From an uncultured virus (IMG/VR IMGVR_UViG_3300025073_000045) (lineage: Duplodnaviria; Heunggongvirae; Uroviricota; Caudoviricetes), in IMG/VR virus record IMGVR_UViG_3300025073_000045, positions 1 through 64,000 of that record: a stretch of 64,000 nt of DNA. The stretch is one strand, 5' to 3'. This document shows positions 1 to 64,000 of the stretch, one piece after another. The notes beneath the pieces were generated by a model. The model saw nothing but the letters and a program-made list of their open reading frames with translations, made no database searches and had not been told where the DNA came from. Each line of letters begins with the position of its first letter. Within the stretch, counting starts at the first letter, position 1. The position numbers were made by a program, and so were the translations under genes.

Positions 1-1178
1 TATGTGGAGCTCAAGGCACACAAGGAATTCAAGGCATTCAAGGATTATGTGGCCCTATCGGCTTATGCGGCTTAACAGGTAATTGTGGCCCTCAAGGAAT
101 TCAAGGAGTAACAGGTAATTGTGGCCCAATCGGCTTATGTGGAGCTCAAGGCACACAAGGAATTCAAGGCATTCAAGGATTATGTGGCCCTATCGGCTTA
201 TGCGGCTTAACAGGTAATTGTGGCCCTCAAGGAATTCAAGGAGTAACAGGTAATTGTGGCCCTCAAGGCATTCAAGGTGTAACAGGCAATTGTGGCCCTC
301 AAGGAGCACAGGGAATTCAAGGCCTATGTGGCCCTCAAGGAGCTCAAGGAATTCAAGGCCTATGTGGCCCTCAAGGAGCTCAAGGAATTCAAGGCCTATG
401 TGGCCCTCAAGGCATTCAAGGTGTAACAGGTAATTGTGGCCCTCAAGGAGCACAGGGAATTCAAGGAGTTTGTGGCTTAACAGGTAATTGTGGCCCTCAA
501 GGAGCACAGGGAATTCAAGGCCTATGTGGCCTTCAAGGAGCACAGGGAATTCAAGGCCTATGTGGCCCTCAAGGAGCTCAAGGAACTCAAGGAATTCAAG
601 GCCTATGTGGTCCTCAAGGCATTCAAGGTGTAACAGGCAATTGTGGCCCTCAAGGAGCACAAGGAATTCAAGGAGTTTGTGGCTTAACAGGTAATTGTGG
701 CCCTCAAGGAGCTCAAGGAATTCAAGGCCTATGTGGCCCTCAAGGAGCTCAAGGAATTCAAGGCCTATGTGGCTCTCAAGGAGCTCAAGGAATTCAAGGC
801 CTATGTGGCCCTCAAGGAGCTCAAGGAATTCAAGGCCTATGTGGCCCTCAAGGCATTCAAGGTGTAACAGGCAATTGTGGCCCTCAAGGAGCACAGGGAA
901 TTCAAGGAGTTTGTGGCTTAACAGGTAATTGTGGCCCTCAAGGAGCACAGGGAATTCAAGGAGTTTGTGGCTTAACAGGCAATTGTGGCCCTCAAGGAAT
1001 TCAAGGAGTAACAGGAAATTGTGGCCCTCAAGGAGCTCAAGGAATTCAAGGCCTATGTGGCCCTCAAGGAGCACAAGGAATTCAAGGAGTTTGTGGTCCA
1101 CAAGGCTCACAAGGAATTCAAGGAGTTTGTGGCTTAACAGGTAATTGTGGTCCTATTGGCTTATGCGGACCAAGTGGC
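1..1178 (+). repeat. Collagen-coding tandem repeat (9-nt unit, higher-order 135-nt duplication)
   Basis: nt 1-127 recurs at 136-262; caaggaattcaaggc and tgtggccctcaagg units are pervasive. Confidence 0.95.
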
Positions 1179-1538
1179 ACAAATGCTATAACAATTGTAG
1201 CAGGAGAAACTTTAGCAGCTGGAAACTTTGTTAATCTTTATTCAAATGCTGGTACAATTAATATGCGTAAAGCAGATAATACTGATAATACTAAACCTGC
1301 TCATGGTTATGTATTAACGGCTGTAACAAGCGGAAATAGTGGAGGATTTTATCAACTAACAGGACTAAATGACCAGTTAACAAGTTTAACAGTAGGTACA
1401 ATATATTTCTTAAGTACAGCGGGTGGAGTAACATCTACACCACCAACTACAGCTGGAAATTTGAACCAAGAATTAGGAATTGCAAAAACTACATCAGCAT
1501 TAGCGGTCTATGAAAGACCTACTATAACAATTGGATAA
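3..1538 (+). CDS. Cys-rich collagen-like fibre protein with a C-terminal DUF2190/capsid-cement-like domain (5' truncated)
   Basis: The frame starting at nt 3 reads CGAQGTQGIQGIQGLCGPIGLCGLTGNC... as uninterrupted Gly-X-Y to about nt 1178. It continues in the same frame as track ORF 1263..1538 (IVAGETLAAGNFVNL...KPAHGYV...GTIYFLSTAGG). Confidence 0.85.
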   Translation, partial: CGAQGTQGIQGIQGLCGPIGLCGLTGNCGPQGIQGVTGNCGPIGLCGAQGTQGIQGIQGLCGPIGLCGLTGNCGPQGIQGVTGNCGPQGIQGVTGNCGPQGAQGIQGLCGPQGAQGIQGLCGPQGAQGIQGLCGPQGIQGVTGNCGPQGAQGIQGVCGLTGNCGPQGAQGIQGLCGLQGAQGIQGLCGPQGAQGTQGIQGLCGPQGIQGVTGNCGPQGAQGIQGVCGLTGNCGPQGAQGIQGLCGPQGAQGIQGLCGSQGAQGIQGLCGPQGAQGIQGLCGPQGIQGVTGNCGPQGAQGIQGVCGLTGNCGPQGAQGIQGVCGLTGNCGPQGIQGVTGNCGPQGAQGIQGLCGPQGAQGIQGVCGPQGSQGIQGVCGLTGNCGPIGLCGPSGTNAITIVAGETLAAGNFVNLYSNAGTINMRKADNTDNTKPAHGYVLTAVTSGNSGGFYQLTGLNDQLTSLTVGTIYFLSTAGGVTSTPPTTAGNLNQELGIAKTTSALAVYERPTITIG

Positions 1539-1563
1539 TAAAAACCTAAATAAAGGAAAAAAT

Positions 1564-2517
1564 ATGTCAGACATCGTAAAAGAAGATAATAATCTTTTAT
1601 CAGTAATCAATCATTCATTATTTGGTTCTGATAGTAATACTAATAAGATCATTACAAGAGCAACAGATGAAAAATTCTTTGAATTAAAAGCACTTGATAA
1701 TGAGACTTTAACTAAGATAGCAGATTTTATGCCAGAAGTAAATAGAGCTACTAATTCATTTGGTAAGACTCAATCTCAATTTATGAATCATGCAATGACC
1801 ATTTCTTCGTTTGGTGTAATACGTAATTTACGTCAAGTGATGTCAGAAATTGAAAGAAGGAGACAAGCTCTTAAAGAAAATACTTTTAAATTAAAGAAAC
1901 AGATAATTGATTTAAAAGAAAAAGAAGAACAACTAAAAGAATTAGTAGAAAAGAATTTATATAATGATAGGTATAAAATTCTACGCCTTCAGATTGATGT
2001 AGAAGAGATTTCTTCAGGAATTACAGATTCAAGACTTTATATTGAGGGAGCTTTAAAAACTATTTACTCATATCAAATGGCATATCAAGATATGATGAAA
2101 AAGAATAATATTCCACCAGATTGGGATGAGAAGACTTTTGAAGAGGATGAAGAAAGGCATCATATAACAAAAGCTTTTCAACAAGCACATGCAGATATGA
2201 TAAGTACTGGTAGAATAGGTCAAGGTAATCATGAATATATGTGGCAATGTGGCATTAATCCACAATCTGCTTTTAATGATTTAGCAGAGTATATTAATCG
2301 TGAAAATATTGAATATACTAATTCAAAAGGTGTAGGGGTATTATCACCAAAAATAGATGGAAAACTTGAAATTGAAAGTTTCATAAAATTCTTGAATGAT
2401 ATGTATGCTAAATATAAAGGAAGTTCAAGAAAAATTCTTGAAATGAAAGGTATCAATGGTGATGGTTATTATGATGCAGCAGTATTTCATGATATTCAAC
2501 AAAAGACAGGTATTTAA
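1564..2517 (+). CDS. Coiled-coil phage protein next to the propeller genes (possible fibre assembly factor)
   Basis: AAGGA RBS precedes the ATG at 1564; the central part is a long heptad-rich helix. Confidence 0.7.
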   Translation: MSDIVKEDNNLLSVINHSLFGSDSNTNKIITRATDEKFFELKALDNETLTKIADFMPEVNRATNSFGKTQSQFMNHAMTISSFGVIRNLRQVMSEIERRRQALKENTFKLKKQIIDLKEKEEQLKELVEKNLYNDRYKILRLQIDVEEISSGITDSRLYIEGALKTIYSYQMAYQDMMKKNNIPPDWDEKTFEEDEERHHITKAFQQAHADMISTGRIGQGNHEYMWQCGINPQSAFNDLAEYINRENIEYTNSKGVGVLSPKIDGKLEIESFIKFLNDMYAKYKGSSRKILEMKGINGDGYYDAAVFHDIQQKTGI

Positions 2518-3492
2518 GTGTCAGAGTACAAAGTTTTAGCATTATATGATGGAATACCTCAAGAATTAAAATCAGGTGATACTGCAGTTATATCAAGACC
2601 ATTATGGTATGGTGAACGTGGAATTATGGGAGGAGGAGAACAACCAGATTGGGGATATTCTTATAATGTTATAGAGTATATTACAATAGCTACAACTGGC
2701 AATTCATCTGATTATGGTGATTTATTACAAAGATTAACTTATATTACTGCTTGCTCAAGCGGAACCAGAGGAATTTTTTCATGTGGTTTTAATTTAATGA
2801 CCGGTAATGTAAGCGTAAATGTTATACAGTATAAAACTATAGCTTCATCTTCAAATGCAGTTGATTTCGGAGATTATAGTACAGAAGCTTATGGTTTATG
2901 CTCAGTATCAAATTATACTAGAGGATTAATTGCTGGTACCGATAATAGAATAAATTATATTACTATTATGTCTTTTGGTAATACAGTTGATTTTGGAGAC
3001 ATGGCTATAGTTAGATATAATACACCTGCTGCAATCTCAAATGGAACAAGAGGACATTTTTGTGGTGGTACTACTACTGGGAATGTGAAAGTAAATAATA
3101 TTGATTATGTAACCATTATGTCTTTGGGTAACTCAGTTGACTTTGGTGACATAACCCAAGAAAGAATATCATTTTATGGATTAGGTGATTTAGTAAGAGG
3201 AATTTGTGCAGGAGGTCAAAAAGCAGGAGATGTTGGTTCTAATGTTATTGATTATATAACATTTTCAATTGCAAGTAATGCAACTGATTTTGGAGATTTA
3301 GTATCTGCAAGATTTGGTGTTAGTGCTACTAATAATGGCAGTAGAGGTATTATTTCTGGTGGACATGGTACTAACGTTATTGAATATATAACTATTCAAA
3401 CTATTGGAAATACAACTGATTTTGGAGATTTAATAAGTAGAGAAAGTGGATATCCAGGAATAAGATTTTCAGGCTCTTGTTCAGGAAATTAA
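2518..3492 (+). CDS. Kelch-like beta-propeller repeat protein 1 (putative adhesin/receptor-binding)
   Basis: About 6 copies of a ~46-aa repeat RG(I/V)FxGG...NVI(D/E)Y(I/V)TIATTGNxxDFGDL; ends in SGN. Confidence 0.75.
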   Translation: MSEYKVLALYDGIPQELKSGDTAVISRPLWYGERGIMGGGEQPDWGYSYNVIEYITIATTGNSSDYGDLLQRLTYITACSSGTRGIFSCGFNLMTGNVSVNVIQYKTIASSSNAVDFGDYSTEAYGLCSVSNYTRGLIAGTDNRINYITIMSFGNTVDFGDMAIVRYNTPAAISNGTRGHFCGGTTTGNVKVNNIDYVTIMSLGNSVDFGDITQERISFYGLGDLVRGICAGGQKAGDVGSNVIDYITFSIASNATDFGDLVSARFGVSATNNGSRGIISGGHGTNVIEYITIQTIGNTTDFGDLISRESGYPGIRFSGSCSGN

Positions 3493-3496
3493 AAAA

Positions 3497-4435
3497 ATGG
3501 CAGAATTCTTACCTCTAATATTAAAAAATGGTAAAATAGATAATTTATCTTTAGGAGATGGATACGTTAGTTTTAATAGTGCTCAAAATTGGGATAGAGG
3601 AATTTTTGCTGGAGGTGGGAATAATGTTATTGATTATGTCTCAATCTCACATAAAGGTAATGCAGCAGATTTTGGTGATGTTGATAATGGAGGTTATACA
3701 GAATCTCTTGGTGCTTGCTCAAGTGGAACTAGAGGGGTTTTTGCTGGCGGCAGAATACCAGGCTCCACTTATTCTGCTCAAATGATTTATATTACAATAG
3801 CTACTTTAGGTAATTCAACAAATTTTGGTAACTTAACTACTTCAGCAAGAAGGGCTATTTCAGGCACCACAAATAAAACAAGAGGAATTTTTTGTGGAGG
3901 TGATGATAACTCATCAATATATACATATATAGATTATATTACAATAGCTACTACTGGTAATTCTACTTCATTTGGATCATTATCATCTTTAGGATCATTT
4001 ACAGGTTCATGCTCTAATAATACTAGAGGAGTTTGTGCAGGAGGTTATGCTACTGGTTTTGTTGCTACAAATATAATTGAATATGTAACAATTGCTACAA
4101 CAGGAAATTCAACAGATTTTGGGGATTTAGTAAGAACTAGTACTTATACTTGTGTTGCTATTTCTGATTTAATTAAAGCTTTATTTTGTGTTATTGGATA
4201 TGCAGATTATGTTACAATAGCAACTACCAGTAATGCTTCTTATTTTAGTGGCTTAATTCCAGGTTCAGTTCAATACTCTTCTGGATGCTCTAATGGATTA
4301 TATGGAATAATAGGTGGTGGTACTAGTGATTCTACTATGATAATATTAGTAAATATTAATACTTCTGCCATGTCTGAAGATTTTGGAGATCTTTCATCAG
4401 CAAGATATTTTACAAGTGCTTTGTCTGGAAATTAA
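3497..4435 (+). CDS. Kelch-like beta-propeller repeat protein 2
   Basis: Same repeat as 2518..3492; ends in SGN. Confidence 0.75.
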   Translation: MAEFLPLILKNGKIDNLSLGDGYVSFNSAQNWDRGIFAGGGNNVIDYVSISHKGNAADFGDVDNGGYTESLGACSSGTRGVFAGGRIPGSTYSAQMIYITIATLGNSTNFGNLTTSARRAISGTTNKTRGIFCGGDDNSSIYTYIDYITIATTGNSTSFGSLSSLGSFTGSCSNNTRGVCAGGYATGFVATNIIEYVTIATTGNSTDFGDLVRTSTYTCVAISDLIKALFCVIGYADYVTIATTSNASYFSGLIPGSVQYSSGCSNGLYGIIGGGTSDSTMIILVNINTSAMSEDFGDLSSARYFTSALSGN

Positions 4436-4456
4436 ACCTAATAAAAGGATAAATAA

Positions 4457-5083
4457 ATGAAAGTAAACATATTAATTGGAACTCCTGCTTATAATAGTCA
4501 GATACATATTGACTATCTTAATTCAATTATCGATATGCATAGATTGAAGTTACCTATTTCAGTTATGTGTATAGGTAATGAAAGTCTTATTACAAGAGGA
4601 CGTAATACTATTATTTCTTTTTTCAAGACTCATGAAGAATTCACACATCTGTTGTTTTTAGATGCAGATATTGGTATAAAAGGTGACAGTATTATAAAGT
4701 TAATACAACATGAAAAAGATGTTATAGGTGCTCCTGTTCCATTAAAAGGTTTTGATTCAAATGGTAATAAAGTCTATAATATTACAAATCCAATTAAAGA
4801 AGAAAATCTTTATACAGTAGATAAAGTGGGAACGGCGGTTTTCATGTTATCAAGGAAAGCAGTTGAAGATCTTTGTAATAACTCAGATACTTATAATGGT
4901 AATACAATGTCAAGAGGTCTTCAGAATAATAATATTAATTATGATGTTTTCAAAACAGGAATTGAAAATGAGATATACTTAAGTGAAGATTATTATGCAT
5001 GCAAGAAACTTAAAGAATTAGGTTATAAAATATATATTGACGATACAATAATAACAATCCATAATGGAATGTTTCAATTTTAG
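4457..5083 (+). CDS. GT-A fold (GT2-like) glycosyltransferase
   Basis: Motifs ILIGTPAY, ESLITRGRN, HLLFLDAD (DxD), GTAVFML, LSEDYYAC, and a C-terminal H-x-G. Confidence 0.8.
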   Translation: MKVNILIGTPAYNSQIHIDYLNSIIDMHRLKLPISVMCIGNESLITRGRNTIISFFKTHEEFTHLLFLDADIGIKGDSIIKLIQHEKDVIGAPVPLKGFDSNGNKVYNITNPIKEENLYTVDKVGTAVFMLSRKAVEDLCNNSDTYNGNTMSRGLQNNNINYDVFKTGIENEIYLSEDYYACKKLKELGYKIYIDDTIITIHNGMFQF

Positions 5084-5092
5084 AGTAAGAAT

Positions 5093-6028
5093 ATGCCAGA
5101 AAAAATACCTCTCGTAGGAAAAGACGGTAAGATAATTGAACTAAATTGGGGTGATAGTTTAAAAAACAATTTAGTTTGGATTGGAGACAGAGGAATATTA
5201 GGATTTTTGGTTAATGATGCACTTACTGCATTAAATAATATAAGCTATGTAACCATTACATCAACAGGTAATGCGGCAGATTTCGGAGATCTTACTTTAG
5301 CTAGATATAGAGCAGCAGGTTGCTCAAGCGGAACTAGAGGAGTTTTTGCTGGTGGTGCTGTTACTTACAATGAAATAGACTATATTACTATTGCTACATT
5401 AGGAAATGCCATTGATTTTGGAGATCTTACTAATTCAATGAGTTTAGACATTTCTGGTTGTTCAAATACTATACGGGGTATTATATCTAGTAATGCTAAC
5501 TCACAAAGAATGGATTATATTACTTTTGCTACTAACGGGAATTCAATAAATTTTGGCAATATAACTGTTGCTAGAAATAATCCGAGCGGTTGTTCAAGTT
5601 CTATAAGAGGTATTTTTGGAGGGGGAAATTATGGTGGAAATTATAATACTATTGATTATGTAACTATAGCTTCATCTTCAAATGCAGTTGATTTTGGAGA
5701 TTTAACCGTTGCTAGAAATACTACTGGGGCTTCTTCTAATACTATTAGAGGCGTTTTTGGAGGAGGAGAAACTTCCACAAACATTATAGATTATATTACA
5801 ATAGCAACTACTAGTAACGCGGCAGACTTTGGAGATCTTACTTCAGCTAGAAATGGTGTAACTGGTTGTTCAAACTTGACACGCTCGTTATTTAATGGAG
5901 GTTATTCTGGTGGACCTCTTAATACTATTGATTATGTTACAATAAATACTCTTGGAAATGCAGTAGACTTTGGTGATATTAATGCTGGTGTATATTCATA
6001 TACAAGTGTTGCTTTTTCAGGAAATTAA
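5093..6028 (+). CDS. Kelch-like beta-propeller repeat protein 3
   Basis: Same repeat (IDYVTIASSSNAVDFGDL); ends in SGN. Confidence 0.75.
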   Translation: MPEKIPLVGKDGKIIELNWGDSLKNNLVWIGDRGILGFLVNDALTALNNISYVTITSTGNAADFGDLTLARYRAAGCSSGTRGVFAGGAVTYNEIDYITIATLGNAIDFGDLTNSMSLDISGCSNTIRGIISSNANSQRMDYITFATNGNSINFGNITVARNNPSGCSSSIRGIFGGGNYGGNYNTIDYVTIASSSNAVDFGDLTVARNTTGASSNTIRGVFGGGETSTNIIDYITIATTSNAADFGDLTSARNGVTGCSNLTRSLFNGGYSGGPLNTIDYVTINTLGNAVDFGDINAGVYSYTSVAFSGN

Positions 6029-6040
6029 AAGGAGATTAAA

Positions 6041-6694
6041 ATGATATATTTTATTTATAAAACACTACAGATTACTGGTATTGGAGGAGTCTCTATACCA
6101 ACTATTGATGGGATAAATGGAGGACAAGGCTCTTATAAAGAATGGTTATTGGGTACTACAGATTCTGCTTTAAAACTTTCCCAGATTAAAGAATTTCAAC
6201 CTAGAATATTAAAAGAAGAAATTTGGAGAGGCTTATCTCTTATTGGATTACTTCAAGTATTTGATACTTCAATGAATCAATTAAGAAATCTAACTCCAAC
6301 AGAAATTATATATCAAAAAGCTGCTACTAATTGGGAATTTAAAGAAAATGCAAGAAATTTGATTGAGATAACAGTTGGTGATCCTCTTAAACAAATAGCT
6401 AATGTGGATCAGCAATCTCAATTAACTACTCCTGTAATAGTTAGAATGTATAAATTAGTATTAGCTTTATATGCTCATTTAAGCTTGGCTATCCCTGAAG
6501 ATATCTTGCCAGCAGCAACAAAATCGCAGTATGATAATTTTACAGATTTATATTTATATAAAATAGGATCATTACAATTAATTGACAGGATTGATGTTGA
6601 TCCAGATCCAGCTGCTCTTATTGATGATGTATTAACCAATATCCATAACATTGGTTTAGCTCTTAAAACTGAGTATTATGATAAAAAGGTATAG
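6041..6694 (+). CDS. Hypothetical protein (possible fibre-associated chaperone)
   Basis: AGGAG RBS; 217-aa ORF directly after the propeller genes. Confidence 0.55.
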   Translation: MIYFIYKTLQITGIGGVSIPTIDGINGGQGSYKEWLLGTTDSALKLSQIKEFQPRILKEEIWRGLSLIGLLQVFDTSMNQLRNLTPTEIIYQKAATNWEFKENARNLIEITVGDPLKQIANVDQQSQLTTPVIVRMYKLVLALYAHLSLAIPEDILPAATKSQYDNFTDLYLYKIGSLQLIDRIDVDPDPAALIDDVLTNIHNIGLALKTEYYDKKV

Positions 6695-6695
6695 T

Positions 6696-7283
6696 ATGTT
6701 TAAATGTGGTAGTATTGTACTCGTAAATAATAAAAAAAGTTTATTTAGCAAAATAATTAAATGGGTTACTAGTTCTAATTATTCACATTGTGCTATTACT
6801 ATGGGTAATCTTATACCAAAAAGTGAAAGTATATTGACTGCAGAATGGTTTATACTAACACACCCTCTTCAAAGATATTTTGAAAATAAAGATTATGATA
6901 TTGAAATATATGAAATTCAAAATATTGCTGAACAGGAATTAGAAAACATTGTAATTGATTTATACAATGCTCGTGTTAACAGAGGCTATGCTTTTTGGCA
7001 AAACTTATGGTTCATATATAGATATTTGATTGCCGAAAAATTAGGTTTTGATGTTAGAAGACAAGGAAATTGGTTTCCAAAAAGTGATAATTGTTCAGAA
7101 GAAACTTATGATTTATTAAAGAAAGTTACAGAGGTATCAGTACACATTAATACTAAATTAATACCAATGGGGTATAAATTATCTGAATGGAATAGTAATT
7201 GTTTCAGTCCAAAAGATGCAAAAATTATCATTAATAAATTTCCAGAGAATTTTAAACTAGCTTACGAGAGCAAAAATGCTTAA
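6696..7283 (+). CDS. Permuted papain-like NlpC/P60 (YiiX/YebB-like) enzyme
   Basis: His precedes Cys: IIKWVTSSNYSHCAI ... Y ... DNCSEE ... SPKD. The ATG at 6696 is preferred over 6678. Confidence 0.7.
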   Translation: MFKCGSIVLVNNKKSLFSKIIKWVTSSNYSHCAITMGNLIPKSESILTAEWFILTHPLQRYFENKDYDIEIYEIQNIAEQELENIVIDLYNARVNRGYAFWQNLWFIYRYLIAEKLGFDVRRQGNWFPKSDNCSEETYDLLKKVTEVSVHINTKLIPMGYKLSEWNSNCFSPKDAKIIINKFPENFKLAYESKNA

Positions 7284-7300
7284 CATTAGAGGATTTAAAA

Positions 7301-7768
7301 ATGTGTGAAATATTAGATGAAAAAATTGAGAATACAAAAAAGATATCATCAGCTATTTCTGAGCTAGTATCTACAATGACAAGTAATAAGCATTCAGTTT
7401 TTTTCTTAGAAACTTTAATGGATAATATACCTATTATGGTATTTTTTAAGGATACTAATAATAGATTGATAAAAGTAAATAAATATTTCTGCGATTTAGC
7501 TGGCACAACCAAAGATAAGATTGAGGGTAAAAGAAGTGATGATTTTGCAGAAACAGAACATGAAAAAGAATTAGTTAAACATTATGGAGAGAATGATTTA
7601 GATGTAATTAATTCTAAAAAACCAAAACTTAATATTATAGAGAATTTCTTTAATACAAATATACAAATAAGAACGCATAAATTCCCAATTATTCAGAATG
7701 ATGAAGTAGTGGGGGTTTTTGGCATTAGTATTGAACTAAATACACTTAATCATATTGGAGTTCACTAG
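7301..7768 (+). CDS. Stand-alone PAS (PAS_4/PAC) domain protein
   Basis: LETLMDNIPIMVFFKDTNNRLIKVNKYFCDLAG...IEGK...D..VI...THKFPIIQNDEVVGVFGISIE fits the PAS-PAC pattern; GAGG RBS. Confidence 0.85.
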   Translation: MCEILDEKIENTKKISSAISELVSTMTSNKHSVFFLETLMDNIPIMVFFKDTNNRLIKVNKYFCDLAGTTKDKIEGKRSDDFAETEHEKELVKHYGENDLDVINSKKPKLNIIENFFNTNIQIRTHKFPIIQNDEVVGVFGISIELNTLNHIGVH

Positions 7769-8178
7769 TGGAACAAAATCAACTTATTGATAAGCTTATT
7801 TCATTACTTGAAAATAAGCTTGTGTCTATAGATGAAATAATTTCATCGTTTCAAGAAAAAGTTACTACTGCTGAGAAAGACATTATTAAATTCAGAGGAG
7901 ATCTTGATAAACTACAAGATAAATTGTCAACTCACGCTGATTCTTGTCCAATTAATAAACCTATAATTAGTAAAATGGTTTCTGATGCTATTATTATTGA
8001 ATTAGCTAAAGTGCCAGATAAAAGAAGATCACGAATGGTTGAGTGGTCTGTTATATTAGCTACACTTATTTCATTAGTGGTTTTTATATTTGGTCTTTAT
8101 GAAAGTAGTAAAAATAATAATAGTATTCAAGAATTAAAAGAAACTAATAAAAAATTAGAAAAATTAATAAATCGTTAA
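7768..8178 (+). CDS. Coiled-coil plus single-TM membrane protein (holin/antiholin-like)
   Basis: The GTG start overlaps the PAS gene TAG; TM segment WSVILATLISLVVFIFGLY; lies upstream of the endolysin. Confidence 0.55.
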   Translation: MEQNQLIDKLISLLENKLVSIDEIISSFQEKVTTAEKDIIKFRGDLDKLQDKLSTHADSCPINKPIISKMVSDAIIIELAKVPDKRRSRMVEWSVILATLISLVVFIFGLYESSKNNNSIQELKETNKKLEKLINR

Positions 8179-8187
8179 GAGGATTAA

Positions 8188-8640
8188 ATGAAGATAAAAG
8201 ATATCTTTACAACAGCGAAAGAATCTACTAAATTATTAATTATTGCTTTAATAATAAGCTCAATAGGTAGATTTTATATCAACACTTTTTTAGTTCCAGA
8301 TCAGAAAGCTTATGCAGATGAGATCTCAAAGATCGAAAATCAGATTAGTTCTCACTATGATGCAAAGACTAGATCTTATGATAATATGCACATTGTGAAC
8401 AGTCTACAGAAAAAAGTTATTAATCTTCAATATGACGTTCAAAAGACTATTTTAGTAGAAGTATCATTAACATCTTTAATATTATTGACTATTGCAAGTA
8501 TATTAGCTTGGTGGACACAATACATATTTACTGATATTAATTTTAAGACTGAAACTAAATTACATACTGTTTTAGCTGCAGCACTCATTGGTTCAATTTT
8601 TATTGTAGGCTTAGTTTACTATGTTAAAACATCTTATTAA
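8188..8640 (+). CDS. Three-TM membrane protein, putative holin
   Basis: Three hydrophobic segments; overlaps the endolysin start. Confidence 0.55.
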   Translation: MKIKDIFTTAKESTKLLIIALIISSIGRFYINTFLVPDQKAYADEISKIENQISSHYDAKTRSYDNMHIVNSLQKKVINLQYDVQKTILVEVSLTSLILLTIASILAWWTQYIFTDINFKTETKLHTVLAAALIGSIFIVGLVYYVKTSY

Positions 8641-9121
8641 AATATTTCTTGTTTGTTCTGTTTTAACAGCACAGAGTATTACTCCAGTAGGCTTAGACTT
8701 AATCAAGCATTATGAATCTTTTAAGTCTGAAGCCTATTTATGTCCAGCAAAAGTATTGACAATAGGATATGGCTCAACAGGCACACATGTAAAAGCTGGG
8801 ATGAGGGTCACAGAACTACAAGCCACTTTATTATTAAAAAAAGATGTAAAAAGATTTGAATCTCATATTAAAAATAGAGTAAGTAGACTTTTAATATGGA
8901 ATGAATTTGACGCATTAACCAGTTTTACATTTAATGTAGGTTATCGTGTTACTAAAGGTTTACAAACCTTTGTAAACCAAGGTAATACTAATGGTGTAAT
9001 AATGAAATTAATGCAATATAATAAAGCTAAAGTTAATGGAGTCTATATTATATTAAAGGGTTTAACAAAAAGAAGAATAAGTGAATCAACTTTATATAGA
9101 GATGGAGTTTTAGCATGGTAA
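8621..9121 (+). CDS. GH24 phage lysozyme (endolysin) with an N-terminal export signal
   Basis: E32-x8-C41-x5-T47 triad (HYES..AYLCPAKVLTIGYG), FDALTSFTFNVG, GLTKRRISE. Confidence 0.9.
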   Translation: MLKHLIKIFLVCSVLTAQSITPVGLDLIKHYESFKSEAYLCPAKVLTIGYGSTGTHVKAGMRVTELQATLLLKKDVKRFESHIKNRVSRLLIWNEFDALTSFTFNVGYRVTKGLQTFVNQGNTNGVIMKLMQYNKAKVNGVYIILKGLTKRRISESTLYRDGVLAW

Positions 9122-9645
9122 GAAGAATTGCTCCTAGTCAGATAGCCAATGCAGTAAGTGGCCAACCAAATGGTATTAGAACTGCTTATGCATACGATGA
9201 ATCATTTGGTTGTAAGAAGAAAAAAGTAATTGCTAATGCTTGTAAACCTAAAAAAGGACATACTGGAGTACAATCATCCACTGGCTCAAAAGGGTTATCA
9301 GGTCATCAAGGCTCACCTGGAAAATCTGGATTATCAAGAGTATCAAGCTCTTATTATTATGATCCACTAAAAAATCCTAAAGAGGCTCATATTACTAATG
9401 CAAAAAAATCTCCTATGGCTCGTGTTGGTAAATCAAACGGCCGCTGGAAAGGTGGTGTTAGTAAAACTTATTATAGAAGGATTGCAGGAGCAAAACCAAA
9501 TGATGGTACAATTGTTCATCACAAAGACCATGACAAGAAAAATCCAAGTAGGAAAAATCTTGAAAAAATAAAACCTGGCAAGAAAATCTCTGCTAGAGGT
9601 AAACATAATCAAAGACATCCAAACAGGCGAAATGGTAAAGCATAA
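9115..9645 (+). CDS. Basic HNH-motif protein
   Basis: GKSNGRWKGG and IVHHKDHDKKN..RKNL...H...H. Confidence 0.65.
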   Translation: MVRRIAPSQIANAVSGQPNGIRTAYAYDESFGCKKKKVIANACKPKKGHTGVQSSTGSKGLSGHQGSPGKSGLSRVSSSYYYDPLKNPKEAHITNAKKSPMARVGKSNGRWKGGVSKTYYRRIAGAKPNDGTIVHHKDHDKKNPSRKNLEKIKPGKKISARGKHNQRHPNRRNGKA

Positions 9646-9785
9646 TGTTATCTCAGATGTGTAAAAAATGTAATATACCAAAACCTATCGAAGACTTTCC
9701 ATTTAGTCCTTCAAAAAAGAAGCATGGTATTAATCTAATTATATTCAATACTGAACAAGAAGTGTTTAGTATTATTGAGGATTAA
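9645..9785 (+). pseudogene. 46-aa ORF, probable internally deleted endonuclease remnant
   Basis: TAATG overlap; translates as MLSQMCKKCNIPKPIEDFPFSPSKKKHGINLIIFNTEQEVFSIIED; absent from the ORF track. Confidence 0.5.
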
Positions 9786-9787
9786 AA

Positions 9788-10045
9788 ATGACTCCTGAAG
9801 TAAAAAAACAAAGAACTGAAAAAATCATTGAGTTATTAAGGCCTATGATTGAAAGAGCTATATCAATTAATGAAGATACACCTTCGGGAATTGAGATTCA
9901 TAAACCAATAGCTTTTTTACTTGAGAAATTTAATACTGGTAAATATTATGGTACTATAGAGATGAAAATCACTGGTACTAGTATTCATAATCCAACTGAA
10001 AATAATGTAACACACAGACTTGATATGAGTTATCAAATTGAGTGA
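9788..10045 (+). CDS. Hypothetical protein
   Basis: GAGG RBS, 85 aa. Confidence 0.65.
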   Translation: MTPEVKKQRTEKIIELLRPMIERAISINEDTPSGIEIHKPIAFLLEKFNTGKYYGTIEMKITGTSIHNPTENNVTHRLDMSYQIE

Positions 10046-10898
10046 TAATTTAGGTAATAGGTTAGAAAGAGTACAAAAGGGGAAAAGTCAATCTGACGCT
10101 GTAACTATGCAGCAATTTATAGATCATGTACAGAATATTCATAATCCTCACAAAGTAAAACAAGATCAAATTGGATTAAACATTCCAGATATAGATTATG
10201 ATCTTTTATCAGAATTTGAAACGCTTAAGTTAAATTTAATGGGTATAGAATGGGCTCAGTTTGCATTTTATGACACATTTATTGATGAATCTTTGAGAGA
10301 GACTCCAGACCCATCTTCTTACCGTGCATTAGTTGAAAATGGCAAACTGAAAACAAGAGATATCACTCCTTCTAAAGTTTTTGTATTCTTATCAAAAACA
10401 TATACAGAAGTAAATGTCTTAGATTCTGGAATTTCAACAAATGTAATATCAAATACTTTGACTGACAGTTCAAAAACTTGGTGGATAAATCAATTTAAGA
10501 ATCTAGTCTTAGAAGATAGTGGATTAGTAACATATAATATACTTTCAAATACATCTAATGTTCTTACTCTTAATGGAAGTCCATCTTTTGGTGCTTATAA
10601 AATAAAAGCTGATTATCCTCAGAGAATGGTAGGTTTTGCTAATTATATTGACAGTACAAATGATGAGGATGGTAAAGGTTATTGTAAATTAGAAATAACA
10701 TTTAACAATGGTTCTACTTGGTTTACATTACTTGATACTCAAAGTGCTGTAAACAATCTAAATAAAGTAATTGATATTTCAGCTTATTCAACAGGAACAG
10801 TTAAAGTAAGAATTACAGTATCAAATGATGTAAATGGATTTGGTCCTCAATTTAGTAATTTTCTTATTGCAGCTGATCCTACTATTTGGAAGTTTTAA
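10038..10898 (+). CDS. Virion structural / fibre-base protein
   Basis: HxxNxxNPHxVxxxQIGL motif typical of phage fibre proteins; beta-rich C-terminus. Confidence 0.6.
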   Translation: MSDNLGNRLERVQKGKSQSDAVTMQQFIDHVQNIHNPHKVKQDQIGLNIPDIDYDLLSEFETLKLNLMGIEWAQFAFYDTFIDESLRETPDPSSYRALVENGKLKTRDITPSKVFVFLSKTYTEVNVLDSGISTNVISNTLTDSSKTWWINQFKNLVLEDSGLVTYNILSNTSNVLTLNGSPSFGAYKIKADYPQRMVGFANYIDSTNDEDGKGYCKLEITFNNGSTWFTLLDTQSAVNNLNKVIDISAYSTGTVKVRITVSNDVNGFGPQFSNFLIAADPTIWKF

Positions 10899-13800
10899 AT
10901 GCCAATTATAATTGAACATAGTCAAGGATATTTAGTAAAACAGAGATTAATAGATGAGAGTAACTCTGCAGTATCAAGTGGTGATTGGGCTACAGTTTCT
11001 ATTGGTGGTAATTCAATTGATGTTACTAAAAGAACTAATATAGTTGTTTATCCAACTGCAGATACTGATATTAATTCTTTTGGTGGAGGGATAGATGCTC
11101 AAAGAATTGTATTAGTAAATGGCTCAAGTTCATATGATTTGAATATGAAGCTTTCTGTTATTGGGCATGATTCTACTTTTGTCTTATTACCTGGTCATTC
11201 TGCTACTTATATTTATAATGCTGCAACTTATGTATGGGCATTTGAAGGTACTTCAGAATTTATTGGGGAAATGAAATATATTTATATGCGAGCAGCTACT
11301 CAACCAATAACTCCTGATTTTGAAGATTATGTTCCAGTTGATTGGTTTGCTGTTCCTCCAGAGCCTAATATTGATGAAGATCCTTTATGGATGTCATTTG
11401 CAGTTGTCGTTGGAGTAAAACCAAAAGGTAATTGGGCAACACCTTTACAACTTGATGGTGTTGTTGGACTTTGTGGTCCTGCTGGCTTATGTGGATTAGT
11501 TGGTTTTTGCGGTATTCAAGGCTTATGTGGCCCTCAAGGTGTTCAGGGAGCTCAAGGAGAAGTTGGAGCTTGTGGTGTACCTGGCCTTTGTGGCCCTCAA
11601 GGTGTTCAGGGAGCTCAAGGTGTTGTAGGTTTTTGTGGTGTTCAAGGCTTATGTGGCCCACAAGGTGTTCAAGGAGCTCAAGGTGTTGTAGGATTCTGCG
11701 GTATTCAAGGCTTATGTGGCCCTCAAGGTGTTCAGGGAGCTCAAGGTGTTGTAGGTTTTTGTGGTGTTCAAGGCTTATGTGGCCCTCAAGGCGTTCAAGG
11801 CTCTCAAGGCATTCAAGGATTATGTGGTCAAACAGGTTTATGTGGCCCTCAAGGCGTTCAAGGCTCTCAAGGTGTTCAAGGATTATGTGGTCAAACAGGT
11901 TTATGTGGCCCTCAAGGCGTTCAAGGCTCTCAAGGTGTTCAAGGATTATGTGGTCAAACAGGTTTATGTGGCCCACAAGGTGTTCAAGGAGCTCAAGGTG
12001 TTCAAGGATTATGTGGTCAAACAGGTTTATGTGGCCCTCAAGGCGTTCAAGGCTCTCAAGGTGTTCAAGGATTATGTGGTCAAACAGGTTTATGTGGCCC
12101 TCAAGGTGTTCAAGGCTCTCAAGGCGTTCAAGGACTATGTGGCCTTATTGGCTTATGTGGTCCTCAAGGCGTTCAAGGCGCTCAAGGTATTTGTGGTCCA
12201 CAAGGTTCACAAGGTATTTGTGGCCCTCAAGGTAATGCAGGTATACAAGGAATTGATGGAGAGCAAGGCCCACAAGGATATTGTGGAGCTCAAGGTCCAA
12301 GAAGTTGGTCTTACTCTATTGCTCAAAATACAAATTTATGGGTTATGTTTGGGGTAAATCATGATAATACTGGGGCAGATTATATAACTACTCATACGCC
12401 AATTATATCAACATTATCTATAAATAGTGCAATCTTTATGTTATTTAATCCTATTTCAAATAAACATTATTTGATGTGGTCATTAAATGCATGCACAATT
12501 ACAGTTACATTAGATGGAGTTTCTCAAACTATATCTCCAAACACAAATGGAGAAGGTTCACTAGAATTAACTAGTGGTTGGGCTTTACTTACTGTGTCTC
12601 AATCTGGCGAAGCAAATGAATTCCGCTTTTATGATTGGACTCTTAATACATATGCTGTACTTGATAATGGTATTTCAGTCAATATACGCCCTGGTGGTCC
12701 AAAAGGGGCTGTTGGAGATTGTGGCCCTCAAGGAGCCTGTGGTTTAGTTGGTAATTGTGGTGCACAGGGAATTCAAGGTTTATGTGGCATACAAGGCACA
12801 CAAGGAATTCAAGGCCTATGTGGCCCTCAAGGAGCTCAAGGAATTCAAGGCTTATGTGGCCCTCAAGGCTCACAAGGAATTCAAGGCAGTTGTGGTTTAC
12901 AAGGCTTATGTGGTATACAAGGAGCTCAAGGAATTCAAGGCTTATGTGGCTCTCAAGGCTCACAAGGAATTCAAGGCTTATGTGGCCCTCAAGGCTCACA
13001 AGGAATTCAAGGTAATTGTGGCCCTATTGGCTTATGCGGAGTTCAGGGTACACAAGGAATTCAAGGCTTATGTGGCCCACAAGGTGCTCAAGGAATTCAA
13101 GGAGTTTGTGGCCCACAAGGTGCTCAAGGAATTCAAGGTAATTGTGGCCTTCAAGGTTTATGTGGAGCTCAAGGCACACAAGGAATTCAAGGCTTATGTG
13201 GTCCACAAGGTGCTCAAGGTTTATGTGGCATACAAGGCACACAAGGAATTCAAGGCTTATGTGGCCCACAAGGTGCTCAAGGAATTCAAGGTTTATGTGG
13301 CCCACAAGGTGCTCAAGGAATTCAAGGAGTTTGTGGCCCACAAGGTATTTGTGGTATACAAGGCCAACAAGGACCTCAAGGTTTATGTGGACAACAAGGC
13401 GCTCAAGGTATTTGTGGTATACAAGGCCAACAAGGACCTCAAGGTTTATGTGGACAACAAGGCGCTCAAGGTATTTGTGGTATACAAGGCCAACAAGGAC
13501 CTCAAGGTTTATGTGGACAACAAGGCGCTCAAGGTATTTGTGGTATACAAGGCCAACAAGGACCTCAGGGTCCATGTGGTCCTTGTGGAGCTCAAGGAAT
13601 TCAAGGAGCTCAAGGACCTACAGGATTCTGTGGTGGTCAGGGTGTTTTAGGTACAGTATTAGCTTCTGGTGTAACAATAAATGCAGGTGGATATTTTAGG
13701 ATAGGATCTGGAGATAAAGATGATACTTTGACTGGTATTTGGATAGATGATACTGAAATAGTAGCTCAAGATGGAAATGGTACAGATACTGTACGTATAG

Positions 13801-14702
13801 GAGTTGATGGTTCATTTTATGCTATTAAAGGCACAATAGCAGGATTCACCATAGAAGAAACATGGTTATATACTGGAACTATATCAACTACTAAAATTGT
13901 AATTAATGCTGCTTCTGACTCAATCTATGCAAGACCTTTGGGTGCTGGAGCTAATACTAAGTATGTAATGCTAGGTCAAACCCATGATGGTACAAACTGG
14001 ACAGGTAACTATGGAATAAGTGCTGTCGATGGTAGTAATAGAATGCTTTTTAGAATTGATGATTCTGTTAAATCAATTGCTGGTTGGAATTTTGACTATC
14101 AAAGCTTTTCAAATATCACAACTGGTACTGGTATTGAATTAAGTGTTGGTACTACAAAAAATGTCACTACAGGATTTTCAGTTTTTAATCCTTCAAGTCC
14201 AAAATTGTTTATTGGAGACTCAACCTATTTTTTAGATTGGAATAATGGAAGTGGAAGTGGTACTACTGGTAAATTAACTATAAAAGGAGATATTATAGGG
14301 AGCAGGTTTTCCACCGAATCTACAAATGTTTTTGATGGTTCTAATGGTACTTATGCTTCACTACATCATGTGAGTGGAACTCCTATTTTATTTATGGAGA
14401 AATTTACTGATACTAGTAATTATACTATTGTGAACTTTACACCTGGTTCAATAGTAAATAGTGTAGCTGGATTTTTATATGCTACTTTAGTAAGTGCTGG
14501 AACTACAATTGGTTTAATAGAAATGGGTTGTGGGAATACAGCTGATTCTGCTTTTATAAAAATTGATAGTATGCATGTTGCTAGATGGAGGGGAAGATTT
14601 GCAACTGATCCTACTACTAATAATAGAGAAGGTGATATGGGATATCACACTGGTACTTCGGTAGTTAGATTATATACTAATGGTGCTTGGACAAATGTAT
14701 AA
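10899..14702 (+). CDS. Long fibre protein with two Cys-rich collagen blocks and a beta-rich C-terminal domain
   Basis: Gly-X-Y blocks at about 11457-12302 and 12696-13653 separated by a ~130-aa globular insert. The C-terminus has GTIAGFTI / SIAGWNF fibre motifs. Confidence 0.85.
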   Translation: MPIIIEHSQGYLVKQRLIDESNSAVSSGDWATVSIGGNSIDVTKRTNIVVYPTADTDINSFGGGIDAQRIVLVNGSSSYDLNMKLSVIGHDSTFVLLPGHSATYIYNAATYVWAFEGTSEFIGEMKYIYMRAATQPITPDFEDYVPVDWFAVPPEPNIDEDPLWMSFAVVVGVKPKGNWATPLQLDGVVGLCGPAGLCGLVGFCGIQGLCGPQGVQGAQGEVGACGVPGLCGPQGVQGAQGVVGFCGVQGLCGPQGVQGAQGVVGFCGIQGLCGPQGVQGAQGVVGFCGVQGLCGPQGVQGSQGIQGLCGQTGLCGPQGVQGSQGVQGLCGQTGLCGPQGVQGSQGVQGLCGQTGLCGPQGVQGAQGVQGLCGQTGLCGPQGVQGSQGVQGLCGQTGLCGPQGVQGSQGVQGLCGLIGLCGPQGVQGAQGICGPQGSQGICGPQGNAGIQGIDGEQGPQGYCGAQGPRSWSYSIAQNTNLWVMFGVNHDNTGADYITTHTPIISTLSINSAIFMLFNPISNKHYLMWSLNACTITVTLDGVSQTISPNTNGEGSLELTSGWALLTVSQSGEANEFRFYDWTLNTYAVLDNGISVNIRPGGPKGAVGDCGPQGACGLVGNCGAQGIQGLCGIQGTQGIQGLCGPQGAQGIQGLCGPQGSQGIQGSCGLQGLCGIQGAQGIQGLCGSQGSQGIQGLCGPQGSQGIQGNCGPIGLCGVQGTQGIQGLCGPQGAQGIQGVCGPQGAQGIQGNCGLQGLCGAQGTQGIQGLCGPQGAQGLCGIQGTQGIQGLCGPQGAQGIQGLCGPQGAQGIQGVCGPQGICGIQGQQGPQGLCGQQGAQGICGIQGQQGPQGLCGQQGAQGICGIQGQQGPQGLCGQQGAQGICGIQGQQGPQGPCGPCGAQGIQGAQGPTGFCGGQGVLGTVLASGVTINAGGYFRIGSGDKDDTLTGIWIDDTEIVAQDGNGTDTVRIGVDGSFYAIKGTIAGFTIEETWLYTGTISTTKIVINAASDSIYARPLGAGANTKYVMLGQTHDGTNWTGNYGISAVDGSNRMLFRIDDSVKSIAGWNFDYQSFSNITTGTGIELSVGTTKNVTTGFSVFNPSSPKLFIGDSTYFLDWNNGSGSGTTGKLTIKGDIIGSRFSTESTNVFDGSNGTYASLHHVSGTPILFMEKFTDTSNYTIVNFTPGSIVNSVAGFLYATLVSAGTTIGLIEMGCGNTADSAFIKIDSMHVARWRGRFATDPTTNNREGDMGYHTGTSVVRLYTNGAWTNV
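11457..13653 (+). repeat. Two collagen-coding repeat arrays containing 63-nt higher-order units
   Basis: GLCGQTGLCGPQGVQG(S/A)QGVQ occurs about 5 times; GICGIQGQQGPQGLCGQQGAQ occurs about 3-4 times. Confidence 0.95.
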
Positions 14703-14714
14703 AAAGGAGTTATA

Positions 14715-15140
14715 ATGTATATATATGCTAATTTAGATAACCAAAAAATTGTCAGGGGTATAAATACTTCTGACATAGAATTAGAATCAAGTCTTACTCA
14801 GGTTCTTATTGGGACTGTAAACCTCTCTCAATCTGATGGTAGTACAGAAATGCTTAATGCTTATAAGATGATAAACAATTTTAAATATGAAGCTGGTTTA
14901 TTTAATTTAATTAATACTAAATTAATAGATAAAGCTTCTTTCATCTTAAGATTTACTCCAATTGAACTTATGAACTTATCAATTTTATCTTCACAGAATG
15001 TAGAAGCACAAAGCATTCTATTAAATTTAAGTTCAACTGGAAATATCGATGTATTTTCTATTAATACTAAAGACATGTTATTAAAGCTTGTTGAATTAAC
15101 AATTCTTTCTATAGAAAGAGTAAATATCATTCTTACTTAA
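14715..15140 (+). CDS. Tail-fibre-associated protein
   Basis: F-x-x-RFT-x-x-E and a terminal ILSxERxxxIL pattern seen in fibre-adjacent phage proteins. Confidence 0.5.
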   Translation: MYIYANLDNQKIVRGINTSDIELESSLTQVLIGTVNLSQSDGSTEMLNAYKMINNFKYEAGLFNLINTKLIDKASFILRFTPIELMNLSILSSQNVEAQSILLNLSSTGNIDVFSINTKDMLLKLVELTILSIERVNIILT

Positions 15141-15152
15141 AAAGAGGAACAT

Positions 15153-15542
15153 ATGAAAGTCCAAACAGAAATAATCATAGCTTCAGAGAAAGCTATGAAA
15201 GAGCTTGTAAACAGTGAAATACCGATTGACATATCTTTTAATATTGCTAATATTATGGATGATGTTTTAAAGGTAATTAATGTTTATAGAGCTCAAGAGC
15301 TGAAATTATATAAGAAGTATGGAGAAATGAAAAAGGATACACCAACCTCAGAAGAAGGATGGTTTGTACCTTTTAATCATCCAAAAATTGATGAATTTAA
15401 TGAAGAAATAAAGAAATTATCAAAAGTAGAAGTTGATCTTAAAATTGAAAAGATACCTTTAAAAGAATTAGGCTTAATTAAAATTAAACCCCTTTCATTA
15501 AAATTATTATTAAGCTGGCTAATAGAAGGACAACCTTCATGA
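15153..15542 (+). CDS. DUF1617-like phage protein
   Basis: LYKKYGE...F.EE...L...EV.L pattern; GAGG RBS. Confidence 0.5.
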   Translation: MKVQTEIIIASEKAMKELVNSEIPIDISFNIANIMDDVLKVINVYRAQELKLYKKYGEMKKDTPTSEEGWFVPFNHPKIDEFNEEIKKLSKVEVDLKIEKIPLKELGLIKIKPLSLKLLLSWLIEGQPS

Positions 15543-16354
15543 AACAGTTATTAGAAGCTATTAAAGCTCAGTTAGTATCAATATTGGTAATTATACTATT
15601 AGGATTTGCAATTTATTTTGGTTGGAATCAAATTCAAGAGTTAAAGAAAGAAAATGAAAGACTTGTAACCATTCAAACTAATAATATGAAAGCCTTAGGA
15701 GATTCACTTCGAATGTTGATAGATGCTCAAGGCCATAGACTTTATCAGCAGATGGGTTTTTATCAAGACATACAAAGAAGACAAAATGAGACTTTAGAAG
15801 ATCAAGGTTTTGAATTACGTTCAATACAGGATTTGACGCTTAGCTTGATTAAAATAGTTGTTAGAATTGATTCTGGAAAAACTCAATATACTGATAGCAC
15901 TATTGTAAGAACATTCAAAAAAGACACTTTATGGGTATCAATAGATGGTAAAACTGTTATTAATACCAAAAATGATACTAGATCTTTTACAGAATTAAGT
16001 ATTTTGTCAAAACCCATTCCTATTGAAGTAGCAGTAAGTCAAAATGAGAAAGGTGAAATTGTTGGATCAGTAAAGTGTTTAATTCCAGGTGTAGAATTAA
16101 GATCTTTAAAAACATCTGTTGATCCAGGTTTATATGCAGGACAAAAAGCTAATCCGACTTTCTTTGAGTTACTTAAAATTGGTGGCCTAGTTGGTATAAG
16201 TGACCAATACGGAATTAATATAAATAAACTCCAAGCAGTGTATGGTTTAGAAATAATGTATGATAGTTATGGAGTTTGGTATGTTAAAACTGGTCAGAAT
16301 AACACCTATGGAATAAAAGTTTCTAAATCAATTAAAGATATATTTAAATTCTAA
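15539..16354 (+). CDS. Putative spanin-like protein
   Basis: N-terminal TM, coiled coil, and C-terminal amphipathic beta-strands ending in Phe. Confidence 0.45.
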   Translation: MKQLLEAIKAQLVSILVIILLGFAIYFGWNQIQELKKENERLVTIQTNNMKALGDSLRMLIDAQGHRLYQQMGFYQDIQRRQNETLEDQGFELRSIQDLTLSLIKIVVRIDSGKTQYTDSTIVRTFKKDTLWVSIDGKTVINTKNDTRSFTELSILSKPIPIEVAVSQNEKGEIVGSVKCLIPGVELRSLKTSVDPGLYAGQKANPTFFELLKIGGLVGISDQYGININKLQAVYGLEIMYDSYGVWYVKTGQNNTYGIKVSKSIKDIFKF

Positions 16355-16382
16355 TGCTCCTGCTAGTTGCATTAGACTTTTA
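16351..16382 (+). terminator. Weak hairpin/terminator before the head module
   Basis: ctaatgc-N11-gcattag followed by acttttattt. Confidence 0.35.
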
Positions 16383-16395
16383 TTTATATTATACT
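16367..16395 (+). promoter_or_regulatory. Sigma70-type promoter for the head operon
   Basis: TTGCAT (16367-72), 17-nt spacer, TATACT (16390-95). Confidence 0.6.
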
Positions 16396-16428
16396 AAATC
16401 AAAGAGTTAATAAGAACCGAGGTAATTT

Positions 16429-17586
16429 ATGATTATAAGCACACATCCAAAAGACATTGGTCTGGCAGATGCAATTGATGAGAAAGAAAGACTTGATATA
16501 TGCTTATCAGTTACAATGTCAGAAGATGATGGTGACGAAGATAGTCCCAAACGTGCTAAGATAGAAGCTATTACTGCTGGTTGGAATTTAAATGATATTT
16601 ATATTCCAACAGAGGTTTTGCCTATTATATTAGAATTTATAATGGCTAAACCAAAGATTTATGTCAATCATGATTTATATGCTTATATGGGCAGAGATGT
16701 TTTTGAATGGGCTGCTACTTATGAGAATGTAAAGCTCAATGAAGATAAAACTAAAATCGTTGGTGACATTGTCTTTACAGCAAATCCAAAGACATTCTGG
16801 TTGTATAAAGAATGTAAGCGCAATGCAAAAGATGTTCAATTCTCAATGCATTTCTCTGCAATCAGTCAAGAATATAAAGATGAAGCCCAGAATAGAACTG
16901 GAATGAAAGTTGTAGGTATTAATGCTTACAAGTCAACAGATATTGTGTCTTATGGAGCAGCAGGTGGTCAAGCTCTACAAGTCTATAATTCTATTGTACA
17001 GGAAAAATTAAATAAGTTTCAAACTAATCAATCAAACCAAGAGGAGAAGTTAAAGATGGAAATTAAATCTACGCAAGATTTACTTGCCAACTATCCTACT
17101 TTAGTAGCAGAAATTGTAAATGCTGAACTTGCTAAAAAAGAAAAGGAGACTGCTATTTCTCAATCATCTCAGAAAGTAACAGAATTAACAAATTCGGTTA
17201 CTGCATTAACATCTGAAAAGACTGATTTAGCGGCAAAAGTAACAGAATTAACAAATTCGGTTACTGCATTAACAACTAAAAACACTGAATTGACTGCAGA
17301 AGTTGATAAGTATAAAGCTGTTGAACAGTTGAATGCTTGGAAAACCGAAGTTGAAACAGAAATCACAAACTCACAAATTGACTCGCGTCTTGTAACACCT
17401 TTGTTTAAGGATACTTTATTTGCTCAAAAAGAAATTGGTATCGTTAAAAACATGTTGGAAGACAGAAAATCATTAACTACCGGTTCTGTTATTCAAAATG
17501 GCTCAGCAGCAGGCTCAGCAACAGATTCAGAAACTAAACCTAAATTATCAGATGATGACATTGCTAATGGCATCAAAAAGAAGTAA
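16429..17586 (+). CDS. Prohead protease fused to a scaffold domain
   Basis: GWNLN..Y, KIYVNH, FS, STDIVSYGAAGG (HK97/herpes-type protease pattern); coiled-coil C-terminus; upstream of cement and capsid genes. Confidence 0.75.
   Translation: MIISTHPKDIGLADAIDEKERLDICLSVTMSEDDGDEDSPKRAKIEAITAGWNLNDIYIPTEVLPIILEFIMAKPKIYVNHDLYAYMGRDVFEWAATYENVKLNEDKTKIVGDIVFTANPKTFWLYKECKRNAKDVQFSMHFSAISQEYKDEAQNRTGMKVVGINAYKSTDIVSYGAAGGQALQVYNSIVQEKLNKFQTNQSNQEEKLKMEIKSTQDLLANYPTLVAEIVNAELAKKEKETAISQSSQKVTELTNSVTALTSEKTDLAAKVTELTNSVTALTTKNTELTAEVDKYKAVEQLNAWKTEVETEITNSQIDSRLVTPLFKDTLFAQKEIGIVKNMLEDRKSLTTGSVIQNGSAAGSATDSETKPKLSDDDIANGIKKK
17056..17586 (+). CDS. Nested in-frame scaffold protein
   Basis: GAGGAG at 17041 precedes an in-frame ATG at 17056 (MEIKSTQDL...). 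Confidence 0.55.
   Translation: MEIKSTQDLLANYPTLVAEIVNAELAKKEKETAISQSSQKVTELTNSVTALTSEKTDLAAKVTELTNSVTALTTKNTELTAEVDKYKAVEQLNAWKTEVETEITNSQIDSRLVTPLFKDTLFAQKEIGIVKNMLEDRKSLTTGSVIQNGSAAGSATDSETKPKLSDDDIANGIKKK
17173..17274 (+). repeat. 39-bp perfect direct repeat with a 63-nt period in the scaffold coiled coil
   Basis: aaagtaacagaattaacaaattcggttactgcattaaca at 17173-17211 and 17236-17274. Confidence 0.9.
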
Positions 17587-17635
17587 AATTTTTCAAATGC
17601 TGTAAAAATAATAATAAATTAATTGGAGAAGTAAC

Positions 17636-18187
17636 ATGAACGTTAAAATCAGAATTCCTGGAGATGAGAGATTTGATTTAATCTCTGTCCCAGTTGAAGC
17701 TGCTACTGTGATTGCTAACGGTGATCTTGTTTCTTATGAATCAGGATACGCTGTTAAGCTTGATGCTGAAGCAGAAGATGCAACATTTGTTGGTGTTTGC
17801 GAAAGAGGTTCAAATCTTAATGAAACAACACCAATTACAGTTTGGAGAAAAGCTATTGTTGAAGCTACTGTTGATTCAGCAGCTTTTGCAATTGGTGATG
17901 GAATTTCTCTTTCTGCTGGTGGTACTCTTGAAAAAGCTGGTGATAACATCTTAATGCATTGCTTTGAAAGCAGTGTTGGTGTTTCAGTAACAACTGTTAA
18001 AGCAGTTATTGATGTACAATCTCTTGGCAAGTTGTTTGCTACAAATGCTACTGTTGGACTTTGTGGTCCTGCTGGCTTATGCGGCCCTATTGGTCTTTGT
18101 GGTCCAGAAGGTTTATGTGGCCCAATCGGTTTATGTGGTCCAGAAGGATTATGTGGCCCTATCGGCTTATGTGGTCCTGGTATTTAA
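17636..18187 (+). CDS. DUF2190-like capsid cement/decoration protein with a C-terminal (GLCGPx)7 collagen tail
   Basis: VEAATVIANGDLV...FVGV; located between protease and capsid genes; ends VGLCGPAGLCGPIGLCGPE...GLCGPGI. Confidence 0.8.
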   Translation: MNVKIRIPGDERFDLISVPVEAATVIANGDLVSYESGYAVKLDAEAEDATFVGVCERGSNLNETTPITVWRKAIVEATVDSAAFAIGDGISLSAGGTLEKAGDNILMHCFESSVGVSVTTVKAVIDVQSLGKLFATNATVGLCGPAGLCGPIGLCGPEGLCGPIGLCGPEGLCGPIGLCGPGI

Positions 18188-18259
18188 TAATTGATTATGT
18201 AATTAATTGCAGGGCTTTTAAAGTTAACAAAAAATTAATTAATTGGAGTACAAACAGAA

Positions 18260-19450
18260 ATGAGAAACGGAATTATCACTGAAATGTTTAATTCCTATAA
18301 AGGTGAATCAGCTAGTGATGCTATTGCAGGTCAAAAGGTTGCTGATAAACTTGAGGAATTACTCAATGCTGGAAAAATTTCTACATCTGATTTATCTTTA
18401 GGTCAGATTGCAAAAGAAACGATTCCAAATTTTGAAAGATTGCGCGGTGCAGAAGCTTCAGAAGTTGCATTAGCAGTCTCAAGTTCACAATTTCCCACAA
18501 TTTCAAAAGTTGCAATTAACAAAGAAATTATCGATCAATATACTCTTTATTCTGAAAATGTTGATCAGTTGGTTTCTGAAATGGAAGCTTCAAGAACCGA
18601 TATTGAATTTATTGCTGGTTTCACAGATCCTGAAGCTCCAGAATTGAGACTTGAAGGTATGTCTTACCAAGAAACAAATTTTGGTGAGAAAGATGTTCAA
18701 GTTGTAATGGCTGATTTTGGTCGTATGATCTCTGTAACAAGAGAAGCTATTTTCAACGACAAAACAGGTCAGCTACTTGACCAAGCAAGAATGATTGGAC
18801 AGCTAGGTGGTCAACACAGAGCTAAAATGGTTATTCAAACTTTGGAAGTTCTTCCTAGAACAGCTTTTAAAGAAGTTGCTTCAAAAGCTTTTGTCTATAA
18901 AGGCACAGCTTATGCTAACACAGATTTTTATTCTGCAGATCATGCCGCTCTTGATGGTAGAACAAACAAAAATCTTGTTACATCAAATGCATTAGCAGAT
19001 TATACTAATGTTGAAGCTGCTTTTAATGCTTTTTCTGCTATGGTTTCTCCTTCTGGTGCTGAACTTGCAGTGGTTCCACAAATTATTGTTGTTCATGAAA
19101 CTAAAGCTGCTACAGCTTTTAGAGTTTTCAATAATGATAATTTTGCAATGGTTGGACAAGGTGCCAATGTTGCTCCTGTTGTTGCTCACACAACTAATCC
19201 ATTTGGTCCTAATGGTATCAAGAAATTCCAAATTTACACTTCAAGATACTTAAGTGTTGCAACAACTTGGTACATGGGTGATCCTAAACGTCAGCTAAAA
19301 TGGTTATGGGTTTATAAACCTGCTACTGCTTCATTAGCTTCTTCATCTGAAAAAGCTTTCACAAACAACATTGTGATGACTTATAAATTCTCTTATCATG
19401 GTGGTTGTGGTCATAATGATTATACTTACATGCTTAAGAATACTGCTTAA
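18260..19450 (+). CDS. Major capsid protein (Mu gpT-like, HK97 fold)
   Basis: FGRMISVTREAIFND..G, FYSADH, P..IVV, WY motifs; gene position; followed by a strong terminator. Confidence 0.85.
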   Translation: MRNGIITEMFNSYKGESASDAIAGQKVADKLEELLNAGKISTSDLSLGQIAKETIPNFERLRGAEASEVALAVSSSQFPTISKVAINKEIIDQYTLYSENVDQLVSEMEASRTDIEFIAGFTDPEAPELRLEGMSYQETNFGEKDVQVVMADFGRMISVTREAIFNDKTGQLLDQARMIGQLGGQHRAKMVIQTLEVLPRTAFKEVASKAFVYKGTAYANTDFYSADHAALDGRTNKNLVTSNALADYTNVEAAFNAFSAMVSPSGAELAVVPQIIVVHETKAATAFRVFNNDNFAMVGQGANVAPVVAHTTNPFGPNGIKKFQIYTSRYLSVATTWYMGDPKRQLKWLWVYKPATASLASSSEKAFTNNIVMTYKFSYHGGCGHNDYTYMLKNTA

Positions 19451-19473
19451 TTAAGTATTCACTTACACACACA

Positions 19474-19503
19474 AAAGGGGCTAAGAGATTAGCCCCTTTA
19501 TTA
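19474..19503 (+). terminator. Rho-independent terminator after the capsid gene
   Basis: aaaggggctaa-GAGA-ttagccccttt then atta. Confidence 0.85.
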
Positions 19504-19513
19504 TAAGGCGTTT

Positions 19514-20239
19514 ATGAGAGATTTATTAGCAACTTGGTTAGATGTTATAGATAATGTTCCTCAGTATTTCAAATTTGATAGTGGAGAATTTGAAGATACA
19601 CGACTAACTAGTAATAGAATTATTTCATATTTATCAAAAGAAGAATCAAGGATTAGAACTAAACTAAAAACTTTTTACCCTGTTTTAAGTTTAGGAGAAT
19701 ATCAGGATCCAAATACGTATTGTTTGACACAAAATACAAATCTCGATTTTACTTTCAAAAAGCAGCACATAACTACGATAAATCTAGTTTCAAAAGTATA
19801 TAAGTTTAGATTTACATCAACTACTGAATTTATTGTTACTCCAGATGAAGAAGCACCAGTAGTTGGAAATATTACTACAGATTTAACTCTTGAAGATATT
19901 ATTGTTAAAAAAGAGATGTGGACAGGTTATATATTTGTCACTGATGATACATTTTATATGACATTAACTCATTATGAAGAGGCATTAGTACAATTAGCGT
20001 CAAAATTAGCAGCTGCAAAATTACTAGAACAGACATTTGCTTCAGAAACTAGTAATACTTCTGGAGATGCAGCATTACTTAGACAAGAAGTAAAGCAAGA
20101 ATTAAATGCTTTAACGTCCACTGACGGTGAAGCAAGATTAGAAGTAAGTTGGAACACTCTGGATATTAGTCCTATTGCTACTGGGTATGATATTGATGAA
20201 TTAGGAAATGATATTACAGAATACGAAGAGGACGTATAA
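19514..20239 (+). CDS. Head-tail adaptor (Mu gp36-like) with an inserted beta domain
   Basis: Position after the capsid gene; I..KL...Y and L.....LAAA..L helices flank a beta-rich insert. Confidence 0.55.
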   Translation: MRDLLATWLDVIDNVPQYFKFDSGEFEDTRLTSNRIISYLSKEESRIRTKLKTFYPVLSLGEYQDPNTYCLTQNTNLDFTFKKQHITTINLVSKVYKFRFTSTTEFIVTPDEEAPVVGNITTDLTLEDIIVKKEMWTGYIFVTDDTFYMTLTHYEEALVQLASKLAAAKLLEQTFASETSNTSGDAALLRQEVKQELNALTSTDGEARLEVSWNTLDISPIATGYDIDELGNDITEYEEDV

Positions 20240-20278
20240 GTCCTTACTACATATTTACTACTTGGAGCATAATATAAT

Positions 20279-21232
20279 ATGCTTAATCAGACTACTTCTT
20301 CTTTTGGAGAAGTTATTCTTAGTATTGATACCTTTCTAAAGAAAAATTTAAAGACTCATGAGTCTCTGAAAGATTATGCATATTATTCAATTGGGATTGA
20401 TAGAAATACCCCTCAATTTCCATATTTAGTAGTATATCCAGTATCAGAAACTATTTCAAGAATATATTCTTCTGGTTTAGCAGATATAAAAAGAGTAATA
20501 AGATTTGAAACAAAAACATTAAAGCCTAAACAAGATCTTGCATTGAATCAATCCATAGGACTCACAAATAATGTAAGATTACTTTTTGCTGAAAAGAAAA
20601 AAGATGCTGTTTGGAAATTCACTAATGCTGAAAATAAACAAATAGTATTTAATGCTCAAGTCTCTGAAGTCAGAACTGAAGATGTAATAACTTTGAATCA
20701 AGGTCTTCAAGCTACTTCAAGTGTTGATATTACATTTTTCTCACAAATTGATTTAACAGAATATTCACCAACAAATAGAGATATAGCTGGTAATATTCAA
20801 TTAGTAAACATATCTAATCAAAAAGAAATTATTAAGATTGTTCATAAGTTACTTGAAGATAATAAAGCTATTTTATCATTAGTAAGACAGTTTAAATATG
20901 GTGTTGTAGAACCTTTAAATTTTTTCCCAGCTATAGCAGTTGTTTCAGAATTGGCTGGCACAGAATCAACATTTCCTGGAATGAACATGTATGTTACATA
21001 TGTAAAAATACACACTTATACATCCTTAATGGGTGGCGCGGATGCAGTATACCAGAACTTAGATATAATTGATAAATTAAGGAAAATCATATTTGCTAAT
21101 AAATACATTTTCAATCGATGCAATGATTACACTTTAGGTCAAATTGAGTTTGGTATTTCAATGCTGGGCGATAGTTTATTATTTTCATCTATATTTAATA
21201 TTACAGTAAAAAGTTTTGATTCAGTTATATAA
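20279..21232 (+). CDS. Tail terminator/completion-like protein with two tandem domains
   Basis: Two similar halves: YSIG...PQFPYLVVYP and KYGV...NFFPAIAVVS. Confidence 0.5.
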   Translation: MLNQTTSSFGEVILSIDTFLKKNLKTHESLKDYAYYSIGIDRNTPQFPYLVVYPVSETISRIYSSGLADIKRVIRFETKTLKPKQDLALNQSIGLTNNVRLLFAEKKKDAVWKFTNAENKQIVFNAQVSEVRTEDVITLNQGLQATSSVDITFFSQIDLTEYSPTNRDIAGNIQLVNISNQKEIIKIVHKLLEDNKAILSLVRQFKYGVVEPLNFFPAIAVVSELAGTESTFPGMNMYVTYVKIHTYTSLMGGADAVYQNLDIIDKLRKIIFANKYIFNRCNDYTLGQIEFGISMLGDSLLFSSIFNITVKSFDSVI

Positions 21233-21241
21233 GAGGTAAAT

Positions 21242-21619
21242 ATGAAAGTTCAATTTGTAAAAGAATCTTCTGGATTTGGTTACAGTCAAAAAATTGCATC
21301 TTGGTTATTACAAGATCCAGAAAATGCTGCTGCAATATTAGATTTGTCAATTGGTAAAGCAGTAGAATTACCAGAATCAATAGCAGTAAATTGTTATAAT
21401 CTGGTTAATACTGCTACGGGTAAAGTTATTAGTAAGAATAATGGTATATATCTTACTGAAACTCAAATTAAGAATAAATATGTGAAAGCTGAAGAAGTTA
21501 AAACTAAAGAGATAATTGACCATTTTAAAGCTATAAACACAAAGAAAGCAAAAATGGCAGAAGTTTTAATCCCAGAAGAGAAAAAAATCTCTGATAGCTT
21601 AGAAACATTAAGTAAGTAA
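21242..21619 (+). CDS. Hypothetical protein
   Basis: GAGG RBS, 125 aa. Confidence 0.6.
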   Translation: MKVQFVKESSGFGYSQKIASWLLQDPENAAAILDLSIGKAVELPESIAVNCYNLVNTATGKVISKNNGIYLTETQIKNKYVKAEEVKTKEIIDHFKAINTKKAKMAEVLIPEEKKISDSLETLSK

Positions 21620-21643
21620 TTTAATAACACAAGGAGACGCATC

Positions 21644-22837
21644 ATGAGTTGTAGACAAATCTGGGAAGATATTTATGGAATAGAAATACTTCCTGCAGCA
21701 AAAAACACTGTTGCTCTTGCATTAGCAGCATCAAGTGATTTTGGTACTACTCCAGCAAACTCTCATGGATTAACTGGTACATGGGCAGTTGCAGGTTCAA
21801 ACAATTTATTACCAGTAGATTCATACCCACAATTTAAAGCACCTCGTTCACTGGTTGAAAAGAAAGTTGCAAGTGGTAGTTCTACACAAAATTTCTTTTC
21901 TTTTACAAGTGTTGGTGCTCAACCGGTTCCAATTGTTGTACCTTTTTTAGCAAATGCACATAATTTGACAGCATTTTTCAAATTACTCTTCCAAGATAAT
22001 GTATCATATGCTCAAGGTGTTACAAATACTGATCTTGAAATTGCAACACATATTCCATATGATTCTGGTTGTGCAACTGCTTTTGCTAATTTGATAAGAA
22101 TTAGACAAGACGGTGATGAAACATTGTTGAGAGATCAGAAAGTATCTGCATCAATTGTTTCAAGAATTACTTTGAAGGGTGCTCAAGGTGGATTAATTGA
22201 AGGTGAAGTAGAATTTCTTGCAGCAAAATGGGAACAAATTGATGCTGGTGCTACACTTGTAGCAAGAATACAAGATTTTGATTCTACGCCTGCATTAAAG
22301 TTTGAAGATTTAACAGTTTTAGGTTCTACCGGAGATACTACTGTTACAGAACTTAACATTGCAGAATTTGATATTACATTTAATAATAATGCAAAACCTT
22401 TCTTCTATAATGAAGCTATCGCAAAAACATTTACTTTAGGCACTCTTGAAGTAACAGGCTCATTAACTATACCCTGGAATGATGAATCTGCACATGGTGG
22501 AAATGCTACAATTACTCAATTTGTTGCAAATACTACTAAAGTATTTTCACTTGTTTGGGGAAAACAGGCAGCAAATCCACTAACGTTACCAGCTACTGGA
22601 AATACTCTTGGTGTTGATGTTTTAACAGGAAAAAATAGTCTTACAGATAATTTCTTTGCTATTCATGCAAACCTCAAAGTTGAAGACTATGAAGAAACTG
22701 ATCAAGAAGAAAATCCAATGATACCATTGAAATTTAGAATGGTTAAATCAGATACAGTACCTTGTGATTCAGTTGGAACATTGAAAGTATTAACCGGTTA
22801 TAAAGCTGCCACTACTAAATGGGGCAGTTGGGTTTAA
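21644..22837 (+). CDS. Major tail (tube) protein
   Basis: FDITFNNN...LEVTGSLTI tube-protein pattern; precedes the chaperone and tape measure genes. Confidence 0.7.
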   Translation: MSCRQIWEDIYGIEILPAAKNTVALALAASSDFGTTPANSHGLTGTWAVAGSNNLLPVDSYPQFKAPRSLVEKKVASGSSTQNFFSFTSVGAQPVPIVVPFLANAHNLTAFFKLLFQDNVSYAQGVTNTDLEIATHIPYDSGCATAFANLIRIRQDGDETLLRDQKVSASIVSRITLKGAQGGLIEGEVEFLAAKWEQIDAGATLVARIQDFDSTPALKFEDLTVLGSTGDTTVTELNIAEFDITFNNNAKPFFYNEAIAKTFTLGTLEVTGSLTIPWNDESAHGGNATITQFVANTTKVFSLVWGKQAANPLTLPATGNTLGVDVLTGKNSLTDNFFAIHANLKVEDYEETDQEENPMIPLKFRMVKSDTVPCDSVGTLKVLTGYKAATTKWGSWV

Positions 22838-22869
22838 TTAATAAATAATCCTAAAAAGGAGAAGTAACA

Positions 22870-23295
22870 ATGATTAAAGGTGTAAACAAAACAGCTATTC
22901 CATATGTTCTTGAAGAAGATCGTTCTTCAGCAGTTTCTGAACAAACAGTTTTTCACATAAGACCAAAAACTGGACATGACAACAACTTGACGCTCCAAAG
23001 ATATGCAGGAGCTTCAAGAGATGGCAGAAAAGGCACAAGAGAAATTAATGTCTCTAAGCTTGATGCTGCAGATCATGAAGAATTCTTGAGTGTTGTTGAG
23101 AAAGTTGAAAATTTCATTTATTCAGAAGATTCAGAGTTTTTCAACAAAGGTGAAATTTACAAAGTCATAACAGAAAGAGCACAATTGAAAGAAGTTGCAC
23201 GTTGTCTTTCTGCTGATCATCTTTCTGAAGTTCTTGAAGTATCCAACAACATTAGCAAGCTAAATGATGGAGCAAAAAAAAACTCCAACTCTTAG
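22870..23295 (+). CDS. Tail assembly chaperone (lambda gpG-like)
   Basis: Follows the tube gene; ends at a slippery A9C run. Confidence 0.7.
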   Translation: MIKGVNKTAIPYVLEEDRSSAVSEQTVFHIRPKTGHDNNLTLQRYAGASRDGRKGTREINVSKLDAADHEEFLSVVEKVENFIYSEDSEFFNKGEIYKVITERAQLKEVARCLSADHLSEVLEVSNNISKLNDGAKKNSNS

Positions 23296-23843
23296 TTTGG
23301 TATTATCTTTGGAAAAGTGAAAATAAAGAAAGAAGAACTCTTTACGATTGTGATATTTGCGCTCTTTCTCAGAATGAATGGTTTAAAAATAGAATATGTT
23401 TCAATTCTAGATATGGGGAAGAACAATATAATTTTGTTCTTCCCGTTCTAGATTTGGTATCTATGAAGATAAAAGAATCTGAAAAAAGATCATTTAATCA
23501 AATAGAATTTCTAGAATGGCTTAATGATTTTAATCTTGAATTTAATCCAGATATGCCATCTTTTGAAATTATACAAGCTTACCTAAATGGTAGAAATAAG
23601 ACAGAAGCCGGAGAAATTTGTATTACTGGTTTTGTTGATTTTGAAATTGGAACTCTTATTGATTTAGAGAATGCTTGTAACACCTATCATGTCTTACCCT
23701 ACAGTGGAGGACTACTTGACCAACCATTATTATTATTAGAAGCTTTTGGACTTGTTAGAAGCGAGATCAATAGATATGAAAAAGTAAGAGCAGATAAAAT
23801 CATGGCTAAACATCAAAATCAAAGTGAGAAACCTCATAAATAA
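22870..23843 (+). CDS. Tail assembly chaperone -1 frameshift product (gpGT-like, ~324 aa)
   Basis: GCA AAA AAA AAC at 23272-23283. The -1 frame is open (LQLLVWYYLW...DCDIC...) and runs into track ORF 23454..23843 (LPYSGGLLDQP). Confidence 0.8.
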
Positions 23844-24835
23844 TGAAAGAAATAAAATTTTCAATTAGTTTATTTGGTAGAGATTCAAAGAGAATTGCTA
23901 ATAATTCAGTAGGAGCTCAAATACTTGCTGGAAGATTAAATACTATTAGTAAAAAGTTACAAGATATCCCAGTATCAATTGGGACAGCAGCAAACCCATC
24001 TATCAATAAACTTTCAGAAAATTTCTCAAAAAAATATCAAGAAAGCATACGAGATAATTTTATTCATAATCCTTCTAGTTGGAAGCCATTATCACAGTCT
24101 GCAGTTGACATACGTAGAATGTTAATTGACCCTAAATTTCTAGCACAAGAGATAAAAAATATTGTATTGTCACCAGAAAATAGAAGTAAAAAATCAATTA
24201 CTAGCCTATTTTCTGATCAAAATATCAATAGCCTTGTGAGAGAGATATTACCAAAATTATCAAATAGAAAAGGTTTATCAGATAAACAAGTTATAGATAG
24301 ATTTAAGAATAAGTATGGTTTATCAAATGTACAATTAAATGAGAGAATAGATGCTTTTGTATCTTCATTAAAACCTCCAATGTTACATCCTAATATGCAT
24401 GCATCAGGACCAGCTCTTTTAACTACTGGTAAATTAATGAATTCTATTATTGTTAAACTTGAGAAATCAGACTCAAAAATGGGAAAAGTATTAACAAAAT
24501 TCAGAGATTTTGTAATTACGTATGCAAATTATGGTAATAAACATTTTCTCGGTAAATCATTTGTAGTTCCAACATTATTCATATTAAATAATAGAGGCGA
24601 GATATTAGGTTCAATTAAAATTCCTATTTATTATGCAAGAAAACTTGGAAAATTAGATCTTTCACCCTTATTCAAAGTTGAGGTAAGAAATGAATCTGTG
24701 AAAGTAGCACCAAGAGACCCATTTATACTGAAAGAAAAAGATATGCAACTTTTAAATAAATTTGGTACTGATGCATGGGTACCTTTTACTAATGCTGCTC
24801 AACAAAAGATTTTAGAGATACAAGGATTATTATGA
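23843..24835 (+). CDS. Virion morphogenesis / neck protein (Mu gpG-like) with an insertion
   Basis: SWKPLS ... LLTTGKLMNSI ... YA..G motifs. Confidence 0.55.
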   Translation: MKEIKFSISLFGRDSKRIANNSVGAQILAGRLNTISKKLQDIPVSIGTAANPSINKLSENFSKKYQESIRDNFIHNPSSWKPLSQSAVDIRRMLIDPKFLAQEIKNIVLSPENRSKKSITSLFSDQNINSLVREILPKLSNRKGLSDKQVIDRFKNKYGLSNVQLNERIDAFVSSLKPPMLHPNMHASGPALLTTGKLMNSIIVKLEKSDSKMGKVLTKFRDFVITYANYGNKHFLGKSFVVPTLFILNNRGEILGSIKIPIYYARKLGKLDLSPLFKVEVRNESVKVAPRDPFILKEKDMQLLNKFGTDAWVPFTNAAQQKILEIQGLL

Positions 24836-27800
24836 GTGCTAATCAAGAAAGAAAGCTTAGAATGATTGTTGAGTTTCATGGCAATGCTAGTAATGCAATG
24901 AAAGCTGTTGATGATTTTGAAAGAAAGTTTGGTTCTACTTTTAAACAACTTGGTGTTAATGTAGAAGTAGAATTAAGAAAAACAGAGAGGAGAATCAAAC
25001 AATCATTTGATAGAATGTCTAGTTATGGTAAAAGGTTTTCAAAACAAATGAGTGGTGGAGCATTTCTAGGTGGTTCATCTGGTGGCATTGGTAAAGAGTT
25101 TGATTCTTTTGAAATAAGTCAAGGTGAAATGAGGGGTTCAACTACAGGCTTAAGACATGAAGTAGGAAAACTTAGAAATACTTTATTACTTGTTTCATTT
25201 GCAACTACTGCTGTTGTTAGTGCATTCAAGACAATGTTTCAAACTGTTTTACAGAATGAATCTGCAATGATTGGATTAAAAGCTGTTGCTATATCAACAG
25301 GCCTTTCTTTTGATAGATTAAGAGAATCATCAGTTATTCTTGAAAATTCTGGTATAATGTCTATTACAGGCTCAAGCGCTGCACAAAAGAACTTAGCAGC
25401 AACTAAAATGACATTGATGGAAGTTCAAGGTGTAATGGGCGCTTTAACAGATGCTGCTGCATTTAATAGACAAGGTACTTTGTCTATGGAAGAAGCAGTT
25501 GTTGGTGCTACTCAAGGTATTAAAAATCAAAATTCAATTATGATTGATAATGCTGGTATTACTAAAAACGTATCAATCATGTATAAAGAATATGCAGCTT
25601 CTATTGGTAAAACCATTGGAGCATTAACAGAGCATGAGAAACGTCAAGCAATGGTTTCTGGAATTATGCAAGAAGCAGAATTATTTGCTGGTAATGCTGA
25701 AAAATCAATGTTTTCATATCAAGGACGACTAAATAAGCTTAATGTTGAAATTTTAAAAACTTCTAGAAATTTAGGAGATATGGCTGCTCCTAATATAATG
25801 GCTGGTTTAGAAGCTTTAACTGGTGGTCTTTCAAAAGCTGGTAATGATGAAGGTTTTATGAAGTTAACCGCTTTATTAACTTCTTACTTTAAGGAATTAA
25901 TGATAATTTTACCTAAAATAGCTGATAATTTTATGGCTATTCCAAGATTTTTATCACCATTATCTTCTATTTTTGACAATTCAATTGTAAAAATGACACT
26001 GATGAGTGGTTTATTATTAAAAATGAATTCTTACGCACAAGGATTTTTAATTAAATTCAAACAAGGACAGCTTCAAGGAGTTATTGATAATTCTAGTAAA
26101 AGATTAGCTAGTTCAGCTATATTAGCTACTGATAAGGGATTGAATCAGGAATCAAATGCTAAAAAAACTATAATACAATCTGCACAGTTTGAAGCAAAAA
26201 TGAAGGGTAAGATTATTGAACTTGAAAAAACTGGTAATTTAAATGATTTGATACAAAAAAATGCTCAGAAAGAAATAAATCTTTTATTAGCATCAGAAGG
26301 AGCTCAACTTGAAAAAAATATTAAATATAAACAACTTATAAATGATCTAACCATAAGAGGCTTTAATATTTATAAAACTAATAGTGAAGTAAAAGTTGGA
26401 AAAAATACTATTTCGACAGGATCTTTTTTAGTAAGAGATGCAAATGCTAATTTGTCAAAGGATTCACTATTTAATAAAAAGGGAGCTTCACCTACTTTAG
26501 TTGCTGAAGCTAGTTCAGGAGCAGGTGCTTATAATATAGCTGGATTATTAGGCAAGATTGGTATACAGAAACAATGGTTTAAAGATATAGCAACTTCTGC
26601 AAAAATTTCTATGGCATCAATGAAAGCAGATTTACTTTCTGGTAAACTTACACTTGAAAGCTTAAAACTTGGTTTTGGTACTGCTGGTACAGCTGCTTTA
26701 GCTTTTGGAAAATCTGTTATGGCTATGGGTATGACAATTATGGCGGTTTTTGGTCAATTTATGATGTATTATACAATAGTAATGACTTTAATAGATTTGT
26801 TCAAACAATTAGTTGGAGCTTCAAATGAGGAAGCAAAAAAGAGAGAACAGAGACTTACTGACATTGATATTGAAATTAAAGCATTAACTGGTCTTAGCAG
26901 ATCTTATGATTTATTAATTAATAAAGTAACGTCATTAAATCAAGCATTTGGAAATGGTTCAGGATATGAGAATTTTTATACTGCTCAAGGTAATACCATA
27001 CAAGAAACAGAAATAAAAATGAAGTCATTATTAACTGATATGGATGATATAAAATTTGAAATGCAAAGAATGGCTCATTCAGGTAAAGATTCTGCTATTA
27101 ATCCATTAACAGGTATTGAAATGTCTTATGATGAGTTTAAAAATTACCTTGATAATTTGAAAACTCAATTTAGTGAATTAAATACATATGCAAATGATGC
27201 ATATGATAATATTTCAGGCACATTAACTGATGCTGGAGAATTTTTTGCTTCAGCTGGTGGTAAAATTAACAGTACTATTGGAAATGCAGCTAATCAAGTA
27301 TCATCTTTTAATGATAACATTATTAAGTGGGCTTCTCAATACCCAATCTTAAATGAAAAGATTGGTGATGATGTCGTTACTACTCTATTAGGGATATCAA
27401 AAGATGCTTCATATTATGATGCATTAATGCTTTCAAATACTAAATCTTTTGAATTAGAAAAACGTAAATATATCATAGATTCAGAAAAGCAAATCACTGA
27501 AATAAAAAAGAATGCCTTAAATGAAAGAACTAAAGGTATATTTAATTCACAGTCTAAAGAAATGGCTTTATTAGTTACAGCTAGTAAAGAACAACTTGAT
27601 GCTATAAGAGACCAACAAAGAGCACTTAAATTAGAATTAGAAGGTCAAAAGTTTGCAACTGGTGATGCTATTCTTTCAATGGGGATAAGTTCAAGAACAT
27701 CTATATCTGCAGGACATACTTCTGCTAGAAATATTGATACCTATATTGAAGGAATTTTAGCTGAAGCTGACAACCAATCAAAAAGATATGATAGATTATT

Positions 27801-29859
27801 GAAAAATATTATTGCAGCAGACGTGAAAGCACGAAATACCAGTAGAAGCACTGGCCAATATCAATTAATGAATCTTGATAAAGGTAAGTCTGCTATAGAG
27901 AATAAAGATAATAAGTTTTATGATTCATATAAATCTTTAGTTAATTTAAATAAGGAAAGATTATTAAATGAACAAGATCTTGCTAATTTCTGGACAAAAA
28001 ATAAAGAATCAATTATGCAAGGAGATTTTGATGCTTCAATGCTTGAAACTGTATTAAATACTTTTAATCAGTCAAGAGCTAATGTAAGTAAAGCCTTAAA
28101 TAAATTAGTTGTACCAGATGAAGTAAATAATCTTGACTTCAAAAAATTTAAAGAATCTTTAGATAAATTATTAAAAGAAGGGGGTCAAGCATATGAAGAA
28201 CTCTCAAGAGCATTATTATCTGGTTCTACCAAAAAATTAACTGAAGAACGTGTTAAAGAAGCTAAATCATTCATGGGTTCTGTACAACAGGCTTTAAGTA
28301 ATAAAATTGGAGCATTGGAAAGTCAGGCAAAAGCAGTAGAAGACACACTTCCAAAACAATATGCCAATGCACTAATACAAATTAGGGATACTACTGAAGC
28401 TACTTCAACGCTTAACTCAAAAATTGCTACATTAAGTCAAACTATTTTGACTAATTCAGAATATGTTAATAATCATAATCAAGCTATCACCGACCTCAAG
28501 AATAAGTATAATGTTATAAATGATGTTTTAGACTTTAATCATAAATTAACAATGGATGGTATAGCTGATCAAGCTTATGCAGATGCATATATAAAACAAC
28601 ATGGTTTAGCTTTGTATAATTTACATGTTAAGAATGCTAAAGATGCATATGAAGCTAAAAAAGAATTTAATGATAAAATGTTAAAGAATGAAATTGAAAC
28701 AGCAAGAACCAATGAATTTATACAATTACGTAATTCTGCTGATATTATGAAGATGCAGAATGAAAAATCAAGTAAAGCTTTAGGATTAGGTCTAAGTTCA
28801 ACTCAAGCAACAGAACTAGAAGCATATGGTGATGCATGGATTAATTTTAGTGGTAAATTGGCTCAAGCTTGGTTTATGCAAGACCAGGCATCTGCAAATG
28901 AAGCTTCAAGAAATTTAGTAGAATTAGCTAAACAAAAGTTTAATGCATTAAAAAACATTACTAATGATCTAGTAAATCAAACTAATATTCAATCAATTGG
29001 TTCTGGTTCTATTATTGAAACTATGTTTGGACTTGATGCTCAAGGAATGGCTCAAATCGATTTAAAATATAATGCTCTTATAGCTAATGCTAGTAGTTAT
29101 TATATGAATTATGCACAAATAATTCAATATGCTGCACAAAAAGAACAAGAACTAGTTCAGAAAAGAATGACAGATATAAGCAATTTTGCTGGTAATATGA
29201 TTCAAGCTGCTTATAGTTTTGGTGCTCAAATAGGTCAAGCATTTGTTGAAGTTAATCAAGGTTTTGATAAAGAAAAAGCTGATATGCTTAAAGAACAAGA
29301 AACCTTATTATTAAGAGGAGAAATTTCACAAGCTCAATACCTTGACAGAACTACTCAACTTCATTCATATTATGCAGAAAGAACTCGTAATGTTTGGACT
29401 CAAGCTTTTAACTCTATTGGAAAAGGCATGACTCAAACAATAGCTGATATAGTTACTGAGCTAGGTAAAAATGCTGCTGAAAAAGCAGTTAAAGAATTAA
29501 CAGCAAATGCTTCAATTGGTACTACTTTATTAACAGGATTAACTAGTGCATTACCTTATGCAGGAATCGGCTTGGCATTAGGATTCATAGGAGATGCTAT
29601 CTTTGGGAGTAATAAAGAACCTGAGATGCCTGATTTTACTCAAACAAATGCAAATCAATTAAGTAAGTTTGGTGGAACAATAAAAGCTGAAGAAGTAAAA
29701 ATTGAGATCTCTCCGACTTTTATTATTGAGGGTCAACAAGTATTTATTGGGTCTGGTTCAATTGTTGAGTTTGTAGATGAATCAACTGAATTATTGAAAA
29801 AGGCAGTACAGCAAGCCATAGATAACAAGGAATTTGATTTAAGTTTAGCAAGAGGATAA
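24832..29859 (+). CDS. Tape measure protein
   Basis: 1675 aa, helical; DAAAFNRQG..S...AV..AT.G.KN.NS...DNAGITKN motif; follows the chaperones. Confidence 0.9.
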   Translation: MSANQERKLRMIVEFHGNASNAMKAVDDFERKFGSTFKQLGVNVEVELRKTERRIKQSFDRMSSYGKRFSKQMSGGAFLGGSSGGIGKEFDSFEISQGEMRGSTTGLRHEVGKLRNTLLLVSFATTAVVSAFKTMFQTVLQNESAMIGLKAVAISTGLSFDRLRESSVILENSGIMSITGSSAAQKNLAATKMTLMEVQGVMGALTDAAAFNRQGTLSMEEAVVGATQGIKNQNSIMIDNAGITKNVSIMYKEYAASIGKTIGALTEHEKRQAMVSGIMQEAELFAGNAEKSMFSYQGRLNKLNVEILKTSRNLGDMAAPNIMAGLEALTGGLSKAGNDEGFMKLTALLTSYFKELMIILPKIADNFMAIPRFLSPLSSIFDNSIVKMTLMSGLLLKMNSYAQGFLIKFKQGQLQGVIDNSSKRLASSAILATDKGLNQESNAKKTIIQSAQFEAKMKGKIIELEKTGNLNDLIQKNAQKEINLLLASEGAQLEKNIKYKQLINDLTIRGFNIYKTNSEVKVGKNTISTGSFLVRDANANLSKDSLFNKKGASPTLVAEASSGAGAYNIAGLLGKIGIQKQWFKDIATSAKISMASMKADLLSGKLTLESLKLGFGTAGTAALAFGKSVMAMGMTIMAVFGQFMMYYTIVMTLIDLFKQLVGASNEEAKKREQRLTDIDIEIKALTGLSRSYDLLINKVTSLNQAFGNGSGYENFYTAQGNTIQETEIKMKSLLTDMDDIKFEMQRMAHSGKDSAINPLTGIEMSYDEFKNYLDNLKTQFSELNTYANDAYDNISGTLTDAGEFFASAGGKINSTIGNAANQVSSFNDNIIKWASQYPILNEKIGDDVVTTLLGISKDASYYDALMLSNTKSFELEKRKYIIDSEKQITEIKKNALNERTKGIFNSQSKEMALLVTASKEQLDAIRDQQRALKLELEGQKFATGDAILSMGISSRTSISAGHTSARNIDTYIEGILAEADNQSKRYDRLLKNIIAADVKARNTSRSTGQYQLMNLDKGKSAIENKDNKFYDSYKSLVNLNKERLLNEQDLANFWTKNKESIMQGDFDASMLETVLNTFNQSRANVSKALNKLVVPDEVNNLDFKKFKESLDKLLKEGGQAYEELSRALLSGSTKKLTEERVKEAKSFMGSVQQALSNKIGALESQAKAVEDTLPKQYANALIQIRDTTEATSTLNSKIATLSQTILTNSEYVNNHNQAITDLKNKYNVINDVLDFNHKLTMDGIADQAYADAYIKQHGLALYNLHVKNAKDAYEAKKEFNDKMLKNEIETARTNEFIQLRNSADIMKMQNEKSSKALGLGLSSTQATELEAYGDAWINFSGKLAQAWFMQDQASANEASRNLVELAKQKFNALKNITNDLVNQTNIQSIGSGSIIETMFGLDAQGMAQIDLKYNALIANASSYYMNYAQIIQYAAQKEQELVQKRMTDISNFAGNMIQAAYSFGAQIGQAFVEVNQGFDKEKADMLKEQETLLLRGEISQAQYLDRTTQLHSYYAERTRNVWTQAFNSIGKGMTQTIADIVTELGKNAAEKAVKELTANASIGTTLLTGLTSALPYAGIGLALGFIGDAIFGSNKEPEMPDFTQTNANQLSKFGGTIKAEEVKIEISPTFIIEGQQVFIGSGSIVEFVDESTELLKKAVQQAIDNKEFDLSLARG

Positions 29860-29860
29860 A

Positions 29861-31369
29861 ATGGCATACCAACAAGGAAACTCTTGGGAATTGGCAATAT
29901 CACTTCCTTTGAAGAATAATAAGTTCACAAAAGGTCAATATAAGTCTTTGTTAGTTAATGATGCGACTGTACCAGTTAATCAACCTACCATAACTTATGA
30001 TAATACGCATTTAGATGGAGCAGAGATCCATAATCATTTACAATATGGAGATGAAATTTCAATAGTTTCAAACTCTACTAAAGATGTTGAACATCTGATT
30101 GTAGCAGGAATTGATAAAGTAAATAACCTTATTGTGCTTAGAGATAAAAATAATCAAGTTTTATTTGCAGATGGCGATTCAATATCTGCTTATTGTACAG
30201 GTCTTGCAGCAGGATGGGAAATTCCATTGGCTTCACAAGCATGGGTAAAAGCTGGTGGTATAAAGAATGGGCCTGTATCTAGGCAACTTACTAAAAGTTT
30301 TACTGCCGGTATTGGTGCAGGTACCTATGTTAAAACAGGAACAAATGCTGGATTAAATGGATTATTGACGCTTACACAGCATACCACAGAATATGGGTTT
30401 GCTTTAGATTTATTATCTACACAACTTGAATATATACAAACACCTTTATATTTAGATTCTGGTATTAATAAGTTTAAGATTGCAATTAATAACCCTGATG
30501 GATTAAGTGGAGCAGTAAATGTTTTATTAGGTCAATATCACAGAGGAGGGTGGCGAAAATCTTATGCTCAAATGCTTACTATCCATCTTGATAAAAATGA
30601 TGTTACACTTGATTCTACGATATTTAAGCAAAGCTTAATTGATTATGGTGATGAATCTACTAATAATAAGCGTAGAAAATCATTATTAATACCATATCAA
30701 TTTTATAGAATTGGTGGTAAGGTATTTGTAGATGCAGTAGCTACTAACAAAATTTATAATGATGATTATAATATTAAACTTGTACTTCAACCAAGTGATA
30801 CCCTTAGAGATAATTCAACAGAAACTATTTCAGTAGATATACTAGACAGCTTAGCTATAAATACTAATCAATGGTTTGAGTTTAGTCAAGTGGGTTTATT
30901 AGCTTCTGGTATATCAAATGCATCATTTCCTCATCTTGGTTTATGGCTTGATAATAAGATAACTTCAGCGTATAGTGGAGATGTCAATTTATATATTGAT
31001 GAACTCTGGGCTGAACATGCTGGTGGAGTTAATTACGCAGATGTTGATGGTTGTTTAAAATTCTCAAGATATAATGTTTGGCCAGAACAAGGAACTATCC
31101 AAATAAACCCAAGAAGTGAAAATTCAGAGATTCATGGAAGAAAACTTTTAAATATTGAATGTCAAATAGATTACTGTACTCAAGAGTTTTGGGACCAATT
31201 ACAAACTCTATTAGAATGGCAAGATCGAGGCTATCTTTTGAATTTACATCCATATATTAAAGATATTGGTAATGTATTAACAGGAAAATTAACAATTAAG
31301 AATTATTCTAAAGGTTCCTGGGATTTAACGTTAAGAAGTTTCTTACTCTCATTTGAAGAGATTATTTAA
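29861..31369 (+). CDS. Distal tail (Dit-like) protein with inserted domains
   Basis: Immediately after the tape measure gene; beta-rich. Confidence 0.5.
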   Translation: MAYQQGNSWELAISLPLKNNKFTKGQYKSLLVNDATVPVNQPTITYDNTHLDGAEIHNHLQYGDEISIVSNSTKDVEHLIVAGIDKVNNLIVLRDKNNQVLFADGDSISAYCTGLAAGWEIPLASQAWVKAGGIKNGPVSRQLTKSFTAGIGAGTYVKTGTNAGLNGLLTLTQHTTEYGFALDLLSTQLEYIQTPLYLDSGINKFKIAINNPDGLSGAVNVLLGQYHRGGWRKSYAQMLTIHLDKNDVTLDSTIFKQSLIDYGDESTNNKRRKSLLIPYQFYRIGGKVFVDAVATNKIYNDDYNIKLVLQPSDTLRDNSTETISVDILDSLAINTNQWFEFSQVGLLASGISNASFPHLGLWLDNKITSAYSGDVNLYIDELWAEHAGGVNYADVDGCLKFSRYNVWPEQGTIQINPRSENSEIHGRKLLNIECQIDYCTQEFWDQLQTLLEWQDRGYLLNLHPYIKDIGNVLTGKLTIKNYSKGSWDLTLRSFLLSFEEII

Positions 31370-32349
31370 TGAGTAACTTTGTTTCAATTAGTCAATTTAA
31401 AGAAGCTATAAGTCAAATTCTTGAAGGAGATTTATCATCACCAAAAAGAGACAGGTTGACAAGTGTACATCAATCTGCAGAACTTTTTAATGCAACTGGG
31501 GATAAAATTACAAAACTTAGATTAAAATTTTATATTGAAGATGATGGTGGAGATTGGACTCTTGATAATCTTATAAAACCTAATTTCATATGGGATATGA
31601 AAAAGATTGCTGGTGCTGCAGTTATTGATAGTGGTAATCATGCTTTCCATATTAATTTAACAAGTTCAAATGTAAAAGAAACTACTGATGGGATAAAGTT
31701 TATTGGTAAAAGTAAATCCTTTTTAGTTTCAAGCACTATTCCTAATTTTATAGATGGTTCAAAGACTTTAATAAATCTATGGTTTAAGCCTGAACTATTA
31801 GGAATTGGTAATACTTCTTCATTATTTCAAATATCTGGTCAAACTGCTAAGCAACCTACCATATTTTCAATCAATCTTATCGAGAATGGTGGCCTTCTAA
31901 ATTTTGGTTTAACCTATTATCAAGCTGGGGTTAAGTATAATAAAATCTATTCTGACACAATCATACCAAATGCTTATAATAATATACAACTTTTGATAGA
32001 TACTAATCTGTCAATACTCGTCAATGGTTCAGCATTTGTTGATACTTTATCAATTAGCTTAAATCCACTCTCATTTACTAATATCATATTGAAATTTGGA
32101 GAGAATTATTTTGGGGAAATTTCTTACATTACTTTGCATATAAACAATAATGTAACTAGTGCTATGATGGATTATCAATACACTATGAGGTATCCTTTAC
32201 CTAGAGATAGTGAATTAGTAGATTTAAGCGATGAGTTTGAATTAAGAGGAAAAAATCTATTTATAGATGCAGGTTCAATCTCTAAAGCAATAGAAACGAT
32301 TAAAGGTGAATTTTTTATAAAATCAAATGATATTACTTTGAGGTCATAA
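31369..32349 (+). CDS. Tail protein with a LamG/ConA-like domain; C-terminus resembles the start of a tail hub domain
   Basis: IDSGNH, TLINLWFKP, FGENYFGEI; ends VDLS...GSISKAIE..GEFF..NDITL. Confidence 0.55.
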   Translation: MSNFVSISQFKEAISQILEGDLSSPKRDRLTSVHQSAELFNATGDKITKLRLKFYIEDDGGDWTLDNLIKPNFIWDMKKIAGAAVIDSGNHAFHINLTSSNVKETTDGIKFIGKSKSFLVSSTIPNFIDGSKTLINLWFKPELLGIGNTSSLFQISGQTAKQPTIFSINLIENGGLLNFGLTYYQAGVKYNKIYSDTIIPNAYNNIQLLIDTNLSILVNGSAFVDTLSISLNPLSFTNIILKFGENYFGEISYITLHINNNVTSAMMDYQYTMRYPLPRDSELVDLSDEFELRGKNLFIDAGSISKAIETIKGEFFIKSNDITLRS

Positions 32350-34007
32350 TGGGACTAACTGTTTCAAAATTTTATGATAATGCGGGTTTACCAATTACAG
32401 ATTCAATAACAGTAAAATTATATGGACCTCTTGATAATACTCCAACAGATCATATAGGTTCTACTTATGGTGTTAATACTGGTATGAGAACTTTCTCTGA
32501 CTTACCAGCTGGAGATTATAATCTATTCTTTGATAATATAATTGAATCTGGATTGAGTCCATTATTTATTGCTGGTCCTGTAATACCTACATTTTCTCCA
32601 GCTGCAGGAGATATAAGTTCTACAATGCTTGCTGATAATGCAGTTACTACTGATAAACTAGCAGCAAATGCAGTTGGGACAGCAAAAATTGCTGATGCAG
32701 CTGTTACTTCAGCAAAATTAGCTGATGGGGCAATAGAGGCATCTAAAATAGGTGATCAATCAGTAGCTAAAAGTAAACTTGGTACTGATGTATTTAATGG
32801 TACTATGCTTGATGATGGAGGATTTGGTCCTAAAGTAGATTCAACATCAATTGGATTCAATGTTCTAGGTGAATTAGAAGTTATTGATAATAGTATTACT
32901 TCAGATAAATTAGCAGAAGCATTAGCTACTGCTAACATTGCTGATGCAGCAGTAACAGAAGCTAAAATTGCTGATGGGGCTGTTACAACAAATAAACTTG
33001 GAGATGCATCAACAACAGAATCAAAGATTGCTGATGCAGCAGTAACTACTAATAAAATTGCTAATGAAGCAGTAACATTTGAAAAAATTAGTTCTCTGGC
33101 GATTGCTCAGTTGAGAGATGCTAATTATGGTATACCTAGTGATGTCGCTTATGTATCTGCCAATTATGCAAACCTTGAAGCACCTTATTTTACATTAATA
33201 CAAGATGCAATTGATTATCTTGAAACCGCAGCAATAGATGGTGCAATACTTATACAGCCTGGAACATATACTGAATCTATTATAATTAATTCATCTATCT
33301 CTTTAGTGGGTATTGATAAGGCTAGATGTATAATAAATCATATTCCCACTGCAGCCATAAATCAAGCAGTAAAAATAACAGGTCAAAACACATTACCAAT
33401 TACGTTACAGAATTTAACTATAAAATGCCTAAGTGATAATGCAATCGATGTTGATGCTATTGGAATTTATTCAAATCATGCTGTTAATAAGTTATTAATA
33501 TCAAATGCAGACATTATAGTTCAAGGAAGAAATCATGCTACAAACCCAACTAATGGTATAGGAGTTTTTATTGATACTTCCCTATTAGTTGGAAATGTTG
33601 AAATTGAAAAGAGTAAATTAGTAGTAACTGGTGGAAACCATACAGCTAGTGGAACTGGAAAAGATGCCTTTGGAATTAAGATCCCCGTAAGAATGAATCT
33701 TGCTGTTAATTTTACATCCATTAATGTTATTGAGGGTACAGGTCTTACAAATGGAGCAGGTTATCCAATTTATGTTTTTGGTAATGACATTACCTGGGTC
33801 TATCCTAAGCCTCCTATATCTATTGGTGGAGTAATTGCAGAATCAAATAGTCCAGTTGTTAAAAATGTTTCAAATAATACTGGAGTTTCTGCAGTAATCA
33901 TGGCTTCTGCATACTCATTTGCTCCTTTAGTTGCAGAAGTAAGTACTGCTATTATTTCATCAGAAGCAAATGAACAGGTAGTTGCAATGGAAGGAATCCT
34001 ACAATAA
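32349..34007 (+). CDS. Fibre/tailspike with ADxAVTxxKI repeats and a parallel beta-helix (pectin-lyase-like) domain
   Basis: More than 10 decapeptide repeats; IQDAID...ILIQPGTYTESIII...ISLVG beta-helix cap. Confidence 0.7.
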   Translation: MGLTVSKFYDNAGLPITDSITVKLYGPLDNTPTDHIGSTYGVNTGMRTFSDLPAGDYNLFFDNIIESGLSPLFIAGPVIPTFSPAAGDISSTMLADNAVTTDKLAANAVGTAKIADAAVTSAKLADGAIEASKIGDQSVAKSKLGTDVFNGTMLDDGGFGPKVDSTSIGFNVLGELEVIDNSITSDKLAEALATANIADAAVTEAKIADGAVTTNKLGDASTTESKIADAAVTTNKIANEAVTFEKISSLAIAQLRDANYGIPSDVAYVSANYANLEAPYFTLIQDAIDYLETAAIDGAILIQPGTYTESIIINSSISLVGIDKARCIINHIPTAAINQAVKITGQNTLPITLQNLTIKCLSDNAIDVDAIGIYSNHAVNKLLISNADIIVQGRNHATNPTNGIGVFIDTSLLVGNVEIEKSKLVVTGGNHTASGTGKDAFGIKIPVRMNLAVNFTSINVIEGTGLTNGAGYPIYVFGNDITWVYPKPPISIGGVIAESNSPVVKNVSNNTGVSAVIMASAYSFAPLVAEVSTAIISSEANEQVVAMEGILQ

Positions 34008-37000
34008 TGAGTGAACAATTACAAGATAAGAATACTGCTTATAGTGATTTATCTGCTCAGGGGTTAAGAAATTTATATAATGAGAATGATAGATTTGACA
34101 ATTTTTGGAATAAACCTCTTCCAGATTCATTATTAACTGTAAATGGTAATAAAGCTTATTTTAATAAAAGTTGGAATAAAACACATACAGCATTTTATCA
34201 ACGTAAATGTGCATTAAAAGTTGAAGTAACATTAGCTGATGGTTCAGTCCGATTAGTTGATATTGGTACTTTTTTAATGCAAGAACCCACTATTGATGAT
34301 TCAAAGATAAATATTGCTTTAGAAGATTTAGCAAAACCCTTAATGGAAGAGCCAGCTGACTCAGTTAAAAGTGGTTTTCAATGGTATAGAAATGTACCTG
34401 TAAAGTTTCTAGTTGAAGAATTAATAAAGACTGTTTATTATGATAAAAGGAATGGTGAAGTACCAAGAGATTTTATCATAGATGATATAAGACCTGTAAC
34501 ACCTACAGCTTTACCTACTTTATCATCTCTTGGAAAGCCTCCCAGCTTTTCAAGACTATCAAATTCTTTAGATGAAGATTTAAAATGTAGAGTACTTTGT
34601 AAAGCTAATATAAATTCTTTAGGTGAAAATCTCTACATGGGTTTAAATGCTCAATTATGGGCTTATAATGATTTGGCAGGTACTTATTCAAAGATTGGTG
34701 AAATTATTCCTGCTGGAACTATACCTGTTTATATACAAAAATTATGGTTTAATGCTACTGACAATTTTATTTATGGGATTGCTCTTGAAGAAGAACAATT
34801 AGTATATAGTAATGATAAAGTTGAATATGGTAAATATGAATGTCAAGTTGGAGTGAATTTTGTTTTCTTTAAAGCAGACAGAGAATCTATAACAGTTTTA
34901 TTTGATTCTCAATCTCAATCGTCAAACTATAATTTCAAATATAGTATTTATCCTGGTAAATATCACATTATACCTCCTTACTTTAAATTAACAGCAATGT
35001 CTCAAGCAGACTATAAAACTATTTATGGTAATACTTATCATACTTATAAGAATACTAATTTTAGGCTAAATCCAGTATTGTCTGGAATAGGAAATTTTGA
35101 TATTGCGACACAATCAATTAAGAATCTTACTGGAGATATATATAAATTTCCTCAAACAGAGAATATTGCTATACCTTTTGCTCAGAAAGTAGGTTTTATA
35201 GCTAATAGATATATTGAAAATTATTTACCTGCTTGGTATGGTGCTGTTGAAGATCCAGGAGCTAATAAGTTTAGACATGCATATTTTGGTCATAATAGAA
35301 CTTTCCCAGAAACTACGGGTAATAGATGGGTAAATAATCAAATTTATGTAAGAGAATATGCTGAAGATGATCCTTATTTTAATACAAGACCTAGTGAATG
35401 TAATCCAGTATATAGTTCACCAATTTATAATTTCAGGGATAGGACTAGAATAGTTATTCAAGGAAGAAAAACTTTAACAGAGACCGCTGATAAATATTAC
35501 TATGCACCTACTGAGGGGTACAGTCAACAAGCAGTTTTTATAGTACAAACAAAAGATTTCATACTTGATAATAACAACCCAACAAAAGGCTTTAATAGGA
35601 ATTCTGCATATTTTGAGGAAAATTATGATAGTAACTGTCCTTCAATAGATTACTATAATATAGATAATCCTTTTTCATATCTCCCAAATCAATTTACTGC
35701 TAAAACTTTTTATCCGGGTTATTTTTCATGGTATGAAGAAGCTTTATTGTTAAAAGACAGTAAATTGTTTGGGGTACATACTAGAATTAATCCTGAAGGT
35801 ATTTCTTGGCCTTGGCTAAAATATACTTCCGGTCAAAAAGGCTCTATAGAGTATTTACCTACTTTAGGTATAAGTGGTAGTTTCTTTATTCAAGTACTTG
35901 ACAAAGTTAGTAGACGTTCTAAAGGTAATTGTAATTTTTCACAAGCAGATTTAAATACACAAAGTTTTGATTATAATACTGGAGAGATGGTTCCAGAAAC
36001 ATTAAGATTTAAATATTTTATTTATGATCTTGCTTTAAATACATTTACTGAAGTTACTTTATCAGACATGGTTCAATCTTATAGTGGTGTCAATGTTCCT
36101 TTACAGATTACAGCTACAGCAGTAAATGGTACTACATTATTTATAGCTGGAATGTCTTTCAATAATCAAACAGATACTGATGGAGTTTTTACAAGTGAAA
36201 AGCATAATAAGACAAGAATATTAAAAGTTGATTTTAGTAGCAGTGTTGCACTTCCTACTATTACAGTATTATATGAGTCTAATTATAGTAAAATGTTAGC
36301 TACAATTACAGATATGCTGTATACTTCTAATGGATTAATTATATCTTATTATGATAGAAAGAAAATAGTAACATTTGCAGAGAATGCATATAAACCTTCA
36401 TTAGGCACTCCTTTTGGTCTAGCAAAGCTAACTAATTTAAGTGTTTCAGTTGATGAGTTTTCTGACCTAAACCCTTTATATTCTAATCATTTTATTAATG
36501 GCAAATATCAGTTCTCAAGACTAATTAAATCAAGTATTGATAATTATCTATATTATGTACTAATACATGATAGAGATGAATCTACTAATAAAATGGAACT
36601 CAGGAGATATGATTTAGTTACTGAAACAGAAGACAGATTAGGGTTTATAAGTGATATTACTTTTGGTGATACTAATATTTTATCTAATCTTGAACTTCAA
36701 GAATTGGTTACTGGATTTAATACTGTTTTTGGAGTATCAACTGGTTATTTACCGAACTATATTAAAAAATCAAACTCAAAAAACTACTTATTCAAATATG
36801 ATAAGTATTTATCTGGAGTAGTGGAATTAGCAGATTTTAATAATTTAAAAGTATGGGATGCTTTAAGCCAAATTGCTAGAGCATTTAACTATATAATGGG
36901 TTTTGATAATGATAAGTTCTTTTTCATAAAAAGAGAACTAGAAAATGAAGCAAGCATATTTATTGACTTAGATTTAGATCCCGTAATATCTAAGAAAAAG

Positions 37001-38461
37001 ATTTTAGATGTAGATATTAAAAACGTTATTACTGCTACACCAATGGTAGCAAAAAAGGGCGATATTGAATGGAATGTAACTCTCTGTTCAAATATGTTAA
37101 CTACTCAAGTTGATGATGGTAGAACTAATCTTGATATATCATTGAGAATACGTCAAGAAGATGATATGGCTCATGATATTGTGTTAAAAACTGTTGTGGT
37201 TGGTTCTGTACCTAATGTTGAAAATGAATATAAGAATATAGATCCTACTAATGTCTCAAATAAATACTTCACCAATGTTCGTTTTGCTTACCTTATTTAT
37301 AATGTTGTATTTGAAACTAAACTCTATAGAGACGTTGCGTCTAACGAGACAGAAATATATCTGCCATCATTTTTTGGCTCAAATCTCAGTGATCAGCTCT
37401 CTATAGGGGATATTTTTGTAGTTAATTATACAGACACAGAAGGTAATTCTCAACAGATAAGTAGAATGATTATCGATGCAGATTTTTCAAGTAACATCAT
37501 AATTCTTGAAGAGAACTTAGGTCAGGATTTTGCAGCATATACTCCAGTCTCTATTTTCAGATCTAATGCTATTAAAGGGGATGATAATAAGACAACTTTG
37601 TCAAATAATACTTGGAGTGATAAGGGAGTTACCTTCATTTCAACTGGTGTTATTCAAAGAGTTGCAGGTACTACTTATAATCTATCTACTGATATAGTTG
37701 AATTTCAAGTTGCTTCTTTTAAGAATCTTGGTATTGGTACAGTTATTAGAATTTCAGATTTAAATGCTGAATATCAAATTTATGCAAAAAAAGAATATGT
37801 GATAGATAATAAATCTACTCATTGGATTCAGATCATACCTTTTAATAATTCTATATTACCAACCATTGGGACTGATTCAACACTAATTAATAAAAGTATT
37901 CTAGCATACTGGGTACCAAAAGGTCCATCAACATCAAATGATTCATTGGTTGAAGTTGGAGGCTCTAAGATTTTTGTGGGTTTTGAATATGGAAGTACCG
38001 GAGTTTTTTGGCAGAATCCTAATGGTTATGATTACATAGAGATAAAAGCTCCTGGATTACAACTAGAAGCTAATAGTAGTTTAAAATATACTGCTGTTAA
38101 TCAAGATTCAATATACAGATATGGTAAAAAAACTGAAGATTTACCAGAGAATAGATTTATGCAAAGGAATTTTATTGAGTATGCTACAAGATTAATGCTA
38201 TTTCAATCTGCTTTTCCGAGATTGATTTTTGAGATTAAAAATTTAATACAAGCACAGAACGTTGCTGGTGAGTCATATAATTTACCTTTCTTTAAGATTG
38301 TGAGTACTACGGACTCAAAGCTTACCAAGGTAACAATTAGATCAAAGAAATATCTTCCTAATTTCAAAGATTATTCAACTGATTTCTATCTCATGTCACA
38401 TGATTTTAATCTAAAAGATTTTAGTCAAAACATTAAGGTAAAAGGGATAGACCCATTCTAA
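34007..38461 (+). CDS. Large tail hub / central fibre protein
   Basis: 1484 aa; DALSQIARAFNY..GFD, IKNVITA and NQDSIYRYGKK hub-type motifs. Confidence 0.65.
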   Translation: MSEQLQDKNTAYSDLSAQGLRNLYNENDRFDNFWNKPLPDSLLTVNGNKAYFNKSWNKTHTAFYQRKCALKVEVTLADGSVRLVDIGTFLMQEPTIDDSKINIALEDLAKPLMEEPADSVKSGFQWYRNVPVKFLVEELIKTVYYDKRNGEVPRDFIIDDIRPVTPTALPTLSSLGKPPSFSRLSNSLDEDLKCRVLCKANINSLGENLYMGLNAQLWAYNDLAGTYSKIGEIIPAGTIPVYIQKLWFNATDNFIYGIALEEEQLVYSNDKVEYGKYECQVGVNFVFFKADRESITVLFDSQSQSSNYNFKYSIYPGKYHIIPPYFKLTAMSQADYKTIYGNTYHTYKNTNFRLNPVLSGIGNFDIATQSIKNLTGDIYKFPQTENIAIPFAQKVGFIANRYIENYLPAWYGAVEDPGANKFRHAYFGHNRTFPETTGNRWVNNQIYVREYAEDDPYFNTRPSECNPVYSSPIYNFRDRTRIVIQGRKTLTETADKYYYAPTEGYSQQAVFIVQTKDFILDNNNPTKGFNRNSAYFEENYDSNCPSIDYYNIDNPFSYLPNQFTAKTFYPGYFSWYEEALLLKDSKLFGVHTRINPEGISWPWLKYTSGQKGSIEYLPTLGISGSFFIQVLDKVSRRSKGNCNFSQADLNTQSFDYNTGEMVPETLRFKYFIYDLALNTFTEVTLSDMVQSYSGVNVPLQITATAVNGTTLFIAGMSFNNQTDTDGVFTSEKHNKTRILKVDFSSSVALPTITVLYESNYSKMLATITDMLYTSNGLIISYYDRKKIVTFAENAYKPSLGTPFGLAKLTNLSVSVDEFSDLNPLYSNHFINGKYQFSRLIKSSIDNYLYYVLIHDRDESTNKMELRRYDLVTETEDRLGFISDITFGDTNILSNLELQELVTGFNTVFGVSTGYLPNYIKKSNSKNYLFKYDKYLSGVVELADFNNLKVWDALSQIARAFNYIMGFDNDKFFFIKRELENEASIFIDLDLDPVISKKKILDVDIKNVITATPMVAKKGDIEWNVTLCSNMLTTQVDDGRTNLDISLRIRQEDDMAHDIVLKTVVVGSVPNVENEYKNIDPTNVSNKYFTNVRFAYLIYNVVFETKLYRDVASNETEIYLPSFFGSNLSDQLSIGDIFVVNYTDTEGNSQQISRMIIDADFSSNIIILEENLGQDFAAYTPVSIFRSNAIKGDDNKTTLSNNTWSDKGVTFISTGVIQRVAGTTYNLSTDIVEFQVASFKNLGIGTVIRISDLNAEYQIYAKKEYVIDNKSTHWIQIIPFNNSILPTIGTDSTLINKSILAYWVPKGPSTSNDSLVEVGGSKIFVGFEYGSTGVFWQNPNGYDYIEIKAPGLQLEANSSLKYTAVNQDSIYRYGKKTEDLPENRFMQRNFIEYATRLMLFQSAFPRLIFEIKNLIQAQNVAGESYNLPFFKIVSTTDSKLTKVTIRSKKYLPNFKDYSTDFYLMSHDFNLKDFSQNIKVKGIDPF

Positions 38462-38475
38462 TAAAGGAGTAGACA

Positions 38476-38736
38476 ATGCATTACAGAAATGGCAGAGAAG
38501 CAAAAAATGGTGATAAAGTTGTATCACTTGCAGGTTATGGAAATAGTCCAGTAAATATCAATGCCATAGGCATTTTATTTGATGCTCAACCAGGAAATGA
38601 TTACTGCAATGGTAGCATAGCACCAATACTTGGTGGACCTGTTGTAGGTGCTTGTTTATGTGATTGCTTGCATTATGATGATGTTGCTGAACTTATAGCT
38701 TCTGCAGGCTTTGCTAAAAGACCAATTGGAAAGTAA
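38476..38736 (+). CDS. Small Cys-rich phage protein
   Basis: AGGAG RBS; MHYRNGREAKNGD...DYCNG...CLCDCLH. Confidence 0.75.
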   Translation: MHYRNGREAKNGDKVVSLAGYGNSPVNINAIGILFDAQPGNDYCNGSIAPILGGPVVGACLCDCLHYDDVAELIASAGFAKRPIGK

Positions 38737-38755
38737 ATTTTCAATTGATTGTTAT

Positions 38756-38803
38756 CTACAGAAAACTCCAGGTTTTGTTAGGATATATACCTGGAGTTTG
38801 TAG
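38756..38803. terminator. Probable bidirectional terminator at the convergence of the two arms
   Basis: Inverted repeat ctaca(ga)aaactccaggt ... acctggagtttgtag. Confidence 0.65.
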
Positions 38804-38848
38804 TGAATTGTATTGATAAATTTATTGTTAAATAAAATCCTGAAAACC

Positions 38849-39688
38849 TTAATTGAAAAGATTAACAATTCCTCTAGTTGCTTCAGCAGATTTTAAGATT
38901 TGTCTAAGGATAGAATTATAGATTTTAATGTTTCTATTTATCAGTCTATGGTCTACATCAAGACGAGCTTCAATATAAGCCCAAACATTATCACGATTAC
39001 CTTGAAATATAATTAGTGTAGGGCCATCATTTACTTGTAAACAATTAATACTATGGAGCCTAGATTTCTGATCTTCAACAACAGCTTTTTTAATAGCTTC
39101 AAAAACAGGATCTATATATCTTAATGTATTTCCAATCTTTCTAAAACCAATTTCTTCAGGACCTGATTGTTTCCCAATTAATTCTTTATCATTAATGTTC
39201 ATAGTCCCAATAATACCAGCTTGATTATTCTTAAGATTTAATTTATTAATTCCTTCTTTTGATAAGCTTAATTTTTTAATATCTTCGTCAGTTAATTTAC
39301 TGTTATCAACCTCAGTAGGCTCTATACCTCCAGCAATTCCTTTTACTTTTAGTTTATCATCAGATTTTACTTGTGTATTATCGAGTAACCCTGGTGTTAT
39401 AGAAAACCCAGTAGATCCTTTGAGATCATCGCCAATGAGAACTCTTTTTTTCAATTCTTCAAGATTTAGTTTATTAAGTTCTGTTTCTGGTAATGCAGAT
39501 AAATCATCTTCAGAATCAAATTGTGGTTTAATCTGAGGAACAATATCTTTTTGAATCTCTGTTAAAGGTAATGTTACTGAATCAGGTAAATTTGATCCTG
39601 CCTCATTTTGTGCATGTTGACTGCTAGCTTCATTAATTCCCCCTTTTTGAAGCTCTGGTTTTAAGAAATTCTTAGTTTGTTTGGCCAT
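38849..39688 (-). CDS. Hypothetical protein
   Basis: GAGG RBS before the ATG at 39688; low-complexity N-terminal half. Confidence 0.65.
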   Translation of the reverse strand: MAKQTKNFLKPELQKGGINEASSQHAQNEAGSNLPDSVTLPLTEIQKDIVPQIKPQFDSEDDLSALPETELNKLNLEELKKRVLIGDDLKGSTGFSITPGLLDNTQVKSDDKLKVKGIAGGIEPTEVDNSKLTDEDIKKLSLSKEGINKLNLKNNQAGIIGTMNINDKELIGKQSGPEEIGFRKIGNTLRYIDPVFEAIKKAVVEDQKSRLHSINCLQVNDGPTLIIFQGNRDNVWAYIEARLDVDHRLINRNIKIYNSILRQILKSAEATRGIVNLFN

Positions 39689-39699
39689 TTCTTTGGTCC

Positions 39700-41871
39700 T
39701 CAATTAGTTTCAATCTTGATATTAGAAATATGATTCTTTCGGCTAACTATTATTCTATGCTCAAAAGAATTTTTTAGATTAATATCGTGAGAAATCACTA
39801 GTTTCAGCCCGCTAATATCACGTAGGATATCAAAGAACCGATCCTGCCCTGTAGCATCAAGTCCATCTAATACTTCATCCCAAAGAGTAAAACCAAAGTC
39901 CATGTTTGAGTTACGATTTAATTCTCTTAAGGCTAATCCTGCTGATAATGAAATGCGATTTGATTGACCATATGAAAAGAGTTCAAGAACACGTTGTACT
40001 CCAGAATCTTCAATAAGATCTAAATCTAATTCACTATTATTAACATCAAGTTTATAATTAACTTCAATATTAGTACCTAACTTGCTTAAAAAATCATTTG
40101 TAATTTGCTCTAACATTGGTTCAGTTTCAAGTAACTCAATATTCTTTATAGTTTTAAATCCATTTACCCAATATTCATACATTTCAAGCTTTATATGTTT
40201 TTCTGCAACTTTAGTTTGTATTTCAAAAATCTGATTTGATACTTTATTATACATATCAATCTGATTTTGCATTGTTTGTAACTTCAATTCAAGAATTCTT
40301 AATTCATTATTCTTTTCATTTAAATCACTCATTTTATAAAATGATTCAGTAAGGTGTGAACTCTCATTTATAACTTTATTAAGTTCATCTAATTTTTCTG
40401 TATACTCAGAATAAGTTGAATACTCTTTTAATGTTTTATCAATACTATAAGAACCTGTTGCATCTTTTACAATAACACCTTCTTCTTGTTCTGTTAAATG
40501 TGTATCAATAATATTTAGTATAACTCTTGAATTATGTTTCAAACTTTCAAGTCTTGTTGAAGTTTCAACTACTTTATCACGTTTTGATTTTATTTCTATT
40601 CTATACTTAACAATATTAGAAAGATTTTCATTAATTTCTTTTATCTTTAATTCTATTTGTGTCATATCAGTTTTATAATCTAACATGAATTGAGCTAATT
40701 TTGATTTATTAACTACTGATAAAACATTTTCTTTAAGTAATAATTCTGATTTACATTTTGGACATGAGAGATAATTACCAGAATTAATATGGTCTATTTT
40801 CTCACTTAATTCATTAGCTCTTTTTTCAAGAGTACTTATTTCTACTTTATATTCTGTATACTGAGTTTCAAGCTCTTTTAACTTGATATCATATACTTCT
40901 TTAGTTTCAATTTTTTTATTGCTTGAAAGCTCATTTATTAACTTTTCATTTGAATCAAATTCTTTTTTCTTTGAGTTTAATAACCAGCAAATCTTTTCAA
41001 TATCGTTCACATAAGCATCAACTCTTGATTTAATTTCTCCTAATTCTAATTTTAAGCTAGAAACTTTCCTTTGAGCTTTATTATATTCTTCACCTTGTTT
41101 CAAATCTTGTTCAATAACATCAATCTTAATCTTTACTCCATTGATAGTACTAACTATCACTTTCATTTCTTTTTTAATTACTTTTTCATCAAAATCTTTT
41201 GATAATTGGTTTGTAAGAACAGTTAAATTATTTTCAAGTAACATAATCTCATCAGAGATTTTTTTCTTATCAATATTTGACAATTCAGATGCATAATCCA
41301 TAATTTCAAGTTTTCTAAATCTTGATATCATTGAGCATCTGTCTTTAGATGAAAAATTTTTTGAAGCAAAACCTTTAGTAGTTTCGCCAGTAAAATAAGT
41401 ATGGTTTAAAAAATCACTGAAATAAACTTTCTTTTTACCTCCAATACCTAATATCTGGAATAGCTTTTCACGTTTTTGAGAATCAGTATTAGATTTCCAT
41501 TCTACACCATCAATTTCAAGATACAGTCGTTTTGAATCTTTCCTAGTCCTAACACTTTTAAAAACAACATCATTACCAATATCAGAGATAAAATTTACAG
41601 TAACTTCTACTCTATCACACTGATCATTAATTATATCTATTTTTCCAATTGTAGAATCTCTATCAGACTGGATTGGAACTTTATCAAAATAGCACCAAGT
41701 AATTGTATTTAAGAGTGTTGATTTACCCGATGCATTAGAATCATAGCCTACAGCATCCTCATTTGTACCAAAAATTCCAATAATGGCATTTTCTGGAAAC
41801 ATTGTAAAATCAATAAATTGCCTTGTTTTAAAAAGACCAAATCCTTCAAAAGCTAAACTTTTTAATTTCAT
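39700..41871 (-). CDS. SbcC/Rad50/gp46-like ATPase
   Basis: Walker A NASGKST, coiled coil with CPKC zinc hook, signature FSYGQ, Walker B LWDEVLDGLD, VISHD. Confidence 0.9.
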   Translation of the reverse strand: MKLKSLAFEGFGLFKTRQFIDFTMFPENAIIGIFGTNEDAVGYDSNASGKSTLLNTITWCYFDKVPIQSDRDSTIGKIDIINDQCDRVEVTVNFISDIGNDVVFKSVRTRKDSKRLYLEIDGVEWKSNTDSQKREKLFQILGIGGKKKVYFSDFLNHTYFTGETTKGFASKNFSSKDRCSMISRFRKLEIMDYASELSNIDKKKISDEIMLLENNLTVLTNQLSKDFDEKVIKKEMKVIVSTINGVKIKIDVIEQDLKQGEEYNKAQRKVSSLKLELGEIKSRVDAYVNDIEKICWLLNSKKKEFDSNEKLINELSSNKKIETKEVYDIKLKELETQYTEYKVEISTLEKRANELSEKIDHINSGNYLSCPKCKSELLLKENVLSVVNKSKLAQFMLDYKTDMTQIELKIKEINENLSNIVKYRIEIKSKRDKVVETSTRLESLKHNSRVILNIIDTHLTEQEEGVIVKDATGSYSIDKTLKEYSTYSEYTEKLDELNKVINESSHLTESFYKMSDLNEKNNELRILELKLQTMQNQIDMYNKVSNQIFEIQTKVAEKHIKLEMYEYWVNGFKTIKNIELLETEPMLEQITNDFLSKLGTNIEVNYKLDVNNSELDLDLIEDSGVQRVLELFSYGQSNRISLSAGLALRELNRNSNMDFGFTLWDEVLDGLDATGQDRFFDILRDISGLKLVISHDINLKNSFEHRIIVSRKNHISNIKIETN

Positions 41872-42149
41872 AAAAATTGCTCCAAATACTTTATTGGGTC
41901 TTTATATAATACCATCTTTTTTAAATGATATTCCCATTCTTGTTCTGTGAACTGTAATCCTTGTTCACCATACTTTGTTGTATCATGTAAATTTGTTCCC
42001 CAAAAAGCTTTTGCAAAATCATGTGAAAAGATTAATGGAATATGAGAATGATGATCATCTATATCACATAATAAATCATCTTCATCTAATAAAGTATTAT
42101 TTTCACAAGCTTTTTTAACTATTAATTTTAGTAATTTAGATTTCTTCAT
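41868..42149 (-). CDS. Hypothetical phage protein
   Basis: IFSHDFAKAFWG...W.YHL..MV motif; overlaps its neighbours. Confidence 0.65.
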   Translation of the reverse strand: MKKSKLLKLIVKKACENNTLLDEDDLLCDIDDHHSHIPLIFSHDFAKAFWGTNLHDTTKYGEQGLQFTEQEWEYHLKKMVLYKDPIKYLEQFL

Positions 42150-42340
42150 GATGCTCCTCTACGACGTTTAGAAGGTATTGGTATTCTTGATTTGCTCATA
42201 ATCTGTTTAGGGTTACCATTAATAGATCGATCTTTAATTATACTACTTATAATATTTTTTGAATCCCATCCTAATTCTTCACATCTTTCTTCAAAACTCA
42301 CATTAAAAGCTTTAACTTCTGCTCCTTTTTGCCTGCCCAT
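42146..42340 (-). CDS. Hypothetical protein
   Basis: Fills the gap in the operon; ATGA overlap. Confidence 0.55.
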   Translation of the reverse strand: MGRQKGAEVKAFNVSFEERCEELGWDSKNIISSIIKDRSINGNPKQIMSKSRIPIPSKRRRGAS

Positions 42341-42341
42341 A

Positions 42342-43430
42342 TTAAGATCCTTCCATGAATTTATTCTCTGCCTGAGTGTATATCTTTAAACCATAATCTA
42401 TCCATGATTTATCTACATCTTTTGAGAATTTTTTAAGCCTGTCAAGTCTATTAGTTGAATTAAGTATAGCTTCTTGTGTAGCATTTTCAATATTTTGTTT
42501 CAAAATCTTTTTATCAATTATAAGTTTTAATGGATTTAATGCATGAAATACTTCATATACAACCGGCCTACTTTGGCGAACCCAATGAACATCTCCTTCT
42601 AGAATAATCTTTATAAGAGAACCTTCTTTTATTTGCTCTTGTTCAAGCCAGGCCTCAATTTCTTCTGCATTTTGTTCATTAATTGTTATAACATATGCTT
42701 TACGTTCTTCAAGATTAATAAATTCTGCTTTATTTGAAGAATAATCATAGATTATAAATCCTTTTGCAACTCCTAATTCTGAAAAATCTTTTATAATTGG
42801 GCTACCAACATATGTTACTTTTTTTATAATCTGGTATCTGTGATAATGTCCCATAAATGTATGTCTAAATTTATCAAACATTCCTGCAGGAAATCCTCCC
42901 GTGAGTACATATTCAGTTGAAGCAACCGCACCTGAAATTTCATGATGTGCAAGGCAAAGAATATTTTTATTAGCTTCAATAACTGCTGTCTCAACAGATG
43001 CGCCATCAATTGTCCAAGGTATAACTAATATTTCATCCCCTTTTATACCCAGAGAAAGAGTTTTAATTTTATCAATAATATGAATTGGAGGATTTTCAAC
43101 TTCCTCCATTAATAATTGTTCAGATAAATAGTTGTTTGTGAAGTCTGCTCCATCATGGTTTCCTACTATTATATGCAACCCAATCTTATAGAAATAAGGT
43201 TTAAGAGTTTCATAAAAAGCTTTTTTCAATCTATCTGGTGGGTTTAACTTATCAAATATATCACCAATTAAAAAGAATACCTCACAACCTCTTTCTACTG
43301 AAATATTTAATGCTTTATCAAGAGCTTTTAATTTATCAAGTGTTCTGATTGAAAGACCAGAAGCCCCATCAATAGGTGATAAATTATCACTTGTTGCTAA
43401 GTGTATATCTGCTATGAAACCATATTTCAT
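42342..43430 (-). CDS. SbcD/Mre11/gp47-like metallophosphoesterase nuclease
   Basis: ADIH, GDIFD, GNHD, AHH, GHYH, YVGSP motifs. Confidence 0.92.
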   Translation of the reverse strand: MKYGFIADIHLATSDNLSPIDGASGLSIRTLDKLKALDKALNISVERGCEVFFLIGDIFDKLNPPDRLKKAFYETLKPYFYKIGLHIIVGNHDGADFTNNYLSEQLLMEEVENPPIHIIDKIKTLSLGIKGDEILVIPWTIDGASVETAVIEANKNILCLAHHEISGAVASTEYVLTGGFPAGMFDKFRHTFMGHYHRYQIIKKVTYVGSPIIKDFSELGVAKGFIIYDYSSNKAEFINLEERKAYVITINEQNAEEIEAWLEQEQIKEGSLIKIILEGDVHWVRQSRPVVYEVFHALNPLKLIIDKKILKQNIENATQEAILNSTNRLDRLKKFSKDVDKSWIDYGLKIYTQAENKFMEGS

Positions 43431-43753
43431 TACTTAATCTCCACTTCAATAGATTCAATATGATCTTTCTCACCTTTACCCATAAGATAAAAATCTTTAA
43501 TAATCTCTTTAAGTTCCCCTGGTGTAAGTATGATTAATGCCGTAGAATAAGTTAATTCTTGTATTCTAGGATTTGGTATACATATGTCTTTATCAAAATG
43601 CTTTTCAATAAAGTCTACTAATGCATATTTATGTTTAGCTCTCATCATGCTATCAAATGCCGGAGTTTGTTCATATGCACTTAGTTTAGTCATACCTGTA
43701 TGGAGAATGAACTTATTTTTTTCTTCAAGCCTAATTCCAATTTTTTCACTCAT
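43430..43753 (-). CDS. Hypothetical protein
   Basis: GAGG RBS before MSEKIG. Confidence 0.6.
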   Translation of the reverse strand: MSEKIGIRLEEKNKFILHTGMTKLSAYEQTPAFDSMMRAKHKYALVDFIEKHFDKDICIPNPRIQELTYSTALIILTPGELKEIIKDFYLMGKGEKDHIESIEVEIK

Positions 43754-43907
43754 GATAACCTCTATTATGTAATATAGCAAGTGTACACAAAACTAATGTA
43801 GCAACTATTATTTTTGTGTCATCAGAAATATCTTTTGCATATGAAGTTAAAAATGATGCAACAATTAAAACTGAAGATAGCATAATACGCCTAATATGTT
43901 TTTTCAT
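43746..43907 (-). CDS. Small two-TM membrane protein
   Basis: ATGA overlap with the resolvase stop; two hydrophobic stretches. Confidence 0.5.
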   Translation of the reverse strand: MKKHIRRIMLSSVLIVASFLTSYAKDISDDTKIIVATLVLCTLAILHNRGYHE

Positions 43908-44587
43908 AACTTTATTCCTGGTTTTCTTACAATTGCAAGACCTAGACATATTGCATCAGCAATGTCATCGTCTTTCTTTTTTAGGGTTAATCCATATAAT
44001 CTATTAACATAATCAATAGTTACTTTTTTAGCATTTCTAATAACCTCAACCCCTTTAAATGATACTTCTTCTCCAGCAGCTTTTCTTTCTTTAAGTTCTG
44101 CCCTTAATTTTCTTGCTGACTTATTTGATTTTCTTTCTTCTTTTCCAACCCTAATACCTAAAATATTTCTCCATTCCATTGTATCTAAGTAATAGAGTTT
44201 AATTTCATCTATACTCCCATCTTCTTTTAGTGGTATTGCATTATCATTTTCATTTATGCTCATGATTCTCCAGATCAGTTCTCTATGCATCCATTCAAGT
44301 AATTTCTGTCTCCAACGATCTCTTCCTTTGTTAGTCTGCTCAACCACAATAATATTAGGTCTTTCTTTTAATATAAAAGCCTCAATTGGGTCCATTTGTG
44401 CGTCAATGAAATTGATGAAGTCAAGTGGATGTTCTAAACCGGGCTTATATCTTTTATGAAGAGGTGAAGCTTTTGACATGTCAAAAACGCCTTTATTAAT
44501 AAGAGTAAGCTCAAAATCTTCATTAAAATTATAATTAAATACAGCAAATCCTGTTTTAGAAGCAATATCTAAACAAAGAATTTTCAT
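43904..44587 (-). CDS. RuvC-like Holliday junction resolvase
   Basis: ILCLDIASKTGFA, IVVEQ, W, DDIADAICLG. Confidence 0.8.
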   Translation of the reverse strand: MKILCLDIASKTGFAVFNYNFNEDFELTLINKGVFDMSKASPLHKRYKPGLEHPLDFINFIDAQMDPIEAFILKERPNIIVVEQTNKGRDRWRQKLLEWMHRELIWRIMSINENDNAIPLKEDGSIDEIKLYYLDTMEWRNILGIRVGKEERKSNKSARKLRAELKERKAAGEEVSFKGVEVIRNAKKVTIDYVNRLYGLTLKKKDDDIADAICLGLAIVRKPGIKL

Positions 44588-44599
44588 AAAAAGTCCTTA

Positions 44600-44629
44600 T
44601 AAATAAAGAGCCAGTAGAAATACTGGCTC
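44600..44629 (-). terminator. Rho-independent terminator after recA
   Basis: Stem gagccagta/tactggctc with a 4-nt loop and a T-rich tail on the - strand. Confidence 0.75.
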
Positions 44630-44635
44630 AATTGA

Positions 44636-45607
44636 TTATTCTACGTCTTCCATATCAGCATCATTTGCAGCTGATTTATCAAACTCTTCAAGACGCCCAT
44701 TTGAATAAAGCATAAATAAAGCTGCTCCATTAGGAGGTGCACATTTGTTTTTATCGGCTTTAATCTCAACCAATTTATACTCATGACGTCCCCATTTATC
44801 TTTCTTTTTAGAACGTTTTTTGTGAGTAATCCTTAGTCTTATAGAAGCGTCAAATTTACCAGAATCACCACCAGAAGTTGTCGTAGAATCTCCAAATGAT
44901 TGTCCAGGACGTGTCTTCATGTGATTAATCATGATAAGAGTAGTAATTTTATCAGTTAATTTATGAAGAAACTTATTAGGTTTACCATTAATCTGGTAAA
45001 TCTTATCAGCTTCAATCATATTTTCTTGATTATAAGTACCATCTTTTTTAGATGTACCAGGTTTACCAATGAAATAGCCACTTCTGAGTTGTGAGTAAAA
45101 TCCAGTTAACAAACTAGCTCTTTGTAGTTTTTCATTCATATTTAAACCGTCAGCATTATCAACAACTGAAGCTCCTTCTGGCATGATTGCAGCAACAGAA
45201 TCAATTACGTATAAATTAAAAGCATTTGTAGCAATAGCTAACTGACATTGAAATAAACAATCATTCCCAGTTGAAGAATCTATCATTACTAATTCAGATC
45301 TATCTAAACCGGCGCCATCAGTGTATTTTGCTTCCATGAAAGAACCTTCTCTATCATCAAAAGCACAAAGTAATCCTTGTTTCTGGAACTCAGCAATTAA
45401 ATTAATTGCAACAGTTGTCTTTCCTGCTGAAGGTGGAGCATATAGCTCAATTGAACGTCCTACTGGAATCCCGCCACAACCTAAAACTATATCATTCAGA
45501 GATGGCCATCTAGTCTTTATAACCTGTACAGGTACTGATTCATTAGCTACTCTATAAGTAGGAAACAATTCTCTAAGACCATCCCTTAATTCTTTATTCA
45601 AAGCCAT
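44636..45607 (-). CDS. recA: RecA/UvsX-like recombinase
   Basis: LGCGGIPVGRSIELYAPPSAGKTT, VIDSVAA, TTSGG..KF.AS.RL, KNKCAPP. Confidence 0.9.
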   Translation of the reverse strand: MALNKELRDGLRELFPTYRVANESVPVQVIKTRWPSLNDIVLGCGGIPVGRSIELYAPPSAGKTTVAINLIAEFQKQGLLCAFDDREGSFMEAKYTDGAGLDRSELVMIDSSTGNDCLFQCQLAIATNAFNLYVIDSVAAIMPEGASVVDNADGLNMNEKLQRASLLTGFYSQLRSGYFIGKPGTSKKDGTYNQENMIEADKIYQINGKPNKFLHKLTDKITTLIMINHMKTRPGQSFGDSTTTSGGDSGKFDASIRLRITHKKRSKKKDKWGRHEYKLVEIKADKNKCAPPNGAALFMLYSNGRLEEFDKSAANDADMEDVE

Positions 45608-45616
45608 ATAAGTTCC

Positions 45617-46744
45617 TTATAGATTGTTTTTCTTTAATCCACCTAAAGTACGTTTCTTAGGTGCTTCATCAGCCGGTTTTGGTTCAATTTTAGTTTTTGT
45701 TTCTACTTCAGCTGGTGGAGTTTCAGATTTAACATCAGTATAAACTGCGTCAACAACATTCTCTTCAGCTGGAGTCTCTTTTTTACTTAACGAAAGTCTT
45801 CTTGGAGATTCATCACCGGATGTTTTAATGGATGATTGAGCACCAACCTTAACCTTTGAAGTTGAATCTTTAAAGTCAAATTTAACAGTGGGAAGACCTA
45901 AAGTTTTGATTTGTTCTTCAAATTCTGGGACTTGTGGATAGAAAAAATCTGCTGAATTAACTTTCAAACCCTTGAGATTCATTGGAAATTTCATCAATTT
46001 CTCTTTGATTTCAAGTTCATTCATTGGTTTAATAATCTCATCTAAATCAATTTCACAAGAATTGATAGCATTAATTTCATCTTCAGTGAAGATTTTTTCA
46101 ACACCTAGACTGTCAATGATTTCTTCAGATGTAGCATTTAACCAATCAGCAGGAATTTGACTTTTCCATTGATTATCATATACAGATACTGTATATTTGG
46201 TACCAAATTTCTTAGGTTTAGTTGGGTCAACGCTCTTGTTAATAAGGATTGGATACAAGAAGAAAGGACCATTAAGTAGGAAAGTAGGATCAAGTGGATC
46301 AAGTGATTCTTCAAGACTTTTGATATCATCTCTGATACCTTTTGTAGCCTTGAAAGCTCTTACTTTCTTTTCTCCACGTTCTTGAAGATTTAATGCAAAG
46401 AACCACCATCTGAGCTGTGGTTTCCAACCTACTTCTCCTTTATCACCTAATCCTGAGCGGATTATAGATTCAATTGAGAAGAGAGTATCAACTACTCCAC
46501 CTGATTCAAGAAAATTAAGAGCAATCAATGTAGGAGCATAAAACTTCTCATTATTCTCTTCTGTTTCTTTAATAGAAGGATAGAAAACTGTCTTAATCTT
46601 GAAAGGGCCTTGAACAATACGAAGAAGGTTATTACCCTCAGCAAGTTTAATCTGATCATCAAGATAATTTTCGGGTTCTTGATTCATTTCCCGTTGTTGT
46701 GCTGTAGTACCAATGGTCATACGTTTTTTTACTGGTTCTGGCAT
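45617..46744 (-). CDS. Putative gp32-like single-stranded DNA-binding protein
   Basis: IKLAEGNNLLRIV, P..RW, GTKYTV; disordered C-terminal tail; next to recA; GGAGG RBS. Confidence 0.6.
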   Translation of the reverse strand: MPEPVKKRMTIGTTAQQREMNQEPENYLDDQIKLAEGNNLLRIVQGPFKIKTVFYPSIKETEENNEKFYAPTLIALNFLESGGVVDTLFSIESIIRSGLGDKGEVGWKPQLRWWFFALNLQERGEKKVRAFKATKGIRDDIKSLEESLDPLDPTFLLNGPFFLYPILINKSVDPTKPKKFGTKYTVSVYDNQWKSQIPADWLNATSEEIIDSLGVEKIFTEDEINAINSCEIDLDEIIKPMNELEIKEKLMKFPMNLKGLKVNSADFFYPQVPEFEEQIKTLGLPTVKFDFKDSTSKVKVGAQSSIKTSGDESPRRLSLSKKETPAEENVVDAVYTDVKSETPPAEVETKTKIEPKPADEAPKKRTLGGLKKNNL

Positions 46745-46850
46745 TTAAGGCCTCCTTTTGATTGTTAGTTATTCAAGATAAAGAATAATAATACTAGTGT
46801 TAAACAGATATAAACTCTTATCTTTATTTCTGCAAACCTGAATATTAAAG

Positions 46851-46878
46851 TAAGAAATAAGAAATAAGAAATAAGAAT
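46851..46878. repeat. (TAAGAAA)3-TAAGAAT tandem repeat in an AT-rich intergenic region
   Basis: Read directly from the sequence; adjacent palindrome AAAACTAGTTTT at 46882-46893. Confidence 0.85.
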
Positions 46879-46919
46879 ATTAAAACTAGTTTTCCTGCTG
46901 GGTCTCTCATATAGAATTC

Positions 46920-47210
46920 TTATTTATTATGATTTAAGCAATTTGCACATGAAATTATTTTTGCACCTGTAGTTGTAAACTCATCAATATGATCATCAAA
47001 TACACAAAAGTAACCATAACCATCATGAGCTGTTAGTTTTTGTCTCCTTGCATATTTGCATTCAAAATTAATATTTTTAGCTGTAACAGAGAAAGGTGCA
47101 CCAAGAACTTTATCTCTTCTGTCTAAAAGAGTAAAAAAGTTTTGTATCTTGAAGATTGGTTTAAACTTTTCAAGGTCTAATAAATACTGGTCTACACTAG
47201 ATTGAGCCAT
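46920..47210 (-). CDS. Small Cys-containing protein
   Basis: ATG at 47210; C...C...CxxC. Confidence 0.55.
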   Translation of the reverse strand: MAQSSVDQYLLDLEKFKPIFKIQNFFTLLDRRDKVLGAPFSVTAKNINFECKYARRQKLTAHDGYGYFCVFDDHIDEFTTTGAKIISCANCLNHNK

Positions 47211-47778
47211 CTTTACCTTTTCCCTTTTTAGTAAAATATCTTCTATCAAGCATGCCTTCTAAAATCTTAACTCTTTCAGCAAGAATGAATTGAAGTCCTT
47301 TTATTCTATGAAGTGAATTTTTATAGTTTCCTATTAATTTCTTTTGTTTTAAGAAAGTTTTTCCTTCTTCGGTCATGATGAATTGATTATAAATCATTTT
47401 ATCAGTAGGTTTCGTAAAAGTTGAGGCTAGTTGATTCATTTTGAAAGCTTTAGCAGATTCCATTTCATCTATTAGTTCTTCAATTAGCTCTGCTAAATCA
47501 GCTTCAGATGCTGTCATAGTATATCTTATAGCACTGATTTCTTCTGCTTTTTTCTCAAGGTCAACATCAGAATCTCTATTCATATTACCAATTCTAAGGT
47601 AATTTTCAATATCCATTTCATAATCATTACCATCAAGATATAAATGGAGCTTACTTAAATTATGAGTAGCAAATAATTCTTCAATATTTACTGGCTTAAG
47701 CTTAATAGTAGAGATATCATCAGGTTGGTTTTTCAAAGCCCCAAAACGAAAAGTATTTATACTTCTTTGTTGACTCAT
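47197..47778 (-). CDS. Helical protein, possibly a UvsY-like recombination mediator
   Basis: Coiled-coil character; located near the SSB and recA genes. Confidence 0.4.
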   Translation of the reverse strand: MSQQRSINTFRFGALKNQPDDISTIKLKPVNIEELFATHNLSKLHLYLDGNDYEMDIENYLRIGNMNRDSDVDLEKKAEEISAIRYTMTASEADLAELIEELIDEMESAKAFKMNQLASTFTKPTDKMIYNQFIMTEEGKTFLKQKKLIGNYKNSLHRIKGLQFILAERVKILEGMLDRRYFTKKGKGKDGSI

Positions 47779-47855
47779 TAGTTTATATCCAGCTTATACC
47801 CAATTTATACTAAATTTATAATTAATTGTAGAAAAAAATTGACAAAATAAATATA

Positions 47856-48821
47856 TTACATCTTTAATTCTTTTAAGAATTTTTTTACTGTTTCTCTACA
47901 TAATGCATAGGGTTTAAATAAAGAACTAAATCCAATTAAATTATATTGTGCGACTGATTTAATTGATGTCCTAACTAATTCTCTTTTAGAAGAAGTTGAC
48001 TCCGAATACCATTTTTGAGTAGCAACATCATAAACTAATACTTTCTTACTCATTGAAGTACATAAAGCATAAATAGCAGTATGATAACCATCAATAAATT
48101 CGCCGTCCGATGGGTTCACAATACTAGAAACCATTATTACTATCTCACTATCTCTAATCATCATGCAAGTGCGTCTCATTAAGTCATTTAATTCCTCAGT
48201 ATACAATGGCCACATAATATTTGATTCAATAATATATTTATCTTGAGAAGCTAAATCTTCTACGAACAATATTTTCTTTTCAATTCCTGGTATTCCAGAT
48301 TCATGCTTAGATATATATTGACGAAGTTCAAATCCAGAATCAATAAGATCTTTATCTATTGATGATTCATCACATACAGACAATATTCTTTTCTTATCAT
48401 TAAAATCATTTATTTCTTTATACTCTGTATTAGCTTTGTAAACATCACTTATTATTTCTTGTGTCCATGAATGAGACTCTTCAAATGTAATATCAAATCC
48501 TAATCTTATGGCATGAGCAATATTCTGACTCATACAATCAGGGTCAATTTCTGTATTGGCTGGTATAGAGAATATAAGCTTCTTTGTAACCATTTTATGC
48601 TTTATCAACTCAAAAACATTGAAAAATTCTATTAATGCCTTCTCCATTAAAGCATTGTCATCAAGTATGTATTCAGTTCTTTTAATAATCTTTGCTTTTT
48701 TTCCCACCGAATACCATATAAAGCCATAAGATCTTTTTATATTTAGTAAACCTTTTTCTTCTTTACCATAAAGAGCAATGATATGGGCATTTGAGTTCAT
48801 ATCTATTTTAGATAGATCCAT
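47856..48821 (-). CDS. Hypothetical protein with a degenerate SLOG-like C-terminal domain
   Basis: RR...IRDSE.V......G..TA.......KKVLVYD....KWY. Confidence 0.4.
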   Translation of the reverse strand: MDLSKIDMNSNAHIIALYGKEEKGLLNIKRSYGFIWYSVGKKAKIIKRTEYILDDNALMEKALIEFFNVFELIKHKMVTKKLIFSIPANTEIDPDCMSQNIAHAIRLGFDITFEESHSWTQEIISDVYKANTEYKEINDFNDKKRILSVCDESSIDKDLIDSGFELRQYISKHESGIPGIEKKILFVEDLASQDKYIIESNIMWPLYTEELNDLMRRTCMMIRDSEIVIMVSSIVNPSDGEFIDGYHTAIYALCTSMSKKVLVYDVATQKWYSESTSSKRELVRTSIKSVAQYNLIGFSSLFKPYALCRETVKKFLKELKM

Positions 48822-49026
48822 TTCCTAAATCCTCAATAATTACATAATTACTTTCAAAATCTACTTTTAAAATCCAAAAATTATTATGAGGTCCAAGTGA
48901 AGTTTTGATAATACTTATGTGATAAGAAGTAACAGTCATTTCACCCACATGAAACTTTTCAATACCATTATCTTGATTGATAATATCTTTTACTAAATAA
49001 CTATGAAATAATTCTAATTCTTTCAT
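48808..49026 (-). CDS. Hypothetical protein
   Basis: AGGA RBS, 72 aa. Confidence 0.55.
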   Translation of the reverse strand: MKELELFHSYLVKDIINQDNGIEKFHVGEMTVTSYHISIIKTSLGPHNNFWILKVDFESNYVIIEDLGNGSI

Positions 49027-49049
49027 CTAATTTTATCCTTCTGTAAGTT

Positions 49050-49090
49050 AAAAATTAGGCTTCCAACAGCGGGAGGTTCAATTGGAAGCC
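49050..49090 (-). terminator. Terminator after the DUF932-like gene
   Basis: Stem ggcttccaa/ttggaagcc; taattttt tail on the - strand. Confidence 0.6.
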
Positions 49091-49095
49091 ATTAT

Positions 49096-50106
49096 TTATT
49101 CTGCTTCATCTAAAGCATTAAATAATAGATTACCAGCAAAAGTTTGAACTTTTCTTGAAATTCCAGCATCTTTTGTAAGATTACTACCATAATTAGTAAT
49201 ATTATAGTAGAGATCATATTGTGAGTGAGTAAGCAACCTTTCTTCATCTTCCTCAGATTTTTCACTGATCATGGCATACTCATTGTAAATTGCGCTTCCC
49301 ATAAGAAGCTGAGTGTCATCACCAATAATTCTTGAAAATCTTTTATCAATTTTCTTCAAAGCTGCAAACTCAATCATATTTTCATCAAGATATTTAAAGG
49401 CATTTTCAAGCTCTTCTTTACTTAAAACCATCTTTTTAACCTTTTCAATGAAAGCTTCAAGTAATGTATTTACATCATTTCTTGATTTAAGATTCAATTT
49501 TTCTCTTCCAATGCTACGTGGAGCAATTGCTCCATTTGTACACCTCAAAGTCCAAAGTTCCATGAAAGCTTGAGTTACAGATGAACAAGTTGGGAAGTGC
49601 ATTATTGAAGAACCAATTTTATGGATATCACCCACAGATGCAACTTCTAATCCGTTTTCAGGTATGATTTCCATTTTCAACCAATGATTGGTGAACATAA
49701 ACCTTGAACCTTCCTTAATCTTATTAATGAAGGCAAAATTAGAAATGTTTGTTAAGCGTGAGTTGTCATTCATATCAATGATGGTTTCAGATTCAGGTTT
49801 GAAGTAAGTGTCCAGTCTGTCAAGTTCTCTTTCTTTTGAAAGCCTGTTAACATCAAAGATTAGTTGATCGGTTGGAACCATCTTTGCATAACCCCAAGGA
49901 ATTTTGAGAGTTGAGCACAGATTCATAAATCCGCTTTCAGAGATTTTGAAAGGATTTCCTTGAAGAGTTAATTCTCCATTATCAGTAATTTTCAAATCTC
50001 TAAAAAGTAATTGGGCTTTTTCATAATCAGTAGATTTTTCTGCATAAGCTAAAGCTTCATCATAGCTTTTTGTAGAAAAATGATCATCTTCTTGTAAGTC
50101 TAACAT
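49096..50106 (-). CDS. DUF932-like protein
   Basis: LC..LKIP..Y, LRCTNGAI, YDLY..IT, AG.L motifs. Confidence 0.6.
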   Translation of the reverse strand: MLDLQEDDHFSTKSYDEALAYAEKSTDYEKAQLLFRDLKITDNGELTLQGNPFKISESGFMNLCSTLKIPWGYAKMVPTDQLIFDVNRLSKERELDRLDTYFKPESETIIDMNDNSRLTNISNFAFINKIKEGSRFMFTNHWLKMEIIPENGLEVASVGDIHKIGSSIMHFPTCSSVTQAFMELWTLRCTNGAIAPRSIGREKLNLKSRNDVNTLLEAFIEKVKKMVLSKEELENAFKYLDENMIEFAALKKIDKRFSRIIGDDTQLLMGSAIYNEYAMISEKSEEDEERLLTHSQYDLYYNITNYGSNLTKDAGISRKVQTFAGNLLFNALDEAE

Positions 50107-50167
50107 ATTCAATTCTCCCGAATTATTTTTGTTAATTGTTAAAACAAATATAATTCATCAGTTTCAT

Positions 50168-50626
50168 CTATAAAAATCTCTCCATCTTATAAATAAATTG
50201 AATCTTTTCAATCCTATTTCTAAAAATCAGTACTATAGGCCATTCTTTATTCATACCTCTAATATTTTCTGGTCTATCATGTCTAATCCAATGTATTCTG
50301 CAGACATGTCCTTGATGCTTAATGAGAATTTTAAACTGAGCATATGTATTAATATTTAAGATTTCAATACTATACATATCAAAAAGTCTTATAATCTCAT
50401 TTAATAAATCATTTATAGAGTGATCAGATATGATAATTATATTTTCATTACTATTATTCATAATTACATTAACTAGATTCATAAGTTCAGCAGTGGTAGC
50501 ACCACTTCTATATGGAACCATCTCTTCCATTTTCCACGCATGATAATGTAATAAATCTATATTAAGATTAGGATCATTATTCCCATACATTTTTTTAAAT
50601 ACTTCTAGCATATTTAAATCTCTCAT
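50168..50626 (-). CDS. Hypothetical protein
   Basis: Overlap-coupled ORF. Confidence 0.55.
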   Translation of the reverse strand: MRDLNMLEVFKKMYGNNDPNLNIDLLHYHAWKMEEMVPYRSGATTAELMNLVNVIMNNSNENIIIISDHSINDLLNEIIRLFDMYSIEILNINTYAQFKILIKHQGHVCRIHWIRHDRPENIRGMNKEWPIVLIFRNRIEKIQFIYKMERFL

Positions 50627-50916
50627 AGTGATAATCCTAAAGATTTTGCTAACTCTCTTTTATATGCAATCTCTTTAATTAATGCTTCCATTAGCATAGC
50701 TTTTGGTCCTCCGCCAATCATAATACCATCAATAATAGATACTTTTAATTGAGTTGATACTATATAGTGACTTTGCCACCAGATAAAACTGATACCTTCT
50801 TGACGCTCACTTATTTTAATCTGCTCCATATGCTTAGGCAAAGGAATTGATGCTATTACAATTTCTAAAACTTCTTCTCTTGAATATTCTTTTAAATTCA
50901 TTTTATTACTCATCAA
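50623..50916 (-). CDS. Hypothetical protein
   Basis: Overlap-coupled ORF. Confidence 0.55.
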   Translation of the reverse strand: MMSNKMNLKEYSREEVLEIVIASIPLPKHMEQIKISERQEGISFIWWQSHYIVSTQLKVSIIDGIMIGGGPKAMLMEALIKEIAYKRELAKSLGLSL

Positions 50917-51163
50917 ATAAGTTATTTAATCTATCATCTTTATGTTCATACTTAATTTTAACTCTATTATAAAGCTCAATACCTTTTTCATCATCTTCTA
51001 AAAGCCTACAAATCAAATTTCTATCTAATCCATCTAAATCTTGATAATTACTTAAGTCATCATTCCCACGTTTTATAATTGATAAGACAGTTTTAATCTC
51101 TTCTTGGTCATAATTATGTCTACCTTCACTAAAATATTCAATTAATTCAGATTTAAGTGACAT
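50906..51163 (-). CDS. Hypothetical protein
   Basis: GAGG RBS. Confidence 0.6.
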   Translation of the reverse strand: MSLKSELIEYFSEGRHNYDQEEIKTVLSIIKRGNDDLSNYQDLDGLDRNLICRLLEDDEKGIELYNRVKIKYEHKDDRLNNLFDE

Positions 51164-51165
51164 AT

Positions 51166-51402
51166 TTACCTCTTTCTCCCATCTTCATATATTAAAGCAT
51201 CAAATAATTTTGTAGCAATTTCTTTATTAATCTTTTTTAAGAATCGATAGCTAATATAAATGCCTTCTTGTTTACCTCTTTCATAAGAAAGACTTAATCC
51301 TCCAGAAATACCTGCAGGACTTATAGCTTTAACTTTCTGGCCTCTAAAGGTCTTTGCTATAAAATTGCTTCTTATGTCTGCTATATTATCTTTTCTTGAC
51401 AT
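51166..51402 (-). CDS. Hypothetical protein
   Basis: GGAG RBS before the ATG at 51402. Confidence 0.55.
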   Translation of the reverse strand: MSRKDNIADIRSNFIAKTFRGQKVKAISPAGISGGLSLSYERGKQEGIYISYRFLKKINKEIATKLFDALIYEDGRKR

Positions 51403-51403
51403 T

Positions 51404-54400
51404 TTATTCTCCAAATCTATTTTTGAATATTTCAAGCTCAGATTCTAACTTAACTTTAATTCTATCAAGTGGTAACCATTTTGTATCTTTCACTACCATT
51501 AAATTAGGTATAATTGGTTTAAGCATATCAATCTCATTAACATGTAAGTATCCATCTGCTTCATCATGGACAGTGAACAGACAACAGGATTTTAATTGAT
51601 TATCCTTGAAATATTCTCTAATTCTCATGAAGCCACATTGAGCAATATCACTTGCTGCTCCTTGAATGATGCTGTTAATACCCTGTCTAAAAGCTTCTTC
51701 CCAAGCAGCATTATTTGTGGAATTAACTTCTGGTAATCGTCTAATCCTACCTAATTTTGAAATTAAGAACCCTGTGGACAGTGCAAAATCTCTAACTTCA
51801 GATTGAAATTCAGCTGTTCTATGGTACCGGCTCCAGAACCACTTTGAATGGTCTGCTGCTAATGTTAAATCGACTTTCTCTTCACCTCTTTCAAGTTTTT
51901 CATTAATTGAAGAAACTTTTTTATCATCAGAACCACCATATAGACCACCAAAATTACAAAGTTTAGTAAGTTTTCTATATCTTTTCATTTGAGGATCTTT
52001 AGAATCATATTCAAGATTTTGTCCATGATAAAATAAATCAAGAGCTGCCATCCAGTGAATGTCTCTTCCAGCTTCAATATCATCTAACATATTAAAGTCT
52101 TGTGCGTGATCTGCCATTAATCTTAATTCTGCTTGTGAAAGATCTGCTGAGAAAAATTTATATTCATCAGATGGTGGGGCAAATATACCTCTAATATTTG
52201 ATTTAGGCGTTTTCTTGGGTAAATTTTGTACATTTGGGGTTGAACTTAATCTTCCAGATGTAGTGCCAACTACTTTCATTGAGAAATGTAATCTATTAGT
52301 CGATTCATCTAGTCTTGATAATAATTTTTTACCTTCAAGATAAGTATTTATCATTTTTGCTTTTTTCTTATACTCAAGAATATCTTCTAATAAAGTTGCT
52401 CTTAATTGATATTCTTCTTTATCTTCTGGTGATGAACTGATTGATTCAACTTTGTTATATGAGAATTCTAATAATTGTTTTAATGTATCTTGATCTGTTG
52501 AAGCATCATCACTGTCAATGACTTTGTTATATTTTCCTTTTGATTTTTTATAAAGACCTTTATCTATTGCAGCATTAGTTGGTTTTACAGGTTCAAAATC
52601 TAACTTCTCAAATAAAACTATCTTTAATTGGTTAGAAGAATTTATATTAAATAACTTACCGGATTCATCAAGAGGTTCTGGAATAATAGGTTTTACTTGC
52701 TTAAAAATATTCTCTTCCAATTCTTCCATTCTATCTTTATATTCTTCAGCAGTTCTTGTAGCATATTCTCTATCAAAGTATACTCCTTCAATTTCAGCAT
52801 CCATATAATGTTTTTGAAGAGGCATGTAAAAATCAAATAAGTATTGTTTTAATAATGCTGCTCCATGATATTTCTTTTCAAGTTTATCAATCTCTTCCAT
52901 GCCTTCATTAAATATTCGTAATGTAGCATCAGCATCTTTTGCACCATAAATACCTAACTTATTTAATCCAATATCAGAATAGTTTTCAACTTCTTTCTTT
53001 TCTTCAGTAAGATTACTGTAGACTTCATTTTTGTATCCGGCTAAATCTGGATATCTTGCTGATAGAAAATCAAGCGATTTTTCTTTGTTTTCATTGATTA
53101 TATATGTCATAATCATTGTATCACAATAGAAATTCTTTATTACTATTCCAAATTGAACTTGTAAGAAAGTAGCATCAAATTTACCATTATGCAATACTTT
53201 TTTGATCTTTTCATCTTCAAGTAAATCTTTCAAAAGTGAGATTACTTCATCGATGTCATCACCAAAAATGAAGTAGAATTGTTCATCTTCAAGGTATGCT
53301 AATTCCGGATCATGATCTACATATTCTTTTAAGATCTTGCCTTTAACATAGAGAGGTACATAAAAACCTTCTCCATGCTTATTTGAGAATGAAATACCAA
53401 TTATGAAATCTTTATGAGAACCATATTCTCTTTCCTTATAACCTTTTCTTTTTTTATCTTTTATAGTTATAAATTCTTTATAATTAAAACCAGATGTTTC
53501 AATATCAGTTGATAGTAATTCGCTTTGCTTCATACTTAACATTAGAGACTTAAAATCATTAATATTATCAATAATTTTATATGTACCTTTTGGAATGTCA
53601 GGAGTAAATCCAATTAGCCTATTCTCCATTGAATCCATAAAAAGCTGAATTTTTAACTCATCATAAAATTTAGTACCAGGATTAAAAAATGAAGGGTGGT
53701 AAGTTATATAGAAAGATAAATTAAGTTCTGGTAAGAAGTTATAATCTTTTGATTCAAACTTTGTATTAAGATGACCATCCACTTTTAGTTTCTTTTTTGT
53801 CACTTGTTCAATAGCATTATTACCACATAGAATTAATATTGGAGGTTCTGCTCCAAGATTTGCATTTAGTTCTGTTATATGCATTATGAAATTTTCTAAA
53901 TAAGGTCTACAATGATTTGAAGCATCTTTATTGAATTTACTCGATTCACCTCTACATAAATGTATAGAGGTAATTGCATAATTAGTCATCTCAAGGTCAT
54001 TTAATGCTTGAATAAAATTTTGACCATCATTCCCTTTAGTGAGCATTAAAGCTTTTCCGACGTGTTGAACTAATGCTCCTTTATCAGTGATAAAAATAAA
54101 CTCAATTGGAGAATCAACAGCATTAAGATTAAACCAAGAACCATATGAAGGAGAAAACTTATGGTATTTTGCATCTTTATAGAATGGACAGCCATCACAA
54201 ACTGAAGGTTCTTCATCAAAATGAAATTCTGTGGGTTCAAATCCTAGTAAACTAAGGTATGATTCTTGAGCTTTTTCATTGATCTTTGCTTTATCTCTTC
54301 TAGATTGTTTTTCTTTTTCATAAGATTTATACTTATATTCTTTAAATGTTGATTTAAGTAAGTGAGGTAAATCATAGTAAAATTGTTGTGGAGTTCTCAT
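51404..54400 (-). CDS. polA: Family A DNA polymerase with a 3'-5' exonuclease and an N-terminal uracil-DNA-glycosylase-like domain
   Basis: Exonuclease DIETSG, HNGKFD, YGAKDADAT; polymerase TTSGRLSS, DLSQAELR, K..NFG..YG, VHDE; N-terminal CxxC...C...C and YHPS. Confidence 0.92.
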   Translation of the reverse strand: MRTPQQFYYDLPHLLKSTFKEYKYKSYEKEKQSRRDKAKINEKAQESYLSLLGFEPTEFHFDEEPSVCDGCPFYKDAKYHKFSPSYGSWFNLNAVDSPIEFIFITDKGALVQHVGKALMLTKGNDGQNFIQALNDLEMTNYAITSIHLCRGESSKFNKDASNHCRPYLENFIMHITELNANLGAEPPILILCGNNAIEQVTKKKLKVDGHLNTKFESKDYNFLPELNLSFYITYHPSFFNPGTKFYDELKIQLFMDSMENRLIGFTPDIPKGTYKIIDNINDFKSLMLSMKQSELLSTDIETSGFNYKEFITIKDKKRKGYKEREYGSHKDFIIGISFSNKHGEGFYVPLYVKGKILKEYVDHDPELAYLEDEQFYFIFGDDIDEVISLLKDLLEDEKIKKVLHNGKFDATFLQVQFGIVIKNFYCDTMIMTYIINENKEKSLDFLSARYPDLAGYKNEVYSNLTEEKKEVENYSDIGLNKLGIYGAKDADATLRIFNEGMEEIDKLEKKYHGAALLKQYLFDFYMPLQKHYMDAEIEGVYFDREYATRTAEEYKDRMEELEENIFKQVKPIIPEPLDESGKLFNINSSNQLKIVLFEKLDFEPVKPTNAAIDKGLYKKSKGKYNKVIDSDDASTDQDTLKQLLEFSYNKVESISSSPEDKEEYQLRATLLEDILEYKKKAKMINTYLEGKKLLSRLDESTNRLHFSMKVVGTTSGRLSSTPNVQNLPKKTPKSNIRGIFAPPSDEYKFFSADLSQAELRLMADHAQDFNMLDDIEAGRDIHWMAALDLFYHGQNLEYDSKDPQMKRYRKLTKLCNFGGLYGGSDDKKVSSINEKLERGEEKVDLTLAADHSKWFWSRYHRTAEFQSEVRDFALSTGFLISKLGRIRRLPEVNSTNNAAWEEAFRQGINSIIQGAASDIAQCGFMRIREYFKDNQLKSCCLFTVHDEADGYLHVNEIDMLKPIIPNLMVVKDTKWLPLDRIKVKLESELEIFKNRFGE

Positions 54401-54451
54401 ATTAATCCTTGAATAGAACAATTATTTTATTAACTTAACAAATATAAATCA

Positions 54452-55222
54452 TCAGTTAATCATTTTTGAGTTTTGACTATTTGTATGCAATCCTTTATTA
54501 AGCTGTATAGCTTTCCCAGCTTCAAATCCATGTTTTAATCCATTATTTGAAGATGAAGTTTGCATCTTTTTTTCTTTTTGGTCTTTTAATTGGGCATTAA
54601 TTACTGCATCAATTTCAATATCTTCTCTCTTAATTAAAGAAGTCATTATATTTGATTCTGCCATCATTCTATTCTTTTCGTCTGTAAGTTTTTTATTAAT
54701 CCCCATCACAGCTCCTTGAAGAAAAGATCTTATATAAGTATTTTTAGTATCACTAGTATTTGATAATGAATGAGTATTCCAAGAGGTTTTTGCTAGCTCT
54801 AATAATACAACTTCAAGATAACCAATTAAGTATTTAACTATTTCAATATTCACTCTTTTACCAAAAATCATTACTCCAAAAATAAAATTCTTTCTAGTGG
54901 AAAATACTACTTTACATAAATTATGTTTACTAATGATCATATATAGAAGTTGAACCCAATTACCTTCATTTTTACGTTTATTTTTAAATATTCCATCTTC
55001 AAATACAATACCTGGTAAAGCTGTTTCATCATATTCAATCTTTGATTTCTCTGAAAATTTAATTTCAGAAAGCTCTAAGTTATATTTAAGAAGAATTTCA
55101 TTAATTCTGGCTGCAGCATTCTCTGCTTCATGAATTGAGCCTATTTTTTCTGCACCTTCTTTTAGATTCATTAATTTTTTTAATACATCGTAAATCTTTT
55201 TTGGTATTTGATCTTCAGACAT
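54452..55222 (-). CDS. DUF2786-domain protein
   Basis: KKL..L.......HEAENAAA....L.KYNL; SFLQGAV.GI. Confidence 0.7.
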   Translation of the reverse strand: MSEDQIPKKIYDVLKKLMNLKEGAEKIGSIHEAENAAARINEILLKYNLELSEIKFSEKSKIEYDETALPGIVFEDGIFKNKRKNEGNWVQLLYMIISKHNLCKVVFSTRKNFIFGVMIFGKRVNIEIVKYLIGYLEVVLLELAKTSWNTHSLSNTSDTKNTYIRSFLQGAVMGINKKLTDEKNRMMAESNIMTSLIKREDIEIDAVINAQLKDQKEKKMQTSSSNNGLKHGFEAGKAIQLNKGLHTNSQNSKMIN

Positions 55223-55254
55223 CTTTATTTACCTTAGGCTGATTTAACCATTCA

Positions 55255-55494
55255 TTAACTGTCATTTTTAAACTCTTCTATTATTTCAATGTATAGATTT
55301 TTAAACTTACAACAAGGAATTTTCGACAAATCAATAGTAGCAGACTTAACTACATGTTTTTGATTTTCAAAATTAATATAATAAATATAACTTATCTCTC
55401 CTAACTCATCAATTTTAGTTTCTTTTTCAAGAAAAGAATTTATTACTGTGATAGGTTTTTTATTCTTTATAACTACTACAAGATACCTTTTCAC
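55255..55494 (-). CDS. Hypothetical protein
   Basis: GTGA overlap with the deaminase gene. Confidence 0.5.
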   Translation of the reverse strand: MKRYLVVVIKNKKPITVINSFLEKETKIDELGEISYIYYINFENQKHVVKSATIDLSKIPCCKFKNLYIEIIEEFKNDS

Positions 55495-55949
55495 CTAGAA
55501 CTACCTAATAAAAGATTAGTTATTGGGATAATTTGTTGCATAATAAAATTAGGATGAGCTTGAGAGATTTCATCAAGTACTCTGTTTCTTTCAGCAGATT
55601 GATATTCCTTAATATAATATATTTCTGTTACATTTGCAGTTACAAGTAATTTTAGACAATCTAAACAAGGTTGATGTGTTATATATGCTTTTAGTTGAGG
55701 ATATCTTCTTGTTAGGTTAGCAACTGCTGCTACTTCAGCATGAGGACATCTTTTACAATGCCCATCAACCATTAAACAGCCTACATCTATACAATGAGCT
55801 GTGCCTTTTACTGATGAATTATATCCCACAGAAGCAATTCTATTATCATTTACTAAAACACAACCAACTTGTAATCTATTACAAGTTCCTCTTAATGCTG
55901 TTAATTGTGCAATAGCCATAAAATAATCCTGTCTTGTGATTCTACTCAT
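55491..55949 (-). CDS. dCMP deaminase (ComEB-like)
   Basis: TC.RLQVGCV, GYN, HAE, PCLDC. Confidence 0.92.
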   Translation of the reverse strand: MSRITRQDYFMAIAQLTALRGTCNRLQVGCVLVNDNRIASVGYNSSVKGTAHCIDVGCLMVDGHCKRCPHAEVAAVANLTRRYPQLKAYITHQPCLDCLKLLVTANVTEIYYIKEYQSAERNRVLDEISQAHPNFIMQQIIPITNLLLGSSR

Positions 55950-57337
55950 TTTGAGTTCCTCATTGTGTTAAATAGTTTTTCTGGATCTTTGACTTTAGTA
56001 TAAAAATTATTACCATCTATTATATTTTCTAATAAATCCATATTATTTTTTTCTTTATCAATTTCTACTCTTTCTTCATCAGTTAATAAAACTTCAAGTT
56101 TTGGGTGTGATTCAATAAGCATTAACATGTGGGAGAATTTTGTCAGATTTTTCATATTGTAGTTTTTGACAATTGACGTAGTCCTGTTTTTCCTTACCAT
56201 ATCCAAATTAATCTTAAAGCCATCAATAATATCAACTGGAATTTTTTCAATATTATCTGCTTTCTCAACACAATCTAGTATATCTGATTTAATAAATACT
56301 TCTTTCAAGAAGATTACTTTATCAATACTATCTAATGTTTCTATTTTATTTTTTGACTTTTTTAGATAATCATCAGGATCTAATCCATCTGGAAGTATTA
56401 ATATATCAAAATCTAAACCTGCCATAATACATGACTTAGCAGAAAACATACAAGCTGTAAAACCTCCCTCATCTCCATCAAATAAAAATGTTACTTTATT
56501 AGTATATCTCCTTATAAGTCTTGCTTGTTCAATAGTTAATGCAGAACCAAAGATAGAAACCGTATTAAAATAATGTCTTTGATGCATTCTTATTTTCCCA
56601 AGAAAGCCCTCTACTAAATAGCAGTTTCCCATCTCAATAATAGATTTTCTTGCTTGAGGTAAACCAAATACCATTTCTCTCCTATTGAAGAAACGATTAT
56701 TTTTAATATTTTTATATTTATCTTCACTGTCAATTAAAGTTCTGCCAGAAAATCCAATGGTACCAATGTTCGACGTAATAGGAATCATAATCCTGTTTGA
56801 AAATCTAGAAGGATTTATCTCGTTTACTGTTCCTGCATATTTTGAATCAATGAAGTTTAAATCTATCAACTGTTGTTTAAAATCTGGAAAAGCATTATAA
56901 AGAGCATAAAGATTTTCATTTGCATAGCCGAGTTTAAATTCAATAGCCATCTCATCGGGAATTTCTCTATCATCTAAAAACTTAATACCTCTTGGTAGAT
57001 TGATCTGCTCGTGGTAATATTCAGTGATTTGATTAAGTAAATCTAGATCTCCAAGTTCAACTTCAATACCTGCAAGTTTTGCTACTCTTTTTATACTTTC
57101 TTGAAAATTAATTTTATCAATGTATTCTACAAACTTAAATACATCGCCACCTTTTTTACACCCAAAGCAATAAAAAAGTTGTTTAACACCATTTACACTA
57201 AAAGAGGGATTTTGATCTCCCTCATGGAATGGGCATTGTGCCCTCATGTCAGAATAGTTTGAGTCACGCTCAATCTTTATATATTGAGATATGATATCTT
57301 CAATCTTTACTTTATCTTTTAATTCTTTCGTGTTCAA
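55946..57337 (-). CDS. dnaG: DnaG-type DNA primase
   Basis: CHC2 finger CPFH...CFGC, RFSNRIMIPI, GFSGR, KYKN, TOPRIM VEG...FDGD, DPDD. Confidence 0.92.
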   Translation of the reverse strand: MNTKELKDKVKIEDIISQYIKIERDSNYSDMRAQCPFHEGDQNPSFSVNGVKQLFYCFGCKKGGDVFKFVEYIDKINFQESIKRVAKLAGIEVELGDLDLLNQITEYYHEQINLPRGIKFLDDREIPDEMAIEFKLGYANENLYALYNAFPDFKQQLIDLNFIDSKYAGTVNEINPSRFSNRIMIPITSNIGTIGFSGRTLIDSEDKYKNIKNNRFFNRREMVFGLPQARKSIIEMGNCYLVEGFLGKIRMHQRHYFNTVSIFGSALTIEQARLIRRYTNKVTFLFDGDEGGFTACMFSAKSCIMAGLDFDILILPDGLDPDDYLKKSKNKIETLDSIDKVIFLKEVFIKSDILDCVEKADNIEKIPVDIIDGFKINLDMVRKNRTTSIVKNYNMKNLTKFSHMLMLIESHPKLEVLLTDEERVEIDKEKNNMDLLENIIDGNNFYTKVKDPEKLFNTMRNSK

Positions 57338-57593
57338 TTCTTATACTAATTTTAATAGGAAACCATTTAATAAAATTATAATAGAGTATTTTTAATTGAA
57401 TAAATATAATTCTACGTTTATTTTTCTCTTCTTTCATAAGCATTTCTAATATACCTACGTATCCTATTCCCTCTAATTGATGTTGACCATAGCCTAGAAG
57501 TGCTAATTTTAGTTTGACTTTGTTTACTTTTAAACAAGTTTTCTCATCTTCAATCATACCTAAATATGTATTAACTACTCTGTTTGATTCCAT
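57312..57593 (-). CDS. Hypothetical protein
   Basis: The ATG at 57593 gives an ORF filling the gap between neighbours. Confidence 0.4.
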   Translation of the reverse strand: MESNRVVNTYLGMIEDEKTCLKVNKVKLKLALLGYGQHQLEGIGYVGILEMLMKEEKNKRRIIFIQLKILYYNFIKWFPIKISIRIEHERIKR

Positions 57594-57765
57594 TTTTCTT
57601 AGCCTTAAATAATAAATATTTATTAAATTTTCTTTTAACCTTCCAAGCAAAATATATTGCTGTTATGTTTTGAAAATAATGTAACCCTATAAATGATGCA
57701 AATGGAGAAGATGCTATCTCATATAATAAAAATTCAGAAACTTGCTCTTTTTGTTCTTGTGTCAT
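57571..57765 (-). CDS. Hypothetical protein
   Basis: GGAG RBS, ATGA overlap. Confidence 0.5.
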   Translation of the reverse strand: MTQEQKEQVSEFLLYEIASSPFASFIGLHYFQNITAIYFAWKVKRKFNKYLLFKAKKNGIKQSS

Positions 57766-59885
57766 AATTTATCTCCCAATTCTAAGAATCTTTTTGCAAC
57801 ATTAATCCAAGATAAGTTCTTAGACTGTTCTAATCCTTTTTGATGATAATCATACCAGTCAATATCATTGGTTAATAAATGTTTAACAGCATTTATAAAA
57901 TTTTCTCTATGGTCTTTATTTTTTATCCAACCATCAACAATAATACCGGCATTTCCAACTCTTTCTCTCAAACAACCCCAATCTGAAGCAACTGCTGGAG
58001 TTCCTGCTGCTTGAGCTTCAATGGCTGTAATACAAAATGTTTCTAACCATGTGCAAGGATATAACCATAATTTACTAGACATATATTCTTTTGCAAGATC
58101 TTTCTGATTATGATATCCTCTATAAATTAATCCAGGTGTTTCTTTCCAATAATTTGGATGTTTTCTAATATTATCTGGATAGTATCCAAAAACATGTAAT
58201 TCTAATCTATTATCCCATTTTTTTAGTTCTTCAAAAATGGGTATCAACTCAGTCATGCCTCTATCTGGATTACTTGAATATATTAATTTTGTAGGTATTC
58301 TTTCTACTTTTTGGTTAAATCTTGATAAATCTAAACCATTAGCAAAAATCTCCATTTTACTAGTAGGTATAAATGGATATGCAGCCGTAAAGAATCTATA
58401 ATGATATCTTGATAACACTAAAAATTTATCAAAATAGTTTATATTAATAGGATTAATCCTGTTATAATAGTTTAAATCATGAGCCCAAAAATAAACTTTA
58501 GTCTTTGGATTCACAAATCTAAATTCTGGTAATCTTGACACTATTAAAGTATGTATTTCATTTATCTTTTCAAAAGCATCAAATTTCTCTATAGGTTCCC
58601 AAGCTACACCATCAATGATTTTTGGATTACCACAATTATTAAAAACATAAACTAAGTGACCTAATTTAGCAAGTTCTTTTGAAAGTTGTATTACTGCAAT
58701 TTCAGATCCGCCAATTCCTTTCTCAGTGTTATCTGCGTCCCAAGTATGCCCAGCATCAGGTTTTACATAGAAAACTATTAACTGTTGTTTTCTTTTTACA
58801 ACTTCATAAGTGTCTCTTTGAGCAGTTAAATATTCATACCTTGACCTAACATCATCATAAACTTCTAGATTAACTAATGGTTTAAAAAACTCAGATCCTT
58901 CTGAGAATCGACCAGTCTGATCATAACAACTACTTAAATATGCATATGCTTGATGTATTCCTGCATAAGCAGCTATTTTAAGATATGGAATAGCTTCTGC
59001 ATATTTAATTTCATTAAAAAGCTTAATTCCGTTATTAAAATTAATAATTCCCCAATCTACCATTTGTCCTTGTAGTTTTTTTGATTTTAATTCAATGACT
59101 GCTTTTAAAGGTGTTTTATTTTCTGGTACAGGCATTGAATATCTTTCAATCAAAGTAGCACTTAATAGTTCTGCATTACCTTCATTAAATCTAATAGTAT
59201 CAGTAGAATTGGTATATTTGTCAAGTATTGATAAATTACCAAACCTTTCAATCAAGAAATTGGTAAAATCATTAATGGGTATCGCTTTATCCGTTGATTT
59301 TCCAACCAAATGATTGATTTCCATAGTAGAATCTACTAATATTAAGAAATTTTCTCGTTCAGCAAATAATGCAAAATCTAAATCTAATCCGCCATGAAAG
59401 TAATTTAATTTTTTCCCTTTTAAACCTTTTAAGAAAGCTTTTACAAATGAATTTGACAAAACTGCAGATTGCAAATCAGAATATCTAGTGAGAAATATAC
59501 CCTTTTGTGTAATTCTCTGGGGAGATATAAATCCATTAAGAGTGTCATTAACCTTTGTTGTGACTATACCAATATTATCAGCATGATTAATCAAATTTAA
59601 GAATTTATCTAAGTAATTATATTGTAAATCCAAAACACAATCACTATTTAAAAGCCAATATCCAGCATAATCTTCTTTACAGCTTAACCATTTTAATACA
59701 GTTTGATCGAATCCAAGATTACGGGTGCTAAGTTCAGTAGCTTCTGTCATCTTATTTGAAGAACTATTATCCCAAATAGTTAAATCAAACTTTGATTCAT
59801 CAAATGTCTTAATTTGATTCATTAAGTTTTTTGTTAATTCTGGGGTTTCATAATTAATTACTAAAATTGCAATCTTATTTTTCAT
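57762..59885 (-). CDS. Multidomain glycosyltransferase: GT2 (GT-A) + TPR-like helices + GT4 (GT-B)
   Basis: GT2: LVINY, WDNSS, NLGF, LLNSD, DLDF. TPR-like: Y.EAIPYLK.A...AYAYLS.CY...G. GT4: GGSE, WAHD, NGLD, YSSNPDRG, ETFCITAIEAQAAG. Confidence 0.85.
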   Translation of the reverse strand: MKNKIAILVINYETPELTKNLMNQIKTFDESKFDLTIWDNSSSNKMTEATELSTRNLGFDQTVLKWLSCKEDYAGYWLLNSDCVLDLQYNYLDKFLNLINHADNIGIVTTKVNDTLNGFISPQRITQKGIFLTRYSDLQSAVLSNSFVKAFLKGLKGKKLNYFHGGLDLDFALFAERENFLILVDSTMEINHLVGKSTDKAIPINDFTNFLIERFGNLSILDKYTNSTDTIRFNEGNAELLSATLIERYSMPVPENKTPLKAVIELKSKKLQGQMVDWGIINFNNGIKLFNEIKYAEAIPYLKIAAYAGIHQAYAYLSSCYDQTGRFSEGSEFFKPLVNLEVYDDVRSRYEYLTAQRDTYEVVKRKQQLIVFYVKPDAGHTWDADNTEKGIGGSEIAVIQLSKELAKLGHLVYVFNNCGNPKIIDGVAWEPIEKFDAFEKINEIHTLIVSRLPEFRFVNPKTKVYFWAHDLNYYNRINPININYFDKFLVLSRYHYRFFTAAYPFIPTSKMEIFANGLDLSRFNQKVERIPTKLIYSSNPDRGMTELIPIFEELKKWDNRLELHVFGYYPDNIRKHPNYWKETPGLIYRGYHNQKDLAKEYMSSKLWLYPCTWLETFCITAIEAQAAGTPAVASDWGCLRERVGNAGIIVDGWIKNKDHRENFINAVKHLLTNDIDWYDYHQKGLEQSKNLSWINVAKRFLELGDKL

Positions 59886-61750
59886 ATTTTTTTCCTTAGA
59901 TATTCAAGGTTTGCAGGATTTTGTTTGTCAATTGTATACCAGTCTGCTTTTCCTGTTCTTAAATCATGAGTATCTTTAAAATATCTTTTAAACATTTCTT
60001 TTATGTTCTCTAACCCATAATTTTCAACAGCATATTTTCTTATCTTTTCTGGATTAAGCTTCTCAGATGATTTACAAGCCCAGTAAATATCATTCATAGT
60101 TTTACATCTATAACCAGTTATTCCATGGAGGTTTGTTTCAACAAAAGCTCCATAGTCACTGGTAATAATTGGAGTACCACATAACATGGCTTCAATTGGA
60201 GCATGACCAAATGGCTCAACATATAGACTAAAATAGATTAGAGCTTTAGCTTTTGATAAGTATTTAACTTTTTGCTTAAGTGGTAATACTCCTACTTCAA
60301 CTACATGATCAAATACTTTATATACTGAACCCGCTTGAATGTCAGGATCAAATATACTACCACCGCCTATAACTACAAGTTTTTTGCCTAATTGGTGAGT
60401 GACATCAATAGCAACTGATAAGCCTTTACCCCAAGTTTTCCTTCCCAAGAATACATAATAATCATCTTTCTCTGCTTCAAATGGGTAATCATCTACATTA
60501 AAATATGCTGGGATAACATAATCATAGTTGTTTGGAAAATATGAGGGAGAGTTTTTATTCCACCTATAGTAACAAGCTGTTGCCCATGTGTATGATTCAA
60601 AAATTCTATCCGGTAAATATGATCCACCATGTCCTATTCCAGGTTCAATACAAATACAATGAGATGCATAGACATCTGTGATAGGTCTAAAAGCATCCCC
60701 AAAGAAATTTAGAATAAAATCATGCTTTTTAACTCTTGACTCAAGACTTTCAATTGTATTCTTAATAAAAGCTTCAAAATCAAGACCTTCTTGATTAGTT
60801 AGATGGTCAAGAGCATTTTTATCTCTTTTGCCATGTATTTTATTATGCATGCTCTCAGAAACAACAGAAACAAATTCATCAATCTTCTCATCAATTTTGC
60901 TTCCTTCAACACCATAAACAATTACTTTATAGTCTAATTCTTTAAGCATCCTGCACATATAAATAATTTTAGTATTGAATGGATTATTAGGTGCTTCTTC
61001 CCATCCAAGTTTATAATCTGCTAAGCCTAATAGGTGAAACGTTGGTTTTTCTGGTTCTTTCAATTTTGTTTCAATAACTGAATTCACTATATACCCAACA
61101 TGCCATGACATTTCATTGTTAGCAGCGGTTATAGTATCTGTAATAACCATACCTAGTTTTTCAAGATCCTCAATTGATATCTGGTTAATATGCTCAGATC
61201 CTTCATCTGCTGGATTTCCAGTAACTCCTGGCCACATATGTTCTTCTCTTGGTATAGTTATTAATAAAAGTCCATTATCAGATAACCAAGATTTAACTTT
61301 ATTAATTGTCTCAGCTGGATTGATTAAATGTTCAATAATCTCTCCCATTATGATAACATCAAACTTTTCAAATGTTTTATATGTTTCAACATCTGCATTG
61401 ATGTAGGGTAAAGCATATCTAAATTCTCCTAAGTGACATGCCTTTACATTTAATTCAAGACATTGAACTTTATTATAACCCAACATTTTAAGCTCATTTG
61501 AAAACAAACCAGACCAAGCTCCAATATCAAGAATTTTGATATCTTTACCTTTTACAGCACTAAGAGTTGATACTGCATTTTTTACAAAATCAAGTCTAGG
61601 TCTTATTAAAGGATTATTTGCTGAATCAAGCCATACATTCTCATTACCTCTATAATATTCTTTAACAATCTCTCTATTATGAGGGGTATTTATACCTTTC
61701 ATTATCTCTGAAGTAGCTTTCTTGAATTGTTCAGTACTTATTTTATTCAT
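59882..61750 (-). CDS. Class I SAM methyltransferase fused to a GT4 glycosyltransferase
   Basis: ILDIGAWSG, FDVII.GEIIEHL..P; FLGR..WGKG, EPFG...IEAMLCGTPII. Confidence 0.85.
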   Translation of the reverse strand: MNKISTEQFKKATSEIMKGINTPHNREIVKEYYRGNENVWLDSANNPLIRPRLDFVKNAVSTLSAVKGKDIKILDIGAWSGLFSNELKMLGYNKVQCLELNVKACHLGEFRYALPYINADVETYKTFEKFDVIIMGEIIEHLINPAETINKVKSWLSDNGLLLITIPREEHMWPGVTGNPADEGSEHINQISIEDLEKLGMVITDTITAANNEMSWHVGYIVNSVIETKLKEPEKPTFHLLGLADYKLGWEEAPNNPFNTKIIYMCRMLKELDYKVIVYGVEGSKIDEKIDEFVSVVSESMHNKIHGKRDKNALDHLTNQEGLDFEAFIKNTIESLESRVKKHDFILNFFGDAFRPITDVYASHCICIEPGIGHGGSYLPDRIFESYTWATACYYRWNKNSPSYFPNNYDYVIPAYFNVDDYPFEAEKDDYYVFLGRKTWGKGLSVAIDVTHQLGKKLVVIGGGSIFDPDIQAGSVYKVFDHVVEVGVLPLKQKVKYLSKAKALIYFSLYVEPFGHAPIEAMLCGTPIITSDYGAFVETNLHGITGYRCKTMNDIYWACKSSEKLNPEKIRKYAVENYGLENIKEMFKRYFKDTHDLRTGKADWYTIDKQNPANLEYLRKKI

Positions 61751-61761
61751 TACTATTTCCT

Positions 61762-62058
61762 TTAATTTTTATTTATAATATCATTAATTGATTTAATTGA
61801 TTTATTATCACTAACATTTTTTAAAATACCATATACCAAGCTTTCTAATGACATCTCTTTTTCAATTTGTGTAATGTAAACTAATCTTATTACTAGAAAA
61901 AGTGCTACTAATACATAATAAATTGTACTTATTACTGTAGATGGGTTAAACTTATCTAATATTAACCATGTTATCAATACTTGACTTAAATAAAAACCTT
62001 TCCGTATTGAATTACTCTTTAGCTTATATTCTGATATAATCTGGACATTATTTCTCAT
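61762..62058 (-). CDS. Small two-TM membrane protein
   Basis: Two hydrophobic stretches; ATGA overlap. Confidence 0.55.
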   Translation of the reverse strand: MRNNVQIISEYKLKSNSIRKGFYLSQVLITWLILDKFNPSTVISTIYYVLVALFLVIRLVYITQIEKEMSLESLVYGILKNVSDNKSIKSINDIINKN

Positions 62059-63077
62059 GACTCTTTTTCCAAATACTTTTTTACTTGTTTTAGAATATAT
62101 TCACCAACTTGTGGTACAATACCTTTCCCTATCTGATCTAATACTTTATTTTCGCTTCCAATAAACAAGAAGTCTAAAGGTAGTCCCATAAGGCATGCTG
62201 ATTCTCTTCCTGTAAGGAGTCTATGTTCCCAAGGATGTATGTACCTAGTTGCTGAAGACATGATAACTGGACCACATTTTGTTGAGTCCAGTCTTTTGTT
62301 GTTGATTCCTCCGTAGAGACCTTCTCCAGGACGAATACGAGACATTTTTTCAATTTTTTCTTCTGAATGTTTTGGAAAATGATCATTATGTAAAGTAACA
62401 CCTTGTCTTCTAAGGTCATCAAGTTCTTCAAAGATAGGCCCAATAGATAGTTCAGCTCTATAATCTTTTTCTGGTGGTTCTAACATAAACCTAAAAGGAA
62501 ATCTACTACCAATTGTAAATAGCCTATCTCTCACTTGAGGTATACCAACTTCAGTTGGGGTAATCCTATGCTCTTCAATATAATAATCATACAGAGGAAC
62601 TTCTTCTTTTGAGATTTGATGCTTTAATATAAATCCAGCAGGAGTAGAATTAAATTGAACAAAGTTTTTCACAGAAGGTATATTTTCAAGAATGAATACT
62701 TTTGGTTTTCTAGCAATAATTTCTAATATAAATCTTACATATTCAAAATCTTGAAATTCTTTCATAGCCATAGTTTTTGCATTCTTGGAATTTCTAGAAC
62801 TTGATGATATCTCTCCACAACTTGGACTTCCCCAAATAACATCAACTGGGTATTGATGAAAAGCTTCCAGTTCACTTGAATACATAATAGATTGAAAATT
62901 GCTACGGAAAGTTTTTATATTAAAATAAGGTCGTGGTTCTAGACCCCATCTAGCATTCATACCTGCCCAAAGTGCTCCTAAAATAGGAAAACCTGCTCCA
63001 CAATAGATACTACCAAAAGAAACTTTCGATATTGGATGTGGTATTAATTCATCTTTAGTGCTTAGAATTTTACTCAT
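62055..63077 (-). CDS. Divergent DNA cytosine-C5 methyltransferase
   Basis: Motif I YCGAG, IV GSPSC, VI ENI, VIII PQ.RDRLF, IX R.LT.RE.A.LMG.P, X QIGKG. Confidence 0.8.
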   Translation of the reverse strand: MSKILSTKDELIPHPISKVSFGSIYCGAGFPILGALWAGMNARWGLEPRPYFNIKTFRSNFQSIMYSSELEAFHQYPVDVIWGSPSCGEISSSSRNSKNAKTMAMKEFQDFEYVRFILEIIARKPKVFILENIPSVKNFVQFNSTPAGFILKHQISKEEVPLYDYYIEEHRITPTEVGIPQVRDRLFTIGSRFPFRFMLEPPEKDYRAELSIGPIFEELDDLRRQGVTLHNDHFPKHSEEKIEKMSRIRPGEGLYGGINNKRLDSTKCGPVIMSSATRYIHPWEHRLLTGRESACLMGLPLDFLFIGSENKVLDQIGKGIVPQVGEYILKQVKKYLEKES

Positions 63078-63372
63078 TTCTAATACTTTTCCATAAGATT
63101 AAATAATTTATTAAATCTTTGATAGTATCATTTACTGATTCATTTGCAACAACTTTGTTTGGATTATTAGTTAATTCTCTTAATCTTGCAAGCTTAGTAC
63201 CAATTAGTACTTTACAAGATTGCTCTTGTGTAACTCCAGCAAAATCACCGGAATATTTAAAATTAGAAAGACCATCAATCTCTGCAGCATAGTCATTCCC
63301 CTTTTTTCTTAATGTTTCCAAACACTCTGAAAAATCTGATTCCGCTAATTTAATTATGTCAGCAATTAACAT
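63070..63372 (-). CDS. Nucleotide-modification-associated domain 1 (DUF1599-like) protein
   Basis: KKGNDYA...NF...KLARL...ESV.DT..DL.NY. Confidence 0.65.
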   Translation of the reverse strand: MLIADIIKLAESDFSECLETLRKKGNDYAAEIDGLSNFKYSGDFAGVTQEQSCKVLIGTKLARLRELTNNPNKVVANESVNDTIKDLINYLILWKSIRNE

Positions 63373-64000
63373 TCTTTAACCTCTCTATAGTATAAGAAAT
63401 AGCATTATGATTTATGTCACACCCAATGAAATCTATATTTAATTCTTTTGCAACAACAACAGAAGTTCCTGAACCAACAAAAGGATCAAAGAATACTCCA
63501 TCACTTGGACAACTTGAGTCTATAATTGGATATAATAAAGATTTTGGCTTTTGAGTAGGGTAACCAGTTCTCTCTGTTTTATCATTTTGACCTAGAATTG
63601 AAATGGTCCATACATCGTCTAATATTTTACCTCTTTGATCATAATATTTTTCTTTATCATAACCTCTTGGTGCAGTTTCTGAATATGGTTGTCTTACATA
63701 TTTAGAATCTGGGTTGAAATAATAGTTCTCAGTTTTTGTATATCTTAATATAGTATCATGTCTTTTTCCAAAATCTTTTTTCTTACGAGGTGCAGAATTA
63801 TAGTACCATATTATTTCATTTCTGAAATTATGATCACCAAAAATACCATCAATAAGTATTCTTATCCAATGGGAAATGATTGAATCACAATGAAAGTATA
63901 ATAAACCAGTTGGTTTAAGAACCCTATGCATTTCTATTAATCTTGGAGTATAGAATTCCAATATGTCTAATCTCACAGGTTTTAAATCTTTAAACTCCTT
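63359..64000 (-). CDS. DNA N6-adenine/N4-cytosine methyltransferase, beta class (5' truncated)
   Basis: RVLKPTG, FRNEIIW.Y, DVW, YPTQKP, DPFVGSGT. The frame is open to the window edge and the DPPY motif is not in the window. Confidence 0.88.
   Translation of the reverse strand, partial: KEFKDLKPVRLDILEFYTPRLIEMHRVLKPTGLLYFHCDSIISHWIRILIDGIFGDHNFRNEIIWYYNSAPRKKKDFGKRHDTILRYTKTENYYFNPDSKYVRQPYSETAPRGYDKEKYYDQRGKILDDVWTISILGQNDKTERTGYPTQKPKSLLYPIIDSSCPSDGVFFDPFVGSGTSVVVAKELNIDFIGCDINHNAISYTIERLKNVNC

Follow-up and report, generated by a model that had tools for sequence, protein, structure and literature searches.

Cysteine-rich collagen-like virion proteins and a candidate glycosyltransferase cassette in an uncultured tailed phage

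The DNA analysed here, a stretch of 64,000 nucleotides from an uncultured member of the Caudoviricetes (IMG/VR IMGVR_UViG_3300025073_000045; hereafter the window), raises the question of why collagen repeats on a phage particle should be studded with cysteine, and whether glycosyltransferases (GTs) of the same phage act on it. The window covers part of a genome of ~122 kb, and its relevant features are collected in Table 1.

Table 1. Collagen-like, capsid and glycosyltransferase genes of the window
Positions	Strand	Product	Basis or remarks
3..1538	+	Collagen-like virion fibre, 3' part (5' open)	131 Gly-X-Y triplets in one run; Pfam Collagen
4457..5083	+	Small stand-alone GT-A glycosyltransferase, 208 aa	Structure model pLDDT 90; set among three paralogous repeat proteins
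10899..14702	+	1267-aa fibre	N-domain (1-186), collagen block 1 (187-468), middle domain, collagen block 2 (600-920), C-terminal domain
17636..18187	+	Probable head cement/decoration protein with C-terminal collagen tail	Between protease/scaffold-like gene and major capsid gene
18260..19450	+	Major capsid protein	Pfam Phage_capsid_4, E 7.2e-17
57762..59885	-	Cassette gene 2, 707 aa: GT-A (1-~200), TPR-like helical repeats (~277-365), GT4 (~380-703)	Pfam (GT4 part), fold search
59882..61750	-	Cassette gene 1: SAM methyltransferase (~57-199) fused to GT4 (GT-B) (~236-607)	Pfam; phrog_3408, E 1.3e-66

Cysteine at the Y position of virion collagens

Three genes of the window encode real collagen-like virion proteins: two are fibres, and the third is a probable cement protein of the capsid that bears a short collagen spike. 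Their repeats are putatively triple-helical. The initial annotation had described Gly-X-Y repeats with mostly Gln or Cys at Y in these genes, and every one of its counts is reproduced under translation table 11. Cys fills 102 of the 346 Y positions and none of the 346 X positions, a pattern far beyond chance because Cys accounts for only 0.79% of codons (144/18,134) in 53 other ORFs. Thr occupies 20 of the 346 Y positions. Charged residues (Asp, Glu, Lys, Arg) are as scarce as had been claimed, numbering 0/393, 6/603 and 2/42 residues in the collagen parts of ORF 3..1538, the 1267-aa fibre and the cement protein, respectively, and the blocks are nearly devoid of Lys. Cys is preceded at X by L, N, V, I or F, which gives an uncharged, hydrophobic context, and neighbouring Cys residues are mostly 2 or 4 triplets apart.

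The left-most fibre gene begins past the edge of the window. The first ~63 residues of its product, together with the first repeats, lie at the opposite end of the genome, downstream of the terminase and portal genes, where a sister contig shows the N-terminus (L425:4443..4949). Its Y positions hold 74 Gln, 37 Cys and 14 Thr, and a globular C-terminal domain of 117 aa follows. The 1267-aa fibre carries 27 and 31 Cys at Y in its two blocks, which confirms the earlier count of 58, with Gln at 119 Y positions. A shorter allele of this fibre (P0056) indicates that the number of repeats varies. The cement gene immediately precedes the capsid gene and encodes an N-domain (residues 1-~138) followed by a tail of 14 triplets, (GLCGPx)7, at 18056..18181; the tail contains the 7 Cys previously counted, all at Y, and lacks Ser and Thr altogether. 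Seven homologues of the N-domain (135-143 aa, 38-62% identity) all lack the collagen tail. Within this family of eight, three proteins match PF09956 (Phage_cement_2; best E 1.4e-5) and two match PF22758, the window's own protein matching neither.

Glycine recurs at every third residue without a break in runs of 131, 94, 107 and 14 triplets, and the Pfam Collagen profile (PF01391) matches the left-most ORF with E 5.8e-59 and the 1267-aa fibre with E 1.5e-83; the cement tail reaches 20.1 bits, under the 27.2-bit cut-off. The reading frame is correct, since the blocks run in frame into N-terminal, middle and C-terminal domains that are not repetitive and the cement N-domain has its seven homologues. 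Recoding was considered as a source of the cysteines and rejected: TGT encodes Cys in four other proteins, namely the catalytic Cys of a C5-methylase, the PCxxC zinc site of dCMP deaminase, a zinc-finger Cys of primase and a lysozyme Cys. The genetic code of the phage is standard, and no tRNA genes are present in the 64-kb window.

A search of 1.84 billion representative proteins with ORF 3..1538 illustrates how rare this composition is. Among the best 150 matches, 141 have no Cys at Y, eight have one, and the single Cys-rich protein is P0056, the allele of the phage's own fibre; the other 149 carry Gln or Thr at Y. The trait is also present in at least five further lineages of phages. That it is not confined to this phage is an observation that sits against the S-glycosylation reading first proposed for it. 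Across 15 Gly-X-Cys proteins from at least six lineages, Cys is found 479 times at Y and never at X, spread along the whole helix and taking up to 46% of the Y positions. Thr shares the bias towards Y (185 vs 27 at X), but Ser does not (35 vs 97). Thr or Ser is retained at Y in 14 of the 15, with Thr equalling Cys in one locus (L303). The initial annotation had proposed that Cys occupies the slot of Thr, and these comparisons bear it out: to judge from sequence, Cys has taken over the Y slot, which in the common Gly-X-Thr/Gln collagens of bacteria and phages belongs to Thr.

Glycosyltransferases and the collagens they accompany

The presence of four GT domains and a GT-fused methyltransferase, proposed earlier, is confirmed by Pfam, structure models and fold searches. 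The GT4 profile PF00534 (Glycos_transf_1) scores 69.2 and 50.6 bits against a cut-off of 26.4. Residues 1-380 of cassette gene 2 are modelled with a pLDDT of 84 and resemble ppGalNAc-T2 (Foldseek E 1.9e-7); the GT-A part aligns with GalNAc-T1 over 230 residues at Z 15.8 and the TPR part gives Z 10.7 over residues 278-359, with weak matches to the TPR consensus. Pfam (E <= 0.01) assigns only GT1/GT4, methyltransferase and weak Anp1/DUF5672 domains to the three GT proteins. The two cassette genes (57762..61750) are separated from every collagen gene of the window by at least ~40 kb. They are placed between primase/dCMP deaminase genes and three DNA methylases, beside a probable DNA-hypermodification set, with thymidylate-synthase-like, ThyX, kinase and dUTPase-like genes nearby. 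That the cassette adjoins no collagen gene here and sits in the replication/DNA-modification arm is an observation at odds with glycosylation of Cys. Nucleotide-sugar pathway genes were not found by Pfam in an ORF selection spanning most of the genome.

Elsewhere, the cassette keeps different company. The GT-A-TPR-GT4 family is small, with nine proteins in 5.8 billion clusters and ten loci (three viral and seven from metagenomes). Leaving out two self loci gives eight foreign loci, of which six have readable downstream DNA (G004, L263, L430, L431, L432 and L434), and a Gly-X-Cys collagen gene directly follows the cassette in 6/6. The enzymes of these loci are 46-90% identical, and the six do not represent six independent events because they descend from one ancestral module. 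In phage G004, the two GT genes (49% identity each) and the collagen overlap end to end within the tail-fibre module; the phage is otherwise unrelated to ours, with other matches at 26-28% identity. The first ~17 residues of the 1267-aa fibre (MPIII..GYLVKQRL) resemble, as compared by eye, the starts of the Gly-X-Cys collagens that follow the foreign cassettes. The two large GTs form a mobile cassette.

Looser associations extend beyond the cassette itself. In G001, an unrelated phage of high GC content, a GT4 of the cassette subfamily lies two genes away from three Gly-X-Cys genes, and in L303 the GT lies directly upstream of two Thr/Cys/Gln collagens. The co-occurrence of GxC collagens with GTs that the initial annotation proposed to look for is borne out by the six foreign cassette loci, but not by PF00534 alone, which is present in 3/5 Cys-collagen and 5/13 Thr/Gln-collagen contigs and does not separate the two types. 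No GT4 is seen in contigs G002 and G003, which are 27% and 15% complete; G002 has a TagF-like transferase in its place. The earlier link between GTs and collagens holds for the two large enzymes but not for the small GT, which is missing from the foreign cassette loci and has no counterpart in the G004, G001, G002 and G003 contigs. The best fold match of this small protein is the minimal viral GT-A enzyme STIV A197 (Foldseek E 3.4e-9), followed by the GT domains of LH3 and COLGALT1 (E 3e-8 to 8e-8, TM ~0.5). The latter are animal hydroxylysine glycosyltransferases that modify collagen Y residues, and the likeness is one of common GT-A fold only, at 10-12% identity; unlike these systems, the phage has no lysyl hydroxylase or 2OG oxygenase detected by Pfam in its scanned ORFs.

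The wider GT4 subfamily is a frequent collagen neighbour. A collagen-like ORF accompanies it in 42/79 bacterial loci and in 27/80 viral ones. In 32 of the bacterial loci the two are no more than 500 bp apart, and likewise in 32 the ORF is found upstream, at up to 2 kb and on the same strand. The Y residue is Thr or Ser, and never Cys-rich, in 42/42 of these bacterial loci and 24/27 of the viral ones. In the tail module of cyanophage S-CAM7, for instance, the GT comes immediately after two Gly-X-Thr proteins (gp014-gp016). This arrangement and the Gly-X-Thr pairs of Bacillota share with our phage the GT4 subfamily (31-38% identity), the pairing with collagen and Gln-rich, charge-poor repeats. 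They differ in having Thr or Ser at Y and no GT-A-TPR-GT4 partner, many having a 2OG-Fe(II) oxygenase instead.

The closest precedent by domain build is SgtA of Clostridioides difficile, a GT-A plus TPR enzyme described in PMC7157674 as adding beta-O-GlcNAc to Thr in the collagen repeats of BclA3, an exosporium glycoprotein whose acceptor is the Y-position residue and whose gene adjoins that of the enzyme. The phage cassette shares the GT-A and TPR build, as confirmed by fold, and the adjacency of enzyme and collagen genes in the 6/6 informative foreign loci, though not in this phage. It differs in serving a virion rather than a spore, in its extra GT4 domain and methyltransferase-GT4 partner, and in a candidate acceptor slot that holds Cys rather than Thr. 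Mycobacteriophages, according to Freeman et al. in 2023, reportedly decorate their own capsid and tail proteins with phage-encoded glycosyltransferases and a methyltransferase, a gene complement like that found here; the glycans are said to be O-linked on C-terminal extensions that lack collagen repeats or Cys, in which this phage differs. SunS, ThuS and PalS, the S-glycosyltransferases of glycocins, are GT-A enzymes and have that common fold in common with the cassette; no more specific likeness was found, and no SunS- or ThuS-named chain is among the fold-search matches listed. PMC6405829 describes them as the sole well-studied enzymes to glycosylate a ribosomal peptide at a Cys thiol. Their targets are one or two Cys in small bacteriocins, in contrast to dozens in a structural collagen repeat.

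Possible roles of the cysteines

The particle may carry sulfur-linked sugars, because Cys sits in the sugar-bearing Thr slot and a GT gene pair travels with Cys collagens. We assign a probability of about 0.5 to the reading that the cassette glycosylates Gly-X-Cys collagens on Cys, which is drawn from gene linkage. The GT-A/TPR module would dock on the repeat, whether folded or not, and add the first sugar to the thiol of Cys in G-x-C-G(P) sites, the GT4 domains would lengthen the glycan, and the methyltransferase would cap a sugar. S-linked glycans would then cover fibres and capsid as a dense, mucin-like coat. The cement tail argues for Cys as the acceptor, as it offers no alternative.

In most Gly-X-Cys collagens, Y still holds some Thr or Ser, so O-glycosylation alone could explain the linkage. 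The main rival builds on this: the cassette would O-glycosylate the remaining Thr and Ser as SgtA does, while Cys would stay free in the reducing cytoplasm and form disulfides after lysis between neighbouring triple helices, bundling fibres or tying spikes together. We consider this combination unlikely but far from negligible, and disulfide cross-linking is a live alternative. The G001 GT4 falls within a clade of Thr-collagen-associated enzymes, which suggests that no special enzyme is needed, and outside the cell a phage thiol oxidase would be unnecessary. Collagen peptides with terminal Cys are described in PMC3491313 as oxidizing to cross-linked polymers on storage, and triple-helical Cys in the collagen III cystine knot and in GPC-ended peptides can oxidize to cross-links (PMC3491313), but these cysteines are few, at helix ends, and present as Cys-Cys pairs or single terminal residues rather than along the whole helix. 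The cement tail weighs against the combination as well, having the same GLCGP repeat with no Ser or Thr to modify, and so does the absence of Cys from X, which is also exposed and able to cross-link. In the standard geometry of a triple helix, ~8 Å separates the Y side chains of one strand from those of the other two; disulfides would therefore be inter-helix only, which counts against this alternative. The other virion proteins, moreover, show no general enrichment in Cys (0.79% overall), and Dsb, Erv and thioredoxin genes were not found by Pfam in the ORFs scanned.

The cysteines might instead be working free thiols that bind soft metals, adhere to host or particle surfaces by thiol-disulfide exchange or buffer redox state, with the GTs serving some other target. 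Such a role is compatible with exposed thiols at very high density in hydrophobic, uncharged surroundings, and with the need of short collagen peptides for cysteine to adhere to surfaces, described in PMC3491313. This explanation is nevertheless improbable: it accounts neither for the gene order of GT-A-TPR-GT4 followed by a Gly-X-Cys collagen in the foreign loci nor for the restriction of Cys to the Thr position, and the repeats lack the His or Cys pairing typical of metal sites, given the spacing of their Cys. More improbable still is that the cassette acts here on modified bases in DNA or on glycans of the host surface and meets collagens elsewhere merely through shared residence in variable fibre modules. 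Its location among nucleotide- and DNA-modifying genes favours a DNA target, and fibre-region glycosyltransferases of marine myophages are interpreted in PMC7029224 as modifiers of host LPS. However, the 60 kb of sequence analysed from G004 show no homologue of the DNA-modification genes, although the cassette is kept there at 49% identity, and the Pfam scan of the three GT proteins returned none of the T4 alpha- or beta-GT DNA glucosyltransferase families. An unspecific neighbourhood would also predict the commoner Thr/Gln collagen rather than Cys in every informative locus, and bacterial genes of the GT4 subfamily pair with collagen genes.

Returning to S-glycosylation by the cassette, the TPR domain might recognize the fibre by its short conserved N-terminal peptide (MPI..G-aromatic-..K..L), used as a docking signal. 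It is quite possible, if somewhat short of probable, that the system constitutes a dedicated phage S-glycosylation of structural protein, in which each chain of the fibres and capsid spikes would bear sulfur-linked glycans by the dozen, possibly methylated. If so, the coat would be a "thio-mucin" resistant to stripping by glycosidases and beta-elimination, and two enzymes with their Gly-X-Cys collagen would have spread between unrelated phages as a single module.

Cysteine-rich collagens of the virion genes

Three virion genes of the phage had been described in the initial annotation as carrying Gly-X-Y repeats rich in Cys at Y, and a re-count under table 11 bears this out. ORF 3..1538, the 3' part of a fibre gene, has 131 uninterrupted triplets (Y is Gln in 74, Cys in 37 and Thr in 14). 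In the 1267-aa fibre, two blocks of 94 and 107 triplets carry Cys at 27 and 31 Y positions, and the 3' end of the cement gene encodes (GLCGPx)7. Cys is absent from X throughout these runs, and Asp, Glu, Lys and Arg together make up 0 of 393 residues in the collagen part of ORF 3..1538, 6 of 603 in the fibre and 2 of 42 in the cement tail. Background Cys amounts to 144 of 18,134 codons in 53 other ORFs. In low-GC lineages, the residue after Cys-Gly is mostly Pro (27/37 in ORF 3..1538, 26/58 in the fibre, 7/7 in the cement tail and 88/88 in L303, a 210-kb phage contig), which defines a G-x-C-G-P context.

A wrong frame or strand is ruled out by the homologues of the cement protein and by the continuity of the collagen frame, which runs on into globular domains; other frames are open only within the repeats. 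Of the 102 collagen Cys, 95 are written TGT, a codon used as well for the catalytic Cys of a C5-methylase, the two Cys of the PCxxC site in the deaminase, a zinc-finger Cys of the primase and a lysozyme Cys. Recoding of TGT or TGC is therefore ruled out, and the genetic code is taken as standard. No tRNA genes were found within the window. The G+C content is about 42% in the two fibre collagen genes and about 30% in the genome, and GGC accounts for 61 of 131 Gly codons in ORF 3..1538 versus 101 of 1112 elsewhere. These biases are compatible with a module acquired from outside or with strong homogenisation of the repeats.

The cement assignment rests on the position of the gene directly upstream of the capsid gene and on seven homologues of 135-143 aa, with a Phage_cement_2 match in three of eight family members (the window's own protein counted). 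All seven homologues end where the collagen tail starts, which marks the tail as an addition peculiar to the window phage. It contains seven Cys and neither Ser nor Thr, and Cys is its only possible acceptor. Neither the capsid nor the cement protein has a match among 50,697 GenBank phage records.

The window covers the first 64 kb of a single-contig virus record of 77,451 bp with about 30% G+C. It is overlapped by two further contigs of the same phage, a viral contig of 79,949 bp and one of 121,445 bp whose capsid gene is 100% identical, and the overlaps show a genome of about 122 kb. Assemblies break within the collagen repeat of ORF 3..1538, whose N-terminus (63 residues ahead of the first triplet) lies at the opposite end, downstream of the terminase and portal genes. 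Genes for fibres, lysis, protease/scaffold, cement, capsid, tail tube and tail occupy the plus strand between 1 and 38.5 kb; from 38.8 kb, the minus strand holds those for replication and for nucleotide or DNA modification. The 121-kb contig (L342), whose GT and capsid genes are 100% identical to those of the window, is binned in a MAG labelled nanoarchaeon. This binning is probably wrong: among the products of the phage are a phage lysozyme (PF00959) and an SLT transglycosylase, in keeping with a bacterial host that has peptidoglycan.

Features of the phage and of two compared loci, with the evidence for each
Feature	Location	Evidence or remark
Fibre, 3' part	3..1538	collagen-like repeat
Three paralogous ~310-aa repeat proteins	2518..3492, 3497..4435, 5093..6028	flank the small GT-A gene
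Small GT-A gene (208 aa)	4457..5083	predicted fold
PAS-domain protein	7301..7768	three PAS families above cut-offs; gene among fibre and lysis genes
Small basic protein	9115..9645	weak HNH endonuclease match, E 3.7e-4, below cut-off
Fibre, 1267 aa	10899..14702	two collagen-like blocks
Cement gene	17636..18187	collagen-like tail
Dense nucleotide/DNA-modification set	55491..64000; G000 64001..~67600; L423:6961..9020	family matches
GT-A-TPR-GT4 gene (707 aa)	57762..59885	minus strand; cassette
Methyltransferase-GT4 gene	59882..61750	minus strand; cassette
GT4 gene of the 210-kb phage contig	L303:10001..11065	two in-frame TGA codons within an otherwise well-aligned protein
TagF-like CDP-glycerol glycerophosphotransferase of contig G002	L255:1152..2138	Pfam E 5.3e-8

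Several neighbouring genes have features of their own. The paralogous ~310-aa proteins consist of ~45-residue repeats (…GTRG-I/V-F-x-GG … N-x-IDY-I/V-TIAT-x-GN-x-x-DFGDL…, with SGN at the end of each), many of which contain N-x-S/T triplets. These proteins match no Pfam family, and their sole match is phrog_19111, of unknown function. The small basic protein has a six-triplet collagen-like stretch without Cys. The modification set comprises a dCMP deaminase, two C5-cytosine methylases, an N4/N6 methylase, DUF1599, two thymidylate-synthase-like proteins, ThyX, a dNMP-kinase-like protein and a dUTPase-like protein, and this gene content points to modified cytosine or uracil in the phage DNA.

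Recurrence of Gly-X-Cys collagens

When ORF 3..1538 was compared by HMMER with 1.84 billion representatives, 80,256 matches resulted, the best 150 of which were inspected at Y: 141 have no Cys there, eight carry a single Cys and in one it stands at 36 of 124 positions. This sole Cys-rich match is a shorter allele of the phage's own fibre; in the remainder of the best 150, Y is mostly Gln and Thr.

Naive scans for Cys-rich collagen are full of false matches from antisense Gly-Pro-Gln genes, because GGN CCA CAR reads Cys-Gly-Pro on the opposite strand. Most "GPC" matches of a first DNA-pattern scan of viral contigs were rejected as such antisense readings in short broken ORFs (six-frame artefacts at L019, L050, L065, L053, L032, L074 and other loci). 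A second, stricter scan gave an ORF with at least five Cys at Y in 39 of 116 loci. By inspection, only L207, L201, L134 and copies of the window phage, all in frame with non-repeat fibre domains, were judged real; the rest were short simple repeats such as (GIC)n. The real Gly-X-Cys contigs after the stricter pattern are G001 (61% G+C, three genes), G002 and G003 (GFC-GAT repeats) and G004 (36% G+C), and later searches contributed loci L263, L430, L431, L432, L434 and L303.

Across 15 Gly-X-Cys proteins, counted in foreign loci on uncurated stop-to-stop frames (those of L432 and L434 cut by contig ends), Cys occurs 479 times at Y versus never at X, Thr 185 versus 27 times and Ser 35 versus 97 times. 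Cys is thus positionally like Thr; it is confined to Y, where its share reaches at most 46%.

Two of these phages show further peculiarities. In the 210-kb contig, treating TGA as sense more than doubles the summed long-ORF length compared with TAG as sense, and this phage probably reads TGA as an amino acid. In the high-GC phage contig G002, the TagF-like gene sits between the capsid and collagen genes, which hints at another kind of collagen decoration.

Glycosyltransferases and their linkage to collagens

All four GT domains and the one methyltransferase named in the initial annotation stand, by Pfam and, for the GT-A domains, by predicted structures. By Pfam, each of the two large minus-strand genes encodes a GT4 domain, and one of them a methyltransferase as well. 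Over its first 380 residues, the 707-aa protein matches no Pfam family, and an HMM search with this part gave no significant match. Modelled from nine family members, these residues form a predicted GT-A domain (pLDDT 84) whose closest folds are polypeptide GalNAc-transferases (Foldseek E about 1e-7; VIA Z 15.8 over 230 residues, rmsd 3.9). TPR-like helices follow at residues 278-359 (Z 10.7), where matches to a consensus-TPR profile are weak. The 208-aa protein is a minimal GT-A by its model (pLDDT 90), with fold matches to STIV A197 (E 3.4e-9) and then to the GT domains of LH3 and COLGALT1. Among chosen ORFs of the window, the rest of its contig and the sister contig, many of them family-less, Pfam detects no thiol oxidoreductases or sugar-nucleotide enzymes.

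In the window phage, the two-gene cassette lies far from the collagen genes, beside the primase, dCMP deaminase and DNA methylases. Contig G004 shares with it only the two cassette genes (49% identity) and a Gly-X-Cys collagen; its other matches are restricted to polymerase and helicase, at 26-28%. There, the methyltransferase-GT4, GT-A-TPR-GT4 and collagen genes come after tail-collar and beta-helix fibre genes, each overlapping the next at its end. The GT-A-TPR-GT4 family counts nine proteins in a 5.8-billion-cluster library, with three loci in viral contigs and seven in metagenome contigs, and its enzymes share 46-90% identity in about five groups. Eight loci are foreign once two belonging to the window phage are excluded; two of these contigs end too soon, and in the six with enough downstream DNA, which share ancestry, a Gly-X-Cys collagen gene directly follows the GT gene every time. 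This comparative evidence points to collagen fibres as the partner of the cassette. A candidate collagen remnant in the small ORF behind the window's cassette (57312..57650) was rejected. A coarser criterion, any match to PF00534, does not discriminate between collagen types, as it occurs in 3 of 5 Cys-collagen contigs and 5 of 13 Thr/Gln-collagen contigs.

The GT4 domain belongs to a wider subfamily, with more than 450 relatives in the viral collection and more than 450 in the bacterial one. The 79 best bacterial loci come mostly from Bacillota and also from Nocardia; a collagen-like ORF is found in 42 of them, within 500 bp in 32 and upstream on the same strand within 2 kb in 32. Y in these collagens is Thr or Ser, and none of them is rich in Cys there. 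Of the 80 best viral loci, 27 have a collagen-like ORF (21 of 47 among loci of at least 10 kb), with Thr dominant in 24 and Cys-rich repeats in three. In cyanophage S-CAM7, the GT4 homologue follows two Gly-X-Thr proteins inside the tail module. The best reading of the subfamily is that of a glycosyltransferase acting on collagen repeats. In a tree of 84 GT4 domains, the window phage, G004 and L263 are united in one fully supported clade, whereas the G001 enzyme falls among enzymes linked to Thr collagens; relative to this tree, Cys collagens thus have two or more origins. In cyanophage-like contigs (L257, which is S-CAM7, L258, L259 and L260), the collagen-associated GT4 precedes a conserved ~255-aa protein and then a ~200-aa protein, the latter position annotated in S-CAM7 as a 2OG-Fe(II) oxygenase. 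This set may be a cassette for collagen hydroxylation plus glycosylation.

Possible roles of the collagen cysteines

The simplest reading is that the Cys residues of these collagens are glycosylated. Cys occupies the slot of Thr, is confined to Y and is the sole possible acceptor in the cement tail, and the GT-A-TPR build of the enzyme type found only with Cys collagens resembles that of SgtA of C. difficile. SgtA combines GT-A with TPR, places beta-O-GlcNAc on Thr of BclA3 repeats and is encoded next to its substrate (PMC7157674). Cys glycosylation is given a probability of about 0.5, since the observations are of gene linkage and folds and all further steps are inferred.

In standard triple-helix geometry, the Y-position thiols of one trimer are too distant for bonding within the helix. 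The chief rival, less probable, is that the enzymes act on residual Thr and Ser and that, after lysis, disulfides between Cys residues cross-link the fibres; oxidation to polymers is described for collagen peptides with terminal Cys (PMC3491313). Free-thiol functions of the Cys are unlikely, fitting the linkage data poorly. The same poor fit makes DNA or a host glycan an improbable target of the cassette, although GTs in myophage fibre regions have been interpreted as modifiers of host LPS (PMC7029224). The Cys enrichment of gut-phage capsid proteins, mostly buried according to a 2026 preprint (10.64898/2026.07.03.736451), is a different phenomenon from Gly-X-Cys collagens.

The literature searched, with most subscription journals outside it, yielded no natural Gly-X-Cys collagen and no S-glycosylated phage protein. 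Even with Cys as cross-linkers, a Y-only Cys collagen that arose in several phage lineages would lack a precedent there. To our knowledge, the known cases of protein S-glycosylation are limited to a few small bacteriocins and stray O-GlcNAc transferase sites. If Cys glycosylation is correct, the phage, with hundreds of Cys acceptors in its fibres and capsid spikes, would provide the first example of a structural S-glycoprotein and of any S-glycoprotein in a virion. The system would also supply two enzymes and a simple repeat (G-x-C-G-P) with which to build, on a rigid rod, glycoconjugates that resist hydrolysis, and would bear on how proline-poor, charge-free microbial collagens are stabilised.

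Follow-up and report, generated by a model that had tools for sequence, protein, structure and literature searches.

A stand-alone PAS gene and an overlapping coiled-coil/transmembrane gene as a conserved pair in phage lysis cassettes

Genes of the lysis cassette

The window analysed here, i.e. the whole stretch of 64,000 nucleotides corresponding to positions 1 to 64,000 of IMG/VR record IMGVR_UViG_3300025073_000045 (an uncultured virus of the Caudoviricetes), carries a cassette of four genes on one strand (Table 1). The gene order given in the first-pass annotation, PAS, coiled-coil/transmembrane (TM), three-TM and endolysin, was confirmed, and the overlap between the PAS stop codon and the start codon of the coiled-coil/TM gene (hereafter the partner gene) is present in the sequence as it had been described. 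The PAS gene starts with an ATG that has AGGA 7 nt upstream, and the three-TM gene overlaps the start of the endolysin gene by 20 nt. The gene upstream of the PAS gene is separated from it by an 18-nt gap, and its membership of the cassette is uncertain. There was no terminator-like site within positions 4000-11000, the promoter scan was at background level (52 found vs 45.1 +/- 6.8 expected), and a blastn search with the cassette against 50,697 GenBank phage records gave no matches.

Table 1. Genes and sequence features of the cassette and its upstream neighbour
Feature	Coordinates	Strand	Length	Description
Upstream neighbour	6678..7283	+	201 aa	YiiX/C92-like permuted papain-fold; PF05708 1.1e-5, 26.0 bits, marginally below its cut-off (27); phrog_1128 2.1e-9
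Stand-alone PAS gene	7301..7768	+	155 aa	N-terminal helices 2-41, complete PAS fold 46-145, without output domain
TAGTG stop/start overlap	7766..7770	+		TAG 7766-7768, GTG 7768-7770, one base in common; GGAG 7 nt upstream of GTG
Partner gene	7768..8178	+	136 aa	Predicted cytoplasmic coiled coil (helix 2-57), Cys60-Pro61 hinge, second helix into one TM (about 90-112), short C-terminal tail
Three-TM protein, holin candidate	8188..8640	+	150 aa	Hydrophobic segments 18-36, 88-106, 128-146
GH24 endolysin	8621..9121	+	166 aa	PF00959 Phage_lysozyme 5.1e-30, 104.8 bits; phrog_7 7.2e-34

The PAS protein exceeded the Pfam cut-offs for PAS_8 (28.0 vs 21.8 bits), PAS_9 (28.3 vs 27) and PAS_4 (23.2 vs 23.1), and matched the TIGR00229 sensory box (33.1 vs a cut-off of 22.9). 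The Pfam matches span residues 35-96 only, and three further lines of evidence indicate that the domain is complete: a phmmer search of 1.84 billion representatives gave 11,274 matches at E<=1e-3 which aligned over residues ~35-147, the AlphaFold (AF2) model (pLDDT 80) has two helices (2-28 and 30-41) followed by a canonical five-stranded PAS fold (strands 46-51, 55-59, 109-115, 122-132 and 135-145), and Foldseek matched this model to 411 PDB entries at E<=1e-3, with PAS/LOV domains at the top among the matches listed (PAS domains of BvgS, NifL, LOV and VqmA, probability 1.00). The protein ends 10 residues beyond the PAS fold, and no kinase (HisKA/HATPase), HTH, DNA-binding or other output domain was found in it with Pfam at E<=1 or NCBIfam at E<=0.1, so that an identity as sensor histidine kinase or one-component regulator was rejected. 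The earlier description of a 155-aa PAS-only protein without output thus agrees with the profiles, fold and domain scans, except that what had been called a short helix is a region of about 40 residues. The PAS domain has no identifiable cofactor motif: inspection by eye of the alignment (A6) showed neither a LOV NCRFL-type motif nor a conserved His; there are many PAS domains that bind no ligand. A word-index protein search yielded 33 candidates, of which only the protein itself was a match, and tblastn against the same GenBank phage records gave a single weak match (E 0.3).

The partner protein has one hydrophobic segment, located C-terminally at residues 90-108, and its AF2 model (pLDDT 75) consists of two long helices (2-57 and 64-135); the same 136-aa product is present as database entry P0151. 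In an alignment of seven sequences with an overall identity of 20-31%, M1, C60 and P61 are the sole invariant residues, with the Cys-Pro located at the predicted helix break and being the sole Cys in six of the seven sequences. There was no Pfam family above cut-off, and no significant match to holin, antiholin or spanin families, the best being PHROG matches of 5.9e-5 to 1.5e-3 over the TM or coil segments. The family comprises six database clusters, and a weak search among longer proteins found neither PAS-partner fusions nor longer forms. The Atlas search returned only phage clusters of 121-126 aa, with a score of 0.91, a level reached by chance 4-10 times in 100.

The three-TM protein has the size, TM segments and position expected of a holin, and it had no significant family in Pfam, PHROG or NCBIfam, including the described holin families; a SLATT_4 match of this protein (16.5 bits vs a cut-off of 55) was rejected as lying below threshold, and so was an FtsX match (19.6 vs 25.5). 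Its HMM matched only loci L020 and L021 among 58 endolysin loci, and viral-contig scans with this protein and with the partner gave only the two already known contigs. The endolysin has an N-terminal hydrophobic segment (residues 5-23), which is a predicted export segment, either a signal peptide or SAR.

Distribution of the PAS and partner genes

Seven further stand-alone PAS proteins were found (139-152 aa, 34-41% identical to the window protein over the full length, helix included). Metagenome contigs were scanned with a degenerate DNA motif, the scans for related loci being motif-based only. The PAS subfamily gene is carried by eight distinct lineages: the window, L003, L008, L009, L010, L011, L012 and L015. 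In seven of these it is directly followed by a partner homologue (partner HMM, E 1e-32 to 1e-42), with junctions of -1, -1, +15, -4, -11 and +20 nt in the relatives, and these seven all have a PAS subfamily gene with a coil+TM gene encoding a Cys-Pro hinge within 20 nt. The PAS and coiled-coil/TM genes are a conserved pair, which is a new result of this study; the literature search found no description of such a pair in a lysis cassette. The exception is L009, where the PAS gene is followed by a gene for a non-homologous coil+TM protein and then by a replication-like gene.

An endolysin gene lies two to three genes downstream of the pair in four lineages, and these enzymes belong to three families: GH24 in the window and L003, SLT/muramidase-like in L010 and Amidase_3 in L015 (1.9e-20). 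The TM proteins encoded between pair and endolysin are not homologous across all loci. In L008 and L012 the pair is followed by small multi-TM proteins and then by the contig end, while in L011 it is followed by a 248-aa soluble protein; the sequences at hand for L009 (1.4 kb) and L011 (0.9 kb) contain no lysis gene. Since the genes upstream of the PAS gene vary between lineages, it is only the downstream lysis context which is kept, and the linkage, the absence of which would have counted against the first-pass annotation by its own terms, is conserved.

All four genes are common to the window and L003, with identities of 34% (PAS), 28-32% (partner), 25% (three-TM) and 48% (endolysin), and these two lineages were therefore counted as one event; L003 is the only one with a homologue of the three-TM protein, with which it has a LAWWxQxIFT motif in common. 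Of 48 related GH24 endolysin loci for which the upstream region is available, only two contain the pair, and its absence from the other 46 means that it is dispensable for GH24-type lysis. The PAS/partner pair is accessory to the lysis cassette. A mirror-tree comparison of five lineages was uninformative (r = -0.01), with all pairs about equally distant (PAS 34-42%, partner 21-34%).

Some of the relatives are associated with receiver (REC) domains. A REC gene lies upstream of, and is translationally coupled to, the PAS gene of L010, database entry P0150 is a REC-PAS fusion (46% identity), and L004 has a phage module of multi-PAS and REC, the + strand ORFs of at least 70 aa in this 12-kb locus including no lysis gene. 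Outside phages, the closest relatives are PAS repeats in very long multi-PAS proteins (570-4799 aa), and with kinase PAS domains the identity reaches only about 24-36%, which argues against recent capture of a specific host domain.

A fused arrangement is present in cultured phages of Flavobacteriia. The product of gp089 of Cellulophaga phage phi14:2 (RefSeq g078, 'PAS fold protein') consists of a TM segment (8-26), a coil and a PAS domain (subfamily HMM 6.3e-12), and its gene overlaps a GH19 gene named endolysin in RefSeq. Gene 249 of Chryseobacterium phage MA9V-2 ('regulatory protein') has the same TM-coil-PAS layout (6.7e-10) and is located two genes from the gene for a GH108 protein. Both proteins thus combine a single TM with a coiled coil and a PAS domain that is cytoplasmic and homologous to the subfamily of the window, and like the pair their genes adjoin an endolysin and other small membrane proteins. 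They differ from the pair in being one polypeptide anchored at the N-terminus, while in the window there are two genes that overlap and it is the partner that carries the anchor, at its C-terminal end; the partner HMM (A5) did not match either protein at E<=10, and there is no Cys in the coil of gp089. A scan with gp089 returned only that phage and one truncated relative, and the literature search found no functional study of these fused proteins, only their annotation. The crAss-like and jumbo phages of Flavobacteriia that carry fused forms represent further independent cases.

Possible functions of the pair

The recurrence of the same pair beside unrelated lysis enzymes in other phages suggests that it probably helps to decide the moment of lysis. 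The explanation we favour, with moderate confidence and judged from genomic context, is that of a split, membrane-tethered cytoplasmic PAS module in the lysis cassette which modulates holin triggering. The two overlapping genes would form one conserved functional unit of the cassette, and their products a two-chain counterpart of the fused TM-coil-PAS proteins, possibly held together by contact of the N-terminal helix or the beta-sheet of the PAS protein with the coiled coil of the partner. As an optional accessory, such a module may act on when the downstream holin-type membrane protein or proteins trigger, either delaying or advancing lysis, in response to a cytoplasmic cue or, in the relatives with a receiver domain, to phosphorylation. 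Points against this explanation are the L009 and L011 loci, and the fact that regions adjoining lysis genes are known hot spots for late-expressed accessory genes of unrelated function. The first-pass annotation had proposed a split sensor gating lysis on host state, and this is partly supported, with the conserved linkage in its favour and the fused proteins beside endolysins of cultured phages backing the split-sensor part.

Two known phage systems have elements of this arrangement. T4 lysis inhibition combines the holin T with the antiholins RI (periplasmic) and RIII (cytoplasmic), and as proposed here for the window, accessory proteins adjust holin triggering to a signal, one of them being cytoplasmic with a membrane protein as its target. 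The T4 system differs in that there is no detectable homology and no known PAS domain, that the signal is superinfection, sensed in the periplasm, and that its genes are not a coupled pair inside the cassette. VqmA_Phage of vibriophage VP882 is a PAS-HTH quorum-sensing receptor which ties host killing to a small-molecule cue. Like the window protein it is a phage-encoded PAS protein, and a VqmA structure (7dwm_A) is among the Foldseek matches of the PAS model (rank 14, TMq 0.60); however, VqmA also contains a domain that binds DNA, and it controls the lytic switch at the level of transcription, whereas the window protein lacks an output domain and is found in a lysis cassette with a membrane partner.

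A different division of labour would make the coiled-coil/TM protein a required lysis effector, a co-holin of the XhlA type, with the PAS protein as its cytoplasmic binding partner or inhibitor and no sensing involved. The precedent is PBSX of Bacillus subtilis, where according to PMC5589764 the membrane protein encoded by xhlA is predicted to work in synergy with XhlB, all three genes are required, and the gene immediately ahead of those for holin and endolysin codes for a small protein with a coil and one C-terminal TM (XhlA-XhlB-XlyA), which is also the layout of the partner. Weak PHROG matches of the partner to 'hemolysin' phrog_1193 (0.005) and 'holin' phrog_1296 (0.0015) point in the same direction. 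However, XhlA lacks both a PAS partner and a Cys-Pro hinge and its host is Gram-positive, and membership of the XhlA family was rejected: when all 77 kb of the record were searched in six frames at E<=10, PF10779 did not match at 7768-8178, its matches being confined to an SbcC-like coiled coil, and the Pfam scan at E<=1 did not list it either. A required effector also fits poorly with the absence of the pair from 46/48 related GH24 cassettes, and a mere structural partner leaves the coupling to REC unexplained; we consider this explanation unlikely.

Equally unlikely is a 'moron' role, in which the pair would be expressed late as an accessory with no part in lysis and would only be carried along in the late operon beside the lysis genes, for instance as a membrane-anchored PAS decoy against host PAS-kinase/receiver signalling or for superinfection exclusion. 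Such a role would be in line with the multi-PAS nature of the nearest non-phage relatives, the REC domains associated with the relatives, the L004 module and the lack of visible lysis genes in the short sequences of L009 and L011. Against it, the pair precedes TM proteins and non-homologous endolysins while the upstream genes vary, and in two groups of cultured phages the fused genes lie beside endolysin genes or overlap with them. The suggestion that the PAS protein alone is a decoy for a host histidine kinase is disfavoured by its obligate membrane partner and by the identity of only about 30% to kinase PAS domains.

A more specific proposal, which we consider doubtful, is a redox, haem or energy-state lysis clock, in which the PAS domain and the Cys-Pro hinge of the tail-anchored partner would read host status and hold or release the holin, with receiver input in some phages. 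Haem-regulatory and thiol-switch motifs have Cys-Pro as their dipeptide, and if this proposal were true, the moment of lysis would be chosen from host physiology and not by holin accumulation alone. Finally, inheritance of the adjacency from one ancestral block without functional meaning is very improbable, as it would account for the four genes common to the window and L003 but not for the fused forms, nor for the different TM proteins and endolysin families behind the same pair in L010 and L015, which require that genes were replaced within the block or that the pair was inserted into lysis cassettes independently.

Possible consequences for lysis timing

With regard to the favoured membrane-tethered PAS module, the parts of the split form can be separated and its invariant Cys-Pro mutated, and Cellulophaga phage phi14:2, which is in culture, is a tractable test system for the fused form. 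Lysis timing is a central phage life-history trait; in the usual view it is determined by the accumulation of holin, together with a small number of antiholin systems. If a sensor domain were part of the lysis cassette, some phages, apparently including phages of Bacteroidota, would read the state of their host cell before lysis.

A PAS-only protein and its coiled-coil partner

The gene layout described in the first-pass annotation, i.e. a PAS-only protein, a stop codon overlapping the next start, transmembrane (TM) protein genes and an endolysin, proved right in every detail by sequence and profile checks, as presented in the table.

Features of the PAS and lysis gene cluster in the window
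Feature	Position	Strand	Description
PAS protein	7301-7768	+	155 aa; three Pfam PAS models and TIGR00229 match over their curated cut-offs
Stop/start overlap	TAG 7766-7768, GTG 7768-7770	+	G common to both codons; GGAG 7 nt upstream of GTG
Partner	7768-8178	+	136 aa; single hydrophobic segment near C-terminus
3-TM protein	8188-8640, after partner	+	150 aa; three hydrophobic segments
GH24 lysozyme	8621-9121, after 3-TM protein	+	166 aa; PF00959 5.1e-30; predicted N-terminal hydrophobic export segment

The Pfam and TIGR00229 matches span only the first half of the PAS domain. A phmmer search against 1.84 billion representatives gave 11,274 proteins at E<=1e-3, with alignments spanning approximately residues 35-147. 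The AlphaFold model (built on 11 relatives, pLDDT 80) has helices at residues 2-28 and 30-41 and, after them, the canonical PAS fold with five strands; its top Foldseek matches listed are BvgS, NifL, LOV, Aer and VqmA PAS domains. Neither the profile searches nor the predicted structure contained an output domain. The best 150 of the 11,274 hits include, besides the query, seven stand-alone proteins of 139-152 aa with 34-41% identity over the full length including the N-terminal helix. The remaining 142 are 267-4799 aa long, and most of them match in several PAS stretches.

The partner is predicted to form two long helices with a break at residues 58-63. In an alignment of seven partner sequences only the start Met, Cys60 and Pro61 are invariant; the Cys-Pro coincides exactly with the predicted helix break, and its cysteine is the sole one in 6/7 proteins. 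As the TM segment is preceded by basic residues and a signal sequence is absent, the coiled coil is probably cytoplasmic, as would be the PAS protein.

The record of this phage is 77,451 bp (CheckV completeness 63%), the window being its first 64 kb (31% GC), and the same phage is also present as longer contigs of 121-123 kb. One 121,445-bp contig (L014, a genome_contigs record corresponding to the window 1-10000 region with identical ORFs) was deposited with a metagenome-assembled genome assigned to Candidatus Nanoarchaeia. As a secreted GH24 muramidase speaks for a bacterial host, the contig looks misbinned, and an archaeal virus seems the less likely reading. The cassette is surrounded by a tailed-phage gene set (collagen-like tail fibres, a capsid/protease-like gene, DNA polymerase, primase, SbcCD and a UvsX-like recombinase), and belongs to a tightly spaced plus-strand run (6678-9645, gaps of at most 18 nt or overlaps), with no terminator-like site in 4000-11000 of the window. 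Immediately 5' of the PAS gene, 6678-7283 encodes a YiiX/C92-like permuted papain-fold protein (26.0 bits vs a cut-off of 27; phrog_1128 2.1e-9), which may be another wall-active enzyme or have nothing to do with the cassette. Overlapping the endolysin stop, 9115-9645 encodes a strongly basic 176-aa protein (40 K+R), in which a short part is collagen-like and HNH_3 matches below threshold (20.5 vs 24.8 bits). Giant tail-fibre-like proteins with Cys-rich collagen-type repeats (G-x-C-G-x-Q-G) are encoded at 10899-14702 and 3-1538, and the repeats also give rise to spurious long ORFs, both in other frames and on the complementary strand (11365-11976, 11471-12235 and 11761-12357). Three further ORFs of 311-324 aa lie at 2518-3492, 3497-4435 and 5093-6028; the products of the latter two visibly have Gly-rich repeats in common ('IDY(I/V)TIAT-GN--DFGDL'), while the first and third match phrog_19111 (unknown function) and 3497-4435 had no PHROG match at 1e-5.

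Linkage of the pair to lysis genes

Contigs with members of the PAS subfamily came from two kinds of scan: viral contigs were searched with an alignment, and degenerate motifs were run against metagenome, genome and viral contigs. With L001, L013 and L014 left out as copies of the window's own phage, there are eight distinct lineages (the window, L003, L008, L009, L010, L011, L012 and L015), a lower bound that is possibly biased, since motif scans catch only members keeping the chosen motif; several of the relative contigs are short. The linkage survey proposed in the first-pass annotation bears the arrangement out: a partner homologue is found immediately 3' of the PAS gene in 7/8 lineages (partner HMM, E 1e-32 to 1e-42), and an endolysin, from one of three enzyme families, follows within two to three genes of the pair in four. 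L009 has a coil and TM protein at this position without a match to the partner HMM. Where both gene ends are visible the PAS/partner junctions are -1, -1, +15, -4, -11 and +20 nt, and the genes 5' of PAS differ in every lineage.

In L003 the genes after the pair encode a 3-TM protein homologous to that of the window (25% identity) and a GH24 endolysin bearing a signal peptide (48% identity). L015 has two small, unrelated TM proteins there and then an Amidase_3 endolysin (PF01520 1.9e-20; phrog_435 2.2e-28). In L010 an unrelated protein with 4 TM segments comes next, followed by one of 182 aa, which had no Pfam match and is grouped by the ESM Atlas with clusters of SLT/muramidase type (feature score 0.95; structural TM 0.69, enough for the SLT bar). 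L008 and L012 are compatible with a lysis context, their contigs ending after one or two small TM proteins. The next gene encodes a replication-like protein in L009 and a 248-aa soluble protein without known function in L011, with no lysis gene visible within the 1.4 and 0.9 kb present, respectively. No spanin candidate was recognised 3' of the window endolysin, unlike L003, L010 and L015, where a protein with an N-terminal TM follows the endolysin.

The GH24 endolysins of the window (8621-9121) and L003 (7249-7749) each have exactly one cysteine within the N-terminal hydrophobic segment and one further cysteine in a conserved YLCP just past the catalytic-Glu region. The arrangement is reminiscent of the disulfide-caged SAR lysozyme of phage P1, which has three cysteines rather than two.

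A scan with these two endolysins gave 58 viral loci (30-100% identity), and among their 2,296 ORFs the PAS, partner and 3-TM HMMs matched only in L020 (the window's phage) and L021 (the L003 contig). Sequence of 1.5 kb or more before the endolysin is present at 48 of these loci, and 2 of the 48 carry the pair, which makes it an optional addition to the lysis cassette and not a core part.

Fused counterparts and receiver domains

Single-chain counterparts are found in cultured phages. In Cellulophaga phage phi14:2 (KC821624.1), gp089 is a 209-aa 'PAS domain-containing protein' with a TM segment (8-26), coil and PAS domain, which matches the subfamily HMM (6.3e-12) including the counterpart of the window protein's N-terminal helix; it overlaps gp088 (GH19 glycoside hydrolase), and a protein with an N-terminal TM comes next. 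RefSeq names gp089 and gp088 'PAS fold protein' and 'endolysin'. Gene 249 of Chryseobacterium phage MA9V-2 has the same architecture (6.7e-10); a GH108 protein is encoded two genes away, and the neighbourhood contains lipoprotein-like and TM proteins. Basic residues come after the TM segment in both proteins, hence their PAS domains are probably cytoplasmic. The window pair would therefore have the same parts list of anchor, coiled coil and cytoplasmic PAS, but on two chains. These Flavobacteriia-phage relatives are only a hint to the host of the window's phage.

Receiver domains recur next to the PAS domain. In L010 a stand-alone receiver gene (4094-4582, Response_reg, 1.1e-11) precedes the PAS-partner-TM-SLT-like cassette and overlaps the start of PAS by 8 nt, and P0150 is a REC-PAS fusion of 267 aa, 46% identical to the window PAS. 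On the 54 kb viral contig L004, the region 4877-7865 has a gene for a 694-aa protein with at least four PAS domains, in translational coupling with a lone receiver gene. Two small coil and TM proteins, neither matching the partner HMM, come before it. The plus-strand ORFs of at least 70 aa in the 12-kb locus include no lysis genes. The set looks like a separate phage signalling module.

A possible membrane-tethered module acting on lysis

The best-supported reading, which we hold with about even confidence, is that the PAS protein and its tail-anchored coiled-coil partner come together as a membrane-tethered module in the cytoplasm. This module would influence lysis at its membrane step, and the most likely point of action would be the triggering of the downstream holin-type protein(s). 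PAS would be the input domain, with a receiver domain upstream of it in some relatives. The conserved pairing, the repeated occurrence beside lysis genes with unrelated endolysins, the accessory distribution and the fused forms are observed, and the PAS-partner contact and the module's target, signal and sign of effect are inferred.

It is less probable that the partner is an XhlA-like co-holin with PAS as its plain binding partner: the layout of the partner fits, and XhlA is described as acting together with the holin (PMC5589764), but the partner does not match the Pfam XhlA model and related cassettes can do without the pair. Similarly unlikely is that the pair is a late-expressed accessory disturbing host signalling, in line with the decoy for a host histidine kinase considered in the first-pass annotation. 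That the adjacency of pair and lysis genes is merely inherited and without meaning we consider very improbable.

At the level of titles and abstract openings, with most subscription journals outside the scope, we found no PAS protein described from a phage lysis cassette; the nearest published concept is VqmA_Phage of VP882, a PAS-HTH transcription factor (PMC8284805). Public annotation already calls the fused genes PAS proteins, and PAS near phage lysis genes is as a general theme not unique to the window. Specific to the window are the split two-gene form, the tail-anchored partner and the invariant Cys-Pro hinge, and the pair is classed with a known group, the accessories or regulators of phage lysis.
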